Part shown: positions 1-64,000 of the stretch, piece by piece
How the letters are laid out: each line of letters starts with the position of its first letter
How positions within the stretch are numbered: the stretch's first letter is position 1
Source: Scenedesmus sp. PABB004
Taxonomy: Eukaryota
NCBI GenBank assembly: GCA_014905635.1
Contig: JABVCE010000002.1
Coordinates: 2,294,001 to 2,358,000, forward strand
DNA: 64,000 nucleotides
Direction of reading: 5' to 3'
Made by a program: the position numbers and the translations under genes
The notes under the pieces: generated by a model
What the model was told of the DNA's origin: nothing
Seen by the model: the letters and a program-made list of their open reading frames with translations, nothing else
The model's database searches: none

Positions 1-2906
1 GCGGCCCTCGTCGGTCACCGCGGCGAGCACGGTGGAGCTGAACGGCGCCCACGCGACGTCGCCGACCGCGGCGCCGAGGTCAAAGCTCAGCAGCGGCGCG
101 CGCGCCTGCGCGACGTCCCACACCTGCGCCGCGGCGCGGCGCGCGGGCGCGCGGGCGCGGCCGGCACGCTCGGTCGCCGCCGCACACGGGCCCGCCCGCC
201 GGGCTGCGCGCGCCCGCCCGCATGCACTGCCTCCTGCACGCGCTGCCTCCCCGCGCTACCTCCCCGCGCCGCGCCGCGCCTTGACGCTCCAGTCGGCGCT
301 GCACGACGCGAAGAGCCCCGGGTGCAGGCCGTTCCAGCGCACCGCGTAGACCGGCATCGCATGCCCCGCGTAGCTCGCGGCGTAGTCGCTGCCGTAGGCC
401 TTGGAGCACGCGTGGATGGCGCCCTCCTCGGTGCCGACCAGGTACGACTGCTCCCGCCCCGCCGCCGGGCAAAAGTCCATGCACAGCCCGCCCACGACGT
501 GCTGCGCCGCGGCCGGCTCGGCGCCTGCGCCGCCGACGCACCCGTCGGCGCCCGCCGCGCTGGCAGCGCCTGCCGCCGCGGCCGCCGGCGCCGGCGCGAC
601 GGGCGCGGCACCGCCGCTGCTGGACAGCGCCGCGACCGCGGCGACGCCGCCGCCCGCAGCGCGGTCCTTGGTGCTGGACTGCAGCCGCATCAGGCGCTCC
701 GGCAGCAGCTCGCACTTGGCGAGCGTCCAGAGCGTCACGTCGCCGTCGCTGGAGATGGAGGCAAAGGCCAGCGTCTTCTGCAGCTCGTCCGGCTGCCGGC
801 GTGGCGCGGCGCGCGGACGGGCGGCGGCGGCGCGCCCGCGCGTCGGCCAGCCGGCTGGGCGTGCGGGCGGACGCCGCTGCGCGCGCAGACAGAGCCGACG
901 GGCCCCGCCCCGACCGCCGCACCTGCCAGACGACCTGCCACACGGGATCGGAGTGCTTGCGCCCCGTGGCCGCCGTCGTCGCGAGCGGCGCGTCGCCCCG
1001 GGCGCGCACGTCGTACACGGCGACGCTGCCGTCGTAGCACCCCACCGCGAGCAGGTTGGCAAAGGTGGGGTGGAAGTGCAGCGCCATCACGCCTGCGCGC
1101 ACCGCGCCCATCCGCGGGGTCAGAGAGGGCGCGGTCAGCGCGGCGCAGCACGGTCAGAGCGCCCCGCCGGCCGCCGCGCCGCGCACCCGACGGCGTGGCG
1201 ATGGTGCGCTCCGCGTGGGAGGGGTTTTTGAGGCTGAAGACGCTCACCGCGCCGCCGCCCTGGCGCTGAAAGTTGAAGCTGCCGTACGCCGCCGCAAACT
1301 GGTCCGCGTAGCCGCTGCTCCACGCGAGCGCGGTGACGTGCTTGCGCCCGCGCTCGCACCGGAACTGCCACAGCGGCAGCAGCGAGCCCTCGCCCGGCCT
1401 GGCGCGGTCGGCGGCGCGCGGCGCGGCCGCGGGCGGCGGTCGGCCCGCCGCCGCCGCCGCCGCCCGCCGCCGCTGCGGCCGCAGCGCGCGCGCCAGCGGC
1501 GCGCGGCGGCTGCCGCCGCCGGCCCGCCCGCCCGCGCCGCCCCGCCCGTTTGCTGTGCGGCGGCGCACTTGAGCGCGTCCGAGGTGTCCTCCCAGTACTT
1601 GTAGTCGAGCGCCACGTCAGCAAAGGTGTTTTGGTTGACCATGCGGTCCAGGATGCGCAGCCCGTCGAGCAGCCCCGGCGCGCGCGCCCACGCGTCGCCG
1701 CCCGCCGCGGCGGCAGCGGCTGCAGCGCTGCCGCACGCGAGCGCGCCGCCGCTGCAGCTGGTGCCGGCACCGGCGCCGCCGCCGCCGCCGCCAGCCGCCG
1801 CGCCGGGCGCCGCGCCGCCGCCGGGCGCGGGCTTCTTGCCCGCGGCGCGCTGCTTGGCGGCCTCGTCGGCGCGCTGGCGCTCAAAGTCCCGCACGTACTC
1901 GTCAAACATCTCACGCATCGAACATGAGCCTGGGCACGCGCCGGGCGGCGGCGGGGGCGGCGGCGGGGGCTGTCGGCGCCCGGCGGCGCCCGCGGCGGCG
2001 CCCGGGGCGCAGCGCGACTGCGCAGCCGGCGCATGCGCGGCGCGCGCGGACGCACCCGACGCGGTCGCGGTGGGCGGCGGCTCGGTGAGCGTCGCGCGGT
2101 CGCGCGGCGGGTAGACCGCGGTCTGCGCCGCGCGGTCGCTGAAGTTGAACTGATTGCGCAGCGCGCGGCCGTCGGCGGGCGCCGGCTCGGGCGCGGCGCC
2201 GTCGGGCGCCGCGCCGTCGCGCTCGCGTGCGACGCGCTCGGCCGCGGCGCGTGCGTCGGCCTCGGCGCGCTCCGCCTCGAGCTGGCGGCGGGCCTCCTCG
2301 CTGCCTCGGTGCAGCAGCCAGCCGTCGCAGCCAAAGTGCAGCACCGTCTGCTCCACCATGGGCTCGAACTTCCAGGCCCGCTCCTTGGTGTTGAAGCGGG
2401 CCACGTTCTGGGGCGCGACCGGGTTGTTGGCCGACAGCAGGCGCGGCACCTCCTCGGCCAGCGCCGCGTCGCTCAGCGAGAGCTGGTTGGCGGGCCGCAC
2501 GACCTCGCGCGCCGGCTGGCGGCGCGCGCGGCACGCGCGCGGCGGCGCGGGAGTGTGGGTGGGCCGGCGCGGGCGGCGCGGGAGTGTGGGCCGGCGCGGG
2601 CGCGCGCGGGCGGCGCGGCGCCGCGATGCTGGCGGCGAGCAGCCTGCGAGGCCGCACCAGCGCAAACTCGGCCAGCGCCGGCGGCTCCGGCGAGGCCGGC
2701 GGCAGCTTGTCCTTGCCGGCGGCGCCCTTGCGTGCCTGCGCGTCGCGGTGCGGCGCAGCGCAGCGCACGTGAGCCGCAAGCAGTGGCGGGTGTCGCGCCG
2801 GCTCGCCGCCGTGCCGGGGCCCCGCAGCGGCCGCGCGCCGGCGTGCGCGCGCCTTGGCGCCTGCTCCATCCTCCTTGCGCTTGAACAGTCCCGAAAACGG
2901 CGGCAT
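1..2906 (-). CDS. DNAI1: Outer-arm dynein intermediate chain IC78/IC1 (WD40), multi-exon, 3' end runs off the window
   Basis: Joined exons give MPPFSGLFKRK..., LRNQFNFSDRAAQT, ILDRMVNQNTFADVALDYKYWEDTSD, GSLLPLWQF, FAAAYGSFNF, FSLKNPSHAE, GVMALHFHP..LLAVGCYDGSVAVYD, KHSDPVWQVVW and YLVGTEEGAIHACSKAY. These are DNAI1-family motifs. Confidence 0.9.
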
Positions 2907-3551
2907 GGCGCCGCGCGCCGCGCTGCCGCCGCTGCGCCTGCGCTGCCCGCTCGCGCTGCCGGGCGCTCGGCGCGTGTCGGAGGGCGTGGAAGCAGGGCGC
3001 GCGATCCCGGGATGGCGGGGCGGGCGCCGGAGAGCAGGCGCGGGCAGGCGGGCGCGGACGCTGGCGACGGCGTTTGACCGCCCGTCGCAAGGCCCCCGGC
3101 CGCCCCATCAGCCCTCCGGCCAAGCCCTCATGCGGCTCCGCGCGCGCGGCAGCCCACCCGCAGTGCTCAACACCGATCGCCGCCCGCGGGCGTTCGCACG
3201 CGCGCCGCGGGCCAGCGGCACGCCCCAGCGCTCAAGACTGGGAGGGCAGCGCCGCGCCGGCGCCGCAAGCAGTCCAAAGTGGCCAGCGCCCTGCGCCGCA
3301 CAACAGTACCTCCTCAACGACAATGCCCGTCGAGACGGGGACGGGCAGCGCTGCGCCGACGCCGCGAGCAGAGGCCCACAGCGGCCGGCGCCGTTGTTCG
3401 AGCAGGCCGCAGGCCGTGTTGGTCTCCGATCACCGCAGTCTCGAGAGCTTGCAGTAATACGATGCCAATGCATTGTGCAAGACCATGCCGTGCAGCTGCG
3501 AATTGAGCGAGTGCTTTCAGCAGCGCCCCGGTGCGGCTCACGCGGCCGCGG

Positions 3552-5401
3552 TCACGCCCAGCCGAGTTCGTCGAGGGCGTCACACAATGAAAATGCATCC
3601 GGCACAAACGGCCAGCTGCGGTGGCGGCGGTGGCGGCGTGTGAGCGGCGGTGCCGCCCAGCAGCGCTGCGCGCGGCGGCTCACCTCTCGACGTACACGCC
3701 GGCCATCTGCCGGTACGTGAGCGTGTTGTGGAAGCAGCAGCTCTGCAGGAAGTGCTGGTTCTTGATCTTGGCAGTCAGCGCGTGCAGGCGCCGCTCCAGG
3801 GCGCGCTGCTCGTCCGACGGGTCGACCTGCGCGTCGGCGGCGGGCTCTGAGCCCGCCTGGGGCGCTGGAGCCCCGGCAGCCCCCGGCGGGCAGCCCCTGC
3901 CAGCGCCGTCACCCTGGCCCCGCCACGCGCTGCGCCCACCTGCAGCTGCAGCTCCTCGTGCCTCTCCAGCTCAGGGAGGCCCGCCTGCAGCGGCGTGGGC
4001 CAGCTGGCGCCGTCGTCGGGCGCCGCGCCGCCCCCGGCGTCCACGCGCGACGCTGCGCCGCCGGTCACCGCGCTCGGCGCCGAGCCGTCGCTGCCCAGCG
4101 ACCACAAGCTGCTGCCAGACGCCTGGCCTGACCCCTGGAGCCGCAGCATGCGCTCGACCGACTGCACCCGCCGCTCCATGTCCGCCCGGTCCAGCTGCGG
4201 TGGCAGCGGCGACTGCTCGTGTCCCTGCTCCTGCGCCTGCGCCTGCGCCTGCTCCTGCGCCTGCGCCTGCCGCACTGCGTGCCGGCGGCGTGCCTGCTCC
4301 GCGGCCGGCCCGACCAGCGCGCCGAGCGCCTGCGCCTGCGCCTCAAAGCGCTCCCGCGCGTCCTGCTGCTCCTGCTGCAGCTCCGCCAGCCGCGACGACA
4401 GGCGCGCGTGCTCCGCCATGAGCTGACCCTTGGCCTGTTTGACCCGCTCCCAGCTCGCATGCAGCGCAACCGTCTGCTCCTCGCTCAGCTGCAGCCCCTT
4501 TGCCACGTGCGGCCAGCCGTCAGCGTGGGGCGCGGGCTGGCCGGTCTCAAGGTTGACGAGCACGTTGGAGAACAGCTTGGCCGGCGAGTCAAACAGGCCG
4601 CACAGGAGGATGCGCTCGCTCAGGGCGTCAAGCACCTCGTGCAGCTCCTCGCGCGGCGACGCGCCGCCGCCGCCGGGCGGCGCGGCCGCGGCGCGGTCGT
4701 AGCGCGGCAGCAGCAGGGCCATGCGCTGCACCGCGGCGCGCAGGTAGGCGCGGCGCTCGGGGTTGCTGAGCGCGAGGTGCGCAGCGGCGCGGTCGGGGTC
4801 GCGCGTCGCGCGGCGCAGCATGCGCATCGCGTAAGGCGCGGGGGCGCCGCCGTCGGCCGCGGCGCTGGCGCTGTCTTGTCCGCCCGCCTCCAGGCGCGCC
4901 ATCTCGCCGCGTACCGCCGCCTCGCGCGCCTCCAGCTTCGCCAGCAGGCCGGGGCTGTCGCCGGCGGCGGCCGCGAGCGCCGCGCTGGCCGCCGCGCTGG
5001 CCGCGCTGGCGCCGCCGCCCTCGGCCGTGCCCAAGCTCGGCGTGCCATCGCTGGCTCGCGCGCCTCCAGCCGCGCCGCTCGCCACGCCGCTGCCCGACGA
5101 CTCTCCGCCGCCGGCTCCGTGGGCGAGGGCGGCGGTCGTGGCCGACACGCCCGCCTCCAGCGAGTCGATGCAGGCCGTGAGCGCGCGCTCCCGCCGCAGA
5201 AGCTCCTCCTGCTCGGCCTCCAGCAGCTGCACCTGCGACAGCCGCTGCCGCAGCTTCGCCTCCAGCGCGCTCACCCGGTTCCTGCGGGCCGGTGCGCGTG
5301 CGACGAGCCGTCGCTGCTGCTGCTGCCGCCGCTCCTGCCGGCGCTGGCGCGGCTGCGCGGCTCCGCCGGGGCCCGCACCGATAATGATTGCCGCTCGCCA
5401 T
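3552..5401 (-). CDS. Uncharacterised protein with N-terminal leucine-zipper-like coiled coil (paralogue A of tandem pair)
   Basis: Exon 1 MASGNHYR, then a GT-AG intron, then NRVSALEAKLRQRLSQVQLLEAEQEELLRRERAL. Long exon in ORF 3775-5274. Last exon SWPFVPDAFSLCDALDELGWA* (TGA at 3552-3554). Collinear similarity to the gene at 6174-8328. Confidence 0.8.
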
Positions 5402-6173
5402 GGCGGCGGCTCACGGCGGGCCGCGCATGGCGCTCGCCGAATGCGCCGCCGGCGCTGCTCTCGCGTGGCGGCCTTGGGGCGGCCCTGTGCGCCTCGTGCG
5501 CTCTACGGCTGCTGCGCGACCGGGCCAGAGAGTCAATGAGCTGAGTGGCGGCGATCCAGCGGTTCAGCTCCAGCCGAAACACCGACCGCGCCGCCGCAAG
5601 TCGCAGCGCCACCCGCAAACGCCAAAGTGCTGCCCGCGCAGGCGCTGCCATCAGCGCGCCGCGTGATTGGTTCTTGATTGATTGATTGATCAGCTTGCAG
5701 TGCGAGGGAGTGCCAACCAGCAAGCCGCCCTGTGTGTGTGCCGGCGAACAAGTGCGTGTGCCGGCGGCGTCGTGCGTGCGCCCGTGCGTGGGCTGCGGGT
5801 CCGGCCCCGCGCCCTCCGCGTTGAGCGGCGCACGCAATTCGGATCCTCACAGGTGCAGTGTCTTGTCAGCCCTGTCCCGATTGGGCAGTTGAGTTTTTTT
5901 TTGTGGTGCCACGACCAGCGGCGCCGAGCGACGCGTGCCTCAACGCAGCGCCGTGTGTGATTGGTTGGTCGATGCTGTGTGCTCAAACGTGCCGCGATCG
6001 CAGTGCGCACTCGCTCACAGACGGGCAGCGCTCAACGCGTGCCCCAAACCGACTGAAAGCCGTGTAAAGCCGTGGCCTTGCACGTGGAGACCAGGCCCCA
6101 GCGGGGCGGGAGCGCCGCCGGTTGACTGATGCAATCGAGAATTGAGCAACTAGTACAAGTCGCAATGTGCAGC

Positions 6174-8328
6174 TCACTGCGCCGCGCGGGCGGCGCCCAG
6201 CACGCCGAGCGCCTCCAGCGCCTCGCAGACTGGCGCGGCGACACGGCGGCGCGGCGGCGTGAGGCGCGGCGGCGCGCGAGGCGCGGCGGCGCGCGGGGCG
6301 CGGCCTCGGCTGCCACGGCCCCCCAGACTCACCCGAAAACGCGTCCAGACAGAACGGGTACGCCAGCACCAGCGCCTCTGCGAGCTGCCGCCTGTCCAGG
6401 ATGTTCACGACGCTGATGAGCTGCGCGCCGCGGGCGGGGCAGGGCGGCGGAGCAGGTCGAGCAAGGCGGGGCGAGGGAGCGAGCCGCGCCAGCCGCGCCC
6501 GCTTCGAGCCCCCTGGCGCGCCCCCCGACGCGCGCGCAGCCGCCGCGCGGCGCCCGCGGCGCCGTGGCGCGCGCACCAGGCAGACGTGCTGCAGCTTGAG
6601 CGCGCCCGTGGCGCGGTCGAGGCGGCGCTCGAGCGAGAGCTGCCGGCCCCCCGACACTGGCAGCAGCTCCTCCGCCCGCACCGCGGGCGGCACCGCGTCG
6701 CCCGGCGCGGTGAGGGAGTTGTGACTGAAGGAGTTGTGGCTGCTCACCACGGCCAGGCCGTCGCTGCTGGCGGCCGGCGCCGACGCGCACCCTGACCGCA
6801 GCGGGGAGGCCTGCGCGGCGCCGTCGGCCGCCAGCTCTGCGCACGCGTGGGCAGGCGCCATGCCGGGCTCCTGCTTCACGGCCACGGCGCCCGCCGGCGG
6901 GCAGGCCCCCGCCGCACCGCCGGGCGCCGCCGCATTGCACGCCAGGTCGTCAGCGAGCGCTGTGAGCGCCGCAACAAGCGCGCGCGTGCCGCCGGCCGCC
7001 GCGCGCGCGCCCGCCGCGGTGCCGCGGCGGCCCGAGCTCGCCGCGAGCAGCTCCGCTGCCAGCGCGCTGGCCTGGCGCTCCAGCTCGGCCTCGACCGCCG
7101 GCGGCTCCGCGGGCGGCGGCGCCGGCGAGCGCGGCGCGCAGGCCGGCGCCGCGTCCGGCGGGCCCGTCGCCGCGCTCGGCGGCGGCAGCAGCGCCAGGCG
7201 GTCCGCTGCGATGGCAAAGCGGCGCACGCGCGCCATCTCGGGCCCACGCACCGCCGCCAGCGCCGCGGCGGTGGCCTGGTGCTGCGCCTCGAGCGCGGCG
7301 GCGCGCGCCCGCACGTGCGCCCACGCCACGTCGAGGGCTGCCGCCTGCTCTCCGCTGAGGGACGCCGCGAGCGCCTGCGCCACGTGGTGCCAGAAAGCGT
7401 CGGGGTACGGCTCAAACTGGCCCGTCTGGCGGCGGCGGCGGCAGCGTGTCAGCGCGGCGGCGGCGCGCGAGCGCGGCCGCGGCGGGCGTGCGCGGCGCGG
7501 CGCGGCGCACCTCCAAGTTCGTCACCAGCGTGCTCAGCATGCGCGCCGGCGGGTCGAGCAGGCCGCACACCAGCAGCCGCTCCACGAGGCCGTCCACGAC
7601 GACGTGCAGCTGCTCCGCCGCGGGGCCGGCTGACGTCGCGGCCGCGGCGTTGTATTGCGGGAGCAGCACGCCCAGGCGCATCACCGCCGCGCGGTGCTGC
7701 GCCAGGCGGGCGGCCTTGTCGAGTGCGAGGTGGCCCGCGGCGCGGCCGGGGTCGGCCGTCGCGGCGCTGAGCAGCCGGCTCGAGTACAGCGCCGCGTACG
7801 CGTCGCCGCCGCCGTCCACGCCCAGCTCGCGCAGCGCGTCCTGCACCTGCGCCTCCTTGGCCGCGACGCGCGCGAGCAGCGCGCCGCCACAGCTGCCGCC
7901 GCGCGCCGCGTCGGCGGCCGAGGCCGCGGCGGTCGCAAAGCTGCCCGACGACGCTGCTGAGTTGGACGACGCGCTGGCCGCGCCGCCGCCGCCGCCGCTG
8001 CTCGCGCCCGCGAGGACCGCGAGCTCCGCGCGCAGCGCGCCCTCGCGCCCGCCGATCGCCGCTGACAGCGCGCGCTCGCGCGCGGCCAGCTCGCCGTTCT
8101 CCTGCTGCAGGAAGTCGAGCTGCCGCAGCCTGGCGCCGATCGTGGCCTGCAGCCCCGCGACCGAGCGCCTGCGGCGGCGGCGCGTGAGCAGGGTGGGGGC
8201 GCGGGCGGCGGGCGGCCCGGGCGGGCCGCCCGGGCGGCCGGCGCTGCTCGCGCGTGCGTCCGCTGCGCGCGCGTCCGGTGCGCAACACCCCACGCCGCTC
8301 ACGAGTAGAAGTTGCCGTGTTGGCTCAT
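6174..8328 (-). CDS. Uncharacterised protein with N-terminal leucine-zipper-like coiled coil (paralogue B of tandem pair)
   Basis: Exon 1 MSQHGNFYS, then an intron, then RSVAGLQATIGARLRQLDFLQQENGELAARERAL. Later LVERLLVCGLLDPPARMLSTLVTNLE|TGQFEPYPDAFWHHVA. Ends ILDRRQLAEALVLAYPFCLDAFS|VCEALEALGVLGAARAAQ*. Confidence 0.8.
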
Positions 8329-8577
8329 TTGCTTCTGAGGCCGGGCCTCTCGCGCGCCGGCCGGGACGGCGATGCGATGAACGCGCCGCTCGCCCTCTGC
8401 CCGCCCACAGGTTTCGCGCGGCCCCGCCGCTGCGCACGCGCCGAGGCCGCGGCGAGCTCTCTATCCCGAAAACACAGGCGGGATGAAACGGCGAGGCTAC
8501 CAGTGTCGAGCCGGCTTTTTTGATTGCCGGGGCTGCCCTGCCTCCCGGGCCAGCGATTGCTCCGCCCCTGCGCTGAA

Positions 8578-11500
8578 TCAGTCCTGGCGGCGCACGGCAT
8601 CGACCCTGAGCGGGGGGGGGGGCGAGCGGTTCTCCGGCGGTTCTCCGGCGCCGTGCACCGCGCACCGACGCGCGCCCGCTCACGCGCCCCCGGCTGCCGC
8701 CGCGAGCAGCCGCGCCGCCGCCTCGCCCGCCAGCAGCGCGGCGGCGCCGTTGTCGGCGGCCGCCGCGTCGCGCAGCGCGCGCAGCGCCGCGCCGCGCTCG
8801 GCCGCGAGCGCGCCGCCGCCGGCGGGGCCGCCCAGCAGCGCGGTCAGGCGCAGCGCGCCGAGCGCGGGCTCCCAGTCGCCGTCGCGCGCGGCCGCGGCCG
8901 CGAGGTCCAGGCAGCGCGCCGTGGCGCCGGGCGGCGCCTTGCGCGCCGCGGCCGCGACGAGCGCGCCGAGCACGGGCGGCAGCGCGAGCCGCGCGCCGGC
9001 GGCGGGCGCCGCCCCCTGCGTGCGCGCCTTGCCGGTGGCGGCGGCGCCGCCGCGGACGGGCACCGGCGCCGCGTTGGGGTTGACGTTCTCTGCGCGGCGG
9101 CGGGCGGAGGCGGCGGTGAGCAGCCGCGCCTGCGCGGCGCCCGCCGCCCGGCGCCGCGTGCCACACCTGCGTCGTCGTCGTCGCTGCCGGCGTCCTCGCT
9201 GCCGCCCGACGACGCAGCGGCGCCGTCGTCCTCCTCCGCCCGGGCCGCAGCAGCGGCCAGCGGCGCGAGCCAGTCGTCCGCGCCGCCGGCGGCCCCGTCG
9301 ACGAGCGCCGCGGCCAGCGCGGCCGCGTCGCCGCACACCGCCGCGCCCGCGGGCGCGAGGGGCCCCGCCGTCAGCGCCTCGGTCCACTGCAGCAGCCAGG
9401 CCCTGAGTGCAGGCGCCGCCGCCGTCGCCGCCGTCGCCGCCGGCGGCGTGAGCAGTGTGCGCAGCAGCTGCGTGTTGAGCGCGACCGCGCCTGGGGGCGG
9501 CGGGTGGTGTGGCGGGCGTTTCGCAGCGGGTGGGGGCGCTGGCGGCGGCACTGCGCGCCGCGCCACGCCGCGCGGCGCGGGCAGCCGCGCGGCGGCTCAC
9601 CCCTCGCGTCGTCGCTCAGCGGCGCGTCGCCGCCGGCCGCCGCCGCGGCGCCGCGCACGCCCGCGAGCAGGCTGGCGCCGCACTCTGCGGTCGCCGCGGT
9701 CGCCGCGCCGAGCGCGGGTGCGAGCTCGCCCGCGAGCTGGCTGCAGGCGGCCAGGGTCTTGAGCGCCGCCCACACGTCCCTCAGCAGGCCGTGGACCTGC
9801 AGCACCGCGCCCAGCACCTGGGCGCCCAGCTCGCCCGCCCAGGCGTCGGCGGGCAGCGACCGCAGCGCGGCGCAGCCTGCCGCCAGCTGCTGCAGCACCG
9901 CGACAGCGCCTGCGGCGGGCGGGTCGGGCGGGGCTGGGCTCCGGCAGGCCGCGCCGCGCGCTGCGCGCCGCTCGCCGTGCGCTGCACGCCGCGCCGCGCG
10001 ACCCCCCCCCTTCCCTGCCCGCTCGCGCGCGCACCTTGCGCCAGCGCCCCGGGCGCCTGCTCCGCAGCCTGCGCGAGCAGGTGCACGCCGCCGCGCGCCG
10101 CCAGTACGCCGGTCGCGAGCGCCTCGAGCGCGCGGCCCGCGACGCGGCCGCCGGTGCCCGGCCGCGCCGCCGCCGCGGCCGCCGCGCCGCGCAGCAGCGG
10201 CAGCATGCGCGGCAGCGCGCCGCTGCGCGACAGCGCGCCGCGCCCGCTGTCGCTCATGAGGAGCAGACCGACCGCGGCGAGCGCGGCCTCGCGCGGCAGC
10301 GCGCACGCGCGCACGTCGTCGGCGCAGCCGGGGCAGAACCAGTCGCCCTCTGGCACCGCGCCGAGGGGCGGGTCGAGGCAGTCGGTGTGGTGCCCGCGGT
10401 CGCAGCCGTCGCAGAGCAGCATGCTCGCCTCGGGCTCCGCCTGCCCGCACGCGGCGCACGTGACGTCGTCGACGGCGCCGGCGCCCGCGCAGGCGGCGTC
10501 GGCGCCGCAGCCCGGCGGCGGCGCCGCCGACGTGGCGGCGCTGTCGTGCCCCGGCCAGGCCAGGCCGAGCGCGGCGCAGAGCATCGCTGCGAGCTTGGGC
10601 CCCGTGCCGCCCGCCGCGAGGCACGCGAGCACCGCCGCCGCGTCGGCGGCGGTCGCCGCCTCGGGCGCGCCCGGCGCCGCGCTGGCGGCGAGCCAGGCCG
10701 CCGCGCCGTCGGTCACCGCCGGCGGCAGCAGCTCGCCGCTCGCGAGCAGCGCCATGCGGCTGGCCAGGAGCTGCCGCGCCGCCGGGAGGCACGGCAGCGC
10801 CTCGGCGATGCGCCACACGCAGCGCTCGCCCGCCGCGCTGGGGCAGGCGGCCAGCAGCTGCTGCAGGGCGGTGGCGGAAAACATGCCCTGCACGTCGCCC
10901 ACCTCGCCTGTGGCGGCGCGGGGGGCCGCGCGGTCAGAGACGCCGGCGGTGCGCGGCGGTGCGCGGCGCGGCGGCAGGGCGGCGGCGGCCACACGCACAG
11001 AGCTCGTGGAGCACCGCCATGCCGATGCCGGCGCACAGCTCCGCCAGGCCCCCGAGCAGCGCGAGCCAGCTGCCGGGCGTCTCCTCCTGCGCGCCGATCG
11101 CCACCACGTCCACCTCGCCCTCGCCCTCGGCCTGGCCCTCGGCCGGCGGCCCGCCGCCCGCACTGGGGCCGGCGCCGCCGGGCGCCTTCTTGCGCTTGCC
11201 GCCGCGACCGCCGCGCGGCGCGGGCTCGGGTCCGTCCGCGGGTCCGTCCGCGGGTCCGCCGTCGCCGGGGCGCCGGCTGCGCGCCTGCTTGCGTGGCGGG
11301 CTGCGGGGGTCGTCGACCGGCGCGTGGCTCAGCAGGTGGGTCATGAGGCACGACGCGAGCGACAGGATGTCTTCGAGCGGCACCTGCACCTGGTGCGGGC
11401 CTGCGGCGCGGCGCCAGGGCCGGCCGGCGGCGGCGCGTCGGGGGCGGCGGCGCGTGTCGCCGTCGCCGGCGGCGGCGGCAGGGCGCTGCGCCCGCCGCGC

Positions 11501-14500
11501 CCCGACCGGACCCGGCCGCCGAGCGCGACGCCGCAGCCGCCTGGCCGCGGCGCACCCTTGCCGCCGTCCATGTATCGGAGGTAGGGCGCGACCAGGAGGC
11601 GGCAGAACGAGCGCCCCGCGCCCGGCGTCTCCTTGAGCAGCGCCGCGACGCGCGCCTGGCGGCGCGAGGGGCGCGGGGCGCGGCGCGGCGCGGTCGGCCG
11701 CCGCGGGCGGCGCGGCGCGCGCGCAGTGACCGGCCGGCTGTCCGGCAGGCGGGCGCGCCCCGCGCGGCGCCCCGCGCGGCGCGCCGCACCGCGCCCTCCT
11801 CGCGGTTCGGGAAGACGCTGGGCACGAGCAGGCGGTGCAGCTTCTGGCCCACGCCGCCAAACCCGGCGCCGCCGCCGGCCGCGAGCGCCTCGAGCAGCGC
11901 CTCGTTGGGCACCACGTCCCAGAAGTGAAGCGCGCGGCTCGTGCTGCGCGGCGGCGCGGCGCGGTGCGCTGCGTTTCGGCGCGCGCGGCGTGCGCCGGGA
12001 CGCGCGCGGCCGCGGCGCGCGCGCGCGGTGCGCTCACGAGACGCAGAGCAGCAGGTCGGCCATCGCCTCGCGCACGCGCGGCGAGGCGTCCCAGATCATC
12101 GGCGCGAGCGCGGGCAGCGCTTTCTGCGCAGCAGCGGCCGGCACGCGGGGGGAGGGGGACGAGGCGCGTGAGCGCGCGCCGCCGCCGCGCGGCCCAGCCG
12201 CGGCGGCGGCGGCCGCCACGCGCCTTGAGCACCGGCTGCGCGTGCGCGTTGTCCACCAGGGCCTGGAGCCCCTGCAGCACCGCGGCGCGCACGGCCGGCG
12301 ACGCGCCGTCAAACGCGAGCGAGTCTGCGGGCACGGCGCGGCGCGGCGGGGGCGGGGGCGGGGGCGGGGGCGGGGGTCGGCTCGCCGCCGCCTGCTGCCC
12401 ACGCACCGCCACGCACAGTCACACACGCACGCACGCACGCTCACACGTCACGCACGCGCACGCGCGCACACACGCCGCGCACGCACTCGTGAGGCGGGTC
12501 ACGTAGATCGCGGCGGTGGCGGGGGGAATGATCTCCCAATAGAGGTTCAGCACGTCACAGATGCCGGCGGCGGCGACCGCGCGCACGCCGGGCGCGGGGT
12601 CGCTGAGGCCGGCGGAGAGCGCATCAAACTGGGACTGGAGCGTGTCGTCCTGCTCCTGCACGCTCCACTCGGGGTCCTGAGCGGCGCGCGGGGGCCGGGG
12701 CGCGCTCGGCCGCCGGCGCGCCAGGGCGCCGGGCCGGCTGGCGGCGACGGCGCAGCGCGGGGAGCGGCGCAAGCCGCGCCGCGCCGCGCCGCGCCGCGCC
12801 GCGCGCACCAGCACGGGGAAGGCGTCGCAGAGCAGCTGCAGCGAGTTGCGCCGCACGCACGCGTTGGCCGCGGCGAGGCCGCGGAAGAGCAGCGGTCCGT
12901 ACAGGCGCGCGAGCATGCCATCGACGCAGCCGGGCCCGCCGAGGCGCTTCGACGAGTGCAGCGCGCCCAGCACGCGGCGGATGTTGGCGACGAGGCCCTG
13001 CCCCGCGCCGTGGATCGCCGCGGAGATGAGGTTCTGTGCCCCGGACGCAGCGCGGGCGGCGCGGGCGGCGGTCAGCGCGGGCGCGGCGCGCATCTTCGGC
13101 ACGGGGCTGCAAGCCCCCCTCCCCCCTCCTCGGCGCCCACGCGCGCTCCCACGCACGCACGCACGCCCCCCCCCCCCCCCGCAGCCGCGCACCTGGATGA
13201 GGCCGGACTCAATCTCTGCCAGGCACGGCCCCGCCGCGTCGCGCCAGCCCCGCAGGATGACCTCGCCGTACGCGTCCAGCACGCTGCGCCGCCCCGCGGG
13301 GATCTGCGGCGCGCGCGCGCATGCGCGGGCGCGGCGCCGCGGGTCGGCCGGCGGCGGCGCCGGGCGGCGCGCCGCGCGGCGCGGCGCGCGCGGGCCCGGC
13401 CGCGGCGTGCGCGTGCGCCGCGCCTGGTTGCGGATGACGCTCGCCATCTCGGCCACCATGCTCGGGTGGACCGTGAGCAGCGCGGCGAGGAACTTGCGGC
13501 CGTCGGGGCGCGACACAAACGCGGGGCAGATCGCCGCCTGCGGCGCGGCGCGCAACGCGGTGCGGTGTGCCGTTGCGGCGCGTCCAGACGGGGCCCGTGA
13601 GTCAGGCCCCTCACCAACGCCCCCCCCCCTCCCGCCCTCCCCCCGCACGCGCGCGCCGCACCTGCAGCAGCATGCGTTTCGTGTCGTTGATCGATGCGTC
13701 CTCAAAGTCCAGCAGCTCCAGCGCGCCGCGCATCGCGTAGCACGCCTTGACGTGCGCCGCCTTTTGCGTCGAGATCGCGCGCAGCTGCGCGGCCGCCGCC
13801 GGCGCCGCGGGCGGCGGCCGGCCGTGTGAGCAGCGGCTGACCGGGCGCGCGCGCGCACGCCGTGGCGCTGCTGCCAGCCCCGCGCGGCGGCCGCGGCGGC
13901 GGCGCACCAGCAGGTAGGGCAGGGCCTGTGAGACCAGGAACTCCCGGTTCTCTGCCCCCGCCGCCCACCAGGCGCAGCAGAGCTTCACGACCGCGTCCTG
14001 CACGTCCGGCCGCGCGTCGCCGAGCTCCTGCGGCGGCGGGCGGCCGTGGGCGCCGCGCCGCGCTGCGCGCGCGCCTGCGGGCGCTGCCGCCCGCGCTGCG
14101 GCCGCCCGCGCTGCCGCCGCCGCCGCGCACCAGCAGCGCGTGGTCGTGCAGCTGGATCGCCGCCGTCATCAGGCCGTCGGGCGGGCTGGCCGCGCACTCG
14201 GCGAGCGCCTCGGCCGCGAGCAGCGCCGCCAGGCGCAGCGCGCTCAGCGCCGCCGCGAGCTCGGCGCTGCGCCCGTCGGCGCCGCCCAGCTCCTCGCCCT
14301 CCTCCGGCATCGCGTCCGCCAGCGTCGCCAGCGCCGCGTCGACCTGCGCGCCGGGCACGCGCGCGTCCCGCCGCGTGCGCGTCGGCCGCCGCCGTGGGCG
14401 CCCTGCGCCGCGGCTGGCCGGCGCCGCGGCGGACCCTGCCCTCCCACAATCTTTTAGCACCACCACCGCCACACCTGCGTGTGCAGTCCCTCGCAGAACG

Positions 14501-14716
14501 CCACGAGGCCGGCGCGCGTCGCGCTCTGCAGCTTGTCCTTCAGGTCGGCGGCGTCCTGCGCGGCGCGCGGCGTGCGGCCCCGTGGCGTTGGGGCCGCGCC
14601 GTGCATGCGCTGCGTCGGCGGTCCCGGCGCCTGGGGCCGCGCGCGCGGCGCACGTATTTGGCCCAGGCGGCCAGGAAGGCCGCCGTGTCGAGCGTCGCCA
14701 GCGCCTGCAGGTCCAT
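8578..14716 (-). CDS. NCAPG2: Condensin II HEAT-repeat subunit CAP-G2 with an internal PHD finger
   Basis: Exons give LCCAWW..REFLVSQALPYLL, ALELLDFEDASI, DGRKFLA, YGEVILRGW, LARLYGPLLFRGLAAANACVRRNS..LCDAFP, QFDAL..L.DP.PGVR..A..GICDVLNLYWEIIP, LAFDGASPAVRAAV and WDASPRVREAMADLL, all CAP-G2-like. 3' exons and stop are less certain. Confidence 0.88.
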
Positions 14717-15103
14717 GGCGCCACCGCCGGCTGCCAGGGCTTCGCGCAGTGGCTACAGCGATACCCTAGAGGCGCATGGCACGGCGCCCGCGGCGTGCGG
14801 GACAGCAGGGCGGCCGCAGGAGCCCAGCAATCTTTCGTTGTTGGCCAGGCCCGACGATGGAGCCCCCGGTCGGCGGGCGACGCGTGCGTCAAGGCCGTGG
14901 CGCGAGCGAGCGACGGGAATGCACGGTCGCTGCAGGCGCGCAGCGGCGGCGGTTTGAAGGCGCGGCGGTTGAGGGCTCAGCTGTCGTGCGGCGCCGGCGG
15001 CGTACGTGCTCGCCGAGCTCAGTCCATAAGTTTCACCGGCCAGGGGCAGCAGCGGCCGCTGCAGCAGCCCCTGCCGCGCCGACCGCGTCGCCGCTGCCGC
15101 GCC

Positions 15104-15868
15104 TCACCTTCCGACCGCTGCCGCCTCGCCCGCCTGCTGCTGCTCCGCCGCCGCCGCGGCCGGCAGCGGCGCGTGCGCGGACACAAACCCCACCACGGCG
15201 TCGCACAGCTCCGCGCACACGGCGGCGCTCGCGCGGAAGTTGTGGTCGCCGCCCGGCACGACCACGAGCTCCGACGGCCCGCCCAGCGCGGCCGCGATCG
15301 CGCGCCCGTCTTCCACTGGGATGACCGCGTCGGCGTCGCCGTGGACGGTGAGCACGCGCGCGGTCACCGCCGCCGCCGCGGCGCGCACGTCAGTGCCGAC
15401 GCGCTGCTCGAGGTCCTGCAGCGGCGGCGGCGCAAGCTCAGCTCAGCGGGCGTTGCACGGCGCCGCCGCCTGGTGCCCCCGGCCAGCGCGCGCGCGCTCG
15501 CCTCGGCGGTCAGCTCCCACGTGAAGCGGTGGCCGTCGTCGCGCTGCACCGACACGGCCACCGGCCCGCGCCGCACGCGCTCAAAGATGTATGCGCCGAA
15601 GCGCTCCTGTGCCGCCGCCGTGCGGCGGTCGTCGGCGCGGGCGCCTGCCGCGCGTGCCCGCGCCGCGCGCGCGCGCGCGGCCGCGCCTTGAGCCCCCGCT
15701 CCATGCGCCAGCGGCCCGCCGCGTTGATGATGAGCGGGACGGTGCAGTCGCGCGACGCCGCATAGAGCAGCACCGACGTCGCGCCCTTGCTGTGGCCTGC
15801 CGCGCGAGCGCCCGGCGGCGGCGGGTGCGGCGGCGTTGGGGCGCGGCCGGTCGCAGCGACAGGGCACG

Positions 15869-15900
<32 letters not shown>

Positions 15901-16362
15901 CCCGCCCGCCCGTCCCCGCGGCGCCGCACCCAGCACCGCGACCACGGCCGCGCGCTCGTGGCGCGTGAGGTGCTCCACCGCCGCAGCCACGTCGCGCGCC
16001 TCGTCCGCGTAGTTGGCAAAGCGGAAGGGCCCCTCGCTTTCGCCGTTGCCGGAAAAGTCAAAGCGCAAGCTGTCGTAGCCTGCGGCGCGGCGGCGGCGCC
16101 GCGGGCGTGGCTCGGCGCCGCTGGCCGCCGGCGCGAGCGAGCTCGGCGCACCCGCGTCGCTGAGCGCCTGCGCCAGCGCCGGGAGCTGGAAGCCGTCCTT
16201 AAAGCTAGCGTAGCCGTGGCAGAGCACGACCGTCGGGCGCGCGCCGCTCTCGCTGTCGGCGCCGGCGCCCGCGGCGCGCTGGAGCAGGCCGACGAGGCGG
16301 TGGCCGGCGGCGTTGCGGAAGGCGACCTTGCTGACGGTGCTCGCGCGCTCTGCCTGCGCCAT
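15104..16362 (-). CDS. Alpha/beta-hydrolase (serine esterase/peptidase-like)
   Basis: VVLCHGYAS, LRFDFSGNGESEGPF, nucleophile elbow G|HSKG, VLTVHGDADAVIP and GGDHNF give a Ser-Asp-His triad. An alternative upstream ATG lies at 16446. Confidence 0.9.
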
Positions 16363-16758
16363 GAGGACCAGCGAGCGCCTGCCGCGCCGGCGCAGCCTGC
16401 ACGCGCTGCGCTGCTGCTGCGGGCGCTGCTGGCGCCGCTGCAGCATCCAGCGCCCGCCGCGCGCGCTACTGACACGCTGAGCCGGCTTGGGAACTCGACG
16501 CGCCACAGGCCGCGGGCGGAGCGCTCCTGCAGCTGCCGCGCCGCGGTCGCCGCCGCTGCTGCTGCTGCCGCGCGTACGCTGCAGCGCGAGGGCGCAGCTC
16601 GGAGAGCCTCGAAGCGCGGGTGGGTGTTGCCTGATTGCGACCAGCGCCCTGACCCGCAACAAGCGCCGCGCCCGCGGGGCTTGCTGCCAAGCCCCGCGCC
16701 GCCGAGCCCCGCGCGCCGCCCGGCGGCCTTCCGGCTGCGAGCACACAGCGCGCGCCGC

Positions 16759-19700
16759 TCACGCCTCCATCGCGTCCTCGTACTTGCGGTCCGCGTCGCC
16801 GCTGCCGCCCGCGCCATACTCCTCGTCGCTGCCGCTGCCGTCGCCGCTGCCGTCGCCGCTGCCGCTGCCGCTGCCGCCCTCCTCGCCGCCGTCGCTGCCG
16901 GACGCGTCGCCGCTCTGTGCCGGGGCGGCGGCGGCGGCGACGGGCGCGGGGTGAGCGGGGCATGCAGCGCGCGGCGCGCCGCGGGCGCGAGGCGCGTGGT
17001 GTGGGTGCCATTTGGAGCCGTGCGCGGCCCACGGGCGGGGGCCGTTAGGTAACGAGTGGCACCCCGGGGTCTGCTGCTGTGGGTTGAATCGTACTAGTTG
17101 GGACGCTACCGCGCACAGCGGCCCAACACTCTCGCAACCGTGTGCTGCCTGCTGCCGCTGCGCCCGCGCGCGCCCTGGCGCCGCGCGCGCCCCGCCCCGC
17201 GCCCCGCGCCGCGCCGCGGCGCACCTCGCTGCCGCTGCGCAGGCCGTCGGCGTCGTTCGCGGCGTCAAAGTCAAAGTCTGACCCCGGCTCCTCGCCGTCG
17301 TCGTCGTCGCTGTCGTCGCCGAGGCCCGCCGCCGCGGCGCTCGCAAAGTCGGCCTTTGCGCGCTTGGCGCGCTGCCGCTCCGCGCGCGCGCGCTTGGGGT
17401 TGTGCTGCCCCAGCTCCGCGTACAGCTCCGCCGTCTGGCCCTTGGCGCCGGCCTTGGCGCCGCGCGGCGCGGCCGCGGGCGCGCCGTACGCGTCCGCGTC
17501 GCCCTCGTCCATGGCGGCGCCTGCGGCGGCGGCGCGGCGGCGCGGGCGTCGGGCGCCGGGCGCCGCGGGGCGCGGCGCAGCGCACGGCGCGGGCGCGGCG
17601 CGCGGGGCGCACCGTCTGCGTCGGCCTCCTCCGCCTCCCCTGCCTCCTCTGCCTCCATCTCCGCCAGCCCCGCCGCGACCGCGCCGGCCGAGGCGGCCTC
17701 GAAGAAGCCCGCGGTGTTGTCCTCGAGCGAGGGCAGGTGCTGGATGACTGCGCTCGCCTCGGCCGCAAACACCCTGCGCGCGCGCGCGCGCGCGGGCGCG
17801 CGGGCGGGGCGCGTCGGCGGCGGGCGGCGGCGGCGGCAGGCCCCCGCGGCGGCGGCGTTTGCGCAGGCCCCCGCGCCGAGCGCCGCGCACTTGTCGGCGT
17901 CAAACTCGGCCGCCCAGTCGCCGACGACGGCCGCGGTGTCGTACGCGTCGTTGGGCCGCGCCGCGGGCGGGGAGGTGTAGTATGGGATGACGCCGCTGTT
18001 CCAGTCCTGCAGCACGATACGCGCGGCGGCCTGCGCGGGCGCCGGCGCGCAGCGCGGGCGGCGGGGCGGCGGGGCCGCTGGGCGCGCGGCGCGGCGCGGC
18101 GCACGAGGGAGGGCGCGAGAGGGGAGGGAGGGAGGGAAAGAGAGAGAACGGGAGAGGTGTGGTGTGGGGTGCAGCCCACAGAGAGGGATGTGGGTGCCGA
18201 TATTCGAAGATCAGTGCATCGCCCTGGAGCGGGCTCCCCATCCCCGGAGATCGGCACCGCCGCCGCTCTGGCCCCTGCTTGAAACCGTGGCAGCACCGCG
18301 GCCGCCGCCACAGCTCTTCACTTCAGGGCCGCGCCGCGCCGCGCCGCGCGCGTGCGACGCTGCGCCCCGCCCCCGCCGCCGCCGCCGTTGCTGCCGACAC
18401 CGCCGCGGCGGCCCCCGGGCGCACCTCCGTGTCCACGACGCCGCCCTTCTTGAGCTTGCCGCGCGCCGCCGCGATGGCCTGCAGGAAGCCGTCCAGCCCC
18501 TCAAACGCGCCCACGCGGTACACCGCCATCAGCTGCGCCGCCGGCACGCGGCGCAGGATCTCGGCCACGGGCGTGAGCGGGTCGGCCAGGCGCTCGACCT
18601 GCGCGGCGCGGCGCGGCGCGGCGCGGCGCGTGGGAGGGCGGCGGGCGCGGGGGCGGGCGCGGGGGACGGCGCCGCCGGCGGCTGGGCGGCGCGGCGCGCC
18701 TTGACCGCGTTGCGCAGCGCCGCCGCCGCCGCGCCCTCGCCGCTCGTGAAGACGATGCCGGGCGAGTCCAGCAGCCTGCGGCGGCGGCGGCGGCGGCGCG
18801 GTTGGCGGCGGCGTGCGCGGTCGGCGGCCGGGTCAGCGAGGCCGGGCGAGGGCGGCACGCCGCGCATCATCATCATGCTGGCCCCACCTGATGTGCTTGT
18901 CCAGGTGAATCTCCTGCACGCCCTTGGTCACGCCCGGCGTGGAGCCGACCTGCGCGGGCGCCGCGCGGCGGCGGCAGCGGTCAGCGCCCGGGCCGGCAGC
19001 GGCCCGCCGCGCGCCGGCCTGGCGGCGGCAGCAGCCTGGCGGCGGCGGCGCAGCGGCGGCCTGGCGGCGGCGCGCACCTGCGCGACGCGCGCGCGCTTGA
19101 GGCTGTTGATGAGGCTCGACTTGCCCACGTTGGGCAGGCCGATCACGCCGACCGTGATGCTGCCCTTGCCCTTGCCGCCCATCGCGTTGCGCGCATAGTT
19201 CTTCAGCAGCTGCGCGTGTGTGCGTGCGTGCGTGTGCGTGTGCGTGTGTGTGGGAGCGCGGGGGGGGGGGGGGGGGCAGGTGAGAAGAAACGCACGAGCG
19301 AGAGAGATGGGGAGGGGGAGGGAGCCAGGGGGCAGGCGGAGCGGCGCGCGGCACGAGAGGCCCCGCGCGGGCGCGCGGGCCCACCTGCAGCAGCGTCTCG
19401 GCGCCGAGGCAGCCCGCGCCGGCGGCGCCGGCGGCGCCGGCAGCGCCCGCCGCCTTGCCCTTGGCGCCCTTGGCGCGCGCGGCGCCGCCGCGCGTGCGCG
19501 CGAGCCCCTCGGCCTGCTGCTGCGTGGAGGCCTTGAACCCCAGCGCCGGCAGCTCCTGGCGGTAATACTTGAGCCACGCCTCGCCGACCTCCCGCGGCAC
19601 CAGGTCTGCCGCGCGGGCGCGGGCGGCGGCGCGGCGGCGGCCGGGCGCGCGTCGGCCGCCGCGAGCTCTTGCGCGCGCGCTGAGCCCCGGCCGCCGCTGA

Positions 19701-21125
19701 GCCCCGGCCGTCGCTGCGCCCCCGCCGTCGCTGAACCCTGGCGGCCGTCGCTGAACCCTGGCAGCCGTCGCCGCCGCTGGCTGGCTCACCCATCTTGTTC
19801 AGCAGCAGCACGATGCGCTTGCCGGGGTCGAGGCTGCGCACGTAGCGCTCGACGTCGGGGCAGCGGCAGCCCGCGGGGTCGCGCGCGTCGAGGACCTGAA
19901 TCACCACGTCGCTCGACTCGACGACGCGCCGAAACTCCTTGTAAAAGGCGCGCCGCGAGTTGTCTGCGCGCGGCGCGCGGCCCGCGGCGCGGCGGGCTGA
20001 GCGCGTGGCGCGAGCGCTCGCACGCAAGAGAGAGAGGGAGAGAGGGAGGGGAGGGAGAGGGAGTGAGAGGGGTGGTTGGAGTGAACTGTGGGTGCCGATA
20101 TTCGAAGATCAGTGCATCGCCCTGGAGCGGGCTCCCCATCCCCGGAGATCGGCACCGCCGCCGCTCTGGCCCCTGCTTGAAACCGTGGCAGCACCGCGGC
20201 CGCCGCCACAGCTCTTCACTTCAGGGCCGCGCCGCGCCGCGCCGCGCGCGTGCGACGCTGCGCCCCGCCCCCGCCGCGCCGCGCCGCGCGCACCCGCGTC
20301 GCCAGCGCCGCCGCCGTCGCTCGCCAGCTTGGCGCGCTTGCGCGCCTCAAAGTCGCTGGCCTTGTGCCCCGCGCTCGCCGCGAGCGCCGCGAGCGCCTGC
20401 GGGTCGCCGAGCTCCGCCTCCATCGCCCCCGCCGCGCGCTCCTGCGCGCAGGAGACGGGGGGGGGGGGGGGGGGGGGCGTCAGCTGCCGACCCCCGCGCC
20501 GTACCGCGCTGCGCGCTGCGTGCGCTGCGTGCCGCGTGCGCCGCGTGCCGCGCGCGCCGTGCGCCGTGCGCCGCGCGTCACCTCGCGCGCGCGCTTCTTG
20601 GCCTCCTTCTTGGCCTTGTCCGCGAGCAGGACCTGCTGCCGCTTCCAGGCCATCTCCTTGAGCAGCTCCTCCTTGAAGGGCCACTGCGAGGGGATGCCCG
20701 GGTCCTTGGGCTCCTGCGGCGGCGGCGAGCGGGCGGCGGCTTGGTTGGCGGCGGCGAGCCCCGGCGGCAGCGCCGCCAGCGCGGCGCGCGGGCGCGGCGT
20801 GGGCGCGGGCGCGGCGCGGGCGCGGCGCACGCGCCTTGGGCTTGATGCCGGCCTTGGCGCGCTTGCGCTCCTCCTTGCGCTTCTTCTTGTGGTGCTCGCG
20901 CACCTTCTTGATGACCTGCGCGCCGCCGGCCGCGGCGGCGGCGGGTCGGCGGCCGCGTCCTGCGGCTGCACCATTGCGGCGCGCGGGCCCCGCGCCGGCG
21001 GGCTGTGGGCCGCCGGGCCGCCGGCGGCGCGCAGCCAGCAGCGCGACCCCGCGGCGGACCTTGTACTTTTGCTTCAGAGACATGCGCTTGCTCTTGGACT
21101 TTTTGGACCGCTTGGCGCCCACCAT
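16759..21125 (-). CDS. NSN1: Nucleostemin-like circularly permuted nucleolar GTPase (GNL3/NSN1/Nug1 family)
   Basis: Basic N-terminus [74 protein letters not shown]1 motif [33 protein letters not shown] and [14 protein letters not shown]. Acidic C-terminus. Confidence 0.95.
16997..17142 (-). ncRNA. Intronic box H/ACA snoRNA (type 1) in the last GTPase intron (16915-17224)
   Basis: Minus strand: GGTTG-[CGAGAGT]-GTTGGG..CCCAAC-[TAGTACGATT]-CAACC, H box ACAGCA (17075-17080), second hairpin GGGTGCCA..TGGCACCC, then ACA (17000-17002) plus 3 nt. Both pockets complement conserved 25S rRNA sequences. Confidence 0.85.
18186..18330 (-). ncRNA. Intronic box H/ACA snoRNA (type 2, copy 1) in intron 18031-18424
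   Basis: Hairpin 1 GGCCCTG-[AAGTGAAG]-AGCTGTGGCGGC/GCTGCCACGGTT-[TCAAG]-CAGGGGCC, hinge AGAGCG, hairpin 2 GGTGCCGAT-[CTCCGG]..[TCGAAT]-ATCGGCACC, then ACA at 18189-18191. Confidence 0.88.
19679..19770. repeat. Degenerate 17-20 bp intronic minisatellite (GCTGA(A/G)CCC..GCCGTC)
   Basis: Five related units. The last two, gctgaaccctggcggccgtc and gctgaaccctggcagccgtc, differ at one base. Confidence 0.7.
20084..20228 (-). ncRNA. Intronic box H/ACA snoRNA (type 2, copy 2) in intron 19964-20293
   Basis: Identical to copy 1 from the ACA box (20087-20089) through the 5' hairpin. Only the 3 nt after ACA differ. Confidence 0.88.
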
Positions 21126-21796
21126 GGCGGCGAGGAGCCCGCGGGCGCGCGCCGGGCAGAGGGAGAGAGCGCGCCTGCGCGGCGGCGGCGGCGGCGGCGG
21201 GTGGGCGCGCCGACAGCAGCCGCCGCCGGCGCGGCGCGGGCGGCGCGGGCGCCGCACGGGGCCGGCGCGGCTCCCAGGCCAGGGGCGCTGCGTCCGCGCC
21301 GTGACGCGCGCGTTGGCGCGGCCTGGGCGCGCCCGCGCGCGCCGGGGCGGCGCGGCCGCCGCCCGCCGCTGCCGGCGCCGCGCCGCGGCGTGCGCGCCGG
21401 GCGCCCACCTGCACGGGCGCGGCGCGCGGGGCGCACGACGACGGACGCGCTGCGGCCTCTGCGAGCGCCGCCGGGCGCGCGAGAGGGCGGGCGGGCGGGC
21501 CGCCGGCGGCCAGGCGCGCGAACTGGGCGCGGGCGGGGCGTGTGAGCGTGTGCTGGTGTTGCGGAGAGGCGTGCGAGTGAGCTGCAGCAGCCGCAGCGGC
21601 GTGACAGCGGGCCTGAGCCCCAACTCGCGCGAAAAGTGCCTTCGTCTGGCAGAGGCGTCCTCCCGCCCGCCACTCTCCCGCCCGCAGCTCACACGATCGC
21701 CGCGACGCCCTCGCATCGCCCCGAGCCCCTGCGCCGCCGCGTCGCGCGCGCGCACGAACGGCGAGCAGCGGCGGCGCTCCACAACGCGCGGCCGGC

Positions 21797-23653
21797 ATGG
21801 ACTTCTCGGAGGCCTACAAGTGCAGCACGAGCAGCAGCGCCGGGCCGGGCGCGCCGGGCGCGCTCGCGCCGGCGTACTCGCCGTGCGGCCGCCTGCTCGC
21901 CGCGGCGGTCGAGTACCGGCTGGTGGTGCGCGAGGTGGAGAGCCTCAAGGTCGTGGCCATCTTCTCCTGCCTGGACAAGATCCACCGCCTCGAGTGGAGC
22001 CCGAGCGGGCGCCACGTGCTCGCCGCGCTGCACAGCCGCGGCGTCGTGCAGGTCTGGGCGCCGGACGACCCCGAGTGGGCCGCCAAGATCGACGAGGGCC
22101 CCGCCGGCGTCCGCTCCGCGCGCTGGACGCCCGACGGGCTCAGCCTGCTGCTCGTGGCTGACTTCTGCGTGCGCATGACGGCGTGGAGCCTCGCCGACCG
22201 CTCCTGCGCGCACCTCGGCGGCCCCAAGCACGCGAGCCGCGGCGTCGCCTTCTCGCCGCGCGGCGACCAGCTCGCGGTCCTCGAGGTGCGCGTGCGCGCG
22301 CGGCCGCGTCGCGGCGGCGGCGGCGGGCCCGCGGCGCCGCACCGGTGGTGGCAGGCCCCGCGGACGAGGGCTCGCGCAGCGCGCGCTCTGACGGCCCTCG
22401 CGCCGGGGCGCCGCGCCCGCCCGCAGCGCAAGGACTGCAAGGACTGGCTGGCCCTCTACAGCACGGCCGCGGGCTGGCCGCTGCAGGCGCGCGTCGCGCT
22501 GGGCACGCTCGACGCCGCCGACCTCGCGTGGAGCCCCGACGGCGCCAAGCTCGCGGTGTGGGACAGCCCGCTCGCGTACCGCGTCGCCGTGCACGCGTCC
22601 GACGGCGCGCCGCTCGGCACCTACGCGGCGTACGACGACGGCCTCGGCGTGCGCAGCGTCGTGTGGGCCCCCGGCAGCGACCTGCTCGCGGTTGGCTCGT
22701 ACGACCAGGCGCGCCGCGCAGCGCGCGTCGGGGGCCGGCCCGGCGGCGGCGCCGCGCGCCGCGGCGGCGGGCGCGGGCGCGGGTGTGGCGGCCTGACCGC
22801 GCGGCGGCGGCGCCGCCGCCGCGCGCGCAGGTGCTGCGCGTGCTCAACGGCGTGACGTGGGCGCCGCTGCTCGAGTGCCACCACGGCAGCCCCGTCGAGG
22901 AGCCCCGCAGCGTGGCGGTCTACCAGGAGCTGGAGGAGCCGGCGCGCGGCGTGCTGGCGCCGGTGCAGGCGCGCGCGGCGCGGCGCCTGGGGCGCGCGGC
23001 GCCGGCGCGGCGCGCTGTGCGTTGGGCGCGCACCGAGCGCCGCCGGCGGCGCCGCGCGCGTCGTCGCGCAGGTGCAGGGCGGCGCGCCGCCGAAGCGCGA
23101 GACTCGCGCGCGCTACGCTGTCGCGCCGCTGCCCGTGGAGCTCACGAGCGTGGCGCCGGCGGCGGGCAAGCCCAACCCCAAGCTCGGCGTGTGCGCCGCG
23201 GCGTGGAGCCCGGGCAGCGGGCTGCTGGCGAGCGTGAACGAAAACATGCCGCACGCGGTCTGGGTGTGGGACGTCGGCGCCGCCGCGCTCGCGGCAGTGC
23301 TGGTGCACCTCGCGCCCGTGCGCGGCCTCGCCTGGGCGCCCAGGGGTGCGCGCCGCCGCCGCCGCCGCTGCGCGCGTGGGGCACGCGGCGCGGCGCGCCG
23401 CAGTCCGTCCGAGCCGTGCGCGGCCGCCACAGGCAACCGCGCCCGCCACCTGCCCGCCCGCCGCGCAGGCGAGTCGCTGGCCATCGTGACGGGCGGCGGC
23501 CGCGTGTACGTGTGGAGCGCGGAGGGCGCGAGCGTCGTGCACATCCCGCTCGCCGGCTTTGCCGCAACGGGGCTGGCCTGGTCGCCCGACGGCTCCAACT
23601 TCCTGCTCAGTGACGCCGAGGCCTTCTGCGTCGCGTACGTCGCGCCGAGCTGA
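21797..23653 (+). CDS. WRAP73: WD40 centriolar/ciliogenesis protein WRAP73 (WDR8)
   Basis: MDFSEAYK..YSPCGRLLA..EYRLVVRE..FSCLDKI..EWSP, WAAKIDEGPAG..ARWTPDG, ADFCVRMTAWSL, PKH..GVAFSP, E|RKDCKD, LGVRSVVWAP..LAVGSYDQ, KPNPKLGV, NENMPHAVWVWD. Confidence 0.93.
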
Positions 23654-24587
23654 CCGGGGAGGGCGTGAGGCGCGCGTCCGAGGTTACACGCATGCGCGCG
23701 CGCTCTCCAGCCCTGCCCGCCAGCCGCCGCGCACGGCGGCCAGCCGCGCCGGCGGGTCAGCCGCGCGACAGCGACAACACCGCGCGCGCACGGCAGCCCC
23801 ACAGCGCTCGCTCGCTTGCGCTCCGGCCTGGGCGCGCCCGCCTGCGTGCACCACTCCCTACCTGCGAGTCCTGCGATCGCATGGGGCCAGAAATGCAGTG
23901 CTGTGGGCGTGTTGGGGTCAAGGAGGGGGTTCAAGGAAGAAATTCGAGGGAAGGCCCGTGAGATGGGGCAGAGAGCAAGGGCGCGTGCCGCGCGGGGGAC
24001 ATGCGCTGGAGCTTGAGTTTGAGTTTTGACCAGGGCGTCACTGATCAGCGCCAGCGTCAGCAAGGTCGGCGGCTGCTGCGTCTCTGCATCGGCGCGCACG
24101 AGCGAGCGAGAGAGAGAGAGAGAGAGAGCAATGCCCGCGAGCCATCAAAGCCCTGGCGCACCAGCAGCGAACGAGAGGCCCGGCGCCGATCGTGTTTGGC
24201 GCGCACATGCGTGCGCGTGCCCACAAGGGAGGGTGGCGGCGGGACGCGGCTGCCAGGCGGCTGCCGACGACAGATCATCAACCCAGTGCCCCGGCAGCCT
24301 CGCGAGCGGCGAGTTTGGTGCTGCTGCCACAGGGGTGGCCACGCCACAACAACAAGCGCCGGCGGCGGCAGCGCCCGCCGGTGCGCAGCACGCGCGGCGC
24401 CGCCCACAGAGAGATTCGCGCAGCAGCAGCATTGCATTACCGGCAGCACCAGAGCGCACGCAACGCAGCTAGGCACACGGCGCTCTCTCTCCCCCAACGG
24501 CGCGATTAGGGCGCCGCTCGCCCCGCGCGGCCGGCGCGCGCGCTGCGCCTGCAGCGCGCGCCGGGCCGGCCGGCCCCGGCCCGCGGC

Positions 24588-26859
24588 TCACGCGCTGGCC
24601 GGCTCGGCGTCCACGTCGCCGCCGGCATCGTCGCGGGGCGCGTAGTAGTCGCCGCCGGCGTCGCCCTCGGCCGCCGCCTCAGCCTCGGCCGCGGCCGCGG
24701 CCGCGGCCTCGGCCTCGGCCGCCGCCGCCGCGGCCTTGGCGAGCGACGTGGCGCCGCGCGTGGCGATGAACTTCACAATCTCCTGCCGGTCGACTAGCGG
24801 CTTGCACACACCGCCGCTGCCGTGCTTGAGCACGGCGACCTTGAGGTTTGGCGGCGCGCCCTCGCGCGACTTGAGCCCCTGCGGCCGCGGCGGCCGCGGC
24901 GGCGGCCGCGCCGTCGGCGGACGTGCCCCGCGGCGCCGCGGCGCGCGGCCCGCAGCGGCGCCGCGCGGCGCGCCGCACCGAGACGTGGGCGTCGCCCTCA
25001 AAGCCGGGCGTGTCGTCCATGTCGGTCAGGAGACCGCCGACCGTGAACACCGCGACGCTGTGCCCCGTGTCGGCGGCAAAGCGGTTGGCCTGCGGCGCGG
25101 CGCAGCGCGCGGGCGTGTGGGCGCGGGCGGGCTGCGGCGGCCGCGCGCGCGCGTGCGGCTGCGCGCGCGCGCACCTCCTCCACGAGCGCCGCAAATCGCT
25201 GCCGCAGCGCGCCCAGGCCCATGCTGCCCTCGTGCGGCAGCTCCTCGTGCTCGGGCGGCTCCACCGGCGCCAGCCGCGCGCGCTTGGCGTCGTACGACTG
25301 CTGCTGCTGCTGCTGCTGCTGCTGCGGCTGGCCCATGCCTCCGCCCATGGGCCCCGGCCCCGCGTCCATGTGCCGCTTCTGGCCGCCGCCCTGGCCGCCG
25401 GCCATGCCGCCGCCGGCCATGCCGCCGCCGGCCATGCCGCCGCCGGCCATGCCGCCGCCGGCCATGCCGCCGCCGGCCATGCCGCCGCCGGCCATGCCGC
25501 CGCCGGCCATGCCGCCGGGACCCATGACGCGGCCCCCCAACATGTTGCCGCGCTGGCCGCCGCCGCCTGGCGGCGCGCGCAGCTCCTGCTGCCTGCGGGC
25601 GCGGGCGGCCGGGGCGGTGGTGAGCGTTCGCGCCCGCGCTCGCGCCCGCGCGCGCGGCCCGCGCGCACCCGTGCGCAAAGGTGCAGTTCGTGCCGTAGCG
25701 GCACTGCCCCTCGGCCATGAACTGCTCACACAGCCGCGTGCGCCAGGCGGCCTTGTCGCCGCCCATGCCGCCGCCGCCGCCGCCCATGCCGCCGCCGGCC
25801 ATCATGCCGCCACCGCCACCGGGCACCGTGCCGCCACCGCCACCACCGCCCATGCCGCCCTGCTGCCGCATGCCGCCGCCGCCGCCGCCGCCGGCGCCGC
25901 TCAGGATGGCGGTGCCGTGCGGCGTCATGATGCGGCCGCGCGGCGGGCCGCCGCCCCGCGCCGCCGGGGCCTGGGCGCAGGTCGCTCTCGCCGTGCGCGT
26001 ACTTGCAGGTCGGGCCGTAGTTGCACTTGCCCTCCATGAACCTGCAGCACAGGCGGCGGGCGGGCGCGGGCGGGCGGCGGGCGGAGCCGGCGGGCGGGCG
26101 TGAGGCGGCGCGGCGGGCATGAGGCGGCGCGGCGGGCGTGAGGCGGCGCGGCGGGCGTGAGGCGGCGCGGCGGGCGTGGGGCGCGGCGCGGCAGCGCGCG
26201 CGCCCGGGCCGCTGGGCGTGGCGGCTGGCGCTGCGGGGCGGCGCCGCACCGGTGGCAGATCTTGGTCTTGTAGAAGCGCGAGTCCGCGGGGTCGCCGGAC
26301 ATGCCGCCGCCCCCGCCGGGCATGCCGCCGCCGCCGGGCATGCCGCCGCCCATGCCGCCGCCGCCCATGCCGCCGCCGCCGCCCATGCCGCCCCCGCCGC
26401 CCATGCCGCCGCCACCCATGCCGCCCCCGCCGCCCATGCCGCCGCCGGGCATGCCGCCGCCGGGCATGCCGCCGCCCATGCCACCGCCGGGCATGCCGCC
26501 GCCGCCCATGCCGCCGGGCATCATCATCCCGGGCATGCCCATCGCCCCGGGCATTCCCATCATGGCGGGCATCTGCGGGCGTGGGCGGCGCGGCGTGTGA
26601 AGCGGCAGGGCAGCGCCGCCCGCCGGCGCCGCCGCTGCCGCTGCTGCTGCTGGCGCCCGCCGCCGCCCGCCGCCGCGCCGGGCCTCCGCGCCGCCCCCCG
26701 TGGCCGCACCATCATGTTCATTGCGTCGGCGCCCATGCCGCCGGGCATCATGCCCGGGTTCATCATCATCGAGGCCATGGGCATCGAGCCCATCGGCATG
26801 CCGCCCATCGACCCCATCCCCATGCCGCCGCCCATGCCGCCCATGCCCTGCTGGTTCAT
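24588..26859 (-). CDS. Tandem CCCH zinc-finger RNA-binding protein with Gly/Met-rich low-complexity regions
   Basis: YKTKICHR|FMEGKCNYGPTCKYAHG and WRTRLCEQFMAEGQCRYGTNCTFAHG. GGM-rich repeats, and a C-terminal domain ending in ORF 24588. Confidence 0.88.
25401..25517. repeat. Coding 15-bp tandem repeat (GCCATGCCGCCGCCG) x~8 encoding (GGGMA)n
   Basis: Perfect 15-bp periodicity visible in the sequence. Confidence 0.95.
26098..26178. repeat. Intronic 19-bp tandem repeat (GCGTGAGGCGGCGCGGCGG) x4
   Basis: Units start at 26098, 26117 (one mismatch), 26136 and 26155, in the intron that splits CCCH finger 1. Confidence 0.9.
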
Positions 26860-27172
26860 GGCGCCCGCTCGCCCCCGGCGGGCGGCGCGGCGCGGAGAGG
26901 GCGCGCTGGCTCGGCTGTTGCTGCCGACCGCGGCTGCGCGAATGGGCGCGCCTCTGCTCAAGGTCCCGGCGAGTGGGCGTGTGTCCGCTCACGGACGCGG
27001 CAGACTGGCGCGGCGGGAGGGGGCGCGCGGGCAGGCGAGCGAGCGCGGCGGCACAGCGTGTTGCACCGCGGCAGCGGCGCGGCGCGGCGCTTTTGCCGAC
27101 GACCGCCGTCAGCTGCGGCTGGCCGCGCCGCCGCCGCCGCCGCCGGTCGGGCCACCGCCGCCGCCCGCGCCG

Positions 27173-27952
27173 TCACCTGCGGGCGTCGGCTGGGGGCGCG
27201 TGAGTGCGCGCACACGCGCGCCGCCGGTCGCCGCTGGCTGCTCGCCCGCTCCGCGCCGCCACCGCGGGCGCCGCCCGCGCCCGCGCCCCACGCCGCACTT
27301 TTCTGCTGCTGCTGCGGCTACTGCTGCGGCTGCCCCCGCCACCAGCGCCGCCACCAGCCGTCGCCGCCGCCGCGTGGGCCGCCGGCGTCGCCGCCGCCGC
27401 GCGCGTGCGGCTGCTGGCAGGGCTCGCAGCCCCCGCCGCCGCCGCCGCTCCGCCCCCGGCGCCGCCGCGCGCGGGCTGCCGCTGCCGCTGCTGCTGGAGC
27501 AGCTGCTGCTGCTCCTGCTCGCGGTGCTCCGGCAGCAGGCTGCGCGGCGCGACGAGCCCGCCCTCGGCCGGGACCATCGCCTGGCAGGAGATGAGCGCCC
27601 AGGCGCCCGGCCCCAGCGCGTGGTAGAGCAGGTTGGAGCGGTAGCCCGGCCGCCGCCCCGCCTTGACCGACACGTCCGTCACGCCGCGCGGGCCGCGCAC
27701 CTGGAACGTCGCGTGCGCGACGCGGTCGCGGTGGCTGAACGCCAGCGTCGCGTCCCACCACGGCCCGCTCGACGCGGGCGCGCCGAGCAGGGCGGCGAGC
27801 GCCGCGTCCTGCGCCACGAGCGCCATCGCCTGGCCGTGCAGCGCGCGGTAGACGGCGAGGTCGGCCGCCGTGTCGCCGGCCACGTACAGCGCGCCCCCCA
27901 GCGCCACGCCCGTGAGGCCGCTGCGCAGCAGGGCGCCCGCGCGGGAGGCCAT
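27173..27952 (-). CDS. COA1/Tim21-like mitochondrial inner-membrane assembly factor (3' end uncertain)
   Basis: N-terminal hydrophobic segment, then AMALVAQDAALAALLGAP..GPWWDATLAFSH..AHATFQVRGPRG..V.VKA, resembling the plant COA1-like domain. Confidence 0.65.
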   Translation of the reverse strand: MASRAGALLRSGLTGVALGGALYVAGDTAADLAVYRALHGQAMALVAQDAALAALLGAPASSGPWWDATLAFSHRDRVAHATFQVRGPRGVTDVSVKAGRRPGYRSNLLYHALGPGAWALISCQAMVPAEGGLVAPRSLLPEHREQEQQQLLQQQRQRQPARGGAGGGAAAAAGAASPASSRTRAAAATPAAHAAAATAGGGAGGGGSRSSSRSSSRKVRRGARARAAPAVAARSGRAASGDRRRACARTHAPPADARR

Positions 27953-28647
27953 GGCGGCCGCGCGCGATCGGGTGGACGCGCCGCCGCCGCCGCCGCCCGT
28001 CGCCGCTGCTGTGCCGCCGCTGCTGGCGCGGGGCGGCGAGGGCGCGAGGCGCAGGGTGCAGGGCGCGGCGCCGAGCGTGATGGACGGGGCGGCCGGGCAA
28101 TGAGCGCGGCGGCGGGCTCGCGGCGGGCTGGGCGGCGTCGCTCCCGGCGGCGCTTTTGGCGCGCGCAACGCCCGGCGCGTCGCGTCCACCACGACAGACC
28201 GCCGCGCCCGCCACGCGCGCCTCGCGCCGCACGGCGCCCGCCGCGAGCGGTTGCCGCCGCCGGCGGAGCAGCGCGCGCGCCCGCGCTTGCCTTTCTCAGC
28301 GAGCGCCCGGGCGAGCGAGTTCGTGCCGACCAGCGCGCGCGGTGAGCCTGTGGCGGAGACGCGCGGGCCGCTCGGCGCCGCGCGCGGCCGGCGGTGCACG
28401 CTCGGACGCCTCCGCGCGGCCGCGAGGCGCGGCGCGCAGCCCGCCACGGCCGTCAGCAGCCGAGCCCCGTGGCTCTGGACGGTCGCTGGGGCCGCACACC
28501 CCGCGGCGCCGACAACCCCACCCGCGCGCTGCCGCCGCGGCAGGCGCGCGCGCGCCCACCGCCCAACGCCCTTTCTCGCAGCGCGCCGACGCCGGCCGCG
28601 CCGCCGCCGCCGCAGGCCCCGGCTCGCGCGCCGCCGCCAGCGGTGGC

Positions 28648-30031
28648 ATGGACCGCAGCGCCGCGGTGCGCGCCGGCAGCTCCTGCCTGAGCGGCGAGCA
28701 CAGCGCGCTCGTCGTGGCGCGCGCGCCGAGCTGCTGGCCGGCGGCGCCCGACGGGCTCCTGCTGTGGCAGCTGGACCTGGCAGGCAGCCAGGCGAGCGCC
28801 GGCGGCCCGCTGCTCGAGTTTGTGAGGCCCGACGACGACGGCGAAGTCTACGGCGGCCCGCCAAGCAGCGGCGGCGCTGCAGCGGCAGCACCCGCCACCT
28901 TCCTGTCGGTGCGCCGCCGCGGTCCGCGACGCGCGCCAGCAGCCCGCCGTGCCGCGCGCTCGCGGCTCGCGCGCGGCAGCCGACGCCCGCGCCGCCGCGC
29001 CGCTCGCAGCCGCCCGAGGCCGACGCGGCGCCGACGCCCGCCGGCGCGGCCGTCGGCGCCGCCGCCGGTGGCGGGGAGCGGGAGGCGCCGCTGAGCGCCG
29101 AGGTCGAGGCGTCGGGGCCCTGCAGCTGCGCGGGCGGCGCAGCGCACCCTGGGGCCGCGTGGGAGCTCAACCACGCGCTCGGGCTGCGTGCCGGCGTGGG
29201 GGTGAGCCCTGAGGCGGGCCCGCCGGCGGTCGCGCGCCAGCGCCGCGCCGTCTGGCGCTGCCTCTGCGTGGCGGCCGCGCTCAACGTGCTGGCGGCGGCG
29301 CTGCAGGTGCGGCCGGTTGGAGGGGAGGGGGGGGGGGGGGGGCGGACGGCGCGCGCGCGGCGTGGAGCCGAGCCACGCGCCCTTGCTGCCCTGGCAGGCG
29401 AGTCTCGCGGCGCGCGCTGCGGGCGACGCGGGCGCCGGCGCTGCACCGGAGCTGGGGGACGCCCAGCTCGCCGAGGCGCTACGCGCCGTCGTGCAGATCG
29501 TGCGCACCTGGGGCCCGCGCGCTGCGTGCCTGGCGGCGCCCCCGCGCGCGCGGCCAGCCAGCGCCGGCCGGCCAGCGCCGCCGCCGCCCGCGGCCGTCCG
29601 GCCCCGACCCCCGACCCCCGGCGCCGCAGTCCGGCCTCGATGCAGAGACTGCCGCCGCTGTGGAGCTGCCGGCGGCGTGCGCCGCGCCAGAGGTCGTGCC
29701 GACGGGCGAGCCGTCGGTCGACGCGGCGGCGGCCGGCGTCGCCGCCGCGCTGGCGCGCTGCTGCCCGCGGTGCCGCGGCGACGCGCTGCTGCTCTCGCTG
29801 CGCGCGATCCACTGCGCTGCCGCGTGGACGGGCACGCAGGTGCGGCGAGCGGTTGAGCGGGCAGCTGCTGCCGGGGCCGCGCGGCGCCGCACGGCCTTGC
29901 GGCGACGCGCGCGCGCCCACCCTGCCTGCACCGCCGCCGCCGCCCACGCGCTGCGCAGCCCGCTCACACGCCGCTGCTCGGCGAGGCCGCCGTTGCGCCG
30001 CTGGTCGGAGACGCGCTACGCGCCGCGCTGA
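28648..30031 (+). CDS. Hypothetical protein, multi-exon, exon structure unresolved
   Basis: Protein-like segments LLLWQLDLAG..LLEFVRPDDDGEVYG, AWELNHALGL..VWRCLCVAAALNVLAAALQ|gt and LAEALRAVVQIVRTW. No family recognised. Confidence 0.45.
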
Positions 30032-30606
30032 GCCAGGCGGCGGCACTGGCGGCGGCGCTCGCGGGGCGGCTGCCGGTAGGCTGACGCGCGGCGGCCCGCG
30101 CGCCCCGGGGCGCCAGACGCGCGCGCGACCTGGTGCGGGCGCGGACCTGGGCTGCTGTGCTGTGGTGCTGCCCTGGGCGGGGCGGGGCAGAGGAAAACGT
30201 TGCCCCGCACTCGTCGGCGGCGACCGCCACCTCACGCTCGCGCCCGGGCGTGGGCCGCCGCGGCCTCGGTTGAGGCGGCGTCGGCTCCCGCGCGGCGCTC
30301 TCTCTCTCTCTCTCTCTCTCTCGTCGCACACGCAGCACGCTCGCCAGCCTCGACCCCTGGGAAACCCCTGGAAAAACGTGGCAACCCCGCAGGGAAAGCA
30401 ACTCGCCGCACGCGCCGCGCGCGCGGCAGCGCGGGCAGGGGCCCGCCGCGCCGCCCGCGCCCGGGCGCCTCGGCCGTCCACTTATTTCCCCAAACGCCCG
30501 CAGCACAGCACACAACCACCCACCGGCCGCGGCGGCGCGGGCGGGGCACACAGGCTCACAAATCAAAAGCCGCGCTCACACGGCGCGCTAGCTAATGGAC
30601 CCGCGC

Positions 30607-33188
30607 TCACACCAGCTCCAGCACCTGCATGTGCCCTGCCGAGTTGGCGGCGACGATCGTGCCCGCGCGCCGGTTCCACGCCACGCTCGACACAAACACG
30701 TCCTGCCCGCCGCCGCCCGGCGCGCCGCCGGCGCCGGCGCCCTCGAGCTCGCCGAGGCCCGCGCCGCTGCCGCGGTAGCCCCAGCCGCCGCCGCGCGGCG
30801 CCGGCGCGGCGCCGCCGCCGCCGGCGCGGCGGCCGCCCGCAAAGTGGTGCGCCGCGATGGGCACGGGCACGGACGAGTGGTAGGCGTAGACCTCGTTGGT
30901 CTCCGAGCCGCACACGATGTAGCCGCCGCCCTCGCCGCCCGCGCCGGCGCCGCCGTCGCCCGGCGCGCCGGGGAGCACGGCGAGGCCGATGAAGTTGCGC
31001 TCGTTGGTGTGGCCCCCGTACGTGCCGAGGCACGCGGCGGCGGCGGCCGCCGCCGCCTCGCGCGGCGGCGCGCCGCCCGCCGCGGACGCGCCCGCCGCGG
31101 CGAGCCCCGGCACCGACCAGAGGCGCAGGCTCGAGTCGGTGCTCGCGGTGACGAGGCGCTCGCCGCCGAGCCAGCGCACGTACGAGACGGCCTTCTTGTG
31201 CCCCGGCACCGCCGCGAGCGGCGCCGAAGTGTTGCGCAGGTCCCACAGGTAGGTCCGATAGTTGGCGCACCCCGCGGCGAGGAGGTGCGGGTTGGTCGGG
31301 CTGAACGCGACGCTGCAGACGTTGGCGTGCAGCCCGAGCGTCGCCGCGCTCGCCTCCTGGTGGATGCTCCAGAGCTTGACCGTGCCGTCGTCGCTGCAGG
31401 ACACGAGGCGCGTCGGCTCGAGGCGGCTGAAGTCGACCGCCCACGCGCGCTTGCCGTGCTCCTCAAACGTGAGCAGCTCGCCGCCGCTGTTGGCGTCCCA
31501 CAGCGCGACGACGCCCTCGTGGTCGGCGCTCGCGAGGTGGGCCTTGACGTACCCGCTCCACGCGACGCAGCTCAGCCGGCTGCGGCTGCTCAGCTCCAGC
31601 ACCGGATACACGACGCCGTCCACGCCGCCCCGCCCGCCGCCGCCGCGCCGCGCCGCCGCCGCCGCCGGGGCTGCCCAGCCCGCCGCCGGCGCCGGCGCCG
31701 GCGAACGCGCAGAGCCCCGCGCGGCCGGTCGTGCAGCCGTCGCCGCCGCAGGCGCCGCTCGTAATCGCGGCGTACTCGTAGATGCGGATGCGCTTGCTCA
31801 CGCCCGCGGTCGCGACGTACTCGTCGTCGCGGTCAAACGCGGCCGCGCAGACCATCGCGCTGCCGCCGCCGAGCACGTCGGCCGCCGCGCGCACCGTGCC
31901 GCGCAGCGCGAGCGAGCTGAAGCGCGCGTACGACCACAGGTCCTCGCCAAAGCCCGACAGGTGCGCCGGCAGCTCGCTGCCGCACGACGCGCCGCCGCCG
32001 GCCGCGTCGGGCGCCGCGCCGCGCGCCGCGGCGCGGGGGGGCTGCTCCTCCCGCGCCGCCTCGGCGCGCTGCTGGCGCTGCAGGTACACGCGCTCCAGCA
32101 CGCCGAAGCGGTCCGCCACGGCGTCCCACTTGGCCGCGACGCCCGGCGGCGGCGCTGGTGCGCCGCCGGCCGCGTCGCCCGCGCGCGCCGGCGCGGCGTC
32201 CGCCTGCGCGTACGCGGCGGCGGCCTCGGGCGCGAGCCGGCGCCGCTTGCCCCTGCCGCGCTCGCGCCGGTCCATCTCGTCCTCCGACTCATCCTCCTCC
32301 TCGCGCTCCGCCATGTCGGCGTCCCGGCCGCGTACCGCGCCCGCCGGCGCCGGCGGCGCCGGCGCCGCGGGCGGCGCGGCCGCGCCGTCCTGCTGCAGCT
32401 GCAGCGCCGCGACGCCGCGCAGCGCGGCCGACACCGCCGCGATCTGGCCGTCCAGCGCGTCCACGCGGGCGCGCACCGCCGCGACCTCGCCGCGCTTGCG
32501 GCCCTGCAGCGTCTGCAGGAAGAAGACAAGGCCGTCCGCGTCGCACCCCGCCTGCGCGGCGTGGCGCTCCGCCAGCACCGAGGCGTAGCCCGCCAGCGGC
32601 TCGCTCGCCAGCAGCGCCGCGAGGCCCGGCCGCGCCGCCGGGTCGGGGTGCAGCAGCGCGCTGATGAGCGCGGCCTCCGCTGGGTGCGCCGCCGCAAAGG
32701 CGCGCGGCAGCACGCGCCCCCGCGCGTCGGCGAGCGCGCGCCAGCGCGCGCCGGGGCCCGCGTCCGCAGGCGGCGCCCAGAGGAGGTCAAAGTAGAGCAG
32801 GCCGAGGCTGAATGCCTCGGCCGGCCCCGGCCCGCCCGGCACCGCCGCCGCGGCGTGGCCGGGCTCCGCCCCCGCGGGCTCCGGCGGCGCGTACGCTGCC
32901 TCCTCCTGCGCGTCCGGCGGCCCCGCGGCCGCGGCCGCCGCCGCGCACGCGCCCGCCAGCGTCACGCGCCCGCTCGCGTGCAGCAGCAGCTTGCTCGGCC
33001 GCACCACGCCCGGCGGCAGCCCCGCGCCGCCCGCCGCGGCCGCGAGGCGCTGCAGCAGCAGCAGCACCTCGCAGAACAGCCAGGTCGACTCCTGCGGCTT
33101 GACACTCCGCTTGGGCCGCGCCAGCCACTGCGCCAGCACAACCGCCGGGCGCTGCGGCGCCGCTGGCGCAGCTGCTGGTGCCGCGCCG

Positions 33189-33221
<33 letters not shown>

Positions 33222-34496
33222 GCCGGCAGCGGCGGGCGCCGGCCGTTGGCGGTCCGCGGGTCGGGCTGCTGCGCTGCCGCCACCGCTGCCGCCACCTGCG
33301 CCTGCTGGTGCAGCGCCTGCATGCTCGCCGCAAGCTCCGCCTGCTGCCGCTGCTGGCGCTGCACCAGCTCCGTGCCCGCCGGCGCCGCGGTGGCGACGGC
33401 GTCCGCCACGCCCTGCAGGTCCACCTGCGCGGCACGCCCGGCAGCGCGGCGCGGCGCGGCGCGGCGCGGCGGGTGAGCGTGCGCGCCCGCGCGCAGCGCC
33501 GGCGTCGCTCGCGCCTGCGCGCGTGCGCGCGCCGGCGCGCACCTCGGAGCCGGCCTGCCGGATCGTGTGCGCCGCGGCGAGGCGCTTCCACACGTGCTGC
33601 CAGATGTTCTGGACCTCCTTCTTGGTGACCGGCTTGACCAGGTACTCCTCGGCGCCGCCGCGGATGGCCTGGAAGACCGCTGCCTTCTCCTCGTTCGCCG
33701 ACATCACTGCGCGGCGCGGTGTTGTGTCGCGCGGCGCGCCGCGCGGCGCGGCTGCGGCTGCAGCTGCTGTGGCGCGGCGCAGCTTGGCGCGTGGGCTCAC
33801 TGATGACGGGCACGTCGGCCAGCGCCGCGCTGGAGCGGACATAGCGCAGAATGTCGAGGCCGTCCACCTCGGGCATCATCACGTCCTGGCGGGCGGCGGG
33901 CGGCGCCGCGGCGGGCGCGGCGAGGTGGTGAGGCACGCGCGGCCGGCGGCGGCGGCCCCGGCGCCGGCGACTGCCGGCGGCTGCCGGCGGCTGCTGGCCG
34001 GGCGGCGCAAGCGCTGCGCACCGTGAGGATGAGCTGGAACGTGCCGGGCAGCGAGCAGCGCAGCACGTCCAGCGCCGCCACGCCGCCATCGGCGACCGTC
34101 ACTGCGCGGCGCGGGCGCGGGAGGGCGGTGAGGGGCGGCGCAGGCGCCGGGCGTGGCTGCGGGGCCGTCGGCGCGCCGCGGCGGCGCGCCGGGCCGGGCG
34201 CCGCCGCTGGCCACAGCAGCGGCGGCGCTCCGCGCCGGCCCCCCGCCCGCGCGCCCGGTGCCGCCGCGCCGCCCGTGGCTCGCAGGCAAGGAGCCTGAAT
34301 TGCACGCGCGGTGTGGGGGCGCGGCGCGGGCGCCTGCGGCCGAGTCCGCACCTCGGTAGTCGCACTTGCGCAGCAGGTTGCCCACGACCACGCGTGAGAG
34401 CTGCTCGTCGTCCACCAGCAGCACGTGCACGTCCTGGGGCGCCAGGCCGCAGCCGTCGCCCAGGCCCGCTCCGGGCATCCCGCCCAGCGCGGCCAT
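30607..34496 (-). CDS. SPA1: SPA1-like light-signalling repressor (kinase-like + coiled coil + COP1-type WD40) with an N-terminal response-regulator receiver domain
   Basis: Receiver: HVLLVDDE..LLRKCDY|V..LILT|DVMMPEVDG..VPVI|MMSA..GAEEYLVKPV..NIWQHVW. Degenerate kinase: VRPSKLLL, YAPPE, FSLGLLYFDL, LLHPDPAARP. WD40: FDRDDEYVATAGVSKRIRIYEY, EHGKRAWAVDFS, GHKKAVSYVR, GHTNERNFIGL, GSETNEVYAY. Confidence 0.92.
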
Positions 34497-34781
34497 CGCG
34501 CGCCCGAGCGCGCGCTGCGTCTGCCCTGCTAGCCAACCATCATGTTGGCCAACCCGAGATGCCGCGCTGCGCGTTTGTGGGCGCTGCCTCGGCGACTGCT
34601 CGTGGGCGGTGCGGAGCGCTGCTGGCGTGCGGCGTGCAGCGTGGCGCTGGAGGGGCGCGCGTGTGTCGTGGGGAGCGTGCCGCGTTTCTGCCCGCGGTGC
34701 GTGCGCGGCGGCGAGACCTCCGCGCGAGCTGTGGTTGCCAGCGCCCGCGCCCGCTCGGCTCCCGCAGCCAGGAGTAGTCGC

Positions 34782-35635
34782 TTACGACGGTCGCCGCCAC
34801 CAGCTGCTGCTGCCACCCCCGCTCGCGCTCCCGGTGCCGTGCGCGGCGCGCTCCGCGTCCGCGGCCTCCTCGTGCGGCCGCCAGCGGCGCTCCTCGGGAG
34901 CCGCGCCCGCCCGGCGCGCGCCGCCCGCGCCCCCGCCCTGCTGCTGCAGCGGCGAGTTGAAGGCGTGCGACAGCTGCTCGTAGTGCGCCCGGAACGCCTC
35001 GTTCTCCGCCGTGCACCGCAGCGTGCCTGCGCGAGGGCGCGCGCGGCGCGGCGCGCGCGCTCGCGCGGCGCGCCGCGCGCGCGGCACCGCGGCCGGCGCG
35101 CGGCGCGGCTGACCGCGGCGGCGCGCACCGTAGTACATGTCTGCCAGCGGGCACATTATTGCGGCGACATAGAAGGGACGCTCCGTCTGCGCGGCAGCCG
35201 CGGCGCGCGCGTCGTCGGCGCGGGCCGCCGCGCCGGCGTGCGATGCAGCAGCGCCGGCGCGCTGCGCGGCGCACCCGGTACTTTATGCAGATGGGCAGCG
35301 TGATCACCAGCCCGCCTGCGCGCGTCGGCGCCGCCGCGGGCGCGCGTCGGCGCGTCGGCGCGGCGCCGCCGCCCGGCAGCGGCCGCGCGGAGGCCGGCGC
35401 GCGGCCGCCGCGCCGCCGGCCGGCCCCGCGCCGCGCGGCTGCCGCGGCGCTGCCGTCCGGCCGTGCGCAGCAGCACTGGGGCGGGGCGCGCACCGATGCT
35501 GAAGAACCACATGTTGTGCTGCAGGCAGTCGTCGAGCGCGTCGCGCAGCGCCTTGCCCTTCTCGTCCAGGAAGCCCGGCGGCAGCGCCGCCAGCACCGTC
35601 TTGCCCGTCTCGTCCTTGCTGCCCACGATGCCCAT
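34782..35635 (-). CDS. Small hypothetical membrane protein (4 exons)
   Basis: MGIVGSKDETGKTVL..DCLQHNMWFFSI|GGLVITLPICIKYR|TERPFYVAAIMCPLADMYY|GTLRCTAENEAFRAHYEQL..WWRRPS*. GT-AG junctions preserve frame. Confidence 0.7.
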
Positions 35636-36114
35636 CGCGCGGGCGCGGCGCGGCCGGGCGGCGGGGGAGCGGCGGGGCCGGCGCTGCTGGTGCGGGGGTG
35701 GCCGGGCGCGGCGGCTCGCGGCGGCGGCGCGTGCCCCGTCGGCGAGCGCTGGAGCAGGAGCCTGGCAGAGCGCTGGCGCACGGGCGCACGCGGGCAGGGC
35801 TGCCGCTGGCCGACGCCGCCGCCGCCGCCGCTGCTGCTGCTGCTGCTGCTCCTGCCGCCTCTCCGGCCGCGCGCGGGGCTGGGGTCCGGGCGCGACGTGC
35901 AGCTCACGGTCGGCGCGGCCGTCAGCGCGCTGCAAGACGGGGCGGCGGGGCGGCGACGGCGTGCCGGCGGCGCCAGCAGCGAGAGCGCGACGCGGGCGGC
36001 TCGTGCGGCCGCTGCGATCGCTGAGCGGAGCTCGGTGCGGCGCGAATGCTGGGTGGCCACGAGGGGCGGCGCACGCTCGAACGCGTCGCGCGGTTGCCGC
36101 AAAACCGCGCCTCC

Positions 36115-39100
36115 TCACGCCGCGACGACGGCCCCGCCACCGCCAAAAAAGTGCGCGCGCGCGGCCGCGGCGTCGGGCCAGGTGCCGACCAGGTGCGGCC
36201 GCATGAGGCGATACACGGCGGCAAAGGCGCCGCCGTCGCGGGCCGCGGCGGCGGCCTCGAGGAACGACGCGGCGGGGACGCCGACCGCGGCGACGCCGCC
36301 CGCGGCGCGCGCGAGCCGCGCCGCCTGCAGCACCTGGCCCATCGCCAGCAGCTCGCGCACGAGCGCCGACGTGGAGGCGCGCCCGCCCGCGGCGCCGTCC
36401 GCGGCGCCGCCTGAGCCCCCGCCGCCGCCGACTGGGCGCAGCTCTGGCACGGCCTGGCGCGACATGACGTCCAGCGCCAGCTCAGCGGCGATGGCCGCGC
36501 CGGGCCCGCCCGCGCCGTCGGCGCCGCCGCGGCGCGACACCTCGAGCAGGTGCGCCGCGAGCGCGGGCGAGCCCGCGCCGGGCTGGCTGTAGAGCAGCTG
36601 CACCGCCTGGTAGGCCTGGCCCTGCTGCAGCAGCAGGTCCACGCCCAGCGTCTGCACGTACGGCGGCGGCGGCACGCCCGCCGCGTCCGACGCGGCGCAA
36701 TACTCAGCGACCGCCGCCTGCGCGCGCGCGTGGGCGGGCGGTGAGCGTGCGCTGGGCGGGCGGTGAGCGCGCGCCGGGCGCAGCCCGAGGCCTGCGCGCC
36801 GCGCCCTCCGCCGCCGACGCGCGCCTGCAGGTACAGGGCGTCCACGAGCTCCTCGTCGTGCACCCACTGGAAGAGCTCGCGCGCCAGCGCCGCCGGCGTG
36901 ACGACCGCGACCGCGGGCACGCCCGGCCCCGCCGCCGGCGCGGCGGCGACGGCGCCGGCGCGCCCCCGGCGCGGCCGAGCGCCTCGGCGTGTGCCTGCGG
37001 GGCGAGCGGGGCGAGCGCACGGGCGAGCGCGCGAGCGCGGACGCGCGCTGGTCAGGCGCGGGCACGCGGGTGCGCGCGGGCGCCGTCCGCTGCGCGGCTG
37101 CCGTGCGCTGCGCGGCTGCCGTGCGGCGCGCGCCGACTCGGCCCCGTGCGCGTGGCGCCCCCGTGCGCGCCTGCAGCAGGCTGTCGAAGATCGCGCGCAC
37201 GACGCCGAGCGGCACGCGCTCCTGCAGCGCGCCGCGCGCGACGCCCATGAGCAGGCGCCGCGCGTCGGCCGCGAGCGGCGCGCCCGGCGGCAGGCTGTGC
37301 CGGCGCAGCAGGAAGCCCACGAGCGCGGGCCAGTCCTCGGCCGAGTCGGCGATCGCCTGCGCACGGCGTGTCGCGCGGCGCCGCGCCGCGTCAGTGGGCG
37401 GCGCGCGCGGGCGCCGGCGCCGGGCGCCCGGGCGCGCGCGCCGCGCCGCGCCGCGCCTGCAGGTCGAGCTGCAGCCGGCCCACGCTGTTGGTGGCGGCGT
37501 CGTGGATGACGCAGGGCATGTGGTAGCGCCACGCCGCCGCGTGCTGCACCTCGCTCGACTCGTACACCTCGGCGCCGCCGCTGCTGCCGCCGTCGGGCGC
37601 CCCCGCCGCGCCGCCGCCGCCGCCGCTGCTGCTGCCCGCGCCGCCGTCCCGGCCCGCCGCCGCTGCCGCCGCCGCGGCCGCGAGCGCAGGCGGCAGCAGC
37701 GCGAGGCGGCGCAGCGGCAGCGGGTTGGCGACGTGCGCGGCGGTGGGCAGCGCGACGTCAAAGATCATCGCGACGGACGTGTCGGGCAGGTGCACGACGA
37801 GCGCGTTGTCCACGACGCTCAGCGCCACCGCCGGCGTGGGGAGCTCGTACACGTGCTGCAGGATGATGGTGTCTGTGTAGAAGCGGTACAGCTCCAGCGC
37901 CGCGCCGCCGCCGCCGCCGGCGCCGCCGCCGGGGCCGCGCGCGTCGGCGTGCGCGAGGTACACGCGGCCGTACATCTTCAGCAGCCACAGGCGCTCGGGG
38001 CGAGGCCGCGGTGCGGGCCGCCGCCGCCGCCGGCGGCGCCGCCGCCCAGCGCCGCCGCGGCGGCGGCGGCGGCAGCGGCGGCGGCGGAGCGGGCGGCGCC
38101 CCGTCGCCGGGCGCGGGCGCGGGCGCGGGCGACGGCGCGGCGGGCTGCGGCGGCGGCGGCAGCGGCGGCTGCTGGAAGGGGCCGGACGCCGGCAGGAACT
38201 GGCGCACCGCCGCGGACGCTGGCAGCGGGCCCTGCGCGATGGCGGGCGCGGCGCGGTCAGCGGGCGGCGGCACGCATGCCCCGCCCTGCGGCGACGCGCG
38301 CGCAGCCGAGCGGCCGGCCCGCCGGCGCCCCCGTGCGTGTGCCGCGCGGCGCGCGCGCGCCTGCAGCTCAAACGTCGGCAGCTGCGTGATGCCGTGGCTC
38401 GCAAACTGCCACGCCATGAGCGCGCTGCGCGGCGGCGCGGCCGCGCCGACGAGCACCATGCGCGTCTCGTACGTGTAGTGCGCCCACGCCGCCGCGCAGC
38501 GGATGCGCTCGCGGACGCGCAGGCCCTGGCGCCTGCGGCGCGGGCCGGGCCGGGTCGGACCGGGCCGGGCCACGTCGGCGGGGCCAGCGCGCTCGCTGCG
38601 CGCGCGCGCGCCGCCCGGCCGCGCAGCCCGCCCGCCCGGCCCCGCTCGCTCGCCGCCGCCGCGGCCGCCGCACCGCGCGGCAAACTGCGTGAGCTCGACC
38701 GCGCGGCTCGTGACGACGACGAGGTCTGTGTCGGGCGCGTCGGTGAAGAAGAAGGCCAGAATCTCGCCGCGGCCCTTGTGGATGCTGTGCGCGAAGCACA
38801 GCCCGCTCGCGAGGTCGACGAGCTCCAGCAGCGCCGCGCTGCGCTGCACCGCGAGTAGCCGGTTGTCCAGCGACGGCCGCAGCGCGAGCACGGGCGGGCC
38901 CTCCTGCGCGGCGCGCGGCGCGCGGCGCGCGGGTGAGGGGCTCGGCGGCCGCGTGTGCAGGCCCTGCAGCCGCGCGCGCGGGCCCCGCGGCGCCGCAGCC
39001 GCGCGGGCGGGCCCCGCGCCGCCGCCCGCACCTGCAGCGGGTACATCCAGCGCAGGCTGCTGTCGCCGGCGGGGCCCTTGGAGACGTCGTAGGCAAACAC

Positions 39101-39361
39101 ATGCCCGCCCTGGCGCCGCCGCGGCACAGGGACGGTCGGCTGGCCGGGCCGGCGCGGCGGCGGGCAGCGGCCACGCCCGCCCCCAACCGCGGCCCTTGCT
39201 GTGGCCTAAACCCTCACCTTGACGACGAGGAGCTGCTGCGTCGTGTCGTCGTAGCTTGAGAACGCGACCTCCTCGTGCGCGAGCGGCGGGCCGAGGTCGA
39301 GCACATGCACGTGCGCGACGCCGCCGCCGCCGCCCGCCGCGCCGCCGCCCGGCGCCGCCAT
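36115..39361 (-). CDS. RMC1: Regulator of MON1-CCZ1 complex (Mic1 domain protein)
   Basis: YDDTTQQLLVV, EGPPVLALRPSLDNRLLAVQRS, ILAFFFTD..DLVVVT..VEL, WAHYTYETRMVLVG, LLKMYGRVYLAH, LYRFYTD, ALSVVDNALVVH and a C-terminal VRELLAMGQVLQAARL. Confidence 0.88.
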
Positions 39362-39460
39362 GGCGCGGCCGCCGCCTGGCTGCTGCGCCGTCGCGGCTGC
39401 CTGGCCGCCTGGCGGCGCGGTCCCGCCTGAACCCTCTCTCTCACGCAGGGGGGTTCAGGG

Positions 39461-40066
39461 TCAGAGCGCGAGGATGAAGGCTTTGATGCGGGTCAGCAGC
39501 TCTGCCTTGACGCTGTCCGGCACCGCCGCGCGGCCCTCGGGCCGGACGAAGCGCGCGATCTCCTCGGCGCTCGCGCCGTCGGGGCCGCACGTCGACAGGT
39601 ACTCTGCGGCGGCGGCGCGCGCCGGCGTGGCGCCGCGGCGGCGGCCGCCGGCTGGGCGGGGCCCGCAGCACGCGGCGCGCGCTCGCAGGACGGGCGGCGG
39701 CGGGGGCAGGCAGGCAGCACGGCGGCGGCCTCGCACCGCGGCAGCGCGCCTTGACCTCGTCGCGCCAGCCGCACTCGGTGAGCTTGTCGCGCAGCAGCGC
39801 CTTCAGCCGGTCGCGCTCGCCCGACTTGATGAGCTGCGCGGCGGCGCGGCGGCGCGGCGGCGGTCGGGGGGCTGCTGGGTGCTGCTGGGGGGCCGAGCCC
39901 CCGGCGGCGCCACGCCCTCGAGGCCCGGCCGCGCCGCGCGCCGCCGCCGTGCGCCGCCGCCGTGCGCCGTGCGCCGCCGTCTTGCGCCGCGCCGCCGGCG
40001 CGCGCCGCGCCGCGCCTGCTGTCTGATCCTGGCCTCCAGGTCGCTGGGCTCCTTGGGCTGGCTCAT
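39461..40066 (-). CDS. ENY2: Transcription and mRNA export factor ENY2/Sus1
   Basis: [76 protein letters not shown], the classic ENY2 sequence pattern. Confidence 0.95.
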
Positions 40067-40489
40067 GGCGCCGGGAGCATGCTGCGGGCGGGCGGGCGGG
40101 CGGCGGCGAGCAGCACCAGCGAAAGGGCTCGCAGCTGGCGGTGCGGAGGGCGGCAGGCCTCGCCGGAACGCCGTCAGGGCAGCCGCTGCACGGGGGTCGT
40201 CGGTGAGGGCGGCGACGAGCACGCACGCGACGCCCAGCGACAGTCGGGCCAAACCGCGCTGCCGCTCCCGCTCCCGCCCCTGGCGCCCTGGGGCTGCGAC
40301 ACCGATGCTCGGCGTCGCCCAGCCGTCGCCCGATCAGCCCCCGTGCGGAACGCTTTCGCGGCTCTCTGCGCCTGCAGCAGTGCAGACCGCCCCGCGCGCC
40401 CTCGCCACGCCCCAGCCGCTCCCGCAGCGCCCCAAGCCGGGCCCCAGCAGCGCACGGGCGACCGGGCGTGTGTGGGCGCGCGCAGCGGC

Positions 40490-41233
40490 ATGGCGCACAG
40501 CGCCGCGCGCGGCGCGGCGGCGCCGACAGCAGCGGCGGCAGCGGCGCCGCGCCTGCGGCGGCGCGCGGGGCCCGCCGGGCGCCTCCGCGCCTCCTCCGGC
40601 GGCACGCCGGGCCTGCCCAGCGACAGCCTGGCCAGCGAGTTCAGCGCGCACATCAACGAGCTGCAGCTCAAGGCGCCGCTGCAGCACCGCCGGCCGTCGC
40701 CGCTCGACCCGCCCACGGCCGCGGTCGCGGCGCAGCTGGACGCGCTGCAGATCAACGACTGGTGCGGCGCGCGCCGCACGGGGTGGCAGGGCGGCGCGGC
40801 GCAGCGGCGGCGGTGCGCCGACGTCCCGCGCGCCGCCGCCGCCCGCGCGCGCGCCCCCGCCCGCCCGCCCGCCCGCCCAGGCCGGAGCCGGACGCGGGCG
40901 TACAGACGGCGCTCGCGTTTGCCAAGCCGTTTGACTGCGAGCAGCTGCACGCAGCGCCGCCGGGGCACGGCGGCCCCGCCGGCGACGGCGGCGGCGTCGG
41001 CGGCGGCGGCGAGGCCGTGCGCGTGCGCAGCTGGGCGGCCGCGGAGCAGTGGCTCAGCCCGGCCGCGTTTGCGGCGCAGCTGCACAGCCCGCCGTACAAC
41101 GTGCTGCTGGGCGCAGACAGCTGGCGCGCGTGCAGCAGCATGGTCTTCCCGCCGACGCGCGCGGGGCAGCGCGCGGTGCAGGCGGTCGAGGTGCTTGCGG
41201 CCGCGCGGCAGCCGACCGGCGCGCCGAGCAGCG

Positions 41234-41264
<31 letters not shown>

Positions 41265-41388
41265 CGGGCGCGGCGGCGGCGCGACGCAGAAGTTCACGTT
41301 CACCTTTTGCCTCGAGCTCATCGGCAGCGGGCCCTACAAAGGCTGCTGGATGACCGTAGGCGTCCGGCCGGGCAATTATTCGGTCTGA
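40490..41388 (+). CDS. DUF4864-like / NTF2-like conserved protein, probably plastid-targeted
   Basis: [76 protein letters not shown] follows at 41559. Confidence 0.75.
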
Positions 41389-41558
41389 GCGCACGCCGCG
41401 GCCGTGTGCCTTGTGCTTGACGGCGGCCGCTGGCATGTCCGCACATGCACAGTGTGTTACTTTGTACTTTTGGGCCAGCCCGACGCGCGGTTTTGCCCCG
41501 CGGGGCTCGCGCCGGGCCGGCCAAGGCCGTTGCATGCGTGCCATGTCTCTGGTTCGGT

Positions 41559-41563
41559 TGTAA
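41559..41563 (+). promoter_or_regulatory. TGTAA polyadenylation signal
   Basis: Chlorophyte UGUAA signal about 170 nt downstream of the stop at 41388. Confidence 0.65.
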
Positions 41564-41845
41564 CTCACGCAAACGTCGGATATCCTCGACGCCGTTCACA
41601 CACCGCCGCCGCCGGGGCAGACCTGCGCCCTCTTGCTCCGGAGCAAGACAAGACAAGGGAGTGCAACGCTGCGCCACGCTGCGCCCCCACTGACGGCCCA
41701 CCGACACCAGTGCTGTGCGTTGAGAGATCTGTGCACGCGCGTGTGAAAGGCCAGTTCGAAGCATCCCGCGCGTCAGGCACAGGCGCACCGTTTCAATGCA
41801 ACGCGACGCGGCGGACAGCCCAATCGACACGGGCCGCACAAGGGA

Positions 41846-44800
41846 TCACGAGAAGAGTGCAGCGCCGCCGAGCGCGCTTGGCAGCGCAACGACCGCCGGC
41901 GTCGCAAACGCGCCCGTCCGCGGCGCGACGCACACGCCCTTGCCGCGCGGCGGCTCGGCCGGCAGCGCGCGGCCCGCGTGGCAGGCCGCGGCAAAGCTGA
42001 CCAGGGCGGCCGGGCGCGAGGCGCCCTTGAAGGCAAAGCAGCCGACGTGGCTGACCTGCACCGGGACGGCCACCGGCGGCGCGGCGGCGGCGCGCGCAAA
42101 GCTGGTCTGCGCCGTGAAGCGCGGCGCCAGGGCGGCGCCACCGCGCGCGCCGCTGCCGTCCGCCTGCGCGGCCGCGAGCGGCTCCGGCGCGGGCTCCGGC
42201 GCGGGCTCCGGCGTGGGCGCGCGCCCCTCGCCGCCTGCCGCCGGGGCGTGCCGGGCTCCGCGGCGGGCGCGTCGGCGGCGCCGCCGTCGCTGCGCCCCGC
42301 ACCGCGCGCCTGCCAGCACGCCAGCACAGCCTTGGCGAGCGCCGTGTCTGAGACGACCTGCCCGCCGTGCGCGGCGGCGTCCGTGATGCGCGCGGCGGAG
42401 TTGACCGCAGCGCCGCAATAATCGGCCCTGCCGCGCGCGTCCGGAGCGATGCTGGCGGGCGAGCCCTGCGCGAGGCCCATGCGCAGACGCGGCCCCCGGA
42501 ACACGAGCCTGCCCGCCGCGTCGTGCTGGGGGCACAGCCAGCGCAGGCCGAGCAGGGACGGCGGCCACGGCACCCACAGAGCCGCCTCCTGAACGAGCAG
42601 CGCCCACTCCACCGCACCCGCGGGCGAGGCAAAGGCGGCGAGGAAGCGCAGCTCGCCCTGCTGCGCGCGGCACAGGTACGACCCCGGCACCTGCTGCACC
42701 GCCTCCAGCAGCAGGCGGTGCAGCAGCAGGTGCATGTCGCGCAGGCCGGGGTAGCGGTGGAGCTGCAGCTGCTGGCTGCCCTCCACGGCGACGAAGCAAA
42801 AGGTGACGGGCGGGAACGCCGGCGCGCCCGGCCGCCGCAGCCCGCCCGCGCCGCGGCTGTCCTCCGCCTGGCTGCCCGGGCGCGCCGTCCACTGCCAGCT
42901 GCAGTTGAGCGACGCCGCGCGCAGGGCCGCGAGCTGCTGGCTGCTGCCCGAGGCGGCGCTGCCGGCGGCCGGCGCGCCGCCGTCCGACGGCTGCGGCGAC
43001 GACGGGCTGGCGCCCTGCAGCAGCCTGCTCTGCGCCTCCCCTCCCGCCACGAGCTCGCACAGGCCTGCGTCGCGCAGCGCAGCGCGGCGCGGCGGCGCCG
43101 CGCGTCGGCGGCCGTGCGGCGGGCGCTGCGGCGGGCGCCGCCTCGCGTGCGCGCGCATCCTCCCCTTCCGACGCTCAAGCCCCGCGCCCCCACCTGGCGC
43201 CGCAAAGTAGGGCTGGTCCAGGCAGCGCCAGCCGTCAGGGATGCCCAGCGTGTTGCCGAAGAGTGCCGCGCGGCCGGTCAGCGACGGCGGCAGCAGCTGG
43301 TACAGCCGCACTGTCCCGCCCGGCGTGCCGCCGCTGGCGACGCTGACGCAGCTGTGCTCGCCGGCGCTCAGCAGCGAGCCCTGCCGGCGCTGCCAGCTGC
43401 CGGCGCTGCCGATGCTCGGCCCCAGGCGCCGCAGGTGGGTGCGCACCGCCTCGCTGAACGACGCGGCGCGCGCGGCCGAGGCGCCGCAGTCGAGCTGCAG
43501 CTGGCGGCGCAGCGCGCTCGGGCCGGACAGCAGGTCGCCGCCGTCGGCGACGTCAACCGGCAGCACCTGCAGCGCCAGCTCGCCCGCCTCGCACGACGCC
43601 GCGCGCACGCTGGCGCTGCGCCCCGGCCAGAGCGGCGCGGTCTGATACAAGCCCATGTCCAGCGCCACCGCGTCCTGGGGCGCCCCGGTGGAGCCCGCCT
43701 TGGCGTGCGCGCGCCGCAGGCTGCGCGGGCGCGGGCGGGGCGCGGGGGCGCGGGCGGGGCGCGGTCAGCGTGTCAGTGCGCTGCGGCCTGGCCAGCCAGG
43801 GGCCGGCCCGCGCGCTGCGCACGCACCAGCCGGCGCGGCGCGAGGGCAGCGACCGAAGGCGCCAGCCCTGCGGCCCGACGAGCCCGAGGCGGTGCAGCTG
43901 GTCACGCACGGCGGCAAAGGTCACGGCGTCAATAAGAACCTGCCCGCCGTTGGCGCAGTCGCTCACAGCTGCGGCGCGGGGTGGCGCGGGACGCGGCAGC
44001 GGTCAGCGCCCGCCGCGCAGCGAGCTTGGGCGGCGGGGCGGCAAACGGCGCCCGGCGGGCGCGGGCGCGCGGGCGGGCGCGCGGTGCGCACCCCGCGCGG
44101 CCGCGTAGGCCGCTGTGGACTCGATGGCTTCGCCCCTGTGCACCGTGCCGCTGCCGATGCCGATGCGGACGCGCAGGCCGGCGAAGAGCGGCGGCCCGCT
44201 CGCGCCGCCCGCCTGGAGCAGGTGCCGCCACCACTGCCGCCGCACCGCCGACTTGGGCGACAGCGCCCCGGCGCTGCTCCCGCAGCTGGGCGCGCCGGGC
44301 ACAAGCGCTCCGGCCGACGGCGGCGTGCTGAGCGGCAGGGCTGTGACGCCGCAGGCCTCGGACACCGTGCTGCCGCTCCAGCCGCACAGCGAGCGCAGGC
44401 CGCGCGGAGCGCCCTGCTTGGCGCCGCCGCCGCCGCTGCTGCCGCTGCTCTTGCGCTCGACGCCCTCGGCGGCGACCGCGGCGGCGCGCAGCTGGCCGAG
44501 CTGCTTCGCCAGCCAGCTGCCCGCGCGCGGCGCGGCGGGGCGCCCGTCGGGGGCCGCCAGGCCGCCCTCCTCCTCCTCAATGCTGTCGTGCGCGGCCGCG
44601 CCGCCGTTGGCCAGCCACACCGAGCCCGGGCGGGCGCAGGCGCTGAGCGCGCGGCCCATGCCGTGCCCGCTCGCGCTGCCCAGCCCCGCCGCCAGCTCCA
44701 CGTCGCCCGGCTCGCTCCAGCGCTGCCCCGGCGCGCCGCTGGCCAGCGGCGCCGACTTGGCTGCCAGCGGCGGCGCGGCGCCGGGGCCCCTGCCGCCGTC

Positions 44801-47767
44801 TGCCCCGGCGGCGGCGCGGCCCTCCCAGCCGTCGCCGTAGCTGATGCCCGGCCACGGCGCCTCCAGCAGCGCCTGCTGCACCTGCAGCGCAAACGCGCAT
44901 GCGTCCAGGGGGCTGTGGAACGCAAGGATGTAGGAGTCACCCTCCTGCGATGTGATGCATGCAGAGACGCGCCGGGTGCTCGGCGCCGGGTGCGGCAGCG
45001 TGGCGGCCCAGCGCGCGCCCCACGCGCCGGCGCGCCGCGGCGCGCACCTGCTCCAGCACGCAGCCGGCAAACGCGTAGGTGGCCTGCCGAATGATGTGGT
45101 TGTGCAGCGCCAGCGCCTGCGGACGCGCACGCGCGGCGCGGCCGCCGCGTCGGCGGCGCGCGGCGCGGAGGAGCCGCACGTGCCGCGCCCCGCACTGCGC
45201 AGCGGCGCCGGGGCACACACCTTGGCCATCGCTTCCGGCTGCTGCTCCATCAAGCGGGTGAAGCCCTGGATGTCAGTCACCGCCACCGACAGGTGCCCCG
45301 ACGACGGCTTGCCCTGCAGCGGCGGCGGCGGCGGCGGCGGGCGCCCAGGCGCTCAGGCGCAGCGCGGGGAGGGTGCGCGCGAGGGTGGGGCGGCGCCGCA
45401 CGCGGGGCTCGCAAACAACTCCCTCCCCCCACCTGCACGCGCTTGCGCTGGTACGCCCACGCCAGGCGCGCGCGCTCGAGGCTGGAGCTGCACTGGCAGG
45501 CCGCCGCGGTGGCACAGACCAGCACGAGGATGCCGAGGGGCACGGCCACGCCAACCACGAGCTTCCACACCCAGTCGCGCGAGTCATCGGCGGCGGGCGA
45601 GCCCGACACGCGCTCCAGCGCCGACACGCGGCCAAGCTGGCCCTGCGACACCTCGTCCGGCACGCCGGACGCTGCGGCGGCGGCGGGCGCGGCGTCAGCC
45701 GCACGCCAACGTGCGGCGCGCGGCGCGCAGGCGCGCCGCGGCGCTGCTAGCTCACACTCGCAGATGAACGCTGCGGGCCGGTTCTCGCAGTCGGCGTAGA
45801 GCACCCCGGGCTCGTTGTCGCCGGGCTCGGGCGGCAGGCCGGGCGGCGGGAACTGATTGACCAGCACGCCGCACACGCGCGCCTCGCGCGGCGAGACGGC
45901 GGTCTGGAACGCCAGCAGGCTGTCGTGCCACATCCAGGAGAACGCACGCTGCCTGCGCGGCGCGGGCGGCACGAGCGGCGGGCGGCGGCGTCGGCGTCCC
46001 GCAGAACCGAGCACGTGCTGGGGCCGCCGGGCGGCGCGCCCCGCCGCGCGGCGCCCGGCCGCGCCCCGCCGCCGGCCGGCGCGCACCTGAGGTGCTTGAC
46101 CAGCGCCGGCGCGACGGGCGTGCGCGCGGCGTCGAGCCAGCGCAGGCTCGCCAGCGTGCGCGCGGCCGCGTCGTCGGACGGCGGCAGCTGCACGCCGGCG
46201 GCGCGGGCGTCGGCGTCGGCGCTGGCGTTGGCGCCGCGGCCGTAATTCTCGCCGACCGCCCCGACCCACGCCGACTGCAGCGCGCGCTGGAACGGCAGCG
46301 CCGGCAGCAGGCGCTGCCCGATGCCCAGCACCGCCTGGCGCTGCGGCAGCACGGCGAGCGAGCCGTTGGGGAGCTCGCGGCACACCGCCGCGGCCTCGTC
46401 AAAGGTGACGCGCTCGGGAAAGAGCGTGAAATCCGAGTCGCCGTAGCGCAGCGACTCGATGCTGGGGTCTGCGGGGCAGAGCCGGGCGGGGCGGCGGGCG
46501 GCCGGGGCGGCGGTGTCAGGCACGGGTGGCCACCACGGCCCGCCGGCGAGGGCCGGCCGCGGCGCGCTGAGCCCCCGCGCCGAGCCCCCGCGCCGCGCGC
46601 CGCTCACTCAGCACAAGCCCATATTTGCGCCAGTCGGCCAGCTGGTCAAAGCACGTCACCACGCCGTCGGCCTGTGCGTAGCTGTCGCTGACGTAGCCGG
46701 CGGTCCAGCCGTTGTCCCCCTGCGCGCCGGACGGCGGGCGGGGCGTTGTCCCCTCGGCTGTCCGCCGCACCGCGTCTGCGCCGCGCCGCGCCGCGCCGCG
46801 TGCGCGCCGCGCAACGCACCGACATGGCCGATGTCTTGAGCCAGCAGTCGTACGAGCTGGCCGGCTCGCCGTCGGGGCCGCGCGTGAGCGCAAAGGTGAT
46901 GTGCGTGCAGTCGGGCGTGGCGGCGCAGACCTCGCGGCACTCGCCCGCGCTGCTCGTGTTGCTCGCGCGGCCGAGGTTGAGCCCCGCGACGTCGTGCGCG
47001 TGTGCGCAGTAGCCCTCATGTGCCGAGCCGCGCGCGCCGCGGTGCTCGTGCTCCAGCAGGCCCGCCAGCGTGCGGCCGAGCTCGTCCCAGTCGGCCTGGC
47101 TGCGCAGGCAGAGGTAGCCGAGCGTGCGGTTCTGCAGGCCGTCGCGCGCGGCAAACGCGGCGCCGAGCTGCGTCGACGGGTAGCTGCGCCCCGGCAGGTT
47201 GCGCCCCGCGCGCTCGACGTCCGACGTGTCGTGGCTCAGCAGGCGGCACGCGGGGCCCGCGAGCGTCGCGGCGCCGACCGACCACGCCGCGGTGCAGCGC
47301 GGCGCGGCGGCGGCGCACGCGGCGTTGCACCAGCGCGCGGTCGCGCCGGCCGTCGCGCGCGGCGCGCCGGGCGGCACCGGCGGCTCGTCGATCGTCGTGC
47401 CGAGCGGCTGCACATAGTCGAGGCACGAGAACGCGCCTGCGGCAGCGGGCGAGCAGAGTGCGGCGGCGTCTTGGTCGGCAGGAGCCAGGGCCGGCAGCGG
47501 CGTGGGAGACGCGCGGCGGCACCGGCGGCGCGGTGCCGGCCAGCAGCGGCGCGCTGCTACCGGTCGGCGGCGGTCGAGCGCGCGGCGGGCCCCAGCTGGC
47601 CCCGCGCGCCGGCGTGCCGGCCTCTGGGACGGACCCCGGGCCCACGCGCCTGTACTGGCGGTGGCGGCCGCGCCCGCGAGGCAGCACGCCCACGCCGCAG
47701 CGACCGCGGCCAGCGCCGCCGCGCCGCGCCGCCGCCGCGCCCGCGGCCCGTCGGCGCGGCGCGTCAT
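41846..47767 (-). CDS. Single-pass receptor nucleotide cyclase: signal peptide, two PAN/apple-like domains, C-type lectin domain, TM helix, two class III cyclase domains
   Basis: PAN: WCNAAC..RCTA..CRL and ECREVCAATPDCTHITF..CWLK. C-type lectin: TFDEAAAVCRE..GSLA..WVG..LRWLD..CGVL..DC..AFICE. TM: WKLVVGVAVPLGILVLVCA. Cyclase 1: VTDIQGFTRL..EGDSYILAF..GLRVRIGIGSG..ANGGQVLI. Cyclase 2: GPRLRMGL..DYCGAAVNSAARI..AHGGQVV. Confidence 0.88.
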
Positions 47768-48080
47768 GGCGAGAGCGCTCTACAGCAGCAGCGGCGTGGC
47801 CCCGCCGCGCGGCGCGCGCGCATCGCGCGGGACGGGGTCGGGGCGCTCCGCGTGCGGCAGCCGCGTTCTCGGCTTTCGGCGGGGTGCAAAAGCTGATGGG
47901 CGGTTCCGGCCGGCGCGGCGCCATGCGTGGTGCAGCGGGCCGGGCGGCGGCGGAGAGTGACACTGCGGAACCCCGCCGCCGCTGCTCCCACGGCCGCCGT
48001 CCGCATCCGCCCGAACAGCCTCCCGACATGATGAAGCACGGCGCGCCCACACCGCTCCCGCCGGGGCGCGGCCGCGCCGA

Positions 48081-49464
48081 TCAGAAGCCGTCCTGCGAGC
48101 GGCGCGCGGCGGTCGGGGCCTGCGCGCCGCGCGCCGCGCGCCGCTCCCGCGCAGCGCGGCGCCGCCGGGGCGGGCTCACGAAGTAGCACATCACGTCGCT
48201 GGTCGTCCACTTGGTGCTCGTGTCGACGTCGTGGAGGCCCATCGTGTACGTCGGCGCCATGACCTCGACCACGTCCTGCGGCGCGCCGCGGCGCGGCGCG
48301 CGGCGCGGCGCAGCGCGTGGGCGCGCGCCGCCGCCGCTCCTGCCGCGCCCCGCCGCCGCTGGCCCCGCTGCGTCTGCGGCGCGCGCGGCGCCGCCGCTGC
48401 TAAACCCCCGCGCCTGCAGTATGAGGAAGCCGAAGAGCGGCGTGAAGTCGAGCTGGCCGAACAGCGGCGGCAGAATGCCGCGGTAGATCTGGAGGTACGG
48501 CTCCGTGATCTGGCGGCGCGGCGGCGGCGTTACGTGGCAAGGCGGCGGGGCGGCGGGGCGGCGTTGGGGCGGCCGGGGGCGGCGGGCGCGCGGGAGGCGC
48601 GAGAGGGAGCAAAGGGAGAGAGAGGGGCAGAGCGAGAGAGACGGAGCGAGAGGGCGGGAGGGAGGGGGCGCGGGGGGCGCACCAGGCGCAGGAAGGTCCA
48701 GGGCTGCGCGTTCCAGTCGATGCCGGGGAACCAGCTGAGCAGCACGCGCATGAAGAGGCAGAAGACATACATCTGTGTGCGTGTGTTGCGTGTGGCGCGG
48801 TTTGTTGTGGGCGCGCGGCGCGTGTGGGCGCGCGCCAACCACGCGTGCGAGCGCGCGGCCGCCGCGCGGCGCCGCGCCCGCGGCCGCGGCGGAGCCGCGG
48901 GGCGCGCCTTGGCAAAGCCGAACGCCGCCTTCTCAAACGTGCGCGCGTAGACGGCGGTCAGGCTCTCCTGGCTCACGCGCGCGAGCGGCAGCACGAGCAC
49001 CGCCATGGTGCGCATGTTGCGGTAGAGGCCCAGCAGCTGCGCCTGCGCGACCTGCGCGCACGCGGAAAGGCGCGGCGCGGCGCGGGTCGTGCCGCGCCCA
49101 GCGCAGCGGCTGCCGCCGCCGCCGCGCGAGCCCCGCGCGCGCGCCGCGCCTGCTTGTCGACGCCCTGCAGCTGCGGGAACGCCTGAGCGAAGCGCTCGCG
49201 CGCCGCCGCGAAGAAGGCCTGGCACGCCGCGACGACGCTCGCGGCGAGCTGCCACGCCGGCTGCTGCTGCGCCGCCGCCGCGAGCTGCGCCCAGCCCGCC
49301 GCGGCACCGCTGCTGCTGCAGCGGATCTGCAGCGCGCCCGCCCGCCGCGAGCCCGGGGCGGGGCGGGCGGGCGGCGCCAGCGCGGGCAGCCGGCTGCTGC
49401 CGCCCCGGCGCGCGCCCGCCGCGGCCGGCCGGCCCAGCCCGACGCCACGCGACGCCAGGAGCAT
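48081..49464 (-). CDS. YLMG: YGGT/YlmG family chloroplast membrane protein
   Basis: MYVFCLFMRVLLSWFPGIDW..QPW.FLR.|ITEPYLQIYRGILPPLFGQLDFTPLFGFLILQ. Transit-peptide-like N-terminus (..LQIRCSSS). Confidence 0.92.
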
Positions 49465-49742
49465 CGTGCCCGATGCCAATGCGCGCGAGCCGATCGGCTG
49501 CTGCGCCTGCTGCTGCTGCTGCTGCGGAGGCGGCGGCCGCTGCTCGCGGCGCGCGGCTCGCGGCGCGGCTGGCGGGCCGGGGTGCGCTGTGCGCGACGCC
49601 GGGCTTGCTGCGTGAGGGCCGTGCGTCGGCGGCGGCTGGCCGCGCGGCGGCGGCGGTTCTCGCTCGCGGCGCGCGGCCGCGGCTCCGCCCCGGGGCGTCG
49701 CGCCCACGCCGACCGCAGCGCGCGAGCAGTCCTGCCGGCGGC

Positions 49743-49747
49743 TTACA
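49743..49747 (-). promoter_or_regulatory. TGTAA polyadenylation signal
   Basis: ttaca on the plus strand, about 280 nt downstream of the EEP stop. Confidence 0.65.
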
Positions 49748-50023
49748 ACACACGCGGCCGGCGACGCCGCCGGCGCTGGACGGAGCGGCCGCGCCGCCAC
49801 GCGCTGCGCCCGACGGCGCGCGGCGCCTGCCGCGGCGGCGGCGCCGGCGCCGCCCTGCCTACTCCGACAACAACAGATCAAACGCCCGGCTGCTGCTGTA
49901 CATCAATTGGTCCGAGCGAGATGGGTGGGTTCGCGCGCGAGTGCACCGCCGCAGAAGCCCGTGCGCCACGTGCCGTGTTGGTACAAGAAACCCCCGCCGC
50001 GAGGCCGCCGCGCCGCCGCGTCG

Positions 50024-52097
50024 TCACCAGCTGCTGCTGGTGCTCTCGCTGCCGGCGGGCCGGCGCGGCGCCGCGGCGCCGCCGCCGTCGCGGCGCCGCG
50101 CCGCGAGGCGCAGCCGCACCGCGAGGCCGAGGTGGTCGCTCGGGAAGAGCGTGGCGTCGTGCTTCGCCGGCGCCGCGCCGCAGAGCTGCGCCGCGGCGAC
50201 GGTGAGGTCGTAGCCGGGCGCGGTCCACGCATACACGTAGTCCGCGCAGTGCGCCTCGCCCTCGTCCATGAGCGGCGCCACGATGCCGCTCGGCCACGTG
50301 CGCGCGGGCTCCTCGCCGTGCGCCGCCTGCGCGCGGGCGCGCGGGCGTGCGCCGTCGTCGGGCGCGGCGCGGCGGCCCCGCCGCGGGCGCGCGCAGCGCA
50401 CGCGGCGGCCCCGCGGAGCACGCGTCGCGGCGGCCGCGGCGGCGGACCTTGTGGGCCGACACGAAGCCGTACGCCGCCATGGTGCGGTGCAGCTCTTCAC
50501 TCGGCGGCGCGTTGAGGTCGCCCGTGACCACCACGCCCGCGCAGCCGCCCTTGAGCGGCGCGACCCAGTCGCAGATCGCCGCCATCTGGCGGCTGCGGAT
50601 GCTCGGCGCCGCGTGGTCAAGGTGCGTGTTGACGAGCCACACGTACGCGACCTCGCGCTCCGCGGGCGGCGACGACGCGTCGCCGCCGCCGCGCGCCGGC
50701 GGCGGCGGCGCCAGCTGCAGCGCGAGGCACACGCGCTGCGCGGCGCGGAAGTCGCCGAGGACGAGCACGTCCCCCACGCCCGCACCCGCGGCGCCGCCGG
50801 CGCCGGCGCTCGCGGCGGCGGCGCCGCCCGGCCAGCAGCCGGCGGTGCTGCTGCAGAGGCCCGCCCTGGCCTTGGGCGGCGCGGCGCTACTGCTGCCCGC
50901 CGCAGCCGGCGCCGCTGCGCCGCAGGGCTGCGCCACCATGGGCAGCCGGCTGGCAATCGAGTTGCCATAGAACGGCGCGATCGCCAGGTCCCTGCGCGAG
51001 GCCGGGCCGGCGGCAGCAGCGGCGGCGCGGGCGCGGTGGTGGGCGCCGCGCCGCCCGCCGGGCGGGGGGGGGGGGGCGCCGCTCCGCCCGCCCCCCCCCC
51101 CCCCCCCGCCGCGCGCCCGCTCACCGCAGCATCCTGCTCCAGCTGCCCGTGAGCTGGTTGCGCTCGCGCCAGCCCTCGACCGACTCTGGCAGCGATACGA
51201 GCAGCGCCCGCGCCCAGCCGACGCGCAGCAGCGCCCGCACCGCCGCGGCGTACGCCGCGCCCGCCGCGCCGCTGGCGCCGACGTGCTGCAGCGCGGCGCG
51301 GCACTCGTGGACCTCGTAGCCCTCGCCCAGCAGGCGCAGCTCCTGCGCAAACTCGCCTGCGCGGCGCGGCCGCGGCGTGGTGCGTGGGGCGCGGGCAGCA
51401 CGCGCCCGGCCCGCGCGCTGCGCGGCGCCGCGTGGTGCGGCGCGCCGGCGGCCGCGTCCAGCGCCCGGCCGGCACGCGCACCGGTGAGCACCTCCTGGAA
51501 GCAGACGACGTCCGGCTGCGCCTCCGCGAGGCAGCGGCGCAGCTCGGGCGCGCGCTCGGGCCAGCGGTCCATGACACCGCGGATGTTGAAGGTCACGACG
51601 CAGACCTCGGCGCTGCCCGCCATGGCCGCGAGCACGAGCGGCCGCCGCGCGGCGCGGCGCGCCGCGTGCCACCGCCGCACGCCGCGCGCCGCGACGCCCG
51701 CCGCGAGGCCGCCGAGCGCGGCGCCCTGCACGCCGGCGCCGCCGAGCGCGAACGCGGCGAGGCCCGGCAGCTGCGCCGCGGCGTGCAGCAGCGCGCGCGC
51801 CGCGGGCGCGCCGCCGAGCGGCAGCGCGCGCGCCGCGGCCGCGCAGAGCGCGCCCAGGCGGCGCAGGCGGCCCCGGCGGCAGCGCGGCGCCCCTGGCGAG
51901 GCGCCCGGCGGGGGGGTGGGGCTCCGCTGCTGCTGCTGCTCCAGCTGCTGCTGCTCCGCCCGCCCCGATCGCGCGCCGTGGCCCAGCAGCAGCCAGGGGG
52001 GCAGCGGGAGCGGCGGCACCAGCCGGGGAAGCGCCCGGGCGGCCTGGCGCCGCGCCGCAGCGAGGAGCACGCGGCGCGGGAGCAGCGCCACGGACAT
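50024..52097 (-). CDS. Endonuclease/exonuclease/phosphatase (EEP) family hydrolase (start 52097 or 51623)
   Basis: VVTFNI, PDVVCFQEV, YGNSI, VNTHLDH, VVTGDLNA, DYVY and PSDHLGL form the complete EEP motif set. Confidence 0.9.
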
Positions 52098-52728
52098 CTC
52101 CAAGCCCTGGGGAGCTTTTGGCGTTGCCCGCCCGCGGGGCGCAGCGCAGCCCGCGGCGCGCGGAGGTGGTGTGCGACGCGTCGGCGCGGTGGCGAGGGGG
52201 CGGCCAGGGCTGGCAGGGGGAGCGGCAGGCTGCGAGTCAACCGCGAGTCTCCTCGCGCCGGGCATCTTCGCGCGGTCGATGCCGCGCGAGGTTACTTCGC
52301 GCACAGAGAGAGCGCCACCAAGCACGAGAACGGCGAGCCCGCCGCTGCCGCTCCCCGGCCGCGCTGCCGGCGGCGCGGCCGCGCGCGTCGCGCGCGCTCG
52401 GGCCACGGCGGCGAGCGCCCTGCCGCACCGCACCACCGTCTCCAGGCAGCTCTGCAGTACCTCAAGAACGGGCCGGCGGCGCCCGTGCGCGGTCGAGCGC
52501 GGCGGCGCGCGGCCGTGGCGCGGCGGCAGACCTGCCGGCGTCGCCTCGATGACTGCGTGGCTCCCCGACCGGCCACGCCTTCATCCAGGCGACGCCGGCG
52601 CTGCTGCCGCACAGCCCACCAGCGCGCGCGCGTCCACTCTAGGCGGCCAAGCGCGACCTGGCCCCACGCGGCACACGCAGGGGCGCGGAGCTGCCGCCGC
52701 CGCCAAACGCCGGCGCGACGGCCTCCAC

Positions 52729-52856
52729 GCCGGAGAACAAGGCGGCTTCTTCGCTTCTTCTACGCGGCCGTGGAAGAAGCAGAAGAAGAAGCCGCGCGGC
52801 TTCTACTTCTTCTTCTTCCACGGCCACGGAGAAGAAGGCGCGCCTTCTTCCCCGGC
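52729..52856. repeat. Long imperfect inverted repeat (fold-back hairpin) rich in GAA/TTC
   Basis: Core arms 52766-52795 and 52796-52825 are 28/30 reverse-complementary. Outer arms extend to 52729 and 52856 with one bulge. Confidence 0.9.
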
Positions 52857-53055
52857 ATGAAGGCCGTCGCCGGCGCCGGCGCCGGCCTGCGGCGGGGGGC
52901 AGAGACGGGGGTGAAGAGCGGCGGCAGTGGTGGCACACGCGCCAGCCGGGCGCGCGCGGGGTTGGTGGCGCGCGTCTCGTTGGCGCGCCGCCGACCACCA
53001 ACACGTGGGCGCGCTCGAGCCGCGGGCGACCAAGAGCTGCGGGCAAACAAGGAGG

Positions 53056-53126
53056 GCACGCACGCAGACCTGCGCAGGTCTGCGTGAGTGCACACCTCGT
53101 CGAGCTGCGCAGGTCTGCGTGAGTGC
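53056..53126. repeat. 26-bp perfect palindrome plus 22-bp direct repeat
   Basis: cacgcagacctgc|gcaggtctgcgtg at 53061-53086. ctgcgcaggtctgcgtgagtgc at 53070-53091 and 53105-53126. Confidence 0.9.
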
Positions 53127-54307
53127 CTTCCTTGCATGCGCAGTCCGTGGCCCCCTCCCCCCGCGCCCCCTCCCCGCGAGCGCACGCACGACGCGGCGCC
53201 GCCTAGCGGGCGGCCCGGCACCGCCGGGCGCGCCCACACCACACGCACACCAACACCCCGCCGCGCAGCGCTGATCGGCGCGCTGGCCGCGCCGCTGAAG
53301 GAGGTGATTGGTGATCGGCAGGCACCATGACCACCTTCACCGCCACCTTTGGCGGCGCCGCCAAGGCCGCGGGCACGACGAGCGGGGGAGCTGCTGCTGC
53401 GGCAAGACTCCGCCGCGACGGCCGCCATGCCAAGATGGAAGCCTCGTGCTTCTTCAGCATGGAGGCCAGCGCGGCGGCTCGCGCCGCCGGCGGCGGCGGT
53501 GGAGAGCGCCGCCCCCACGCGCGGTGGCTCGACGTCTACCCACCGCCGCCGCCGGCGGCGCGAGGCGCCGCGATGGCCTCCGCCCCGTGCGCGCGCGCGG
53601 GTTGGCGCGCGTGTGCGGTCGGCGCGCCGGCCGGCCGGGCTGCACCCGTGCTGCTTCAACGGCAAGAAGCCGCGCGAGTGCAGCCCGGCCAGGCCAGCGC
53701 GCGTCCCCGGCGGCGGCGGTGGAGAACGCCAGCCGTGGCGCGCCAGGGCTGGACGCGCCCACCGCCGCCGCCGCCGGCGGCGGCACACCAAGTTGGAGTG
53801 TGGCGGGCTGCGGCGTCGGCGGCGGGGCGCGGCGGCGGGGCGGCGCGCGGCTCGGGCGATTCTTGCCGCTGCTGCGCCGGCGCTGCTGCGCGCGCGGCGC
53901 GGGCCGCCGCTGTCGGCGCTCGTGGCGTCCGGCGGGGAGGCGCACGCCCCGCCCGCCAGCGGGCAATCACCTTGATCCGCGCTGCGGGCCGCATCGCGTC
54001 GCGGCGCTGACGCGCAGCTGCGGAGCGGGCTGCGGACGTCCCGCCAGAGCTCCCCTCCCGGGGCTCTGGCGGGACCGGGAGGGGGCAGCGCGCGGCCACG
54101 AGGCGGCTGAACTGCGGGGCGTGCCGGGAAGGAGGGCGGCGGGCGGCGGAAGCTCGGCGGTCCAAAACGTGCCCCGCCAGAGCCGCCGCCGGCGCCGCCG
54201 CGCTTGCTCGAGGCGAAGCGCAGAGGAAAGCAGCGCCCCGAGCCAGGCGCCGCCTCGCGCCTTGGCAGCAGCAGCCGGTCGGCGGCAGCGGGCGCGTCGC
54301 CGGAAAG

Positions 54308-56651
54308 ATGGCGGCGCCGGCGCCGCGCGAGCGCAAGCGCAAGTGGGACGCTCCCGCGCCGGACGGGGCCGCCGCATCGGGTGGAGGCGGCCTCACGCCG
54401 TCCATGGTCGCCGGCGCGCAGGCGGCAGCGGCGGCGGCCGCCCAGGCGCTCGCGGTGCGCTCCGCCGCGCCCACCGCGCAGCGCGGCAGCCGTGCGGCCG
54501 CCCAGCACGGCCGGGGCTGGACCTTCGAGCTCCCCGCGCCCTGAGCGCCGCAGATCGCGCCAGCCGGCGGCCCGCCGCGCACGGCAGCGCCGCCGCTGCT
54601 GCTGCCGCCGCTGCTGCCGCCGCTGCTGCCGCCGCCGCTGCGCCGCCTCTCACCCCACCGCCCACTCCCACTCCCATGCCCCGCGCCCCCCGCGCAGGGC
54701 GGCAACCCCGCCGCGCAGGCGGCCGCGGCCACGATCGCGGCCGAGATGGCAGCCCAGGCGCTCGCGGCCGCGGCGGCGGCCGGCGGCGGCGCGCCGCCGC
54801 GCGGCGGCGGCGCCGAGATTGCGGCAGAGGTCGCCATCAACGACGCCGCGCCGGCGGCGCGCCTGCTGCTCACCAAGCGCGCGGTTCAGGAGGAGATCAG
54901 CCGCCGCACGAGCGCGCTGCTCACGACGCGCGGCCGCTACATCCCCGACGGCGCGTCGGCCGGCGGCGAGCGGCCGCTCCACCTGCGCATCACCCCCGGC
55001 ACCAAGGCCGGCGAGGTGCGCGCGGCGCGGGGGCACGGGGCGCGCGCGCTTCCGCCGCCGCGGCCACGTGGCGCCGCGCAGCCCCCGCGCCGCCCACACC
55101 GCGCCGCCGCCCGCACCGCGCGCCGCCGTCGCAGAGCGACGAGGCAAAGTGGCGCGCCGTGGACGCCGGCGTCGCCGACGTGCGCGCCATCATGGCCGGC
55201 GTGCCGCTCACACAGCTGCCGCCGCCGGGCGCGCTGCTCGCGCCGCCGGCGCCGCGGCCCGGCGGCGCCCGCGCCGGCGCCGCGCCGGCCGCGCTCGGCC
55301 CGCCGCCGCCCGCGGGCGTGCCCGGCGCCGCCCCCGCGGCGGGCGCGGGCGGCGCCGGCGCCGGCGCGTGGCGGCCGCAGGTGGTCAGCAACGCGCCCAA
55401 CCACGCCTCGGTGCTCGTGGGCTTTGAGGCGCCGCCCGAGTTCAACCTCGCCGCCAGGCTGCGCGGGCCGGGTGCGCCCGCGCTCGCGGGCCCGCCGCGC
55501 GGGCAGGCGACCGCCGCCGCCGCCGCCGCCGCCGCCGCGCCAGCGGGCGAGAGCGGCGGCCGCGCTGACGGCTGCACGCGCCGCGCCGCGCCGCGCGCAG
55601 GCGACGCGTATCTGTCGCACATCGCCGTCGCGACGAGCTCGACCGTCGTGCTCGCCGGCCGCGGCAGCGGCGGCGGCGCCGCGGCGCCGTGGCAGCAGGC
55701 GCAGCCGCTGCACCTCAGCATCACCGCGGCCTCGCCCGCCGCGCTGGCCGAGGCGCAGCGGCTGTGCGAGGACCTGATCGTCACCCTGCGCGCCGAGCTC
55801 GCGGCGCAGCGCCCGGGCTGGCTTGAGAGCCCCGCCGCAGCCGCAGGCGCGCAGGGCGCGCCTCCGCCGGCCGGCGCGCAGCAGCAGGGCGCGGCGGCGC
55901 CGCCGTCTCCGTACGCGGCGCCCGGGCCGGCGCCCGCCGGCCAGCCCGCAGCGGCGGCGGGCCACGCGCCCCAGGGCGGCGGGCCGCCGGCCGCGTTCCC
56001 GGCCGGCGCGCCCGCGCCGCAGGCGTGGCAGCCGCAGCAGCAGCCGCAGGCACAGCCGCAGCAGCTGCAGCACGCCTACTGCGCCCAGCAGCAGCAGCCG
56101 CAGCAGCAGATGCCTCACGTGCAGTACCAGCTGCAGTACCAGCAGCAGCAGTACCCGCAGCCCCTCGGCCCCGCGAGCGGCCAGCAGCAGCAGCCCTACT
56201 ATGGCGTGCAGGCCCCCGGGCAGGCGGCGTACGGCTACCAGCCGCAGGCAGGCCCGCCACAGGCGCAGCAGCAGCAGTTCTACGCGCAGGGCGCGCTGCC
56301 AGGGCAGCAGACACCCTACGCGCAGCAGCAGCCCCACGCGCAGCAGGGCTATGTGCAACAGCCCCACGCGCAGCCCTACGCTCAGCAGGGCGGCAGCTAC
56401 GCTCCGCCCGGCCACATGGCCCCGCCCGGCGGCGGCGGCTTCGCCCCGGGCGGCGGCCCCCGCAGTGGGGCGCAGCGCCGCAGGCGCCGGCGGGCTGGGG
56501 CGGGCCGGCGGCGAACACGTATGCCTATGGCGGCGCTGGCGGTCCCTACGGGGCGCCGGCGGGCCAGCAGCAGCTCGGGGGGGCTCCGTACGGCGCCCCG
56601 CCGGGTGCCTACCCGGGGCAGCAGCAGCAGGCCGGCCTGCAGCAGCAGCAA

Positions 56652-56691
<40 letters not shown>

Positions 56692-57499
56692 CGCAGCAGC
56701 AGGGGCACCAGCACCAGGCGCAGCAGGCGCAGGAGCAGGCGGCGCCGGAGAAGAAGCGGCGCTTCAGGGAGACCAAGGAGGACGCACCCGCGCCGCAGGG
56801 GCAGCCGCTGCAGGTGCGCGCCGCGCGGCGCGCGGCCAACCGCGTGGCCGGCCGCGCTGCAGCGCCCGCCGCGCTGCCTGACGCCTGCTGCCGCGCGCCC
56901 GCCGCCGCGCCGCAAGCAGGGCGGCTTGGTGCACCCCCAAAACCCCTACTCCCAGTACAGCCTGCTGCAGGCGAGCGCGCAGCAGGGCCAGCGGCAGGGA
57001 GGCCACCCTCAGCAGGCGCAGCAGGCGATGGCGCCGCCGCCGCCGCGTGCGCCCATGGCGCCGCCGCCGCCCCGCTTCAACGCGGCCCCGCCAGGTAGCG
57101 CGTCGCTCCGCGCGGGCATGCGCCGGCGCAGCGCGCGTGCCCCGCGGGCCGCCGGCCCCGCAGCGCGCGCGCCGCCGCAGCGGCCGCGCCCCGCCCGCGC
57201 GCCCCTCTCGCATCTCGAGCTGACGCCGCCGCCCTCCCCCATCGCATGTGGCGCCGCCTCCCCCGTCCCATCTACCGCCGCCCACTTCATGCGCGGTTTG
57301 CTCTCACCCCCGCGCCGCTGCCGCCCGCCCACCCGCCGCTCCCCCCGTACCCTCGCCCTCCCGCTGACGCCCGCCGCGCGTCGCGCGTGTTTGCCCGGCC
57401 CGCCTGCACCGCGCCGCCGCCGCCACCGCCCCTCCAGGCCAGCAGCAGGGCAGCGACGTGCTGGCGAACCTGCTGGGCGGCTACGGCGGCGACGAGTGA
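54308..57499 (+). CDS. RIK/KHDC4 (Blom7)-like tandem KH-domain RNA-binding protein with Q/P/G/Y-rich tail
   Basis: RKRKWD, EVAINDA..RLLLTKR.VQEEI..T.RGRY..ERPLHLRIT, FNLAARLRGP|GDAYLSHI..V.L.GRGSG..PLHLSI..A.RLCEDLI.T, KKRRFRE. Ends LLGGYGGDE*, with TGTAA at 57551. Confidence 0.88.
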
Positions 57500-57550
57500 T
57501 CAAGGCGCGCGCTGCAGCGGTGGCGTCGCAGCGGTTGGCGGCGGGGTTGT

Positions 57551-57555
57551 TGTAA
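57551..57555 (+). promoter_or_regulatory. TGTAA polyadenylation signal
   Basis: About 50 nt downstream of the KH-gene stop. Confidence 0.65.
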
Positions 57556-57781
57556 CCCGGCGGCTGCCGGCCGGCGAGCTGTGGAGATCCAGCCCGACAC
57601 GCCAGCAGCGCAGCCGTGCCACACGCGACGCTCGCGCGACGACGCGAGCGAAAACGCTGCCGCGGCGCGCCGCCGCTGCCAGCGCTGCTCTCTGCGCGCG
57701 CGAGCGCGCGGCGTGCGAGCCGCAACGTCGACGGCACCGCATCGCTCACACGCCGCGCGCCGGGTGCCGGTGAGCGGCGCG

Positions 57782-57814
<33 letters not shown>

Positions 57815-57995
57815 GCGCGCGTTTCGGCCGCGCCGGCGCGCGCAGGGGCCGCAGGCGGCCTGGCAGCCGCGCCCACGAGCCCTCCGTCACGTCCCTGCCC
57901 TCCACGCCCGCCAGGGCGGCCGCTGAGCCGGGGCGGCGCGCGTCCGCGGCGGCGCGGCGCGGCGCCCGCCGCGCGCGCCGCCGCCGGGCGCGGCC

Positions 57996-60900
57996 ATGGC
58001 CGCCGCGCGCGTGGACGCCGCACTGCTCGCGTACCGCCGGCTCGCCATCTACGGCACCAAGTCGCGGCTCTACGTCGTCGGCCACGACGACGACGGCCCG
58101 CGGCGGGCGTGCCGCATCCTCAAGTTCCGCCGCCAGGACGGCCCGCGCCTGGACGTGGTCGAGGACCCCACGATCTACTCGCCGCCGCAGTGCGAGGCCG
58201 TGCTGCGCAGGGTGCACGAGCAGAGCGGCGGCCTGCACCTCGTCTGCAAGGTGGCCGGCCGCGCGCGCGACGACGCACGCGCCGCACGCGCCGCCGCGCT
58301 GCCCACGCCCGCGCCCGCGCCCCGCCACACATACGCCCCGCCAGGGCCACGGCATCATCGGGTGCTTTCGGTTCACCGACTCCTTCTACCTCCTGGTCGT
58401 CGCGCGCCGCGAGTTTGTAGGCCACATCGCCGGTGCGCGGCGCGGCGCGCCCGGGCGCTCCCGACGCCTCCCCCGCCTGGCGGCCGCGACGCGCCGCGGC
58501 GCGCCGCCCGCCCCAACACCCCGCCCCGCGCACGCGCGCCGCGCCGCGCGTGCACGTGCCGTGCTGTGCGGCGGCGTGGTCGCAGGGCACAAGGTGTACC
58601 GCATCGCCGAGACCTGCCTCATCAGCCTCTCCGCCAGCCAGCAGCGCATCGACGCGAGCGCCGCCGACAGCACCGCCGAGAAGCGGTGCGGGTCGCCGCC
58701 CCGCCCGCTGTCTCCCTCGCTCTGCCCACTGTCCCTCTCGCACACACCCGCTCTCGCACACGAGCACGCACGCACCAACCCACCCACTCACGCACACAGG
58801 TACCGCAAGCTCCTGCTCGGCGTCGACCTGACCAAGAATTTTTTCTTCTCATACTCCTACAGCCTCGCCCACAGCCTGCAGCACAACCACACCGCGTACC
58901 ACGCGGCGCGGCGCCCGGGCGGCGACGCCGGCGGTGACGGCGGCGGCGGCGACGGCGACGCCGACGGCGCGGCGCCGGGCGCGGCGGCGGCCGCGGCGGC
59001 GGCGGGCGTGGCGTCGTACGACAGCTGCATGTTTGTGTGGAACAGCTTCCTCACGCGCCCCCTGCGCAGCGCGATCGGCAGCGCGCGCTGGACGCTGCCC
59101 CTCATCCACGGCTTCTGGGAGCAGCGCCAGGTGCGCGCGGCGGCGGTGGCGCCGGCCGGCCGGCCGCCGCAGCGAGCATTGCTGGCGGCGCTGCCCCGCG
59201 CGCGCGCGCGCGCTCACGGCGCCGCCGCGCGCGGCGCGCCGCCGCGGCGCCGCAGGTGTCGGTCTTTGGCCGCGCGCTCACGCTCACGCTGCTCGCGCGG
59301 CGGAGCCGCCACTTTGCGGGGACGCGCTTTCGCAAGCGCGGCCTGAGCGCGCAGGGCTTTGTGGCCAACGAGGTTGAGACTGAGCAGATTGTGGACGCCG
59401 GCGTTGACTGGGCGACCGGGCAGCCGCTCTGGTCGGCCGTCGTGCAGGTCGGCCGGCGCGCCGCGCCCCGCCGCCGGGCGCGCGCGCAGGGGCTTCAAGC
59501 TCTCTCTCTCTCCGCCGCCGCCGCAGGTACGCGGCAGCGTGCCGCTCTTCTGGAGCCAGCAGGCGACGCCGCTGAGCCCCAAGCCTGACATCCTACTGCA
59601 GCAGTTCGACCCCGTGTACGAGGTGCGGCCCCCGCGCCGCCGCGCCGCGCCGCCGCCGCCTCGCGCGAGGGCCCGCCGCCCCCCACGCGCACGCACGGGC
59701 GGGAGAGCATGAGCAGCACGCGCTGCGCGCGCCCCCCGCCGCGCGCCGCCGCCCACGCGCCGCGCCGCCTCGGCCGGGGGCGGCCCGCAGAAGACGGCCG
59801 TCCACTTTGCCGACCTGCGGCGGCGCTACGGGGACCCGATCATCGCACTCAACCTGCTCAAAAGCAAGGAGCGGCGGTGAGGAGCCGCGCTGCGCCTGTG
59901 CCTCGCCGCGCGGCGCCCTATGCCGCGCCGCGCCGCGCCGCGCCGCGCCGCGCCGCGCTCTGTGCCGCCTCTCCCTGCAGGCGTGTCCACCACCCCGCCG
60001 TGCCCGCCCCGCCCGCCCACGCGCCCCGCCCGCCACGCCCGCCCGGCGCGGCGCAGCGCGCGCGAGGTGCTGCTGCGCCGCGAGTTTGGCGCCGCCGTCG
60101 CGCTCATCAACGCGCGCCTGCCGCCGGAGCAGCACGTCGTCTACATACCCTGGGGTGCGGCCGGCGCGCGCACGCCGCAGCGCACATGCCGCGCGCGCAC
60201 GCGCCGCGCACGCGCCACACACACATGGCGCAGGCCAGCCGCGCGCGCCGCGGCGGCGCCACGCCCGACGCGGCCCGCGCGCGGCGGCGGCGTCCGCGCC
60301 GCGCCGCAGACTTCCAGAAGCACGCGAAGCAGCCGGGCGCCAACATCCTGACCGAGATGCGGCCCCTGATCGACGTCTGCCTCGACGCCTCGGGTGCGTG
60401 CACACGCCGCGCCGCTGCGCCGCCCCGCCGCCGCCGCCGCCGCTGCCCCACCGCCGCCCTGCAGCCCTCCGGGCTCCCTGCCGCCCCGCCGCGAGCCGCG
60501 CGCGCTGATGCAGCCGCCGCCGCCGCCGCGCGCGCACCCCGCAGGCGTGTACGTGCACGGGCCCGCGTCGTGCGCGTCGTGCGCGCCCGCCATCGCGGAG
60601 CGCTTCGCCGCGCGCGCGCGCGGCGGCGCCGCCGGTGCCGCCGCCGGCGCCGCGCCCAAGCCCCGCACCTTTGCGCCGGCGACGCGGCTGCAGCGCGGCG
60701 TGCTGCGCACCAACTGCATCGACTGCCTCGACCGCACCAACGTCGCCCAGTTTGCGTTTGGGCTCGCCGCGTTTGGCCGGCAGCTCGCGGGCCTCGGCGT
60801 GCTGCACGAGGGCGGCGACGTCGACAGCGACAGCTCCATCGCGTTTGCGCTGATGGAGATGTACGAGGCCATGGGCCACACCGTCGCGCTGCAGGCGCGA

Positions 60901-63900
60901 GACGCGCGCGCGCCCGCGGCGCCGGCGCCCGCGGCGCGCCCCGCGGCGCCGGCCGCGCGGCGCCGCCGCCCGCGGCGCAACTCCTCGTCCGGCCGCGCGC
61001 ATGACGACGGCCCGGTCCGCGCCGGTCCGCGCCGGTCCGCGCAGTACGGCGGCAGCGAGGCGCACGCGGCGTTCTTCCAGAAGAAGCGCGGCGAGTGGGA
61101 CGCGACGACGCAGTCGCGCGACCTCGTCACCTCGATCAGGCGCGCGCGCCGCGCGCCCCGCGCCCCGCGCCGCGCCGCCGCGCCGGCCCCGCCCTCGCAC
61201 ACCCGTCCACGCCCGCGCACGCACCCACACCGCCGTCTCACACCCGCCCACGCCGCCCACACCTGCACCCGCACCCACACCCACACACGCAACACCCACA
61301 CCCCCACCACACCCACGCACGCACCCACACCGCCGTCACACACCCGCCCACGCCGCCCACGCGCCCCCAGGCGCTTCTACAACAACGCCTACACCGACGC
61401 TGAGAAGCAGGACGCCATCAATCTCTTCCTCGGCAACTACGTCCCCGGCCTGCCCGGCGCGGCGGGGCCCGGCGCGGCGCCGCCGCTGTGGGAGCTCGAC
61501 AGCGACTACTACCTGCACTCGGGTGAGCCGGGCTGAGCTGAGCTGGGCCGAGCTCGGCGGCCTCCTCCGCCGAGAGCAGAGGGGAGAGGGCAGAGAGCAG
61601 AGAGGGCGAGAGCGAGGCGCGCCGCGCGCGCCGCCGCCGAGCCCCGCCGCCGCCGCCCGCCGCCTGCCGCAGACGCGGCCGCGCGCTTCGAGCAGTTCCT
61701 CGGCGGCGACCGCCTCGCGCTGCCCGGCGGCGCGGCGCCGGGCGGCGCGCCGCAGGCGGCCACGGCGGGCGGGCGCAACGCGCCGGTCATCCTGCGCCAG
61801 CTCTCCGCGACCACGCTGCCGCCCTCGGCGCTCGGCTTTGGCAGCGCGGACGCCGGCGGCGGCGACGCCGGCGGCGACGGCGGCGCCGCGCCCGCGCGCG
61901 CCCGGCGGCGGCGTGGATCTACGCTACGCCCTTTGCGGCCGCAGCCGCCGCCGCGCCCGCCGGGGGCGACGCCAGCCCCCCGCGGCGGCGGCGCAGCGAG
62001 GGCGGCGCGGGGCCGCTGCTGCCGCTGAGCTTCTCCGACGGCATCGCTCTCGACGCGTGCGAGAGCGAGGCCGTCCCCGCCGCGTCGGAGGGCGCGTTCA
62101 GCTGGCGCCTCTTCTCGCAGCTGCTCTCGTCCGAGACGCCCCACCCGGGCGCGGCCGCGCCGGCGGCCCCCGCCTCAGCGCTGGTCAGCATGGACAACGT
62201 GCTCGCCAAGCTCCCGCGCAGCCGGCCGGTGCGGCTATATCCCGTCAGTACGCGCGGCGGCAGCGGCATGTGGGAGGCGGTGCAGCAGGCGTTTGCATTC
62301 TTCAGCACCGGCGAGGCCGCCGTCGCGGCGGCCGCAGCGGCGGCGGCCGCGGCGGCGGGCCAGGCCGGCGGCGCCGGGGCCGGCGCGGCGGCGGCCGCCG
62401 GCGCGGCGGGCGGCGCGGCGAGCAGCAGCGCGGTCGTGAGCGGCCCGCCGTACGCGATCCGCGCACTGGACCTCACGCAGCCGGCGGCGGCCAGGGCGGC
62501 CGCGGCGGCGGCGGCGGAGGCGGCGCCGCAGACGCCAAGCGTTGCGGGCGACAGCCCCACGAGCGCGGGCGCGGCCGGCGCCGCGCTCACGGCCGGCGCG
62601 GGCCCCGCTGGCTTCGAGGCCTTTGCCGCGGCCTACACCGCCCCCGCCGCCAGCCCGCGCACGCCCGCCGCCGCCGGCCGCGGCGGCTCGCTGGACGCCG
62701 GCGGCGAGTCGCCGGCGCGCCTCCGCGGCGGCGGCGGCAGCGCGGGGCTGCGCAGCCAGCCCGCGCCGGCCGTGTCAGGGTTGAACGACATCCTGGAGAT
62801 TCGCACCGACGTCACGCCCGTTCGCCTCATCAGCAAGCCCGACCGCCCGCCCGCGGCGATCGGCCCGCACGGCCCCGTGTCGGCGCCGCCGGCGCTCCTG
62901 GACGCGACGCTGGACGAGCTGATGTGGAGCCAGCTCGGCGTGCAGCTCGCGCCGCCGGGCGGCGCCGGCGCCGGCGGCGGGGGCGGCGCGCGGGCCGCTG
63001 CCGGCGCAGCCGCTTGCGCCGCGGCCGCCGGCGCTGCCGGACAGCAGCGGCGGCGGCGGCGGGCTGGCGGGATTCCCAGGCCCGGCGCCGGGCAGCCCCA
63101 ACGCGGAGGCGGCGGGCGTGGCCGACCGCGTGTGGGGCAGCCTGGGCGCGGTCGTGCGCGGGCGCTCGGCCGCTGGCGCCGCCGGCAGCCGCTGCGGCGG
63201 CGGCGGCGGGACGAGCCTGTCGCCCCTGAACGACATCGTCCAGGTGCAGCGCCCGGCGCCCGGGCCGCGACGCCCAGCGGCGACAGCGGCGCGCCGCTGC
63301 TGCTCGCGGGCGGCAGCGGGCGCGTGTCGGCGGCGGCCGGCGGCGGCGGGGGCGGCCGGTTCACGAGCAGCTTCGCGGCGGCCAGCAGGGCCGGCGCGGC
63401 CCCGGCGGACGCCGGCGCCGGCGCGCCGGCTGGCGTCGAGACGCCGCGGCGGCCGGGCCCCGACGGCAGCGAGGCCGGCAGCGGCGGCAGCGGCAGCACG
63501 CAGGGCGTCGTCGGCAGCAGCGGGCGCGTGAGCTTCATGCCTGCGGCGCGCCCCGGCGGCGGCTCCTTCAGCAGCAGCAACGCCGGCAGCTGCGCGCAGC
63601 GCCTGCCGTCGACGGGCGTGCTGCCGCTGTCGCCGCCGGGCTCGCCGCCCGCGTGCGCCGCGGCGCCGGGCGAGCGCGAGTGGCTGATCGTCGACGGCCA
63701 CGCCGTGCCGATGCCAAGCAGCGCGCGCTCGGGCAGCACGGCGCACGACGACGCGGCCGCGGACGCCGACGCCGGCGGCGACGCGCAGCCGGCCCTGGGC
63801 GCCGCGGCGCTGGCGTACTGGCGCAGCCAGGGGGAGCAGCAGCCCGCCGGCGGCTTGGCCGCGGCCGCGGCGGCGCCGGGCCCCGGCGCGGGGCAGGACG

Positions 63901-64000
63901 CCGCGGGCGCCGAGGCGGCGCGCGCGGCGCGGCGGCGGCGGCCGCGGCCGCGGCGCGGCAGCAGCAGCTGCAGCGCTGGGCGCGCGTGCGTGCCATGTGC
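57996..64000 (+). CDS. FIG4: SAC-domain phosphoinositide phosphatase FIG4/SAC3, 3' end runs off the window
   Basis: [63 protein letters not shown], catalytic [22 protein letters not shown] and [21 protein letters not shown]. Confidence 0.95.

What the first reader, a model, noticed from the sequence alone, without database searches (positions are those of the whole stretch)
2851..61141. Very high frequency of GC-AG introns with a fixed (A/C)AG|GCG context
Seen: about 17 or more junctions in conserved reading frames can only be joined using a GC donor. Approximate positions: DNAI1 2852, CAP-G2 13422 and 12223, hydrolase 15687 and 15501, NSN1 20834 and 18699, WRAP73 22709 and 22969, RMC1 38360, 37456 and 36824, ENY2 40015, YlmG 49149, 48907 and 48413, FIG4 60895 and 61140. 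Nearly all read AAG|GCGCG or CAG|GCGCG (one is GAG|GCGAG). That is over 10% of roughly 100 introns here. Established: GC-AG is normally about 1% of introns and needs a near-perfect U1 match, yet these also have C at +4. Inference: relaxed or re-tuned 5' splice-site recognition, possibly via variant U1/U6 snRNAs.
Basis: partly seen in the sequence, partly recalled or inferred. Interest (0 to 1): 0.75.

Follow-up and report, generated by a model that had tools for sequence, protein, structure and literature searches.

The report
Frequent GC-AG introns in GC-rich alga
About a fifth to a quarter of the introns in this extremely GC-rich green-algal DNA begin with GC instead of the usual GT; this is real, but it matches what is already known from other GC-rich algae and fits ordinary splicing rules.

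Summary
The window is about 80% GC nuclear DNA of a chlorophycean green alga; its best protein matches are Sphaeropleales. I aligned 47 homologous proteins to four genes (FIG4, NSN1, DNAI1, RMC1) with my own spliced aligner. This gave 37 introns: 28 GT-AG and 9 GC-AG (24%). When any donor dinucleotide was allowed, 30 of 32 consensus introns still began with GT (24) or GC (6). The other ten are re-found only by a self-trained gene model.

C at +4 is the general donor consensus here (GTGCG). GC donors occur only after (A/C)AG (9 of 9, against 10 of 28 GT donors). Their match to the canonical U1-complementary consensus is about the same as for GT donors (5.8 against 6.1 of 9). This is the classical compensation of U2-type GC-AG introns. 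At three GC introns, relatives carry GT at the same position. High GC-AG fractions are published for Emiliania huxleyi and pelagophytes. No RNA data or snRNA genes were available. Verdict: a new member of a known kind, of moderate interest.

The parts
60895..61044 (+). FIG4 GC-AG intron, CAG|GCGCGA...GCAG, 150 nt, phase 0
   Evidence: 10 of 14 homolog alignments. 6 of 6 in the donor-agnostic control. Best GT alternative loses 26.9 per homolog. Relatives P0002 and P0003 read Val (GTN) after ALQ, and P0006 shows the spliced junction [10 protein letters not shown].
61140..61370 (+). FIG4 GC-AG intron, CAG|GCGCGC, 231 nt, phase 2
   Evidence: 11 of 14 alignments. 6 of 6 in the agnostic control. 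Best GT alternative loses 51.5 per homolog.
20714..20834 (-). NSN1 GC-AG intron, AAG|GCGCGT, 121 nt (not a multiple of 3)
   Evidence: 7 of 12 alignments use this exact pair; the other 5 use other GC donors. Best GT alternative (GTGCGC 4 nt downstream, with a non-CAG acceptor) loses 15.4 per homolog. It did not reach 3 of 6 votes in the agnostic control, so the margin is weaker.
18599..18699 (-). NSN1 GC-AG intron, AAG|GCGCGC, 101 nt (not a multiple of 3)
   Evidence: 11 of 12 alignments. 6 of 6 agnostic. GT alternative loses 20.0 per homolog.
124..279 (-).
   Evidence: 9 of 10 alignments. 6 of 6 agnostic. GT alternative loses 19.0. Stop on read-through.
38232..38360 (-). RMC1 GC-AG intron, CAG|GCGCGC, 129 nt
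   Evidence: The two closest homologs align TFELQ|GPLPASAAVRQFL to FELH|GPLPASAAAREFL. GT alternative loses 16.8 per homolog over 5 homologs. Below 3 of 6 votes in the agnostic control.
37357..37456 (-). RMC1 GC-AG intron, CAG|GCGCGG, 100 nt (not a multiple of 3)
   Evidence: 9 of 11 alignments. 6 of 6 agnostic. GT alternative loses 39.4. Five relatives' unspliced ORFs read Val (GTN) after LDLQ.
36995..37170 (-).
   Evidence: 10 of the 11 alignments use a GC donor here but at differing positions; one (P0176) used a GT donor. Best in-frame GT alternative scores 4.9 against 36.2 per homolog. Boundaries were chosen by consensus motif.
36718..36824 (-). RMC1 GC-AG intron, CAG|GCGCGC, 107 nt (not a multiple of 3)
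   Evidence: 9 of 11 alignments. 5 of 6 agnostic. The GT alternative 6 nt downstream loses only 12.5 per homolog. Relative P0167 reads Val after ALYLQ.
13304..13423 (-). CAP-G2 GC-AG intron, CAG|GCGCGG, 120 nt
   Evidence: Pfam Condensin2nSMC profile positions 3-39 | 40-76 abut exactly at the junction. Predicted by the model.
2736..2852 (-). DNAI1 first intron, AAG|GCGCGC, 117 nt (predicted only)
   Evidence: Model. No in-frame GT-AG alternative. N-terminal length of 44 aa before PAREVV is like that of homologs. Weak support.
12124..12223 (-). CAP-G2 GC-AG intron, AAG|GCGCGT, 100 nt (predicted only)
   Evidence: Model. GT alternatives have donor PWM scores of 0.5 or less.
15607..15686 (-). Hydrolase GC-AG intron, AAG|GCGCGG, 80 nt (predicted only)
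   Evidence: Model. No GT dinucleotide at all in the searched interval.
15416..15501 (-). Hydrolase GC-AG intron, GAG|GCGAGC, 86 nt (predicted only)
   Evidence: Model. No in-frame stop-free GT-AG alternative.
22709..22830 (+). WRAP73 GC-AG intron, CAG|GCGCGC, 122 nt (predicted; partial outside support)
   Evidence: Model. The upstream exon aligns over all 94 residues to a solved WRAP73-like chain, residues 153-245, ending at GSYDQ/GSYDE. The WD40 profile stretch 2-33 of 39 ends at the last exon residue.
22969..23071 (+). WRAP73 GC-AG intron, CAG|GCGCGC, 103 nt (predicted only)
   Evidence: Model. Spacing to the next match on the WRAP73-like chain is 81 against 71 residues, consistent with removal. 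A GT 6 nt upstream (CCG|GTGCAG) is a weaker alternative.
39834..40015 (-). ENY2 GC-AG intron, CAG|GCGCGG, 182 nt (predicted; partial support)
   Evidence: Model. Exon 2 starts at residue 20 of human ENY2 (4dhx_B) and at EnY2 profile position 8. Exon 1 supplies 17 residues from its ATG.
48276..48413 (-). YlmG GC-AG intron, CAG|GCGCGG, 138 nt (predicted; partial support)
   Evidence: Model. The upstream exon matches YGGT profile 35-64 of 70 up to its last residue.
48773..48907 (-). YlmG GC-AG intron, AAG|GCGCGC, 135 nt (predicted only)
   Evidence: Model. The downstream exon starts at YGGT profile position 6. GT alternatives score poorly.
49052..49149 (-). YlmG GC-AG intron, CAG|GCGCGG, 98 nt (predicted only)
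   Evidence: Model. GT alternatives score poorly.

Best explanation
These are ordinary U2-type spliceosomal introns whose donor carries C instead of T at +2.

The genome is under extreme GC pressure. Intron interiors are 49% C and 6.6% T, and GC3 in exons is 92%. T-to-C changes at +2 therefore arise constantly. They are kept only where the rest of the donor still pairs well with U1. That means the exon must end in (A/C)AG and the intron must continue GCG at +3..+5.

A at a third codon position is rare here, so such exon ends sit almost only in phase 0, after CAG (Gln) or AAG (Lys) codons. Within that context T and C at +2 are about equally frequent. Outside it only T is found.

Shown: the intron positions, the donor classes, the context rule, and GT at the same positions in relatives. 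Inferred: the mutation-pressure cause, and the use of an unchanged U1/U2 spliceosome.
For: Census.
- 9 GC and 28 GT introns from 47 homolog alignments in 4 genes.
- With any donor dinucleotide allowed, 24 GT, 6 GC and 2 other among 32 consensus introns.
- GT alternatives at the 9 GC introns lose 12.5-51.5 units per homolog.
- 5 of the 9 GC introns have lengths not divisible by 3, and one more has an in-frame stop.

Context rule.
- MAG at -3..-1 in 9 of 9 GC donors against 10 of 28 GT donors, p=0.0011.
- Among verified MAG donors 9 of 19 are GC; among non-MAG donors 0 of 18.
- Phase 0 in 8 of 9 GC introns against 13 of 28 GT introns.
- Matches to CAG|GTRAGT average 5.78 for GC and 6.14 for GT.
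- All 37 acceptors are CAG, and intron length and GC content are alike in both classes.

Composition. Intron interior C 0.487, T 0.066. Exon GC3 0.915.

Relatives. Unspliced ORFs read Val (GTN) where the window reads Ala (GCG) at RMC1 37456 (5 proteins), RMC1 36824 (1) and FIG4 60895 (2).

Literature.
- GC 5' splice sites are used by the major spliceosome and are compensated by a stronger remaining consensus. Fractions are high in GC-rich organisms, near 40% in Aureococcus (PMC3167603, passages).
- 56% GC-AG in E. huxleyi (PMC4028052, passages).
- 14-17% in pelagophytes (bioRxiv 10.1101/2024.10.30.620910, passage).
Against: - There is no RNA evidence from this organism; every junction rests on protein homology or on a model.
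- Three of the 9 GC introns (20834, 38360, 37170) lie in poorly conserved flanks and did not reach 3 of 6 votes in the agnostic control.
- 36824 and 20834 each have a GT within 6 nt whose use costs only 12.5-15.4 units per homolog.
- One intron counted as GT (17612) is ambiguous: a GC pair scored slightly higher, 44.4 against 41.2.
- Three GC introns (60895, 61140, 38360) are multiples of 3 without stops. Their removal rests on homology alone.
- The snRNAs were never seen, so an unchanged U1 is assumed, not shown.
- The sample is one 64-kb window and four genes.
Confidence: 0.75

Rival explanations
1. The splicing machinery itself is re-tuned. A variant U1 (for example a changed base opposite +2), U6 or an associated protein makes C at +2 as good as T.
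For: Among donors ending in MAG, C and T at +2 are about equal (9 of 19). That is far above the ~1% usual elsewhere (PMC3167603). Even GT donors pair weakly with canonical U1, at 5-7 of 9 positions.
Against: GC donors need more compensating consensus than GT donors: MAG in 9 of 9 against 10 of 28, and 0 of 18 non-MAG donors are GC. A U1 that paired with C at +2 would remove that need. With a 7:1 excess of C over T in intron interiors, a 1:1 ratio still implies selection for T. The same phenomenon in other GC-rich algae has been attributed to GC content alone. No snRNA gene could be examined.
Confidence: 0.1
2. Many of the GC 'donors' are not real. In 80% GC sequence, GC...AG pairs are everywhere. 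The segments could be translated low-complexity insertions, or could be spliced from other sites.
For: All six frames are open. The motif MAG|GCGCG is as common as chance predicts: 58 against 72.5 +/- 8.6. 14 sense-strand copies are not donors. 3 verified GC introns are in-frame without stops. 6 of 26 model-predicted GC introns lack the consensus and look like artefacts.
Against: 5 of 9 GC introns must be removed to keep the frame, and one more has a stop. Flanking residues are contiguous in up to 11 homologs. With all 16 donor dinucleotides allowed, 6 GC introns keep the same boundaries and no other dinucleotide recurs. All 9 share MAG|GCGCG, a context held by 58 of about 28,000 GC dinucleotides in the window. 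Pfam positions 39|40 abut across 13423. Relatives have GT introns at the same three positions.
Confidence: 0.1
3. The C at +2 reflects assembly or base-calling errors (T read as C) in a hard, GC-rich template.
For: Extreme GC and low-complexity sequence. There is one unexplained frame break in RMC1 between 37994 and 38232.
Against: The errors would have to fall at +2 only of donors that end in MAG (9 of 19) and never at other donors (0 of 18). Random errors would not respect that rule.
Confidence: 0.02

Closest known systems
GC-AG introns of Emiliania huxleyi (Feldmesser et al. 2014, PMC4028052; passages read)
   Same: A GC-rich alga in which a large share of introns begin with GC while the acceptor stays AG. 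The authors attribute this to genome GC content. GT-only gene predictors mis-model such genes.
   Different: E. huxleyi is a haptophyte with 65% GC and 56-60% GC donors, validated by ESTs and RT-PCR. Here the organism is a chlorophycean green alga. The window is about 80% GC, roughly 20-25% of donors are GC, and there is no RNA validation. GA donors (4% there) were not seen here.
GC-AG introns of pelagophytes (Aureococcus, Pelagomonas): 14-17% in bioRxiv 10.1101/2024.10.30.620910; 'approaching 40%' cited in PMC3167603
   Same: The fraction is of the same order, and it is linked to high genome GC.
   Different: This is a different supergroup (stramenopiles) with few introns per gene. Those figures come from gene predictions.
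Ordinary U2-type GC-AG introns of animals and plants (~1% of introns; PMC3167603)
   Same: GC at +1/+2 and AG at the 3' end. The rest of the donor consensus is stronger and compensates for the +2 mismatch. There are no U12-type motifs.
   Different: The frequency is about 20 times higher. Compensation sits on the exon side (MAG) and at +3..+5 GCG, rather than in the AAGT of the classical GCAAGT donor, because the local general consensus is GTGCG.
U12-type (minor) introns
   Same: A non-GT first dinucleotide is possible.
   Different: U12 donors carry a rigid RTATCCTT box (recalled, not from a call). All donors here read GCGCG or GCGAG.

Membership tests
U2-type GC-AG spliceosomal introns | Intron starts with GC and ends with AG | tested here: met
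   9 homology-supported introns are GC...CAG.
U2-type GC-AG spliceosomal introns | The segment must be removed to restore the conserved protein | tested here: met
   Spliced alignments to 47 homologs. 5 of 9 have lengths not divisible by 3 and 1 has an in-frame stop. The donor-agnostic control keeps 6 of 9 boundaries.
U2-type GC-AG spliceosomal introns | The remaining donor positions are closer to consensus than in GT introns (compensation) | tested here: met
   MAG in 9 of 9 against 10 of 28, p=0.0011. GCG at +3..+5 in 9 of 9 against 18 of 28.
U2-type GC-AG spliceosomal introns | No U12-type donor or branch boxes | tested here: met
   Donors read GCGCG or GCGAG. The U12 consensus is recalled, not taken from a call.
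U2-type GC-AG spliceosomal introns | Spliced in vivo at the GC donor (RNA evidence) | not testable with these tools
   No RNA run was listed.
GC-rich algae with elevated GC-AG fraction (E. huxleyi, pelagophytes) | High genomic GC content | tested here: met
   0.768-0.821 in all sixteen 4-kb bins of the window. The whole genome was not seen.
GC-rich algae with elevated GC-AG fraction (E. huxleyi, pelagophytes) | GC-AG well above 10% of introns, with the acceptor remaining AG | tested here: met
   9 of 37, 6 of 30, and 20-26 of 101 predicted. 37 of 37 acceptors are CAG. This covers the window only, not the genome.
Lineage with re-tuned snRNA recognition of the 5' splice site | U1 or U6 pairing sequence changed | not testable with these tools
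   No genome is held. No Rfam match in the window.
Lineage with re-tuned snRNA recognition of the 5' splice site | GC donors need no extra compensation | tested here: not met
   0 of 18 non-MAG donors are GC, against 9 of 19 MAG donors.

The most novel reading that the evidence does not exclude
In this lineage, C at +2 may be nearly as good as T whenever the exon ends in MAG, because the spliceosome itself has changed. The change could be a variant U1 5' end, U1-C, or U6/Prp8 contacts. In that case the GC class would be a second, fully competent donor type rather than a tolerated weak one. It would be the first such case in green algae.
Probability: 0.08. Interest if true: 0.6.

Novelty: new member of a known kind. 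Interest (0 to 1): 0.35.

Why it matters
Practical value. Gene prediction in very GC-rich green algae will be wrong at roughly one intron in four or five if only GT donors are allowed. This happened with the first E. huxleyi models (PMC4028052). The rule found here, GC donors only after (A/C)AG and almost only in phase 0, can be built into predictors.

Evolutionary value. The window gives a clean natural experiment on selection at +2. Intron interiors have a 7:1 excess of C over T. Against that background, T is fully retained at weak donors and about half retained at MAG donors. I found no paper in the searched library that reports this for Sphaeropleales or other green algae. The general link between genome GC and GC-AG frequency is, however, already in print.

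Tried and rejected
- RNA evidence: no RNA holder was listed for window:12001-22000, so read laying could not be used.
- Whole genome: none is held, so U1/U6 genes and a genome-wide census were out of reach.
- Rfam: no match in the window at gathering thresholds. No match at E<=1 in 17950-20350.
- Earlier scan notes: none for this genome. A word search returned only Ostreococcus notes, which do not bear on this finding.
I replaced it with 124 stop-free coding-potential segments.
- Metagenome scan with the FIG4 exon: 80 loci, but the closest are 67-77% identical. No close relative's genomic copy was found, so orthologous introns could not be compared at DNA level. Unspliced ORFs among the protein hits were used instead.
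- Motif over-representation and avoidance: MAG|GCGCG is not enriched. It is not clearly avoided on the sense strand either: 14 non-donor sense copies against 18 antisense. This argument was dropped.
- Introner-like repeat origin of the GC introns: all-against-all blastn of 123 predicted introns found no family among the consensus GC introns.
- PDB search with the 46-aa middle WRAP73 exon found nothing.
- The gene model merges neighbouring genes because stops are rare. Only its intron calls inside strand-assigned genic regions were used. 22 of 123 were dropped by the filter (flank coding score below 8, or length above 400). Two verified GT introns were among those dropped.
Full report
What the window is.
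The 64 kb are 77-82% GC in every 4-kb bin. With so few A and T, stop codons are rare: 293 stop-to-stop frames of at least 150 aa are spread over all six frames. I found candidate exons with a self-trained codon-position score. The best protein matches are Sphaeropleales green algae (Scenedesmus sp., Tetradesmus, Raphidocelis). The FIG4, NSN1 and DNAI1 homologs lie on one 490,671-bp Scenedesmus contig. No genome is held for the window, no RNA run was listed, and Rfam finds nothing in the window.

The contexts.
Seventeen read (A/C)AG|GCGCG and one reads GAG|GCGAG. Two coordinates are off by one base.

Homology test.
I wrote a protein-to-DNA spliced aligner with BLOSUM62 scoring, affine gaps, all three intron phases, an AG acceptor, and GT and GC donors at equal cost. 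I ran it on four genes with 47 homologs. The introns I accepted are:
- FIG4: 10 GT and 2 GC (60895, 61140).
- NSN1: 10 GT and 2 GC (20834, 18699).
- DNAI1 (cut by the window end): 5 GT and 1 GC (279).
- RMC1: 3 GT and 4 GC (38360, 37456, 37170, 36824).

That is 28 GT and 9 GC of 37. Thirty-three of these have majority votes. Four rest on less:
- 2657 (GT): 4 of 10 votes.
- 17612 (GT): 2 of 12 votes. A GC pair scored slightly higher there, in a poorly conserved tail.
- 38360 (GC): supported by the two closest homologs, which match GPLPASAA.R.FL straight after the junction.
- 37170 (GC): 10 of the 11 alignments use a GC donor but at differing positions, so the ends are not resolved.

The spliced coding sequences of FIG4, NSN1 and DNAI1 have no stop. 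RMC1 has one, from an unresolved frame break described below.

Are GT alternatives possible?
For each intron I enumerated every in-frame, stop-free GT/GC...AG pair within 66 nt of the chosen ends. I scored the joined peptide against each homolog. Of the 25 GT introns with usable anchors (3 had none), the GT pair ranks first in 24. At the 9 GC introns the best GT pair loses 12.5 to 51.5 units per homolog. The weakest margins are 36824 (a GT 6 nt downstream, -12.5) and 20834 (a consensus GTGCGC 4 nt downstream that needs a non-CAG acceptor, -15.4). Five GC introns have lengths not divisible by 3. Intron 279 is divisible by 3 but has an in-frame stop. The other three (60895, 61140, 38360) rest on homology alone.

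Control without a donor prior.
I allowed all 16 dinucleotides as donor at equal cost, with 6 homologs per gene. This gave 32 boundaries with at least 3 of 6 votes. Twenty-four are GT and 6 are GC, all identical to the earlier calls. Two are CG: one is a 3-nt slide of a GT intron and one is a low-complexity gap. Introns 20834, 38360 and 37170 did not reach the vote threshold. The strict estimate is therefore 6 GC of 30.

The other claimed junctions.
CAP-G2 13423 is confirmed at residue resolution. Condensin2nSMC profile positions 3-39 end the upstream exon and 40-76 begin the downstream one.

I built a Viterbi gene model trained on the 37 introns and their exons. It re-finds all ten and recovers 35 of the 37 training introns. 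This is not independent evidence, because it was trained on the same motif.

Independent hints for these ten:
- Three of them (2852, 15501, 15686) have no in-frame GT-AG alternative, and the rest have only poor ones.
- The exon before 22709 aligns over all its 94 residues to residues 153-245 of a solved WRAP73-like chain.
- ENY2 exon 2 starts at residue 20 of human ENY2.
- The exon before 48413 matches YGGT profile 35-64 up to its last residue.

Census.
The model predicts 123 introns in strand-assigned genic regions, and 101 pass the filter (22 dropped). Of the 101, 75 are GT and 26 are GC. Of the 26 GC, 19 read MAG|GCGCG, one reads GAG|GCGAG, and six lack the consensus and are probably artefacts. 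Overall about 20-25% of introns here are GC-AG.

What distinguishes GC donors.
- The general donor consensus is G|GTGCG. C at +4 occurs in 19 of 28 GT donors, so it is not a peculiarity of the GC class.
- GC donors are stricter. MAG at -3..-1 occurs in 9 of 9 against 10 of 28 (p=0.0011). AG at -2/-1 occurs in 9 of 9 against 13 of 28 (p=0.005). GCG at +3..+5 occurs in 9 of 9 against 18 of 28.
- Among verified donors ending in MAG, 9 of 19 are GC. Among the other 18, none is.
- Eight of 9 GC introns are in phase 0, against 13 of 28 GT introns. This is expected, because an A at -2 in phase 1 would be a third codon position, and GC3 is 0.915.
- Matches to the canonical U1-complementary CAG|GTRAGT average 5.78 of 9 for GC and 6.14 for GT.
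- Acceptors are CAG in 37 of 37. Lengths (median 129 against 140 nt) and GC content (0.89 against 0.86) do not differ notably.
- Intron interiors hold 48.7% C and 6.6% T. A 1:1 ratio at MAG donors therefore still means selection for T, only weaker.

Relatives.
Some database proteins are unspliced ORFs from relatives' genomic contigs and read through the donor. After the same exon-end residues they read Val (GTN) where the window reads Ala (GCG). This is seen in five proteins at RMC1 37456, one at RMC1 36824 and two at FIG4 60895. P0006 shows the spliced FIG4 junction. The intron positions are therefore shared, and the C at +2 is derived here.

Interpretation.
Everything fits ordinary U2-type GC-AG introns that became frequent under GC pressure and are held within the usual compensation rule. 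The literature states the following:
- GC 5' splice sites use the major spliceosome.
- They are compensated by a stronger remaining consensus.
- They are frequent in GC-rich lower organisms (PMC3167603, passages).
- E. huxleyi has 56% (PMC4028052, passages).
- Pelagophytes have 14-17% (bioRxiv 10.1101/2024.10.30.620910, passage).

Genome papers on Sphaeropleales that I opened give GC contents up to 72% but say nothing on splice sites (passages only). Searches combining GC-AG with Chlamydomonas, Sphaeropleales genus names or 'green alga' found no report of this for green algae. The variant-snRNA idea remains untested. It is disfavoured by the strict MAG requirement.

Limits.
The evidence covers one window and four genes. 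There is no RNA and no snRNA genes were seen.

Noticed in passing
window 18031-18424 and 19964-20293 (- strand), identical block about 18189-18379: Two NSN1 introns, the longest in the gene, share 85% identity over 342 nt, including a 191-nt block that is 100% identical. The 3' 145 nt fold as hairpin, hinge, hairpin followed by ACA, with z = -3.0. This is the layout of an H/ACA snoRNA inside a nucleolar-GTPase host gene. There is no Rfam match at E<=1. Candidate duplicated intronic snoRNA.
   Followed up: partly
window 37994-38232 (- strand), RMC1: There is a frame break. The exon starting GPLPASAAVRQFL (confirmed by homologs) is in a different frame from the next conserved block RLWLLKMYGRVY. 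No GT donor and no CAG acceptor that fits lies between them. It needs an intron whose length is 1 modulo 3, or an assembly indel in a Pro/Ala-rich low-complexity stretch.
   Followed up: partly
   Followed up: yes
all 37 homology-supported introns: Every acceptor is CAG (37 of 37). Branch-like CTGAC/CTCAC motifs were found in only about a third of intron tails.
   Followed up: partly
window 59877-60056 (+), compared with P0001/P0005: The Tetradesmus FIG4 models appear to read through or duplicate sequence at the position of this GT intron (RPREV... repeated). This suggests mis-annotation in the relative.
   Followed up: no
window about 20442-20581 (- strand): An NSN1 intron holds an uninterrupted run of about 21 C just upstream of its acceptor.
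   Followed up: no
window 25136-26868 (- strand): A gene with two CCCH zinc fingers encodes long Gly/Met repeats, (GGM)n and (MGGG)n.
   Followed up: no
window-wide: The FIG4, NSN1 and DNAI1 homologs sit on a single 490,671-bp contig of a Scenedesmus species, so gene order is conserved over at least 60 kb.
   Followed up: no

Follow-up and report, generated by a model that had tools for sequence, protein, structure and literature searches.

A conserved PHD finger with features of an H3K4me0 reader lies within the condensin II subunit CAP-G2 of a chlorophycean green alga

It is an open question how condensin II selects its sites on chromatin and stays bound to them. In animals, its siting depends on debated contacts between HEAT repeats and histone marks and on separate adaptors. 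Targeting and anchoring of the vertebrate complex run through its non-SMC subunits, with CAP-G2 acting both as an anchor and as a docking platform (PMC5479651, PMC9704520, bioRxiv 10.64898/2026.02.02.703380); NCAPG2 has been reported to form the DNA anchor, which is augmented by a basic loop of M18BP1 (bioRxiv 10.64898/2026.02.02.703380). The algal CAP-G2 described here resembles this system, but whereas vertebrates target the complex through the HEAT repeats themselves or through separate proteins (M18BP1, MCPH1), the algal subunit carries a putative reader module of canonical type in cis.

A second close parallel is plant PDS5C, a cohesin HEAT regulator whose Tudor domain is described as reading H3K4me1 (bioRxiv 10.1101/2022.05.28.493846, 10.1101/2025.05.08.652912). 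Both proteins are HEAT accessory subunits of SMC complexes with an acquired, dedicated histone-reader domain, a putative one in the algal protein. In contrast to PDS5C, with its cohesin partner, Tudor domain and H3K4me1 ligand, our case involves condensin II, a PHD finger and, as predicted, H3K4me0. The words "PHD" and "condensin" do not occur in one of these preprints (bioRxiv 10.1101/2025.05.08.652912), and our literature searches found no paper discussing a CAP-G2 with a PHD finger. Automatically generated database entries already show the architecture itself.

The CAP-G2 gene and the site of the insertion

The window, by which we mean the whole stretch of 64,000 nucleotides analyzed, has a G+C content of 75-83%, and all six of its reading frames are open for hundreds of codons. 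A gene model built manually on its minus strand (Table 1) identifies, by homology, the CAP-G2 (HEAT-B) subunit of condensin II from a very GC-rich chlorophycean green alga. According to a script check, the model starts at ATG 14716-14714, has TGA 8682-8680 as its sole in-frame stop and contains 17 introns of 77-162 nt (15 GT-AG and 2 GC-AG). GC at the three codon positions of the coding sequence is 0.81/0.59/0.96. The least certain boundary is the end of exon 10, which uses a GC donor and has an in-frame GT alternative at 12233.

The 1,332-residue product aligns with a 1,377-residue Scenedesmus CAP-G2 (P0002) in a single BLASTP HSP (1-1325 versus 1-1372, 57.6% identity), and P0002 has the same architecture of PF12422 plus PF00628. 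With P0002 as a tblastn query, matches are collinear from 14346 to 8704, and P0002 itself, in the part corresponding to exons 1-9, matches human NCAPG2 (9f5w_G) over about 440 residues (101-545 versus 116-555; E 8e-64). PF12422 (Condensin2nSMC) was found in the open reading frame at 12422-13984(-) with E 6.6e-31 (107.8 bits, cut-off 27); in this domain and in its predicted helical repeat build the protein is like canonical CAP-G2/NCAPG2 (9f5w_G; land-plant and trebouxiophyte orthologues such as P0014 and P0022), and in a tree of the N-terminal part it clusters with named CAP-G2. In exons 16-18, both P0002 and the transcript-derived P0003 remain collinear by tblastn down to 8695-8704, and these exons match a profile of PHD-less CAP-G2 weakly (E 0.0013, probability 18). 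As a CAP-G2, the protein would be expected to assemble into a condensin II complex with SMC2/SMC4, CAP-H2, and CAP-D3. GC content drops upstream of the ATG (0.73-0.75 at 14650-15100) and again past the stop, in what is probably 3' UTR and intergenic DNA; within the gene, it also falls to 0.68-0.75 in two places, 12400-12620 and 13600-13820. Over 9550-11500 it stays at 0.77-0.87, and the surroundings of the PHD exon show no drop of the gene-end kind.

Table 1. Features of the CAP-G2 locus, with positions in the window
Feature	Position	Strand	Details
CAP-G2 coding span	8680..14716	-	18 exons, CDS 3999 nt, 1332 aa; manual model, script-checked
Exons 1-9, N-terminal HEAT region with Condensin2nSMC	12487..14716	-	PF12422 match plus exon chain/translation
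Exons 1-5	14716-14654, 14555-14475, 14343-14131, 14027-13908, 13784-13662	-	manual model
Exons 6-9	13537-13424, 13303-13193, 13033-12809, 12676-12487	-	manual model
Exons 10-13	12324-12224, 12123-12038, 11943-11790, 11655-11556	-	manual model, span 11556..12324
Exon 14	10999..11400	-	aa 561-695 (codon 695: first base); CAP-G2 block ...PLEDILSLASCLMTHLL...KRKK...ETPGSWLALLGGLAELCAGIG...HEL
Intron 14	10908..10998	-	91 nt, gtgcgt...cacag, phase 1; predicted from sequence
Exon 15	10035..10907	-	873 nt, aa 695-985/986; linker and PHD finger between two CAP-G2 blocks
Pre-PHD part of exon 15	10462..10905	-	aa 696-843, 148 aa; helices, motifs LQQLLAACP...ERCVWRIAEALP and VLACLAAGGTGPKLAAMLCAALG
Linker before finger, Ala/Gly/Pro-rich, low confidence	10471..10536	-	aa 819-840; pLDDT <50 (exon residues 124-145)
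Asp-Asp before C1	10465..10470	-	aa 841-842; D841 aligned with KDM5B D308 (phmmer, 2mny)
PHD finger core, C1-C8	10324..10458	-	aa 845-889, 45 codons; PF00628 match
Post-PHD part of exon 15	10035..10323	-	aa 890-985, 96 aa; helices ...ALPREAALAAVGLLLMSDSGRGALSRSGALPRMLPLL...
Exons 16-18, C-terminal helical region and acidic patch, ends TGA	9909-9601, 9490-9167, 9089-8680	-	manual model, span 8680..9909
Lower-GC stretch past stop	8300..8650	-	GC 0.69-0.74 versus 0.81-0.89 in gene; probably 3' UTR and intergenic DNA

A preceding sequence-only reading had proposed that this CAP-G2 carries a PHD finger, and had argued so from a reading frame that continues past the CAP-G2 exons without a stop. That argument has no weight in DNA where six frames are open, and the frame of exon 14, left unspliced, would in fact end at TGA 10936-10934. 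The proposal itself stands on other grounds, namely, the homology of the exon 15 flanks to PHD-less CAP-G2 and the collinearity of the 18-exon model with P0002, and the exon limits that had been guessed (10037-10907) agree with ours to within two nucleotides. Exon 15 lies between an acceptor cacag|GC and a donor AAG|gtgcgc and has a GC3 of 0.976 in the frame used; the predicted intron 14 splits the codon of Cys695 (T|GC) and keeps the frame.

The flanks were compared as profiles, with queries built from the window and 12 chlorophycean rows and a target built from 19 PHD-less CAP-G2. The exon 14 segment aligned with target columns 566-648 (probability 95.4, E 1.7e-8; reversed control E 0.28), the pre-PHD part of exon 15 with columns 659-752 (probability 89.7, E 1.9e-6; reversed control E 0.12) and the post-PHD part with columns 779-857 (probability 78.5, E 1.7e-5; reversed control E 0.49), the last improving to probability 96.2 and E 2.7e-9 when P0028 was added to the query profile. 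All four reversed profile-profile controls fell at E 0.12-0.81. Single-sequence hhalign of the window segments against the same PHD-less profile was collinear but weak (E 4.7e-5, 3.3e-4, and 0.038), and our conclusion on the flanks is based on the profile versions.

In a 22-row alignment, the finger is confined to the PHD rows and bounded by shared blocks, those before it being seen also in the Coccomyxa, Nannochloris, and Symbiochloris rows. The C-terminal blocks on either side are like those of PHD-less green-algal CAP-G2; at the site between them these algae show only a brief basic stretch as linker (GKRRKFEKH), whereas the window has a linker of about 30 residues and the 45-residue finger. 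The flexible linker preceding the finger differs in sequence and length between homologues. Since the flanks of exon 15 are homologous to contiguous parts of PHD-less CAP-G2, the finger is, on these alignments, an insertion in a loop between helical repeats in the C-terminal half of CAP-G2, whatever the splicing. A PHD finger belonging to a neighboring gene is ruled out by the homology of the exon's own flanks.

In an AlphaFold2 model of the exon 15 translation (mean pLDDT 84.4, pTM 0.83), residues 2-112 are predicted to be helical, with pLDDT of about 90 and a repeat build. Its similarity to karyopherins, Ycg1, STAG1, and Scc3 (Z 6.2-7.9) is under the tool's meaningful level for helical repeats. 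Foldseek with the whole exon model returned 0 matches at E <=0.001, the rows listed being PHD fingers at E of about 0.01-0.1.

The PHD finger and its subclass

The C4HC3 peptide quoted in the sequence-only reading is present on the minus strand as written, and the coordinates given for it, 10324..10458, run from C1 (codon 10458-10456) to C8 (codon 10326-10324). Its zinc ligands are C845, C848, C860, C863, H868, C871, C886, and C889, spaced C-x2-C-x11-C-x2-C-x4-H-x2-C-x14-C-x2-C. PF00628 matches residues 291-335 of the open reading frame at 9784-11328(-) (positions 10458-10324) with E 6.9e-12 (45.6 bits, cut-off 24), and the profile is covered in full (positions 1-47 of 47). All eight ligands are invariant across 15 sequences, as are L858, L859, D861, P880, and W884. 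A chance Cys/His pattern is ruled out by the E-values together with ligand invariance.

When a 60-residue stretch was searched against solved structures with phmmer, the six closest relatives were the PHD fingers of ATXR5 (E 4.2e-16), KDM5A PHD1 (E 5.1e-16), Lid, KDM5B PHD1, BAZ2A, and BAZ2B. The finger aligns with H3K4me0 PHD fingers (5vab, 7klo, 2mny, 2miq, 4q6f, 4qf3) at E 4e-16 to 8e-15, free of gaps over about 50 residues, and no H3K4me3 reader appears among the best 60 solved relatives. It is predicted to adopt the cross-braced PHD fold, with pLDDT of at least 90 throughout. The predicted finger superposes on the H3-bound ATXR5 PHD with Z 7.9 and rmsd 1.7 Å over 54/54 residues, and Foldseek gave a TMt of 0.84-0.86 against ATXR5 and against BAZ2A bound to unmodified H3; across ATXR5, KDM5A/KDM5B/Lid PHD1, and BAZ2A/B, the predicted model shares the fold at rmsd 1.2-1.7 Å. 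Whereas the PHD fingers of ATXR5, KDM5, and BAZ2 reside in histone-modifying or remodeling enzymes, that of the window sits in a HEAT subunit of an SMC motor.

KDM5B PHD1 has been described as binding H3K4me0 through D308, Y310, E321, L324-L326, D328, P347, G349, and W351, with D308 hydrogen-bonding the unmethylated K4 amine (PMC4225485), and the ATXR5 PHD likewise selects unmethylated K4 (PMC5499861). The residues of the window finger at these 10 contact positions are D, V, E, M, L, L, D, P, G, and W, 8 of them identical and the other 2 changed (Y310 to V and L324 to M). The identical ones include P880, G882, W884, D861, and E854, which correspond to P347, G349, W351, D328, and E321 of the A1 pocket and the R2/T3 contacts. 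The acidic residue that had been pointed out before the first Cys is D841, the counterpart of KDM5B D308. Four positions before C1, 9 of the 10 PHD-bearing alignment rows shown have Asp and 1 has Glu; in P0028, Asp falls there only when a gap of one column is included in the count, and the residue is V when it is left out.

The absence of an aromatic cage, also claimed earlier, is confirmed: the adjacent W884 and F885 (in GDWFC) are the sole aromatic residues in aa 845-889, and no cage can therefore form. In the canonical aromatic cage, the Trp precedes the His ligand by two residues, a place taken by Gly866 in the window finger. The cage Trp residues of BPTF, ING2, and TAF3 are named in PMC4225485. 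Taken together, this homology suggests that the finger may read unmodified H3, or H3K4me0.

Proposed role and alternative readings

We consider it quite probable that the locus is one gene, a CAP-G2 with an inherited PHD insertion, and that its finger would bind the N terminus of H3 unmethylated at K4, the binding part being predicted from the homology above. The extreme H3 N terminus would be held with the A1 amine in a pocket of P880, G882, and W884, with R2 contacting D861, T3 contacting E854, and the K4 amine contacting D841, while residues 857-859 would pair with the tail as a β-strand. Because CAP-G2 is the anchor-side subunit, such a finger would supply condensin II with a built-in grip on nucleosomes, and hence on chromatin, lacking H3K4 methylation, and it may keep the complex off H3K4me3-marked promoters.

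The most serious competing explanation accepts the PHD as a true part of CAP-G2 but gives it another ligand, an N-terminal or internal H3-like motif of some other protein, or makes it a zinc-stabilized structural plug on the solenoid. The predicted model of the exon would suit a plug, as its pTM of 0.83 covers the whole exon and the finger is placed confidently against helices rather than floating. Vertebrate CAP-G2 is also a docking platform for regulators, such as MCPH1 (PMC9704520), M18BP1, and the NCAPD3 tail (bioRxiv 10.64898/2026.02.02.703380), and PHD fingers that bind H3-mimicking nonhistone peptides are on record (PMC8166343, PMC9898751). We nevertheless judge it unlikely, as the residues shared with KDM5B PHD1 include those for the A1 pocket, R2, and K4, and throughout the clade these sites either do not vary or stay acidic, as would suit a ligand that is itself universal and conserved, for instance the H3 tail. 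That the finger instead recognizes an H3 tail bearing methylation (such as H3K4me3) or another modification seems to us the least probable reading of all. Association of condensin II with H3K4me3, via the HEAT repeats of NCAPD3, and with H4K20me1 has been reported in mammals (PMC5479651), a precedent for mark-dependent targeting of this complex, but the window finger has no aromatics beyond the W884 and F885 of its A1 pocket motif, has Gly866 where a cage would have Trp, and has only solved relatives of other kinds among its best 60.

Nearly as improbable is a pair of transcription units, in which CAP-G2 would end in or just after exon 14, exons 15-18 would be a separate gene or internally initiated, and the database fusions would be prediction artifacts. 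In favor of such a split, P0003 (a 708-residue transcriptome ORF called complete) consists of 53 unrelated residues followed by a match that begins at the exon 15 acceptor and runs as far as the stop, a pattern also expected from an internal start, and exon 14, if unspliced, runs into the stop mentioned above. However, the end of the P0003 N-terminal stretch (..AAG) would result from translating an intron with the end gcagcag together with the first GC of the exon, suggesting that this odd N terminus may be a retained intron. In single-gene PHD-less CAP-G2, moreover, the homologues of the exon 15 flanks directly follow that of exon 14 (columns 566-648, 659-752, and 779-857), and in the window the two exons are separated by only 91 nt with canonical gtgcgt...cag ends and a preserved frame. 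GC across their junction is 0.77-0.81, with no fall to the 0.69-0.75 of the gene ends, and where exon 15 has its first in-frame ATG (10880), 8 of 9 other PHD rows covering the position carry L, A, V, or F, with M only in P0010. Even if there were two units, the PHD would still lie within the C-terminal half of CAP-G2.

Returning to the single gene with an H3K4me0-type finger, a conserved reader in CAP-G2 would amount to a natural experiment, in which a point mutation in one domain should split chromatin reading from loop extrusion. Volvocine algae and Scenedesmaceae are culturable and in part transformable. Beside the PDS5C Tudor domain, the CAP-G2 PHD finger would be a second case of an SMC-complex HEAT subunit gaining a reader domain, which suggests that such gains may be a recurring evolutionary route. 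More speculatively, core chlorophyte condensin II may have its own chromatin receptor, with an H3K4me0 PHD on CAP-G2 gripping the H3 tail, stabilizing loop anchors on nucleosomal fiber free of H3K4 methylation and keeping them out of active promoters; the insertion would be older than the divergence of Chlorophyceae from Chlorella-type trebouxiophytes, and repeated losses would have left a basic patch at the same loop. We regard this wider scenario as possible but doubtful. If it is true, the PHD in CAP-G2 would do in cis what vertebrates leave to independent proteins that bind CAP-G2, M18BP1 among them.

Distribution among relatives

Among 42 CAP-G2 homologues, 13 combine Condensin2nSMC with a PHD finger, the architecture for which the sequence-only reading had proposed a search across algae; they come from chlorophycean algae, with one Chlorella model, and PHD-bearing relatives include volvocine algae and Scenedesmaceae. 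PF00628 is absent from the other 29, which include every land plant and mammal and several trebouxiophytes, in agreement with the earlier statement that canonical CAP-G2 is built of HEAT repeats only. The window protein is unlike this canonical form, which has no reader domain. In the tree made from the N-terminal part alone, 13 of 14 PHD rows fall in one clade (SH-aLRT 99). This clade also holds P0009, a 969-residue gene model with no finger, and the single PHD-bearing case outside the chlorophycean clade is P0028 (Chlorella sp. A99). The full-length PHD-bearing relatives are all gene predictions, some probably from similar pipelines. That the insertion is common to the sampled chlorophycean CAP-G2 indicates, from sequence comparison, that it is inherited and under selection and not an annotation accident.

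A word-based protein search for Chlorella-type relatives of P0028 returned only P0028 itself and P0013, and a metagenome scan for relatives' loci with P0004 gave 622 pattern-matched stretches, mostly from low-complexity patterns, of which 0 were confirmed. An exhaustive search of representative proteins with exon 15 as the query found 8,078 proteins at E <=0.001 and 18 at E <=1e-30. Its top matches are short fragments (193-460 residues) with the exon content in one stretch, and they speak to breadth, not architecture. Homologues of exon 15 cover 77-99% of the exon, and 3 of the 4 with at least 77% coverage carry both PF12422 and PF00628.

The PHD Finger and the CAP-G2 Gene Model

The C4HC3 pattern at 10458-10324, which the sequence-only reading had taken to be a PHD finger, is not a chance arrangement of residues. 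The Pfam PHD profile (PF00628) is covered in full at E 6.9e-12, with a score of 45.6 bits where 24 is the cut-off, and a search of the finger against all solved structures gave a best E of 4.2e-16. In minus-strand translation the first Cys codon starts at 10458 and the eighth ends at 10324, exactly the bounds originally assigned to the feature, and VDDVT directly precedes the first Cys. All eight zinc ligands are invariant in a 15-sequence alignment, as are L858, L859, D861, P880, and W884 (numbering of the window gene model). An AlphaFold2 model of exon 15, fed the same alignment (mean pLDDT 84.4, pTM 0.83), runs from helices through a 22-residue stretch of pLDDT <50 to the finger, with pLDDT of at least 90, and then to helices again. 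The predicted finger resembles the H3-bound PHD of ATXR5 (Z 7.9, rmsd 1.7 Å over 54/54 residues; TMt 0.86) and that of BAZ2A on unmodified H3 (TMt 0.84, rmsd 1.3 Å). Foldseek returned no match at E ≤0.001 for the whole exon 15 model, and solenoid matches (karyopherins, Ycg1, STAG1, and Scc3) reached Z 6.2-7.9, under the level that the tool states to be meaningful for repeats.

The gene model was read from the minus strand and then checked by script. Its 17 introns (77-162 nt; 15 GT-AG and 2 GC-AG) share the donor pattern G[T/C]G[C/A/T]G, and the exon 10 boundary is uncertain because an in-frame GT could serve as the donor instead. The predicted exon 14-15 splice restores a Cys codon (T|GC) and correctly connects two different reading frames. 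The model aligns with P0002, the 1377-aa Scenedesmus CAP-G2 from NCBI, in one BLASTP HSP (1-1325 versus 1-1372, 57.6% identity), and tblastn of P0002 on the window is collinear from 14346 to 8704. Within exon 14, a low-complexity stretch rich in Pro, Gly, and Arg contains the short direct repeat GPADGPADGPEP as well as a KRKK patch; this stretch differs in length between homologues. The upstream neighbor resembles a fragmented alpha/beta-hydrolase gene; the downstream neighbor, which has a coiled-coil-like exon (LRQLDFLQQENGELAARERAL...), begins about 500 nt past the CAP-G2 stop and gave no Pfam match.

Coordinates of the CAP-G2 gene and its surroundings, with profile matches of its segments
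Feature	Position	Strand	Details
CAP-G2 coding span	ATG 14716 to TGA 8682-8680	minus	18 exons, CDS 3999 nt, 1332 aa, single terminal stop
ORF with PF12422 (Condensin2nSMC)	12422-13984	minus	E 6.6e-31
GC-AG intron donors	13423-13422 and 12223-12222	minus	CAP-G2 model
Alternative exon 10 donor (GT)	12232-12231	minus	in frame
Exon 14 low-complexity stretch	11290-11130	minus	
Intron 14 (exon 14-15 junction)	10998-10908	minus	gtgcgt...cacag, phase 1
PHD exon (exon 15)	10907-10035	minus	GC3 0.976 in frame used
Upstream neighbor	15107-16758	minus	Abhydrolase_4 E 6.2e-6 in 15107-15442; weak Hydrolase_4 match in 15367-16758
Downstream neighbor	~8180-6200	minus	
Exon 14 segment vs PHD-less CAP-G2 profile	columns 566-648		probability 95.4, E 1.7e-8
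Exon 15 pre-PHD vs same profile	columns 659-752		probability 89.7, E 1.9e-6
Exon 15 post-PHD vs same profile	columns 779-857		probability 78.5, E 1.7e-5
Exons 16-18 vs same profile	columns 1045-1081		probability 18, E 0.0013

Membership of the PHD Exon in CAP-G2

The window has a G+C content of 75-83% in every 2-kb bin (1-64000), and each of the six frames has stop-free stretches 300-700 codons long. The lack of an intervening stop, by which the PHD exon had been joined to CAP-G2, is therefore no evidence here; gene membership had to be decided by homology, and on the homology of its flanks the exon does continue CAP-G2. In this genome the length of an ORF says nothing about whether it is coding, while codon-position GC (0.81/0.59/0.96 for the model) is informative. 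Without removal of the short intron that precedes the PHD exon, the frame of the upstream exon would run into TGA 10936-10934. G+C drops to 0.69-0.75 past both gene ends and is 0.77-0.87 around the PHD exon (9550-11500), but it also dips inside the gene (0.68-0.75 at 12400-12620 and 13600-13820), so that composition by itself does not delimit the gene.

In exon 15 the finger is flanked by 148 aa on its N-terminal side and by 96 aa on its C-terminal side. Query profiles built from the window model and 12 chlorophycean homologues, with the Chlorella sp. A99 gene model P0028 left out, were compared with a profile of 19 PHD-less CAP-G2 proteins (trebouxiophytes, land plants, mammals, and further rows), and both flanks found their counterparts there, as the table details. 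Reversed-sequence controls (n=4) gave E values of 0.12-0.81, profiles that included P0028 gave 2.3e-9, 4.5e-7, and 2.7e-9, and single-sequence window queries were collinear and weak. A 22-row alignment shows finger and linker in PHD rows only, between blocks that these rows share with Coccomyxa, Nannochloris, Symbiochloris, and land plants. Since the flanks are shared on both sides and the finger is present in PHD rows only, the finger is an insertion in a loop of the CAP-G2 C-terminal helical region, irrespective of splicing. In PHD-less green algae this site is occupied by a short basic linker, GKRRKFEKH, a patch that is conserved in the PHD-less proteins P0022, P0023, P0026, P0027, and P0030 and could be a nuclear-localization or DNA-contact element.

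That the PHD exon belongs to a separate gene is very unlikely, as its flanks on both sides of the finger are homologous to PHD-less CAP-G2 and collinear with exon 14. In favor of a separate gene, P0003, an ORF of 708 aa from an Enallax costatus transcriptome that carries the PHD but not PF12422, has 53 N-terminal residues that are unrelated to CAP-G2, and its match begins exactly at the exon 15 acceptor. This N-terminus could reflect a retained intron, since its final residues, AAG, would result from translation of ...gcagcag|GC, or else transcription that starts internally. In the reading frame of exon 15, however, the first ATG (10880) is not conserved, with M only in the PHD-bearing relative P0010 among the 9 other PHD rows covering the site. 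P0003 is the sole transcript-derived relative, and the full-length PHD-bearing relatives are all predicted proteins. We regard the observation of a PHD finger in CAP-G2 as confirmed and its interpretation as supported.

Relatives and Origin of the Insertion

With exon 15 as query, six proteins matched at E ≤0.001, four of them over 77-99% of the exon and the remaining two over the finger region alone. PF12422 and PF00628 occur together in three of these four (P0002, P0004, and P0005), the fourth being P0003. Both domains are also present in 13 of the 42 proteins matched by the P0002 N-terminal region at E ≤1e-10, including Scenedesmus, Tetradesmus obliquus, a MAG, Haematococcus, Pleodorina starrii, Volvox africanus, Astrephomene gubernaculifera, and Chlorella sp. 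A99. PF00628 is absent from the other 29, of which 9 are shorter than 1000 aa and possibly truncated; among the 20 of greater length are Coccomyxa, Nannochloris, Symbiochloris, four land plants, and mammals. The architecture is already visible in the automatic annotation of public proteins.

A quick IQ-TREE analysis (37 rows, 637 columns) was restricted to the N-terminal part because the insert must not sway the topology. Thirteen of the 14 PHD rows, including the window, whose nearest neighbors are Tetradesmus and Scenedesmus, form one clade (SH-aLRT 99). P0028 (1496 aa), with its PHD at 899-941 in the same CAP-G2 loop, is set apart and adjoins PHD-less Nannochloris-type rows (support 100). 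Two state changes are therefore needed on the tree, either as an old single gain with losses or as two gains at the same loop; no close relatives of P0028 were found by protein search. A Hariotina reticulata gene model (P0009, 969 aa) falls within the PHD clade without the finger and some 400 aa, going from the pre-finger block straight to the C-terminus, and the gap probably represents missed exons.

Candidate Ligand and Possible Role

The only aromatic side chains of the finger are W884 and F885, so that a methyl-lysine cage cannot form, in agreement with the original proposal. Among solved relatives the six top-scoring ones are ATXR5, KDM5A PHD1, Lid PHD1, KDM5B PHD1, BAZ2A, and BAZ2B; the best 60 also include CHD4, BHC80, DPF, MOZ/MORF, UHRF1, AIRE, KMT2C/D, PHF10, PHF12, ORC1b, and similar proteins, and BPTF, ING, and TAF3 are absent from these 60. 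The ATXR5 PHD is selective for unmethylated K4 (PMC5499861). KDM5B PHD1 contacts H3 through D308 (K4 amine), Y310, E321 (T3), L324-L326 (strand pairing), D328, and P347/G349/W351 (A1) (PMC4225485). The window counterparts of these ten residues are D841, V843, E854, M857, L858, L859, D861, P880, G882, and W884, 8/10 being identical in a gap-free alignment. Position -4 from the first Cys is Asp in 9/10 PHD rows shown in the 22-row alignment and Glu in one, the Chlorella row having Asp only with an alignment gap counted. We infer that the ligand would be an H3 tail with unmethylated K4, in line with the unmodified tail originally proposed, and the finger may alternatively bind a non-histone ligand or have a purely structural role.

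The loop extruded by human condensin II has its anchor side at NCAPG2, where M18BP1 reinforces it via an NCAPG2-bound basic loop (bioRxiv 10.64898/2026.02.02.703380), CAP-G2 is a docking site of MCPH1 too (PMC9704520), and mammalian condensin II is reported to recognize H4K20me1 and H3K4me3 via HEAT repeats (PMC5479651). An H3K4me0-reading finger tethered to CAP-G2 would allow the anchor subunit to grip nucleosomes without H3K4 methylation directly, and such a finger would disfavor active promoters. This CAP-G2 and PHD reading is directly testable. No description of a PHD finger within CAP-G2 was found in the full-text literature (the broadest topic by titles and abstracts of top-ranked matches), and plant PDS5C offers the nearest published analogue, its Tudor domain.

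Follow-up and report, generated by a model that had tools for sequence, protein, structure and literature searches.

Few rRNA modifications are as highly conserved as the pseudouridine in the loop of helix 69 of the large-subunit (LSU) rRNA, and a guide for it is therefore expected and unsurprising. According to the relevant sections of PMC7075261, PMC8351944 and PMC8307265, human U19/SNORA74, yeast snR191 and Arabidopsis U19 are box H/ACA guides of the same helix-69 uridine that is considered here (Psi3743, Psi2260 and U2250, respectively), in the same configuration of an unpaired UN; the roles of U19 in human and of snR191 in yeast are likewise given in parts of PMC7075261 and bioRxiv 10.1101/2024.02.02.578723. 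Human Psi3801, further downstream, is modified to 50% in the site data of PMC6182160, and is assigned to SNORA54 in the guide assignments of PMC9941101. The review table from which yeast sites are taken here (PMC8307265; the main text of PMC5062969 carries no site table) lists Psi2314 and then Cm2337, with nothing at 2318, the equivalent of Psi3801, and this equivalent has no entry either in the Arabidopsis supplementary table of PMC8351944.

As summarized in the pertinent sections of PMC7991803, the H box of these RNAs follows the consensus ANANNA, pairing with the substrate takes a minimum of 8 bp, no fewer than 3 of them on either side, and eukaryotic target-to-box distances are 15-16 nt; the rule of 15 +/- 1 nt is applied here with the counting used in the corresponding part of PMC7075261. 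Regarding green algae, the main text of the Ostreococcus catalogue (PMC7671301) mentions none of U19, helix 69, H69, snR191, SNORA54 and SNORA74, while its supplement reports an Infernal match of Ostreococcus tauri Ot-HAsno100 to SNORA74 and lists for it targets that do not include helix 69. A literature search for H/ACA catalogues of Chlamydomonas found none.

Architecture of the candidate RNA

The candidate box H/ACA snoRNA occupies positions 16997..17142 of the window (the whole 64-kb stretch of DNA analysed), on the minus strand like all features described below, and spans 146 nt as delimited by sequence reading. Its sequence, read from 17142 to 16997, has a single occurrence in the window. 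From 5' to 3', sequence and folding display a hairpin with a pocket, the H box ACAGCA, a second hairpin with a pocket, an ACA box and 3 further nucleotides, that is, the hairpin-hinge-hairpin-tail structure with a pocket in each hairpin that is characteristic of the class. This is the layout that the initial annotation had proposed, and both sequence reading and the folds of the separate halves place the four pocket strands where they had been claimed.

The 5' hairpin (17082..17139) is the shape that the 5' half, folded separately, adopts at minimum energy (-21.2 kcal/mol). Its lower stem joins GGUUG to CAACC (17139-17135 with 17086-17082) and its upper stem spans 17127-17097, with 6 bp followed by 4 bp. 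The pocket is lined by a 5' strand CGAGAGU (17128..17134), containing GAGAGU at 17133-17128, and by a 3' strand UAGUACGAUU (17087..17096), containing UAGU at 17096-17093; in this fold, two extra pairs, C9-G53 and G10-C52, narrow it to 5+5 nt. The H box ACAGCA (17075..17080) lies one base after the lower stem, fits ANANNA and, on direct reading, is the sole such motif in the hinge.

The 3' hairpin (17003..17064), again the minimum-energy fold of its half alone (-28.3 kcal/mol), exhibits a lower stem of 8 bp (GGGUGCCA/UGGCACCC, 17064-17057 with 17010-17003) and an upper stem spanning 17049-17018, made of 2 bp, a 3x5 internal loop and then 6 bp. Closure of the pocket on the upper-stem side by only 2 bp ahead of this internal loop counts against a guide function. 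The pocket strands are CUCGUUA (17050..17056, with CUCGUU at 17056-17051) and CUCCAAA (17011..17017, with UCCA at 17016-17013). The ACA box (17002-17000) directly abuts the lower stem, and the tail CCA closes the delimited candidate, box and tail together covering 16997..17002. The terminal loops of the two hairpins are GUGCGCGGU and CCGCCCGU, and UGAG, the CAB-box motif, is absent from both.

Spacing in both units falls within 15 +/- 1 nt. In the 3' unit, 14 nt separate the U of UCCA from the ACA box, confirming on reading the value given in the initial annotation. In the 5' unit, the 10-nt 3' pocket strand and the 5-nt lower-stem strand sum to 15 nt, to which a spacer C before the H box adds one (16 in all).

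Each half folded alone adopts the hairpin-pocket-hairpin shape as its minimum-energy fold, and the whole RNA, upon constraining pockets, hinge and tail as single-stranded, folds into exactly the H/ACA shape with -47.9 kcal/mol. Left unconstrained, however, the whole RNA has a different minimum-energy fold, with -51.4 kcal/mol compared with -46.7 kcal/mol for the H/ACA fold. Relative to shuffled sequences, the whole RNA has a folding z-score of +0.62, and its halves have -0.76 and -1.3. The thermodynamics of the candidate are neutral.

Predicted rRNA targets

The rRNA partners used for matching were the Rfam LSU_rRNA_eukarya consensus and surrogate eukaryotic rDNA loci, from which the 25S rRNA of the organism itself may differ; the motifs that a dual guide function requires in the latter are ACUAUGACUCUC and UGGAUUAACGAG. 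Both are present in the Rfam consensus and in eukaryote-type LSU fragments, and the 25S motifs on which the initial annotation relied proved to be real. Pairing with the consensus and the surrogate loci consists, in each pocket, of 6+4 Watson-Crick bp around an unpaired UN, which is as exact as had been claimed and lies above the required pairing; a point against each pocket is that no more than 4 of these bp lie 5' of the target. In the four surrogate loci carrying both motifs (L070, L066, L067 and L061), the predicted site is the top-scoring one for each pocket in all four, with 10 Watson-Crick bp compared with at most 9.5, including G-U pairs, for the runner-up. The helix-69 site also ranks first among the LSU matches of the 5' pocket in L064 and L069.

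In the 5' pocket, GAGAGU forms pairs with ACUCUC in the rRNA, where it makes up the 3' strand of the helix-69 stem, and UAGU pairs with ACUA in the helix-69 loop, so that the predicted site reads ACUA-UG-ACUCUC. The pocket fit supports as its target the helix-69 loop uridine equal to human Psi3743, yeast Psi2260 and E. coli 1917, as judged from complementarity. Setting this first target as human Psi3743 brings 17 of 17 positions that are modified in human onto the correct letter of locus L001, which bears out the original equation of the first uridine with E. coli 1917. From the same register check it follows that the second target falls at Psi3801.

In the 3' pocket, CUCGUU pairs with rRNA AACGAG and UCCA with UGGA, giving a predicted site UGGA-UU-AACGAG that lies 58 nt downstream of the first target, and supporting a fit of this pocket to the uridine equal to human Psi3801. 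The initial annotation had described this position as conserved, and as modified in yeast and human. The human part of the statement holds (Psi3801, 50%, in the site data of PMC6182160), the yeast part does not, the table of PMC8307265 having no entry at 2318. Similarly, the exact motif does recur in 7 of 14 eukaryote-type LSU loci, but the site is less conserved than had been implied: the target U is lost in 3 of the 14 and corresponds to a lower-case (less conserved) column of the Rfam consensus.

An antisense rDNA fragment lying in the intron was considered as the origin of these matches and rejected: complementarity does not extend beyond the 6+4 segments, and the two sites follow one another in rRNA order instead of the reverse.

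Controls for chance matches

In DNA of 80% GC, the two-hairpin architecture alone is no rarer than expected by chance. A loose descriptor of it retrieved 8 candidates in the window compared with 4.2 +/- 2.1 per dinucleotide shuffle, and 15 of 200 dinucleotide-shuffled windows contained at least 8. Complementarity in one pocket is also attainable at random: 10 bp is reached at some site of an rDNA unit by 1.5-2.6% of random or shuffled pockets (60, 72 and 104 of 4000 trials). Among the 8 real architecture candidates, a single one, that at 16997-17142, has an rRNA pocket match, and there it occurs in both pockets; 300 shuffled windows yielded 1182 candidates, with 63 one-pocket matches and none in both pockets. 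The combination of the architecture with rRNA complementarity in both pockets exceeds chance. Composite patterns of guide strands and boxes were equally selective, with GAGAGT-N20-50-TAGT-N9-14-ANANNA and CTCGTT-N20-50-TCCA-N9-12-ACA each found once in the 64-kb window, at the candidate, and in 0 of 100 dinucleotide shuffles.

Host intron and host gene

The candidate lies in an intron of 310 nt (16915..17224, minus strand), with putative GT..AG splice sites (GAG|GTGCGC ... CACAG|AGC, phase 0) that were placed from frame translations and sequence. It sits 82 nt from each of these sites, with a possible branch site CUCAC near 16953-16957, and has a GC content of 66% compared with 91% and 89% for the intron flanks. 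As judged from the reading frames, this would be the last intron of a gene for a nucleolar GTPase of the GNL3L/Grn1 (nucleostemin/NUG1) type, extending over 16759..21125 on the minus strand with about 13 exons predicted from frame translations. The exon at 20579-20707 matches GN3L_Grn1 (E 2.8e-11), and that at 19074-19209 matches MMR_HSR1 (E 1.9e-7). Candidate and ribosome-biogenesis GTPase gene are on the same strand. The opposite alternative, an RNA from the plus strand, was rejected, considering that the plus-strand hinge contains no ANANNA on direct reading and that the minus strand carries the host gene.

An H/ACA-like element is also present in each of two other introns of this GNL3L/Grn1-type gene.

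Homology searches

Rfam retrieved nothing at gathering score over the window, and its five weak matches at E up to 10 over 14-20 kb are not relevant. Among them, TB10Cs4H4, a trypanosomatid H/ACA RNA, overlaps the 5' part of the candidate at an insignificant level (E 2.5, 19.8 bits, with a gathering score of 50), and SNORA17 (E 8.8) falls on another element of the 14-20 kb region, not on the candidate. In 66 metagenome loci encoding relatives of one exon of the host gene, guide-plus-box regular expressions found no homologue; two chance matches of the 5'-pocket type came from AT-rich loci, neither with the partner pocket. A covariance model built from the candidate had no match in any of the loci at E up to 10, and three weak ones inside the window (E 2.2-2.5). 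Exact 16-mer scans of genome contigs (94 stretches) and viral contigs (6 stretches) gave chance matches only, the resulting 100 loci including one far-fetched partial match and none with the full pocket-plus-ACA pattern. The candidate has no support from covariation because these searches yielded no homologue.

Proposed function and alternative explanations

Altogether, features in the sequence suggest that 16997-17142 is probably a bona fide intron-encoded box H/ACA snoRNA guiding two predicted 25S uridines. Following established knowledge of H/ACA RNPs, the GNL3L/Grn1-type pre-mRNA would be transcribed, and the two hairpins, the H box and the ACA box would recruit Cbf5/dyskerin, Nop10, Nhp2 and, later, Gar1. 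The intron would then be spliced out and exonuclease-trimmed to an RNA of ~146 nt ending 3 nt past ACA, and, in the nucleolus, each pocket would pair with pre-25S rRNA around the unpaired UN, the U being isomerised by Cbf5. In this scheme we infer expression, processing, RNP assembly, the sequence of the organism's own 25S and both modifications.

Some of the features described above would also fit a real H/ACA snoRNA with one working pocket, either because the 3' one is targetless, the 25S differing at the second motif, or because the 5' one does nothing or has a different target, the helix-69 Psi being left to another snoRNA. Only 7 of the 14 eukaryote-type LSU loci have the second motif in exact form, its target U is lower-case in the consensus, and the Psi3801-equivalent is modified to 50% in human and has no entry in the yeast and Arabidopsis tables; on the 5' side, the H box is preceded by an additional spacer base, and the C9-G53 and G10-C52 pairs narrow its pocket to 5+5 nt. 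Still, this explanation appears unlikely in view of both pockets forming 10 contiguous Watson-Crick pairs around UN at sites that are pseudouridylated in at least one reference species, of the lack of both-pocket matches among 1182 shuffled-window candidates, and of a guide strand kept at 6+4 bp, which suggests that the target is present.

The same count of 0 in 1182 bears on a further explanation that we regard as distinctly improbable, namely a chance look-alike, in which a GC-rich intron folds into two hairpins beside A-containing hexamers and gives no stable RNA. It would account for the yield of the loose descriptor (8 real candidates, 4.2 +/- 2.1 per shuffle, 8 or more in 15 of 200), for folding energies no different from those of shuffles and for the empty Rfam and homologue searches, but not readily for the only rRNA match among 8 real candidates involving both pockets and two known Psi positions 58 nt apart. 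Also arguing against it are the absence of each composite pattern from 100 shuffles, the sharp drop to 66% GC over 146 nt in an intron of ~90% GC, and the sense orientation within a host gene for ribosome biogenesis whose other introns contain similar elements. Finally, RNAs with H/ACA domains that are not rRNA modification guides, such as Cajal-body scaRNAs acting on snRNAs or processing snoRNAs, share the same fold, and the target scan covered rRNA only. Nonetheless, the lack of UGAG in the terminal loops GUGCGCGGU and CCGCCCGU, together with the best matches of both pockets being at rRNA sites, makes such an identity very improbable.

Implications and comparison with known guide RNAs

As an rRNA guide with two predicted targets, the candidate would enlarge a well-known class by one guide RNA gene, from a eukaryote of ~80% GC that has been little described, and yields two predicted rRNA pseudouridines; mechanistically it is of no new kind. 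Of greater use is the second pocket, predicting a modification so far known from human and without entry in the yeast and Arabidopsis tables. With rather more doubt than assurance, we propose from the 3' pocket that the Psi3801-equivalent uridine may be guided in a very distant protist or alga with an extremely high GC content, by a guide fused in one RNA with that for the universally conserved helix-69 pseudouridine. If true, the 'variable' Psi3801-type modification would be either ancient and repeatedly lost, or gained independently, and both modifications, made in neighbouring parts of domain IV, would be delivered together by one intron of a gene for a nucleolar GTPase.

Rfam, which presumably has models for the U19, SNORA74 and snR191 families, matches none of them to the candidate at gathering score or at E up to 10. 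Judging from its 5' pocket, the candidate would work like the Psi3743/Psi2260 guides, although by homology it does not qualify as a member of the SNORA74/U19/snR191 family. It sits in a protein-coding gene of the GNL3L type, and the host gene of human U19 is non-coding. Similarly, the position fitted by its 3' pocket is that assigned to human SNORA54, a box H/ACA guide of 28S Psi3801 in the guide assignments of PMC9941101, and the Rfam family of SNORA54 has no match to the candidate at gathering score or at E up to 10, so that the candidate might be regarded as a functional analogue only of SNORA54, through their equivalent target. Placement in introns of protein-coding genes, several per host, is also described for green algal and plant H/ACA snoRNAs in the sections of PMC7671301 on Ostreococcus tauri.

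Regarding the arrangement of guide functions, the second hairpin of U19/snR191 acts on the neighbouring uridine (Psi3741/Psi2258), whereas that of the candidate points 58 nt downstream, and, unlike U19/snR191, neither of its pockets fits the 1915-equivalent U on direct reading of the pocket strands. The candidate would therefore combine guide functions otherwise than U19/snR191 do, providing one more data point on the reshuffling of guide modules.

Anatomy of the candidate RNA

Reading and folding of the minus strand delineate a 146-nt RNA at 16997-17142, whose parts are numbered here from 17142. The 5′ hairpin stands on a lower stem (G4-G8 with C57-C61, in the fold of the 5′ half) and continues through the first pocket strand (C9-U15, CGAGAGU), an upper stem (G16-G21 with C41-C46, plus four further pairs) and the second pocket strand (U47-U56, UAGUACGAUU), while a single C acts as spacer before the H box (ACAGCA, 63-68) and a linker of 10 nt leads to the 3′ hairpin. 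The latter comprises an 8-bp lower stem (G79-A86 with U133-C140), pocket strands C87-A93 (CUCGUUA) and C126-A132 (CUCCAAA), and an upper stem where the pairs C94-C95 with G124-G125 are separated by an internal loop from C99-C104 with G113-G118; the ACA box occupies 141-143 and is followed by CCA. When folded singly, both halves have this hairpin-pocket-hairpin as their minimum-energy fold (-21.2 kcal/mol for the 5′ half and -28.3 kcal/mol for the 3′ one). The four pocket strands read in the initial annotation, as well as its distance of 14 nt from UCCA to ACA, are thereby confirmed.

Counting as defined for H/ACA units in PMC7075261, the 3′ unit has 14 nt to its box, and the 5′ unit 15 nt plus one spacer base. 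The rules as described in PMC7991803 are a eukaryotic spacing of 15-16 nt, guide pairing of 8 bp or more to which each side contributes 3 or more, and an ACA three nucleotides from the RNA 3′ end. The candidate conforms to the rules of spacing and pairing, and its ACA would lie at the stated distance from the predicted 3′ end.

Predicted rRNA targets

In the Rfam LSU_rRNA_eukarya consensus, target 1 reads GUAACUAUGACUCUC, in upper case throughout, AACUAUG being the helix-69 loop and ACUCUC the 3′ strand of its stem; farther on, target 2 reads GAAUGgAuUAACgAG. Both pockets form 6+4 Watson-Crick pairs with this consensus, UAGU:ACUA and GAGAGU:ACUCUC around an unpaired UG for pocket 1 (5′ hairpin), and UCCA:UGGA and CUCGUU:AACGAG around an unpaired UU for pocket 2 (3′ hairpin). 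With target 1 taken as human Psi3743, all 17 modified positions of human 28S in the 3737-3830 range, as tabulated in PMC6182160, fall on the correct letter in L001, a locus with eukaryote-type LSU rDNA; the register is therefore fixed and target 2 is human Psi3801. The fit of pocket 1, together with this register test, upholds the proposal that the first target is the helix-69 uridine.

E. coli 1915 and 1917 are given as yeast 2258 and 2260 (bioRxiv 10.1101/2024.02.02.578723), and Psi3741/3743 are described as guided by U19, and Psi2258/2260 by snR191, through two separate hairpins each (PMC7075261). The supplement table of PMC8351944 equates human 3741, 3743 and 3797 with Arabidopsis U2248 (guide snoR79), U2250 (U19) and U2304 (snoR83), and carries no Arabidopsis entry for the 3801 equivalent. 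Human Psi3801 is listed as modified to 50% (PMC6182160), located at H64/70 (PMC10454564) and assigned to SNORA54 (PMC9941101). Regarding the initial view of the second site as modified in yeast and human, the human part holds, at Psi3801, and the yeast part does not, since the yeast table of PMC8307265 passes from Psi2314 to Cm2337 without an entry at 2318.

Surrogates for the native 25S were drawn from eukaryote-type rDNA contaminating public prokaryote assemblies, L064 and L069 being complete eukaryotic rDNA units according to Rfam. Such rDNA was observed in assemblies labelled bacteria or archaea at L057 (5692-6097), L064, L069 and other loci: the 18S-5.8S-LSU units of L064 and L069 sit on contigs binned as bacterial MAGs, and L057 has two short LSU_rRNA_eukarya fragments within a contig of 1.16 Mb from a named bacterium. 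All these occurrences likely reflect contamination or chimeric assembly. Four surrogate loci preserve both motifs, and in all four the predicted site ranks first for either pocket. Surrogates were selected with the helix-69 motif and are hence uninformative on its conservation. The second motif was followed in 14 loci that extend to its site and for whose selection the first motif with its 3′ neighbourhood was the sole criterion; this second motif is exact in seven, has lost the target U in three (L059, L060, L065) and is altered elsewhere in four (L063, L064, L068, L069). Using surrogates matters little for helix 69, because the consensus is all upper case there; it does matter for the second motif, variable among loci.

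Host gene and genomic setting

GC content is ~79-80% throughout the window, every 2-kb bin lying at 75-83%, values that are extreme for a eukaryote; the region bears introns and is clearly eukaryotic, its open frames matching condensin II, RMC1, a SacI domain, a KHDC4/BBP-type KH domain, and PHD and CCCH fingers. Frame translations and Pfam searches on single exons place the host gene at 21125-16759 on the minus strand. Matches to GN3L_Grn1 (exon 20579-20707, E 2.8e-11) and to the MMR_HSR1 GTPase P-loop (exon 19074-19209, E 1.9e-7) therefore identify it as a nucleolar GTPase of the nucleostemin/GNL3L/Grn1 type. The candidate lies within a 310-nt interval (17224-16915; start GAG/GTGCGC, end CACAG/AGC) that, from frame translations and sequence, connects two open frames in phase 0 and would be the last intron of this gene, the candidate being 82 nt from each putative splice site. 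Its GC content is 66%, versus 91% and 89% for the intron flanks.

The closest metagenome relatives of one GTPase exon come from marine contigs of 45-50% GC (72-83% identity). The next downstream open frame (15364-16758, minus strand) has an alpha/beta-hydrolase-type look by eye and matches no Pfam family at E 1e-5. In GC-rich introns of the host gene, (GCGTGT)n-like repeats also precede tracts of at least 17 G (19226-19276 and 20434-20474).

An exact 191-nt repeat is shared by two further introns of this gene (18189-18379 and 20087-20277, minus strand). Its minus strand also folds like an H/ACA RNA (z = -2.72), into a pair of hairpins whose ACA stands 3 nt short of the end, for a putative RNA at about 18335-18186 and its twin. 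The hinge is AGAGCG where the canonical ANANNA is expected, the only Rfam match is a weak one to SNORA17 (E 8.8), and R1, a covariance model built from the candidate, gives E 2.5. The repeat probably represents a further H/ACA snoRNA, present in duplicate.

Architecture, guide content and chance

A loose H/ACA descriptor, which asks for an ANANNA unit preceding an ACA unit, 5 bp or more in the lower stem, pockets spanning 4-11 nt, a box 14-16 nt away and an upper hairpin at least as stable as -8 kcal/mol, yields eight candidates in the window versus 4.2 ± 2.1 in 200 dinucleotide shuffles, 15 of which contain at least eight, and H/ACA architecture by itself is thus no more than chance here. The seven other sites (10878-10991, 36462-36537, 43204-43302, 45413-45514, 49900-49983 and 58667-58758 on the plus strand, and 50046-49978 on the minus strand) are probably chance, because their number equals the shuffle expectation; neither pocket of any of them has a 10-bp match in the surrogate rDNA. 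Folding energy is uninformative for the candidate, with z-scores of +0.62 for the whole and -0.76 and -1.3 for its halves, and an H/ACA fold of -46.7 kcal/mol versus a global minimum of -51.4.

It is the guide content of the pockets that sets the candidate apart. On scoring against L064 and L070 rDNA (3422 uridines), a match being 10 contiguous Watson-Crick pairs, no fewer than 4 of them on either side, only one of the eight window candidates showed any match, the present one, and in both pockets (helix-69 and Psi3801-equivalent sites); among 1182 candidates from 300 shuffled windows, one pocket matched in 63 and both in none. For random 7+7 pockets, 72 of 4000 trials gave 10 bp anywhere within one rDNA unit, and for shuffled versions of pockets 1 and 2, 60 and 104 of 4000 did. 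Two composite guide-plus-box patterns, picked after the candidate had been seen, have a single occurrence each in the window and none in 100 shuffles. The two uridines that match are each known to be pseudouridylated in one reference species or more, a coincidence left out of these counts, and the probability of chance is therefore lower still. Altogether, we consider the candidate very likely to be a real snoRNA, and somewhat less securely, though still with good likelihood, one acting on both predicted targets.

Comparison with known guide RNAs

No relative of the candidate was found in 66 metagenome loci encoding host-gene relatives or by exact-word scans, so covariation lends it no support, and no Rfam match recognises it. 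Comparison with the Ostreococcus snoRNA catalogue covered six terms in its supplement. By predicted target, pocket 1 would act like the Psi3743/Psi2260 hairpin of U19/snR191, and the candidate would likewise resemble SNORA54, both likenesses being functional. Its combination of targets differs from those of U19/snR191 and SNORA54, and the 1915-equivalent uridine, which U19/snR191 address, fits neither of its pockets. In Arabidopsis, the helix-69 loop sites are split between snoR79 and U19 (PMC8351944 supplement). Reshuffling of guide-module combinations from lineage to lineage is commonplace, and the candidate is therefore filed as an ordinary intron-encoded box H/ACA snoRNA of a known class, with predicted expression and RNA ends; one point of mild interest is the predicted Psi3801-equivalent modification, far outside vertebrates.

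Follow-up and report, generated by a model that had tools for sequence, protein, structure and literature searches.

Two intronic copies of a candidate box H/ACA guide RNA in a nucleolar GTPase gene of a chlorophycean alga, with a predicted target at the equivalent of Arabidopsis 18S U381

The minus strand of the window, by which we mean the whole 64 kb stretch of DNA analysed here, carries a gene with Pfam matches to GN3L_Grn1 (PF08701, E 5.3e-10) and MMR_HSR1 (PF01926, E 1e-6), two of its five translated stretches giving a match. Judged by this predicted protein, the gene encodes a nucleolar GTPase of the GNL3/Grn1/Nug1 type and belongs to ribosome biogenesis. Genes of this kind are typical snoRNA hosts. 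Two of its GT-AG introns contain, on the sense strand, the same candidate H/ACA snoRNA (Table 1), the copies lying 1898 bp apart. Each runs in the order hairpin, hinge with AGAGCG, hairpin, ACA and three further nucleotides. A sequence-only reading had drawn attention to the copy at 18330-18186, and all the strings that it quoted were recovered on the minus strand at the positions it gave.

Table 1. Coordinates of the candidate RNA, its parts, its second copy and the host introns (window numbering)
Feature	Coordinates	Strand	Remarks
Candidate H/ACA snoRNA, copy 1	18186..18330	-	145 nt; from sequence and folds
5′ hairpin, copy 1	18270..18330	-	from folds
5′ hairpin, lower stem	18330-18325 x 18275-18270	-	6 bp
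5′ pocket strands	18324-18315 (GAAGUGAAGA) and 18283-18276 (UUCAAGCA)	-	each 38-40% GC
5′ hairpin, upper stem	18314-18284	-	
UGAAG, 5′ pocket	18320-18316	-	second UGAAG at 18325-18321
UCAAG, 5′ pocket	18282-18278	-	
H-box position, AGAGCG (ANANNG)	18264..18269	-	immediately 3′ of the 5′ hairpin
Hinge, AGAGCGGCGGC	18269-18259	-	11 nt
3′ hairpin	18193..18258	-	from folds
3′ hairpin, lower stem	18258-18250 x 18201-18193	-	9 bp
3′ pocket	CUCCGG 18249-18244 and UCGAAU 18207-18202	-	upper stem begins at 18243/18208
5′ guide element of 3′ pocket, UCUCCGG	18244..18250	-	complementary to 18S CCGGAGA
3′ guide element of 3′ pocket, UCGAAU	18202..18207	-	complementary to 18S GUUCGA; first base 16 nt before ACA
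ACA box	18189..18191	-	1 nt past the 3′ hairpin; then UCC down to 18186
Candidate H/ACA snoRNA, copy 2	20084..20228	-	identical to copy 1 from 5′ stem through ACA; tail after ACA GUU, against UCC in copy 1
G+C-rich 5′ flank, copy 1	18331..18379	-	100% identical to copy 2 flank, 20229-20277
Host intron of copy 1	18031..18424	-	GT 18424-18423, AG 18032-18031
Host intron of copy 2	19964..20293	-	GT 20293-20292, AG 19965-19964

The minimum-energy fold of copy 1 has two hairpins on either side of the hinge and a tail of 7 nt, and partly closes both pockets, with CGG/UCG pairs in the 3′ hairpin and UGAA/UUCA pairs in the 5′ hairpin. When the pockets were constrained to stay open, the canonical shape of hairpin, hinge, hairpin and tail was obtained. 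Both kinds of fold thus show the two hairpins of the box H/ACA class, although the folding energy alone is not significant: the z score was -1.80 (-1.66 with the 5′ flank included), 10 of 200 shuffled sequences were at least as stable, and the value is unexceptional for the composition. In a fold of 18383-18186 the shared 5′ flank pairs with the hinge. The composition of the element sets it apart from its surroundings, since its GC content of 68% compares with 76-94% on either side, the intron flanks being put at 80-90%, making it an A/U-enriched island, and three of the four pocket strands have a GC content of only 33-40%.

Copies 1 and 2 are 100% identical, and the identity ends exactly at the last A of the ACA. 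At the other end, the duplicated unit (191-195 nt) reaches about 50 nt past the 5′ hairpin, and this shared flank probably belongs to the duplicated DNA rather than to a mature RNA. Neither further copies nor other 100% repeats of such a kind were found within the 64 kb. As the copies are identical, they provide no covariation. The one sequencing run listed, from a freshwater metagenome (share 0.07, possibly DNA), contained a 399-nt contig over copy 2 that differed by one letter in the piece 20076-20228, from which it follows that a near-identical organism exists elsewhere; the contig says nothing on expression.

A review gives the requirements for a guide pocket as at least 8 bp in total and at least 3 on each side of a U-N that is left unpaired, with a set distance to the box. 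The 3′ pocket is bipartite in this way: it pairs with 18S GUUCGA-UU-CCGGAGA through 13 bp, one of them G-U (or 12 bp, should the lower stem keep its top U-A pair), distributed as 6 + 6(7), with the canonical 16 nt between target and ACA. Target scans used rDNA from metagenomes and printed Arabidopsis contexts as a proxy for the alga's own rRNA; the metagenome scan yielded 104 rDNA loci, none resembling the native organism, the top locus having a GC content of 63.5%, while viral contigs contained no 18S locus. With the structure held fixed, the best site for the 3′ pocket was U380 of the SSU in one of these loci, L001, with a score of 12.5 against 8.5 for the runner-up, and none of 1000 shuffled guides reached this score. 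When the registers were left free and the rRNA was shuffled instead, 9 of 300 shuffles matched the score. The 18S motif is present in the fetched loci by construction, as they were fetched by that motif, and a published supplement shows it in the Arabidopsis context too.

The pocket presents the first U of GA-UU-CC, which is a mapped pseudouridine in Arabidopsis: in the Pseudo-seq list, the context TAGGGTTCGA"T"TCCGGAGAGG appears at both rDNA loci with a peak of ~12.9 and an absolute position of 381 (Sun et al. 2019, Table S3). The snoRNA for this site, U381, is given as ‘nd’ (Streit & Schleiff 2021). The sequence-only reading had named the 18S motif and proposed 13 bp around the UU; that proposal is borne out, and on sequence grounds the 18S target is well supported as a single outstanding match. 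A second pairing of the same pocket, with 18S UUUGGG-UU-CCGGGGG, was rejected, having five G-U pairs and a 17-nt spacing; this sequence matches the context of an Arabidopsis pseudouridine listed at 1104. Turning to other green algae, Table S4 for Ostreococcus tauri holds no predicted H/ACA guide for the U381-equivalent site, so that it is not a site known to have a guide in all green algae. A protein encoded in the window is 100% identical to one listed under Scenedesmus sp. PABB004, with the next hits coming from Scenedesmaceae/Sphaeropleales, which makes a pseudouridine of the plant lineage a reasonable expectation. The main texts of the plant ribosome structure papers make no mention of a pseudouridine at the equivalent position.

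The 5′ pocket is a more difficult case. The sequence-only reading assigned it to 25S UUUGA-UC-CUUCG, making the RNA a dual SSU/LSU guide. The site itself is identified in the literature as a genuine conserved pseudouridine (Arabidopsis U2855, human U4412 and yeast U2865), its sequence is present in all seven fetched loci that extend to that part of the LSU, and the pairing has the 10 bp (5+5) and the two G-U pairs that had been described. The match is weak, however: its score was reached by 69 of 1000 shuffles, and there are only 13 nt between target and box, against 15-16 nt for eukaryotes in a review, although another paper gives 13-16 nt. It is slightly outscored by a rival site in 18S, U961 of the L001 SSU, which is the best found in the 14-nt register (score 10.0, reached by 21 of 1000 shuffles), with 11 bp (3+8), two of them G-U; one side of this pairing is limited to 3 bp, and by our reading the site has no counterpart among the Arabidopsis pseudouridines in the printed part of the list. 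In the 15-nt register the best score was 8.0, which 194 of 1000 shuffles reached, and the scan of L001 rRNA produced no compelling target at a spacing of 15-16 nt. In the register in which A16-U48 closes the upper stem, on the other hand, the equivalent of Arabidopsis 2855 and yeast 2865 is the only site in the whole rRNA with at least 3+3 bp. Since its strands have stayed rich in A and U in a genome of 78.5% GC, the 5′ pocket, too, probably acts as a guide. Its most likely target, going by complementarity, would be the conserved position in 25S that corresponds to yeast 2865, an assignment that we make tentatively and at clearly less than even confidence. Of the proposed dual guide, the H/ACA anatomy is real, the 18S arm is well supported and the 25S arm weakly supported.

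At the H-box position, AGAGCG departs from the strict consensus ANANNA in having G at position 6, whilst A1 and A3 are present. The hinge AGAGCGGCGGC has A at positions 1 and 3 only, so ANANNA is impossible in any register. We treat position 6 as part of a consensus and not as an absolute requirement because published annotations show the same deviation. The annotated H box of Chlamydomonas CrACA18 is ACAGCG, likewise ANANNG, and ANANNG/C/T boxes are annotated in several homology-predicted plant H/ACA loci, wheat included. By analogy with these annotations we regard the G as a variant that is tolerated, and the assignment to the box H/ACA class is provisional. The box was read correctly from the sequence alone, but with these precedents the view of it as unusual is not supported. 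To judge from the wheat examples, a deviant H box does not need GC pressure, which had been suggested as the cause of the drift.

Compared with known systems, the candidate RNA has the layout of the CrACA families and of plant H/ACA snoRNAs in general, namely two hairpins in ~140 nt and an ACA 3′ box. It has the pattern A-N-A-G-C-G in common with CrACA18, but the printed CrACA18 sequence contains neither UCUCCGG nor UCGAAU, the guide elements of the candidate, and so represents a different guide family. None of the 12 occurrences of TCTCCGG listed in the available portion of the supplement falls in a Chlamydomonas H/ACA entry. The snoRNAs of Chlamydomonas are reportedly organised in intronic clusters. 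With regard to the unassigned guide of Arabidopsis 18S U381, the candidate 3′ pocket is complementary to exactly that site and presents exactly that U. The 5′ pocket can pair with the same site as yeast snR46, human ACA16 (SNORA16) and Arabidopsis snoR160, the guides of 2865, 4412 and 2855, respectively, but does so at 13 nt rather than at 15-16 nt. Arabidopsis snoR160 is paired in the literature with 18S U1306, not with U381 (Streit & Schleiff 2021).

Rfam returned no match in the window at its gathering thresholds. A weak, sub-threshold alignment of the candidate to SNORA17 (RF00560) extends over the full length and includes the hinge box and the ACA (17.1 bits against a gathering threshold of 29, E = 1). 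What it captures is no more than the overall H/ACA shape, and it does not assign the RNA to a family. A permissive Rfam search over the whole window gave 11 weak matches, none to a snoRNA. A search of the window for hairpin, box and rRNA complementarity combined returned 32 hits, most of which, apart from the two copies, fall on G+C-rich and apparently variable parts of the L001 LSU. Only one of the others, with its box at +17267, is directed to a conserved LSU stretch; it is antisense to the host gene and, by our reading, 3 nt off the mapped Arabidopsis site. A 17-bp match at +38747 occurs where the sequence looks coding, includes a palindrome and falls on an apparently variable LSU stretch of L001. 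All hits other than the two copies were treated as chance. This search revealed no second H/ACA candidate in the window, the low-GC islands of the window look by eye like intergenic or UTR sequence and not like snoRNAs, and the ‘type 1’ snoRNA of the sequence-only reading was not found.

How, then, should the element be read? The most sceptical possibility is that there is no functional RNA, and that intron DNA recently duplicated, whether by segmental duplication, gene conversion or as a small repeat, folds like an H/ACA RNA by chance. The duplicated unit does run on into plain G+C-rich sequence beyond the 5′ hairpin, the folding energy lies inside the shuffle range, the H box is off consensus and no Rfam family is reached. 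Chance would nevertheless have to account for an rRNA match that none of the 1000 guide shuffles equals, centred on a U that is a mapped plant pseudouridine and placed correctly both in the pocket and in relation to the ACA. It would also have to explain why identity stops precisely at the ACA, why both copies sit in the sense orientation in introns of a ribosome-biogenesis gene, why the element is an A/U-enriched island and why the 64 kb has no other copies or similar perfect repeats. We consider this explanation improbable. Still less probable, in our judgement, is that the G at position 6 disables the H box, leaving either a snoRNA that is in decay or accumulates poorly, or a single-hairpin unit of trypanosomatid-like type made up of the 3′ hairpin and ACA. 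Leishmania does have single-hairpin H/ACA-like RNAs with no recognisable H box (snoReport paper), and the ANANNA consensus is indeed departed from here; but A1 and A3 are retained, the same deviation occurs in CrACA18 and the plant loci, and two identical copies have been maintained.

A much closer contender, to which we give only a little less than an even chance, is a real H/ACA snoRNA with a single guide, in which only the 3′ pocket directs a modification, in 18S, and the 5′ hairpin serves assembly or stability, or has a target outside 25S such as the 18S U961 equivalent, an snRNA or a lineage-specific rRNA site. Single guides are common, making up 71 of 190 human H/ACA snoRNAs in the cited literature. 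The short spacing demanded by the 25S register points the same way, as do the better score of U961 at 14 nt and the lack of anything outstanding at 15 nt. Yet U961 corresponds to none of the Arabidopsis pseudouridines in the printed part of the list and is held by 3 bp on one side, the closed A16-U48 register singles out the conserved 25S site, and the low GC content of the 5′-pocket strands suggests a constraint on their sequence.

Taking these points together, we consider it likely that this is an ordinary pseudouridylation guide of box H/ACA type, carried by two introns of a nucleolar GTPase gene, and that its 3′ pocket would be directed to the equivalent of 18S U381. We infer its expression, protein binding, processing and modifying activity along the following lines. 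By what is generally known of intronic snoRNAs, the candidate RNA would be released from the spliced intron and trimmed back to the hairpins, which would be protected by Cbf5, Nop10, Nhp2 and Gar1, with the AGA in the hinge box and the ACA as their binding sites. The trimmed RNA would then act in the nucleolus, where the 3′ pocket may pair with both sides of GA-UU-CC, so that Cbf5 is offered the first U at a distance of 16 nt from the ACA, and the product would be the pseudouridine equivalent to Arabidopsis 18S U381. A bolder extension can be drawn, which we regard as rather unlikely. On this account the family of guides for U381, an 18S pseudouridine of the plant lineage, would have in the candidate its first known member. 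Together with CrACA18 the candidate would also show that A-N-A-G-C-G hinge boxes are acceptable to the Cbf5 particles of chlorophycean algae, position 6 being dispensable in this lineage and free to follow the extreme GC bias of the genome.

In conclusion, the locus probably holds a new H/ACA snoRNA of known type, and it provides one data point on H-box deviation in very GC-rich genomes. In other respects the snoRNA is an ordinary intronic one, and its host, a ribosome-biogenesis gene, is of a typical kind. The U381 site adjoins a U that is 2′-O-methylated in human 18S, whereas in wheat this adjoining U carries no modification and is in contact with a protein tail specific to plants, so the local modification pattern differs between lineages. 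If confirmed, this RNA would be a concrete candidate guide for a pseudouridine that has been mapped in Arabidopsis 18S and has no assigned snoRNA, and the guide elements of this RNA could be used to search for the missing U381 guide of land plants.

Read on the minus strand, the 145-nt candidate RNA at 18330-18186 is, in its identity and predicted working, most likely an intronic box H/ACA guide RNA. All the strings quoted in the sequence-only reading are found there, including a hinge without ANANNA: the hinge's only A's are its first and third bases, which leaves no register in which this motif could be read. Folded without constraints, the RNA forms two hairpins in which both pockets (the internal loops) are partly zipped, at an energy that is ordinary for its composition (z = -1.80; 10/200 shuffles as stable); keeping pockets, hinge and tail single-stranded gives a textbook hairpin-hinge-hairpin-tail arrangement. 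The G+C content is 75-83% along the whole window, which fits the 39.8 Mb genome of 78.5% GC given for Scenedesmus sp. PABB004 in the accessible part of PMC12571836. The candidate RNA has 68% GC compared with 76-94% in the flanking intron sequence, and three of the four pocket strands have 33-40%; the low GC of both strands of the 5′ pocket suggests that it serves some use. An Rfam search of the window gave no snoRNA match. In a neighbouring WD-repeat gene, a 163-residue exon is 100% identical to WRAP73 of Scenedesmus sp. PABB004 (NCBI naming), the next matches (70% identity) being from Scenedesmus sp. NREL 46B-D3 and Tetradesmus obliquus, and later ones from other Sphaeropleales and Chlamydomonadales.

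Features of the candidate RNA and of the introns that hold its two copies
Feature	Position or sequence	Strand	Remarks
Host intron of copy 1	18424-18031	minus	GT-AG, read from sequence
Host intron of copy 2	20293-19964	minus	GT-AG, read from sequence
Lower stem of 5′ hairpin	18330-18325 with 18275-18270	minus	6 bp
Internal loop of 5′ hairpin (5′ pocket)	GAAGUGAAGA and UUCAAGCA	minus	
Upper stem of 5′ hairpin		minus	12 bp, G+C-rich
Hinge between hairpins	AGAGCGGCGGC	minus	
Lower stem of 3′ hairpin	18258-18250 with 18201-18193	minus	9 bp
Internal loop of 3′ hairpin (3′ pocket)	CUCCGG and UCGAAU	minus	upper stem-loop above
ACA box	18191-18189	minus	one C between 3′ hairpin and ACA; 3 bases after ACA

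One metagenome scan using a conserved 18S motif supplied 104 rDNA loci; target scans were run on L001, a metagenome locus with complete SSU, 5.8S and LSU genes that stands in for the alga's own rDNA, site conservation was checked on the other loci, and Arabidopsis contexts were taken from paper supplements. When all L001 rRNA was scanned with the 3′ pocket held in a fixed structure (upper stem from 18243/18208), SSU U380 came out best, scoring 12.5 against 8.5 for the runner-up, with GUUCGA pairing to UCGAAU and CCGGAGA to UCUCCGG. The 13 bp around UU claimed in the sequence-only reading were recovered, one of them G-U; keeping the U-A pair that closes the lower stem leaves 12 bp. None of 1000 guide-base shuffles reached this score in the fixed structure; in a less strict test, which left the registers free and shuffled the rRNA, 9/300 did. 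Counted from the first guide base, ACA is 16 nt away; the accessible part of PMC7991803 gives 15-16 nt as usual in eukaryotes, together with a minimum of 8 bp overall and 3 bp on each side.

The base left unpaired as target is the first U of GA-UU-CC. In the Arabidopsis Pseudo-seq data, 18S has an entry for TAGGGTTCGA"T"TCCGGAGAGG at each of the two rDNA loci, its peak value of ~12.9 being among the higher values within the printed 18S rows (Sun et al., 2019, PMC6793436, Table S3). The printed 'relative position' is 383, yet the absolute positions (4067 = site 360; 4088 = target site) give 381. Several guide-less 18S sites in the printed part of that table likewise have a 'relative position' 2 above their own absolute coordinates (e.g., 383 vs 381), and later tables give the lower numbering. 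18S U381 is listed as mapped, with snoRNA 'nd' and without human or yeast counterpart (Streit & Schleiff, PMC8351944, Table S3); the adjoining U carries a methyl group in human 18S (Um428) and no modification in wheat, according to the accessible part of PMC10743738. The predicted 18S target, coinciding with this 'orphan' plant pseudouridine, is well supported, and of the arguments for the RNA being a working guide this match weighs most. In Ostreococcus tauri, no H/ACA guide is predicted at the equivalent 18S position (PMC7671301, Table S4). The 3′ pocket (18208-18250, minus) also pairs with the 18S site UUUGGG-UU-CCGGGGG, whose surroundings agree with those of the Arabidopsis pseudouridine that the accessible table places at 1104; this pairing takes five G-U pairs and 17-nt spacing, and the site is therefore probably unused.

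For the 5′ pocket, the 25S string UUUGA-UC-CUUCG is present as proposed, in all seven loci that reach this LSU region. Its U is the conserved pseudouridine At (Arabidopsis) U2855 = human U4412 = yeast U2865, guided by snoR160, ACA16 and snR46, respectively (PMC8351944 Table S2; PMC6793436 Table S3; PMC5699541; PMC3542256). If the upper stem of the 5′ hairpin is closed by A16-U48, this is the only site in L001 rRNA with at least 3+3 bp; the pairing is of 10 bp including two G-U (score 9.0, reached by 69/1000 shuffles), at 13 nt from the box, within the range of 13-16 nt in PMC5249026 and short of the 15-16 nt in the accessible part of PMC7991803. With free registers, the score falls below the mean best score of shuffles (9.26). 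The 14-nt register favours SSU U961 of L001 (3+8 bp, two G-U; 21/1000 shuffles reach the score), which by our reading is absent from the Arabidopsis pseudouridines in the printed part of PMC6793436 Table S3, and the 15-nt register gives no outstanding site in L001 rRNA (194/1000 shuffles reach the best). A pseudouridine site that is conserved universally has a high prior, the spacing here is short, and on balance we regard the 25S site as a possible but unproven target, somewhat more probably wrong than right. Of the dual 18S/25S guide in the sequence-only reading, the 18S half is well supported, by the shuffles and the mapped plant pseudouridine, and the 25S half weakly, in both shuffles and spacing.

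In the H box, AGAGCG, both A1 and A3 are retained and position 6 is G. We compared it with supplement file 2 of a plant snoRNA survey (PMC5122169), covering 18 of the 175 'reinhardtii' places. Among the matches listed are five Chlamydomonas H/ACA headers from four families: CrACA18 is annotated with ACAGCG, which like the candidate has G at position 6, and its printed sequence has no ANANNA in the hinge, while the remaining four boxes follow the canonical pattern (AAATCA, AAACTA, ACACAA, ACAACA). Five wheat snoR2 entries among the matches listed have AGAGAG (twice), AGAGGG, ACAGAG and ACATAG, and snoR109 relatives have AGAAGC or AGAGGT, all being pipeline annotations of homology-predicted loci. 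A related alga thus offers a precedent for deviation at position 6, and in the part of the supplement covered deviations are annotated also in genomes without high GC. The deviation is real, yet not novel.

The segment 18189-18379 is repeated with 100% identity at 20087-20277, and the rest of the 64 kb has no perfect repeat like it; the 66-nt 3′ hairpin has a count of two in the window, against an expected count of 0. Identity begins ~50 nt upstream of the 5′ hairpin and ends exactly at the last A of ACA, beyond which only pyrimidine-rich character is shared. As the copies are identical, they offer no covariation. Directly after both lie C/U-rich tracts of ~60-80 nt (18105-18185 and 20023-20083, minus) that are not alignable with one another and may be fast-evolving low-complexity sequence or a common intron feature such as a polypyrimidine tract. 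Both introns belong to one minus-strand gene, with both copies on its sense strand. Two of its five translated stretches have domain matches, to GN3L_Grn1 (PF08701, E 5.3e-10) and the MMR_HSR1 GTPase domain (PF01926, E 1e-6), which identifies the host as a ribosome-biogenesis gene, encoding a nucleolar GTPase of the GNL3/Grn1/Nug1 type. In its 5′ part, near an exon boundary, ~18 identical bases in a row (C on the minus strand) occur within 20434-20474.

A window-wide search for further hairpins with a box and an rRNA match gave no credible second candidate. One hairpin at 38690-38752 (+), with AGAAGA after it, shows a bipartite match of 17 bp to L001 LSU position 2624, which we judged to be chance; the sequence looks coding, a GAGCUC palindrome is involved and the matched LSU stretch appears variable. 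A long near-perfect hairpin of ~156 nt at 52715-52870 (+), with GAAGAA/CUUCUU-type repeats (-109 kcal/mol, z = -11.9; 0/200 shuffles as stable), weakly matches the MIR838 precursor in Rfam (46.5 bits; gathering score 190) and may be either a simple inverted repeat or a precursor resembling those of miRNAs. Tandem arrays of 15-nt (and 12-21-nt) units of GCCGCCGGCCATGCC type at 25364-25580 and 26282-26549 would encode a repeat protein rich in Met, Gly and Pro if the minus strand is coding there, and long CAG/CAGCAG stretches (56019-56780 and 57770-57870) are glutamine-rich if coding.

The candidate RNA most likely belongs to the known kind of H/ACA guides and is new as an individual RNA. Its main value is as a lead toward the guide of plant 18S U381.
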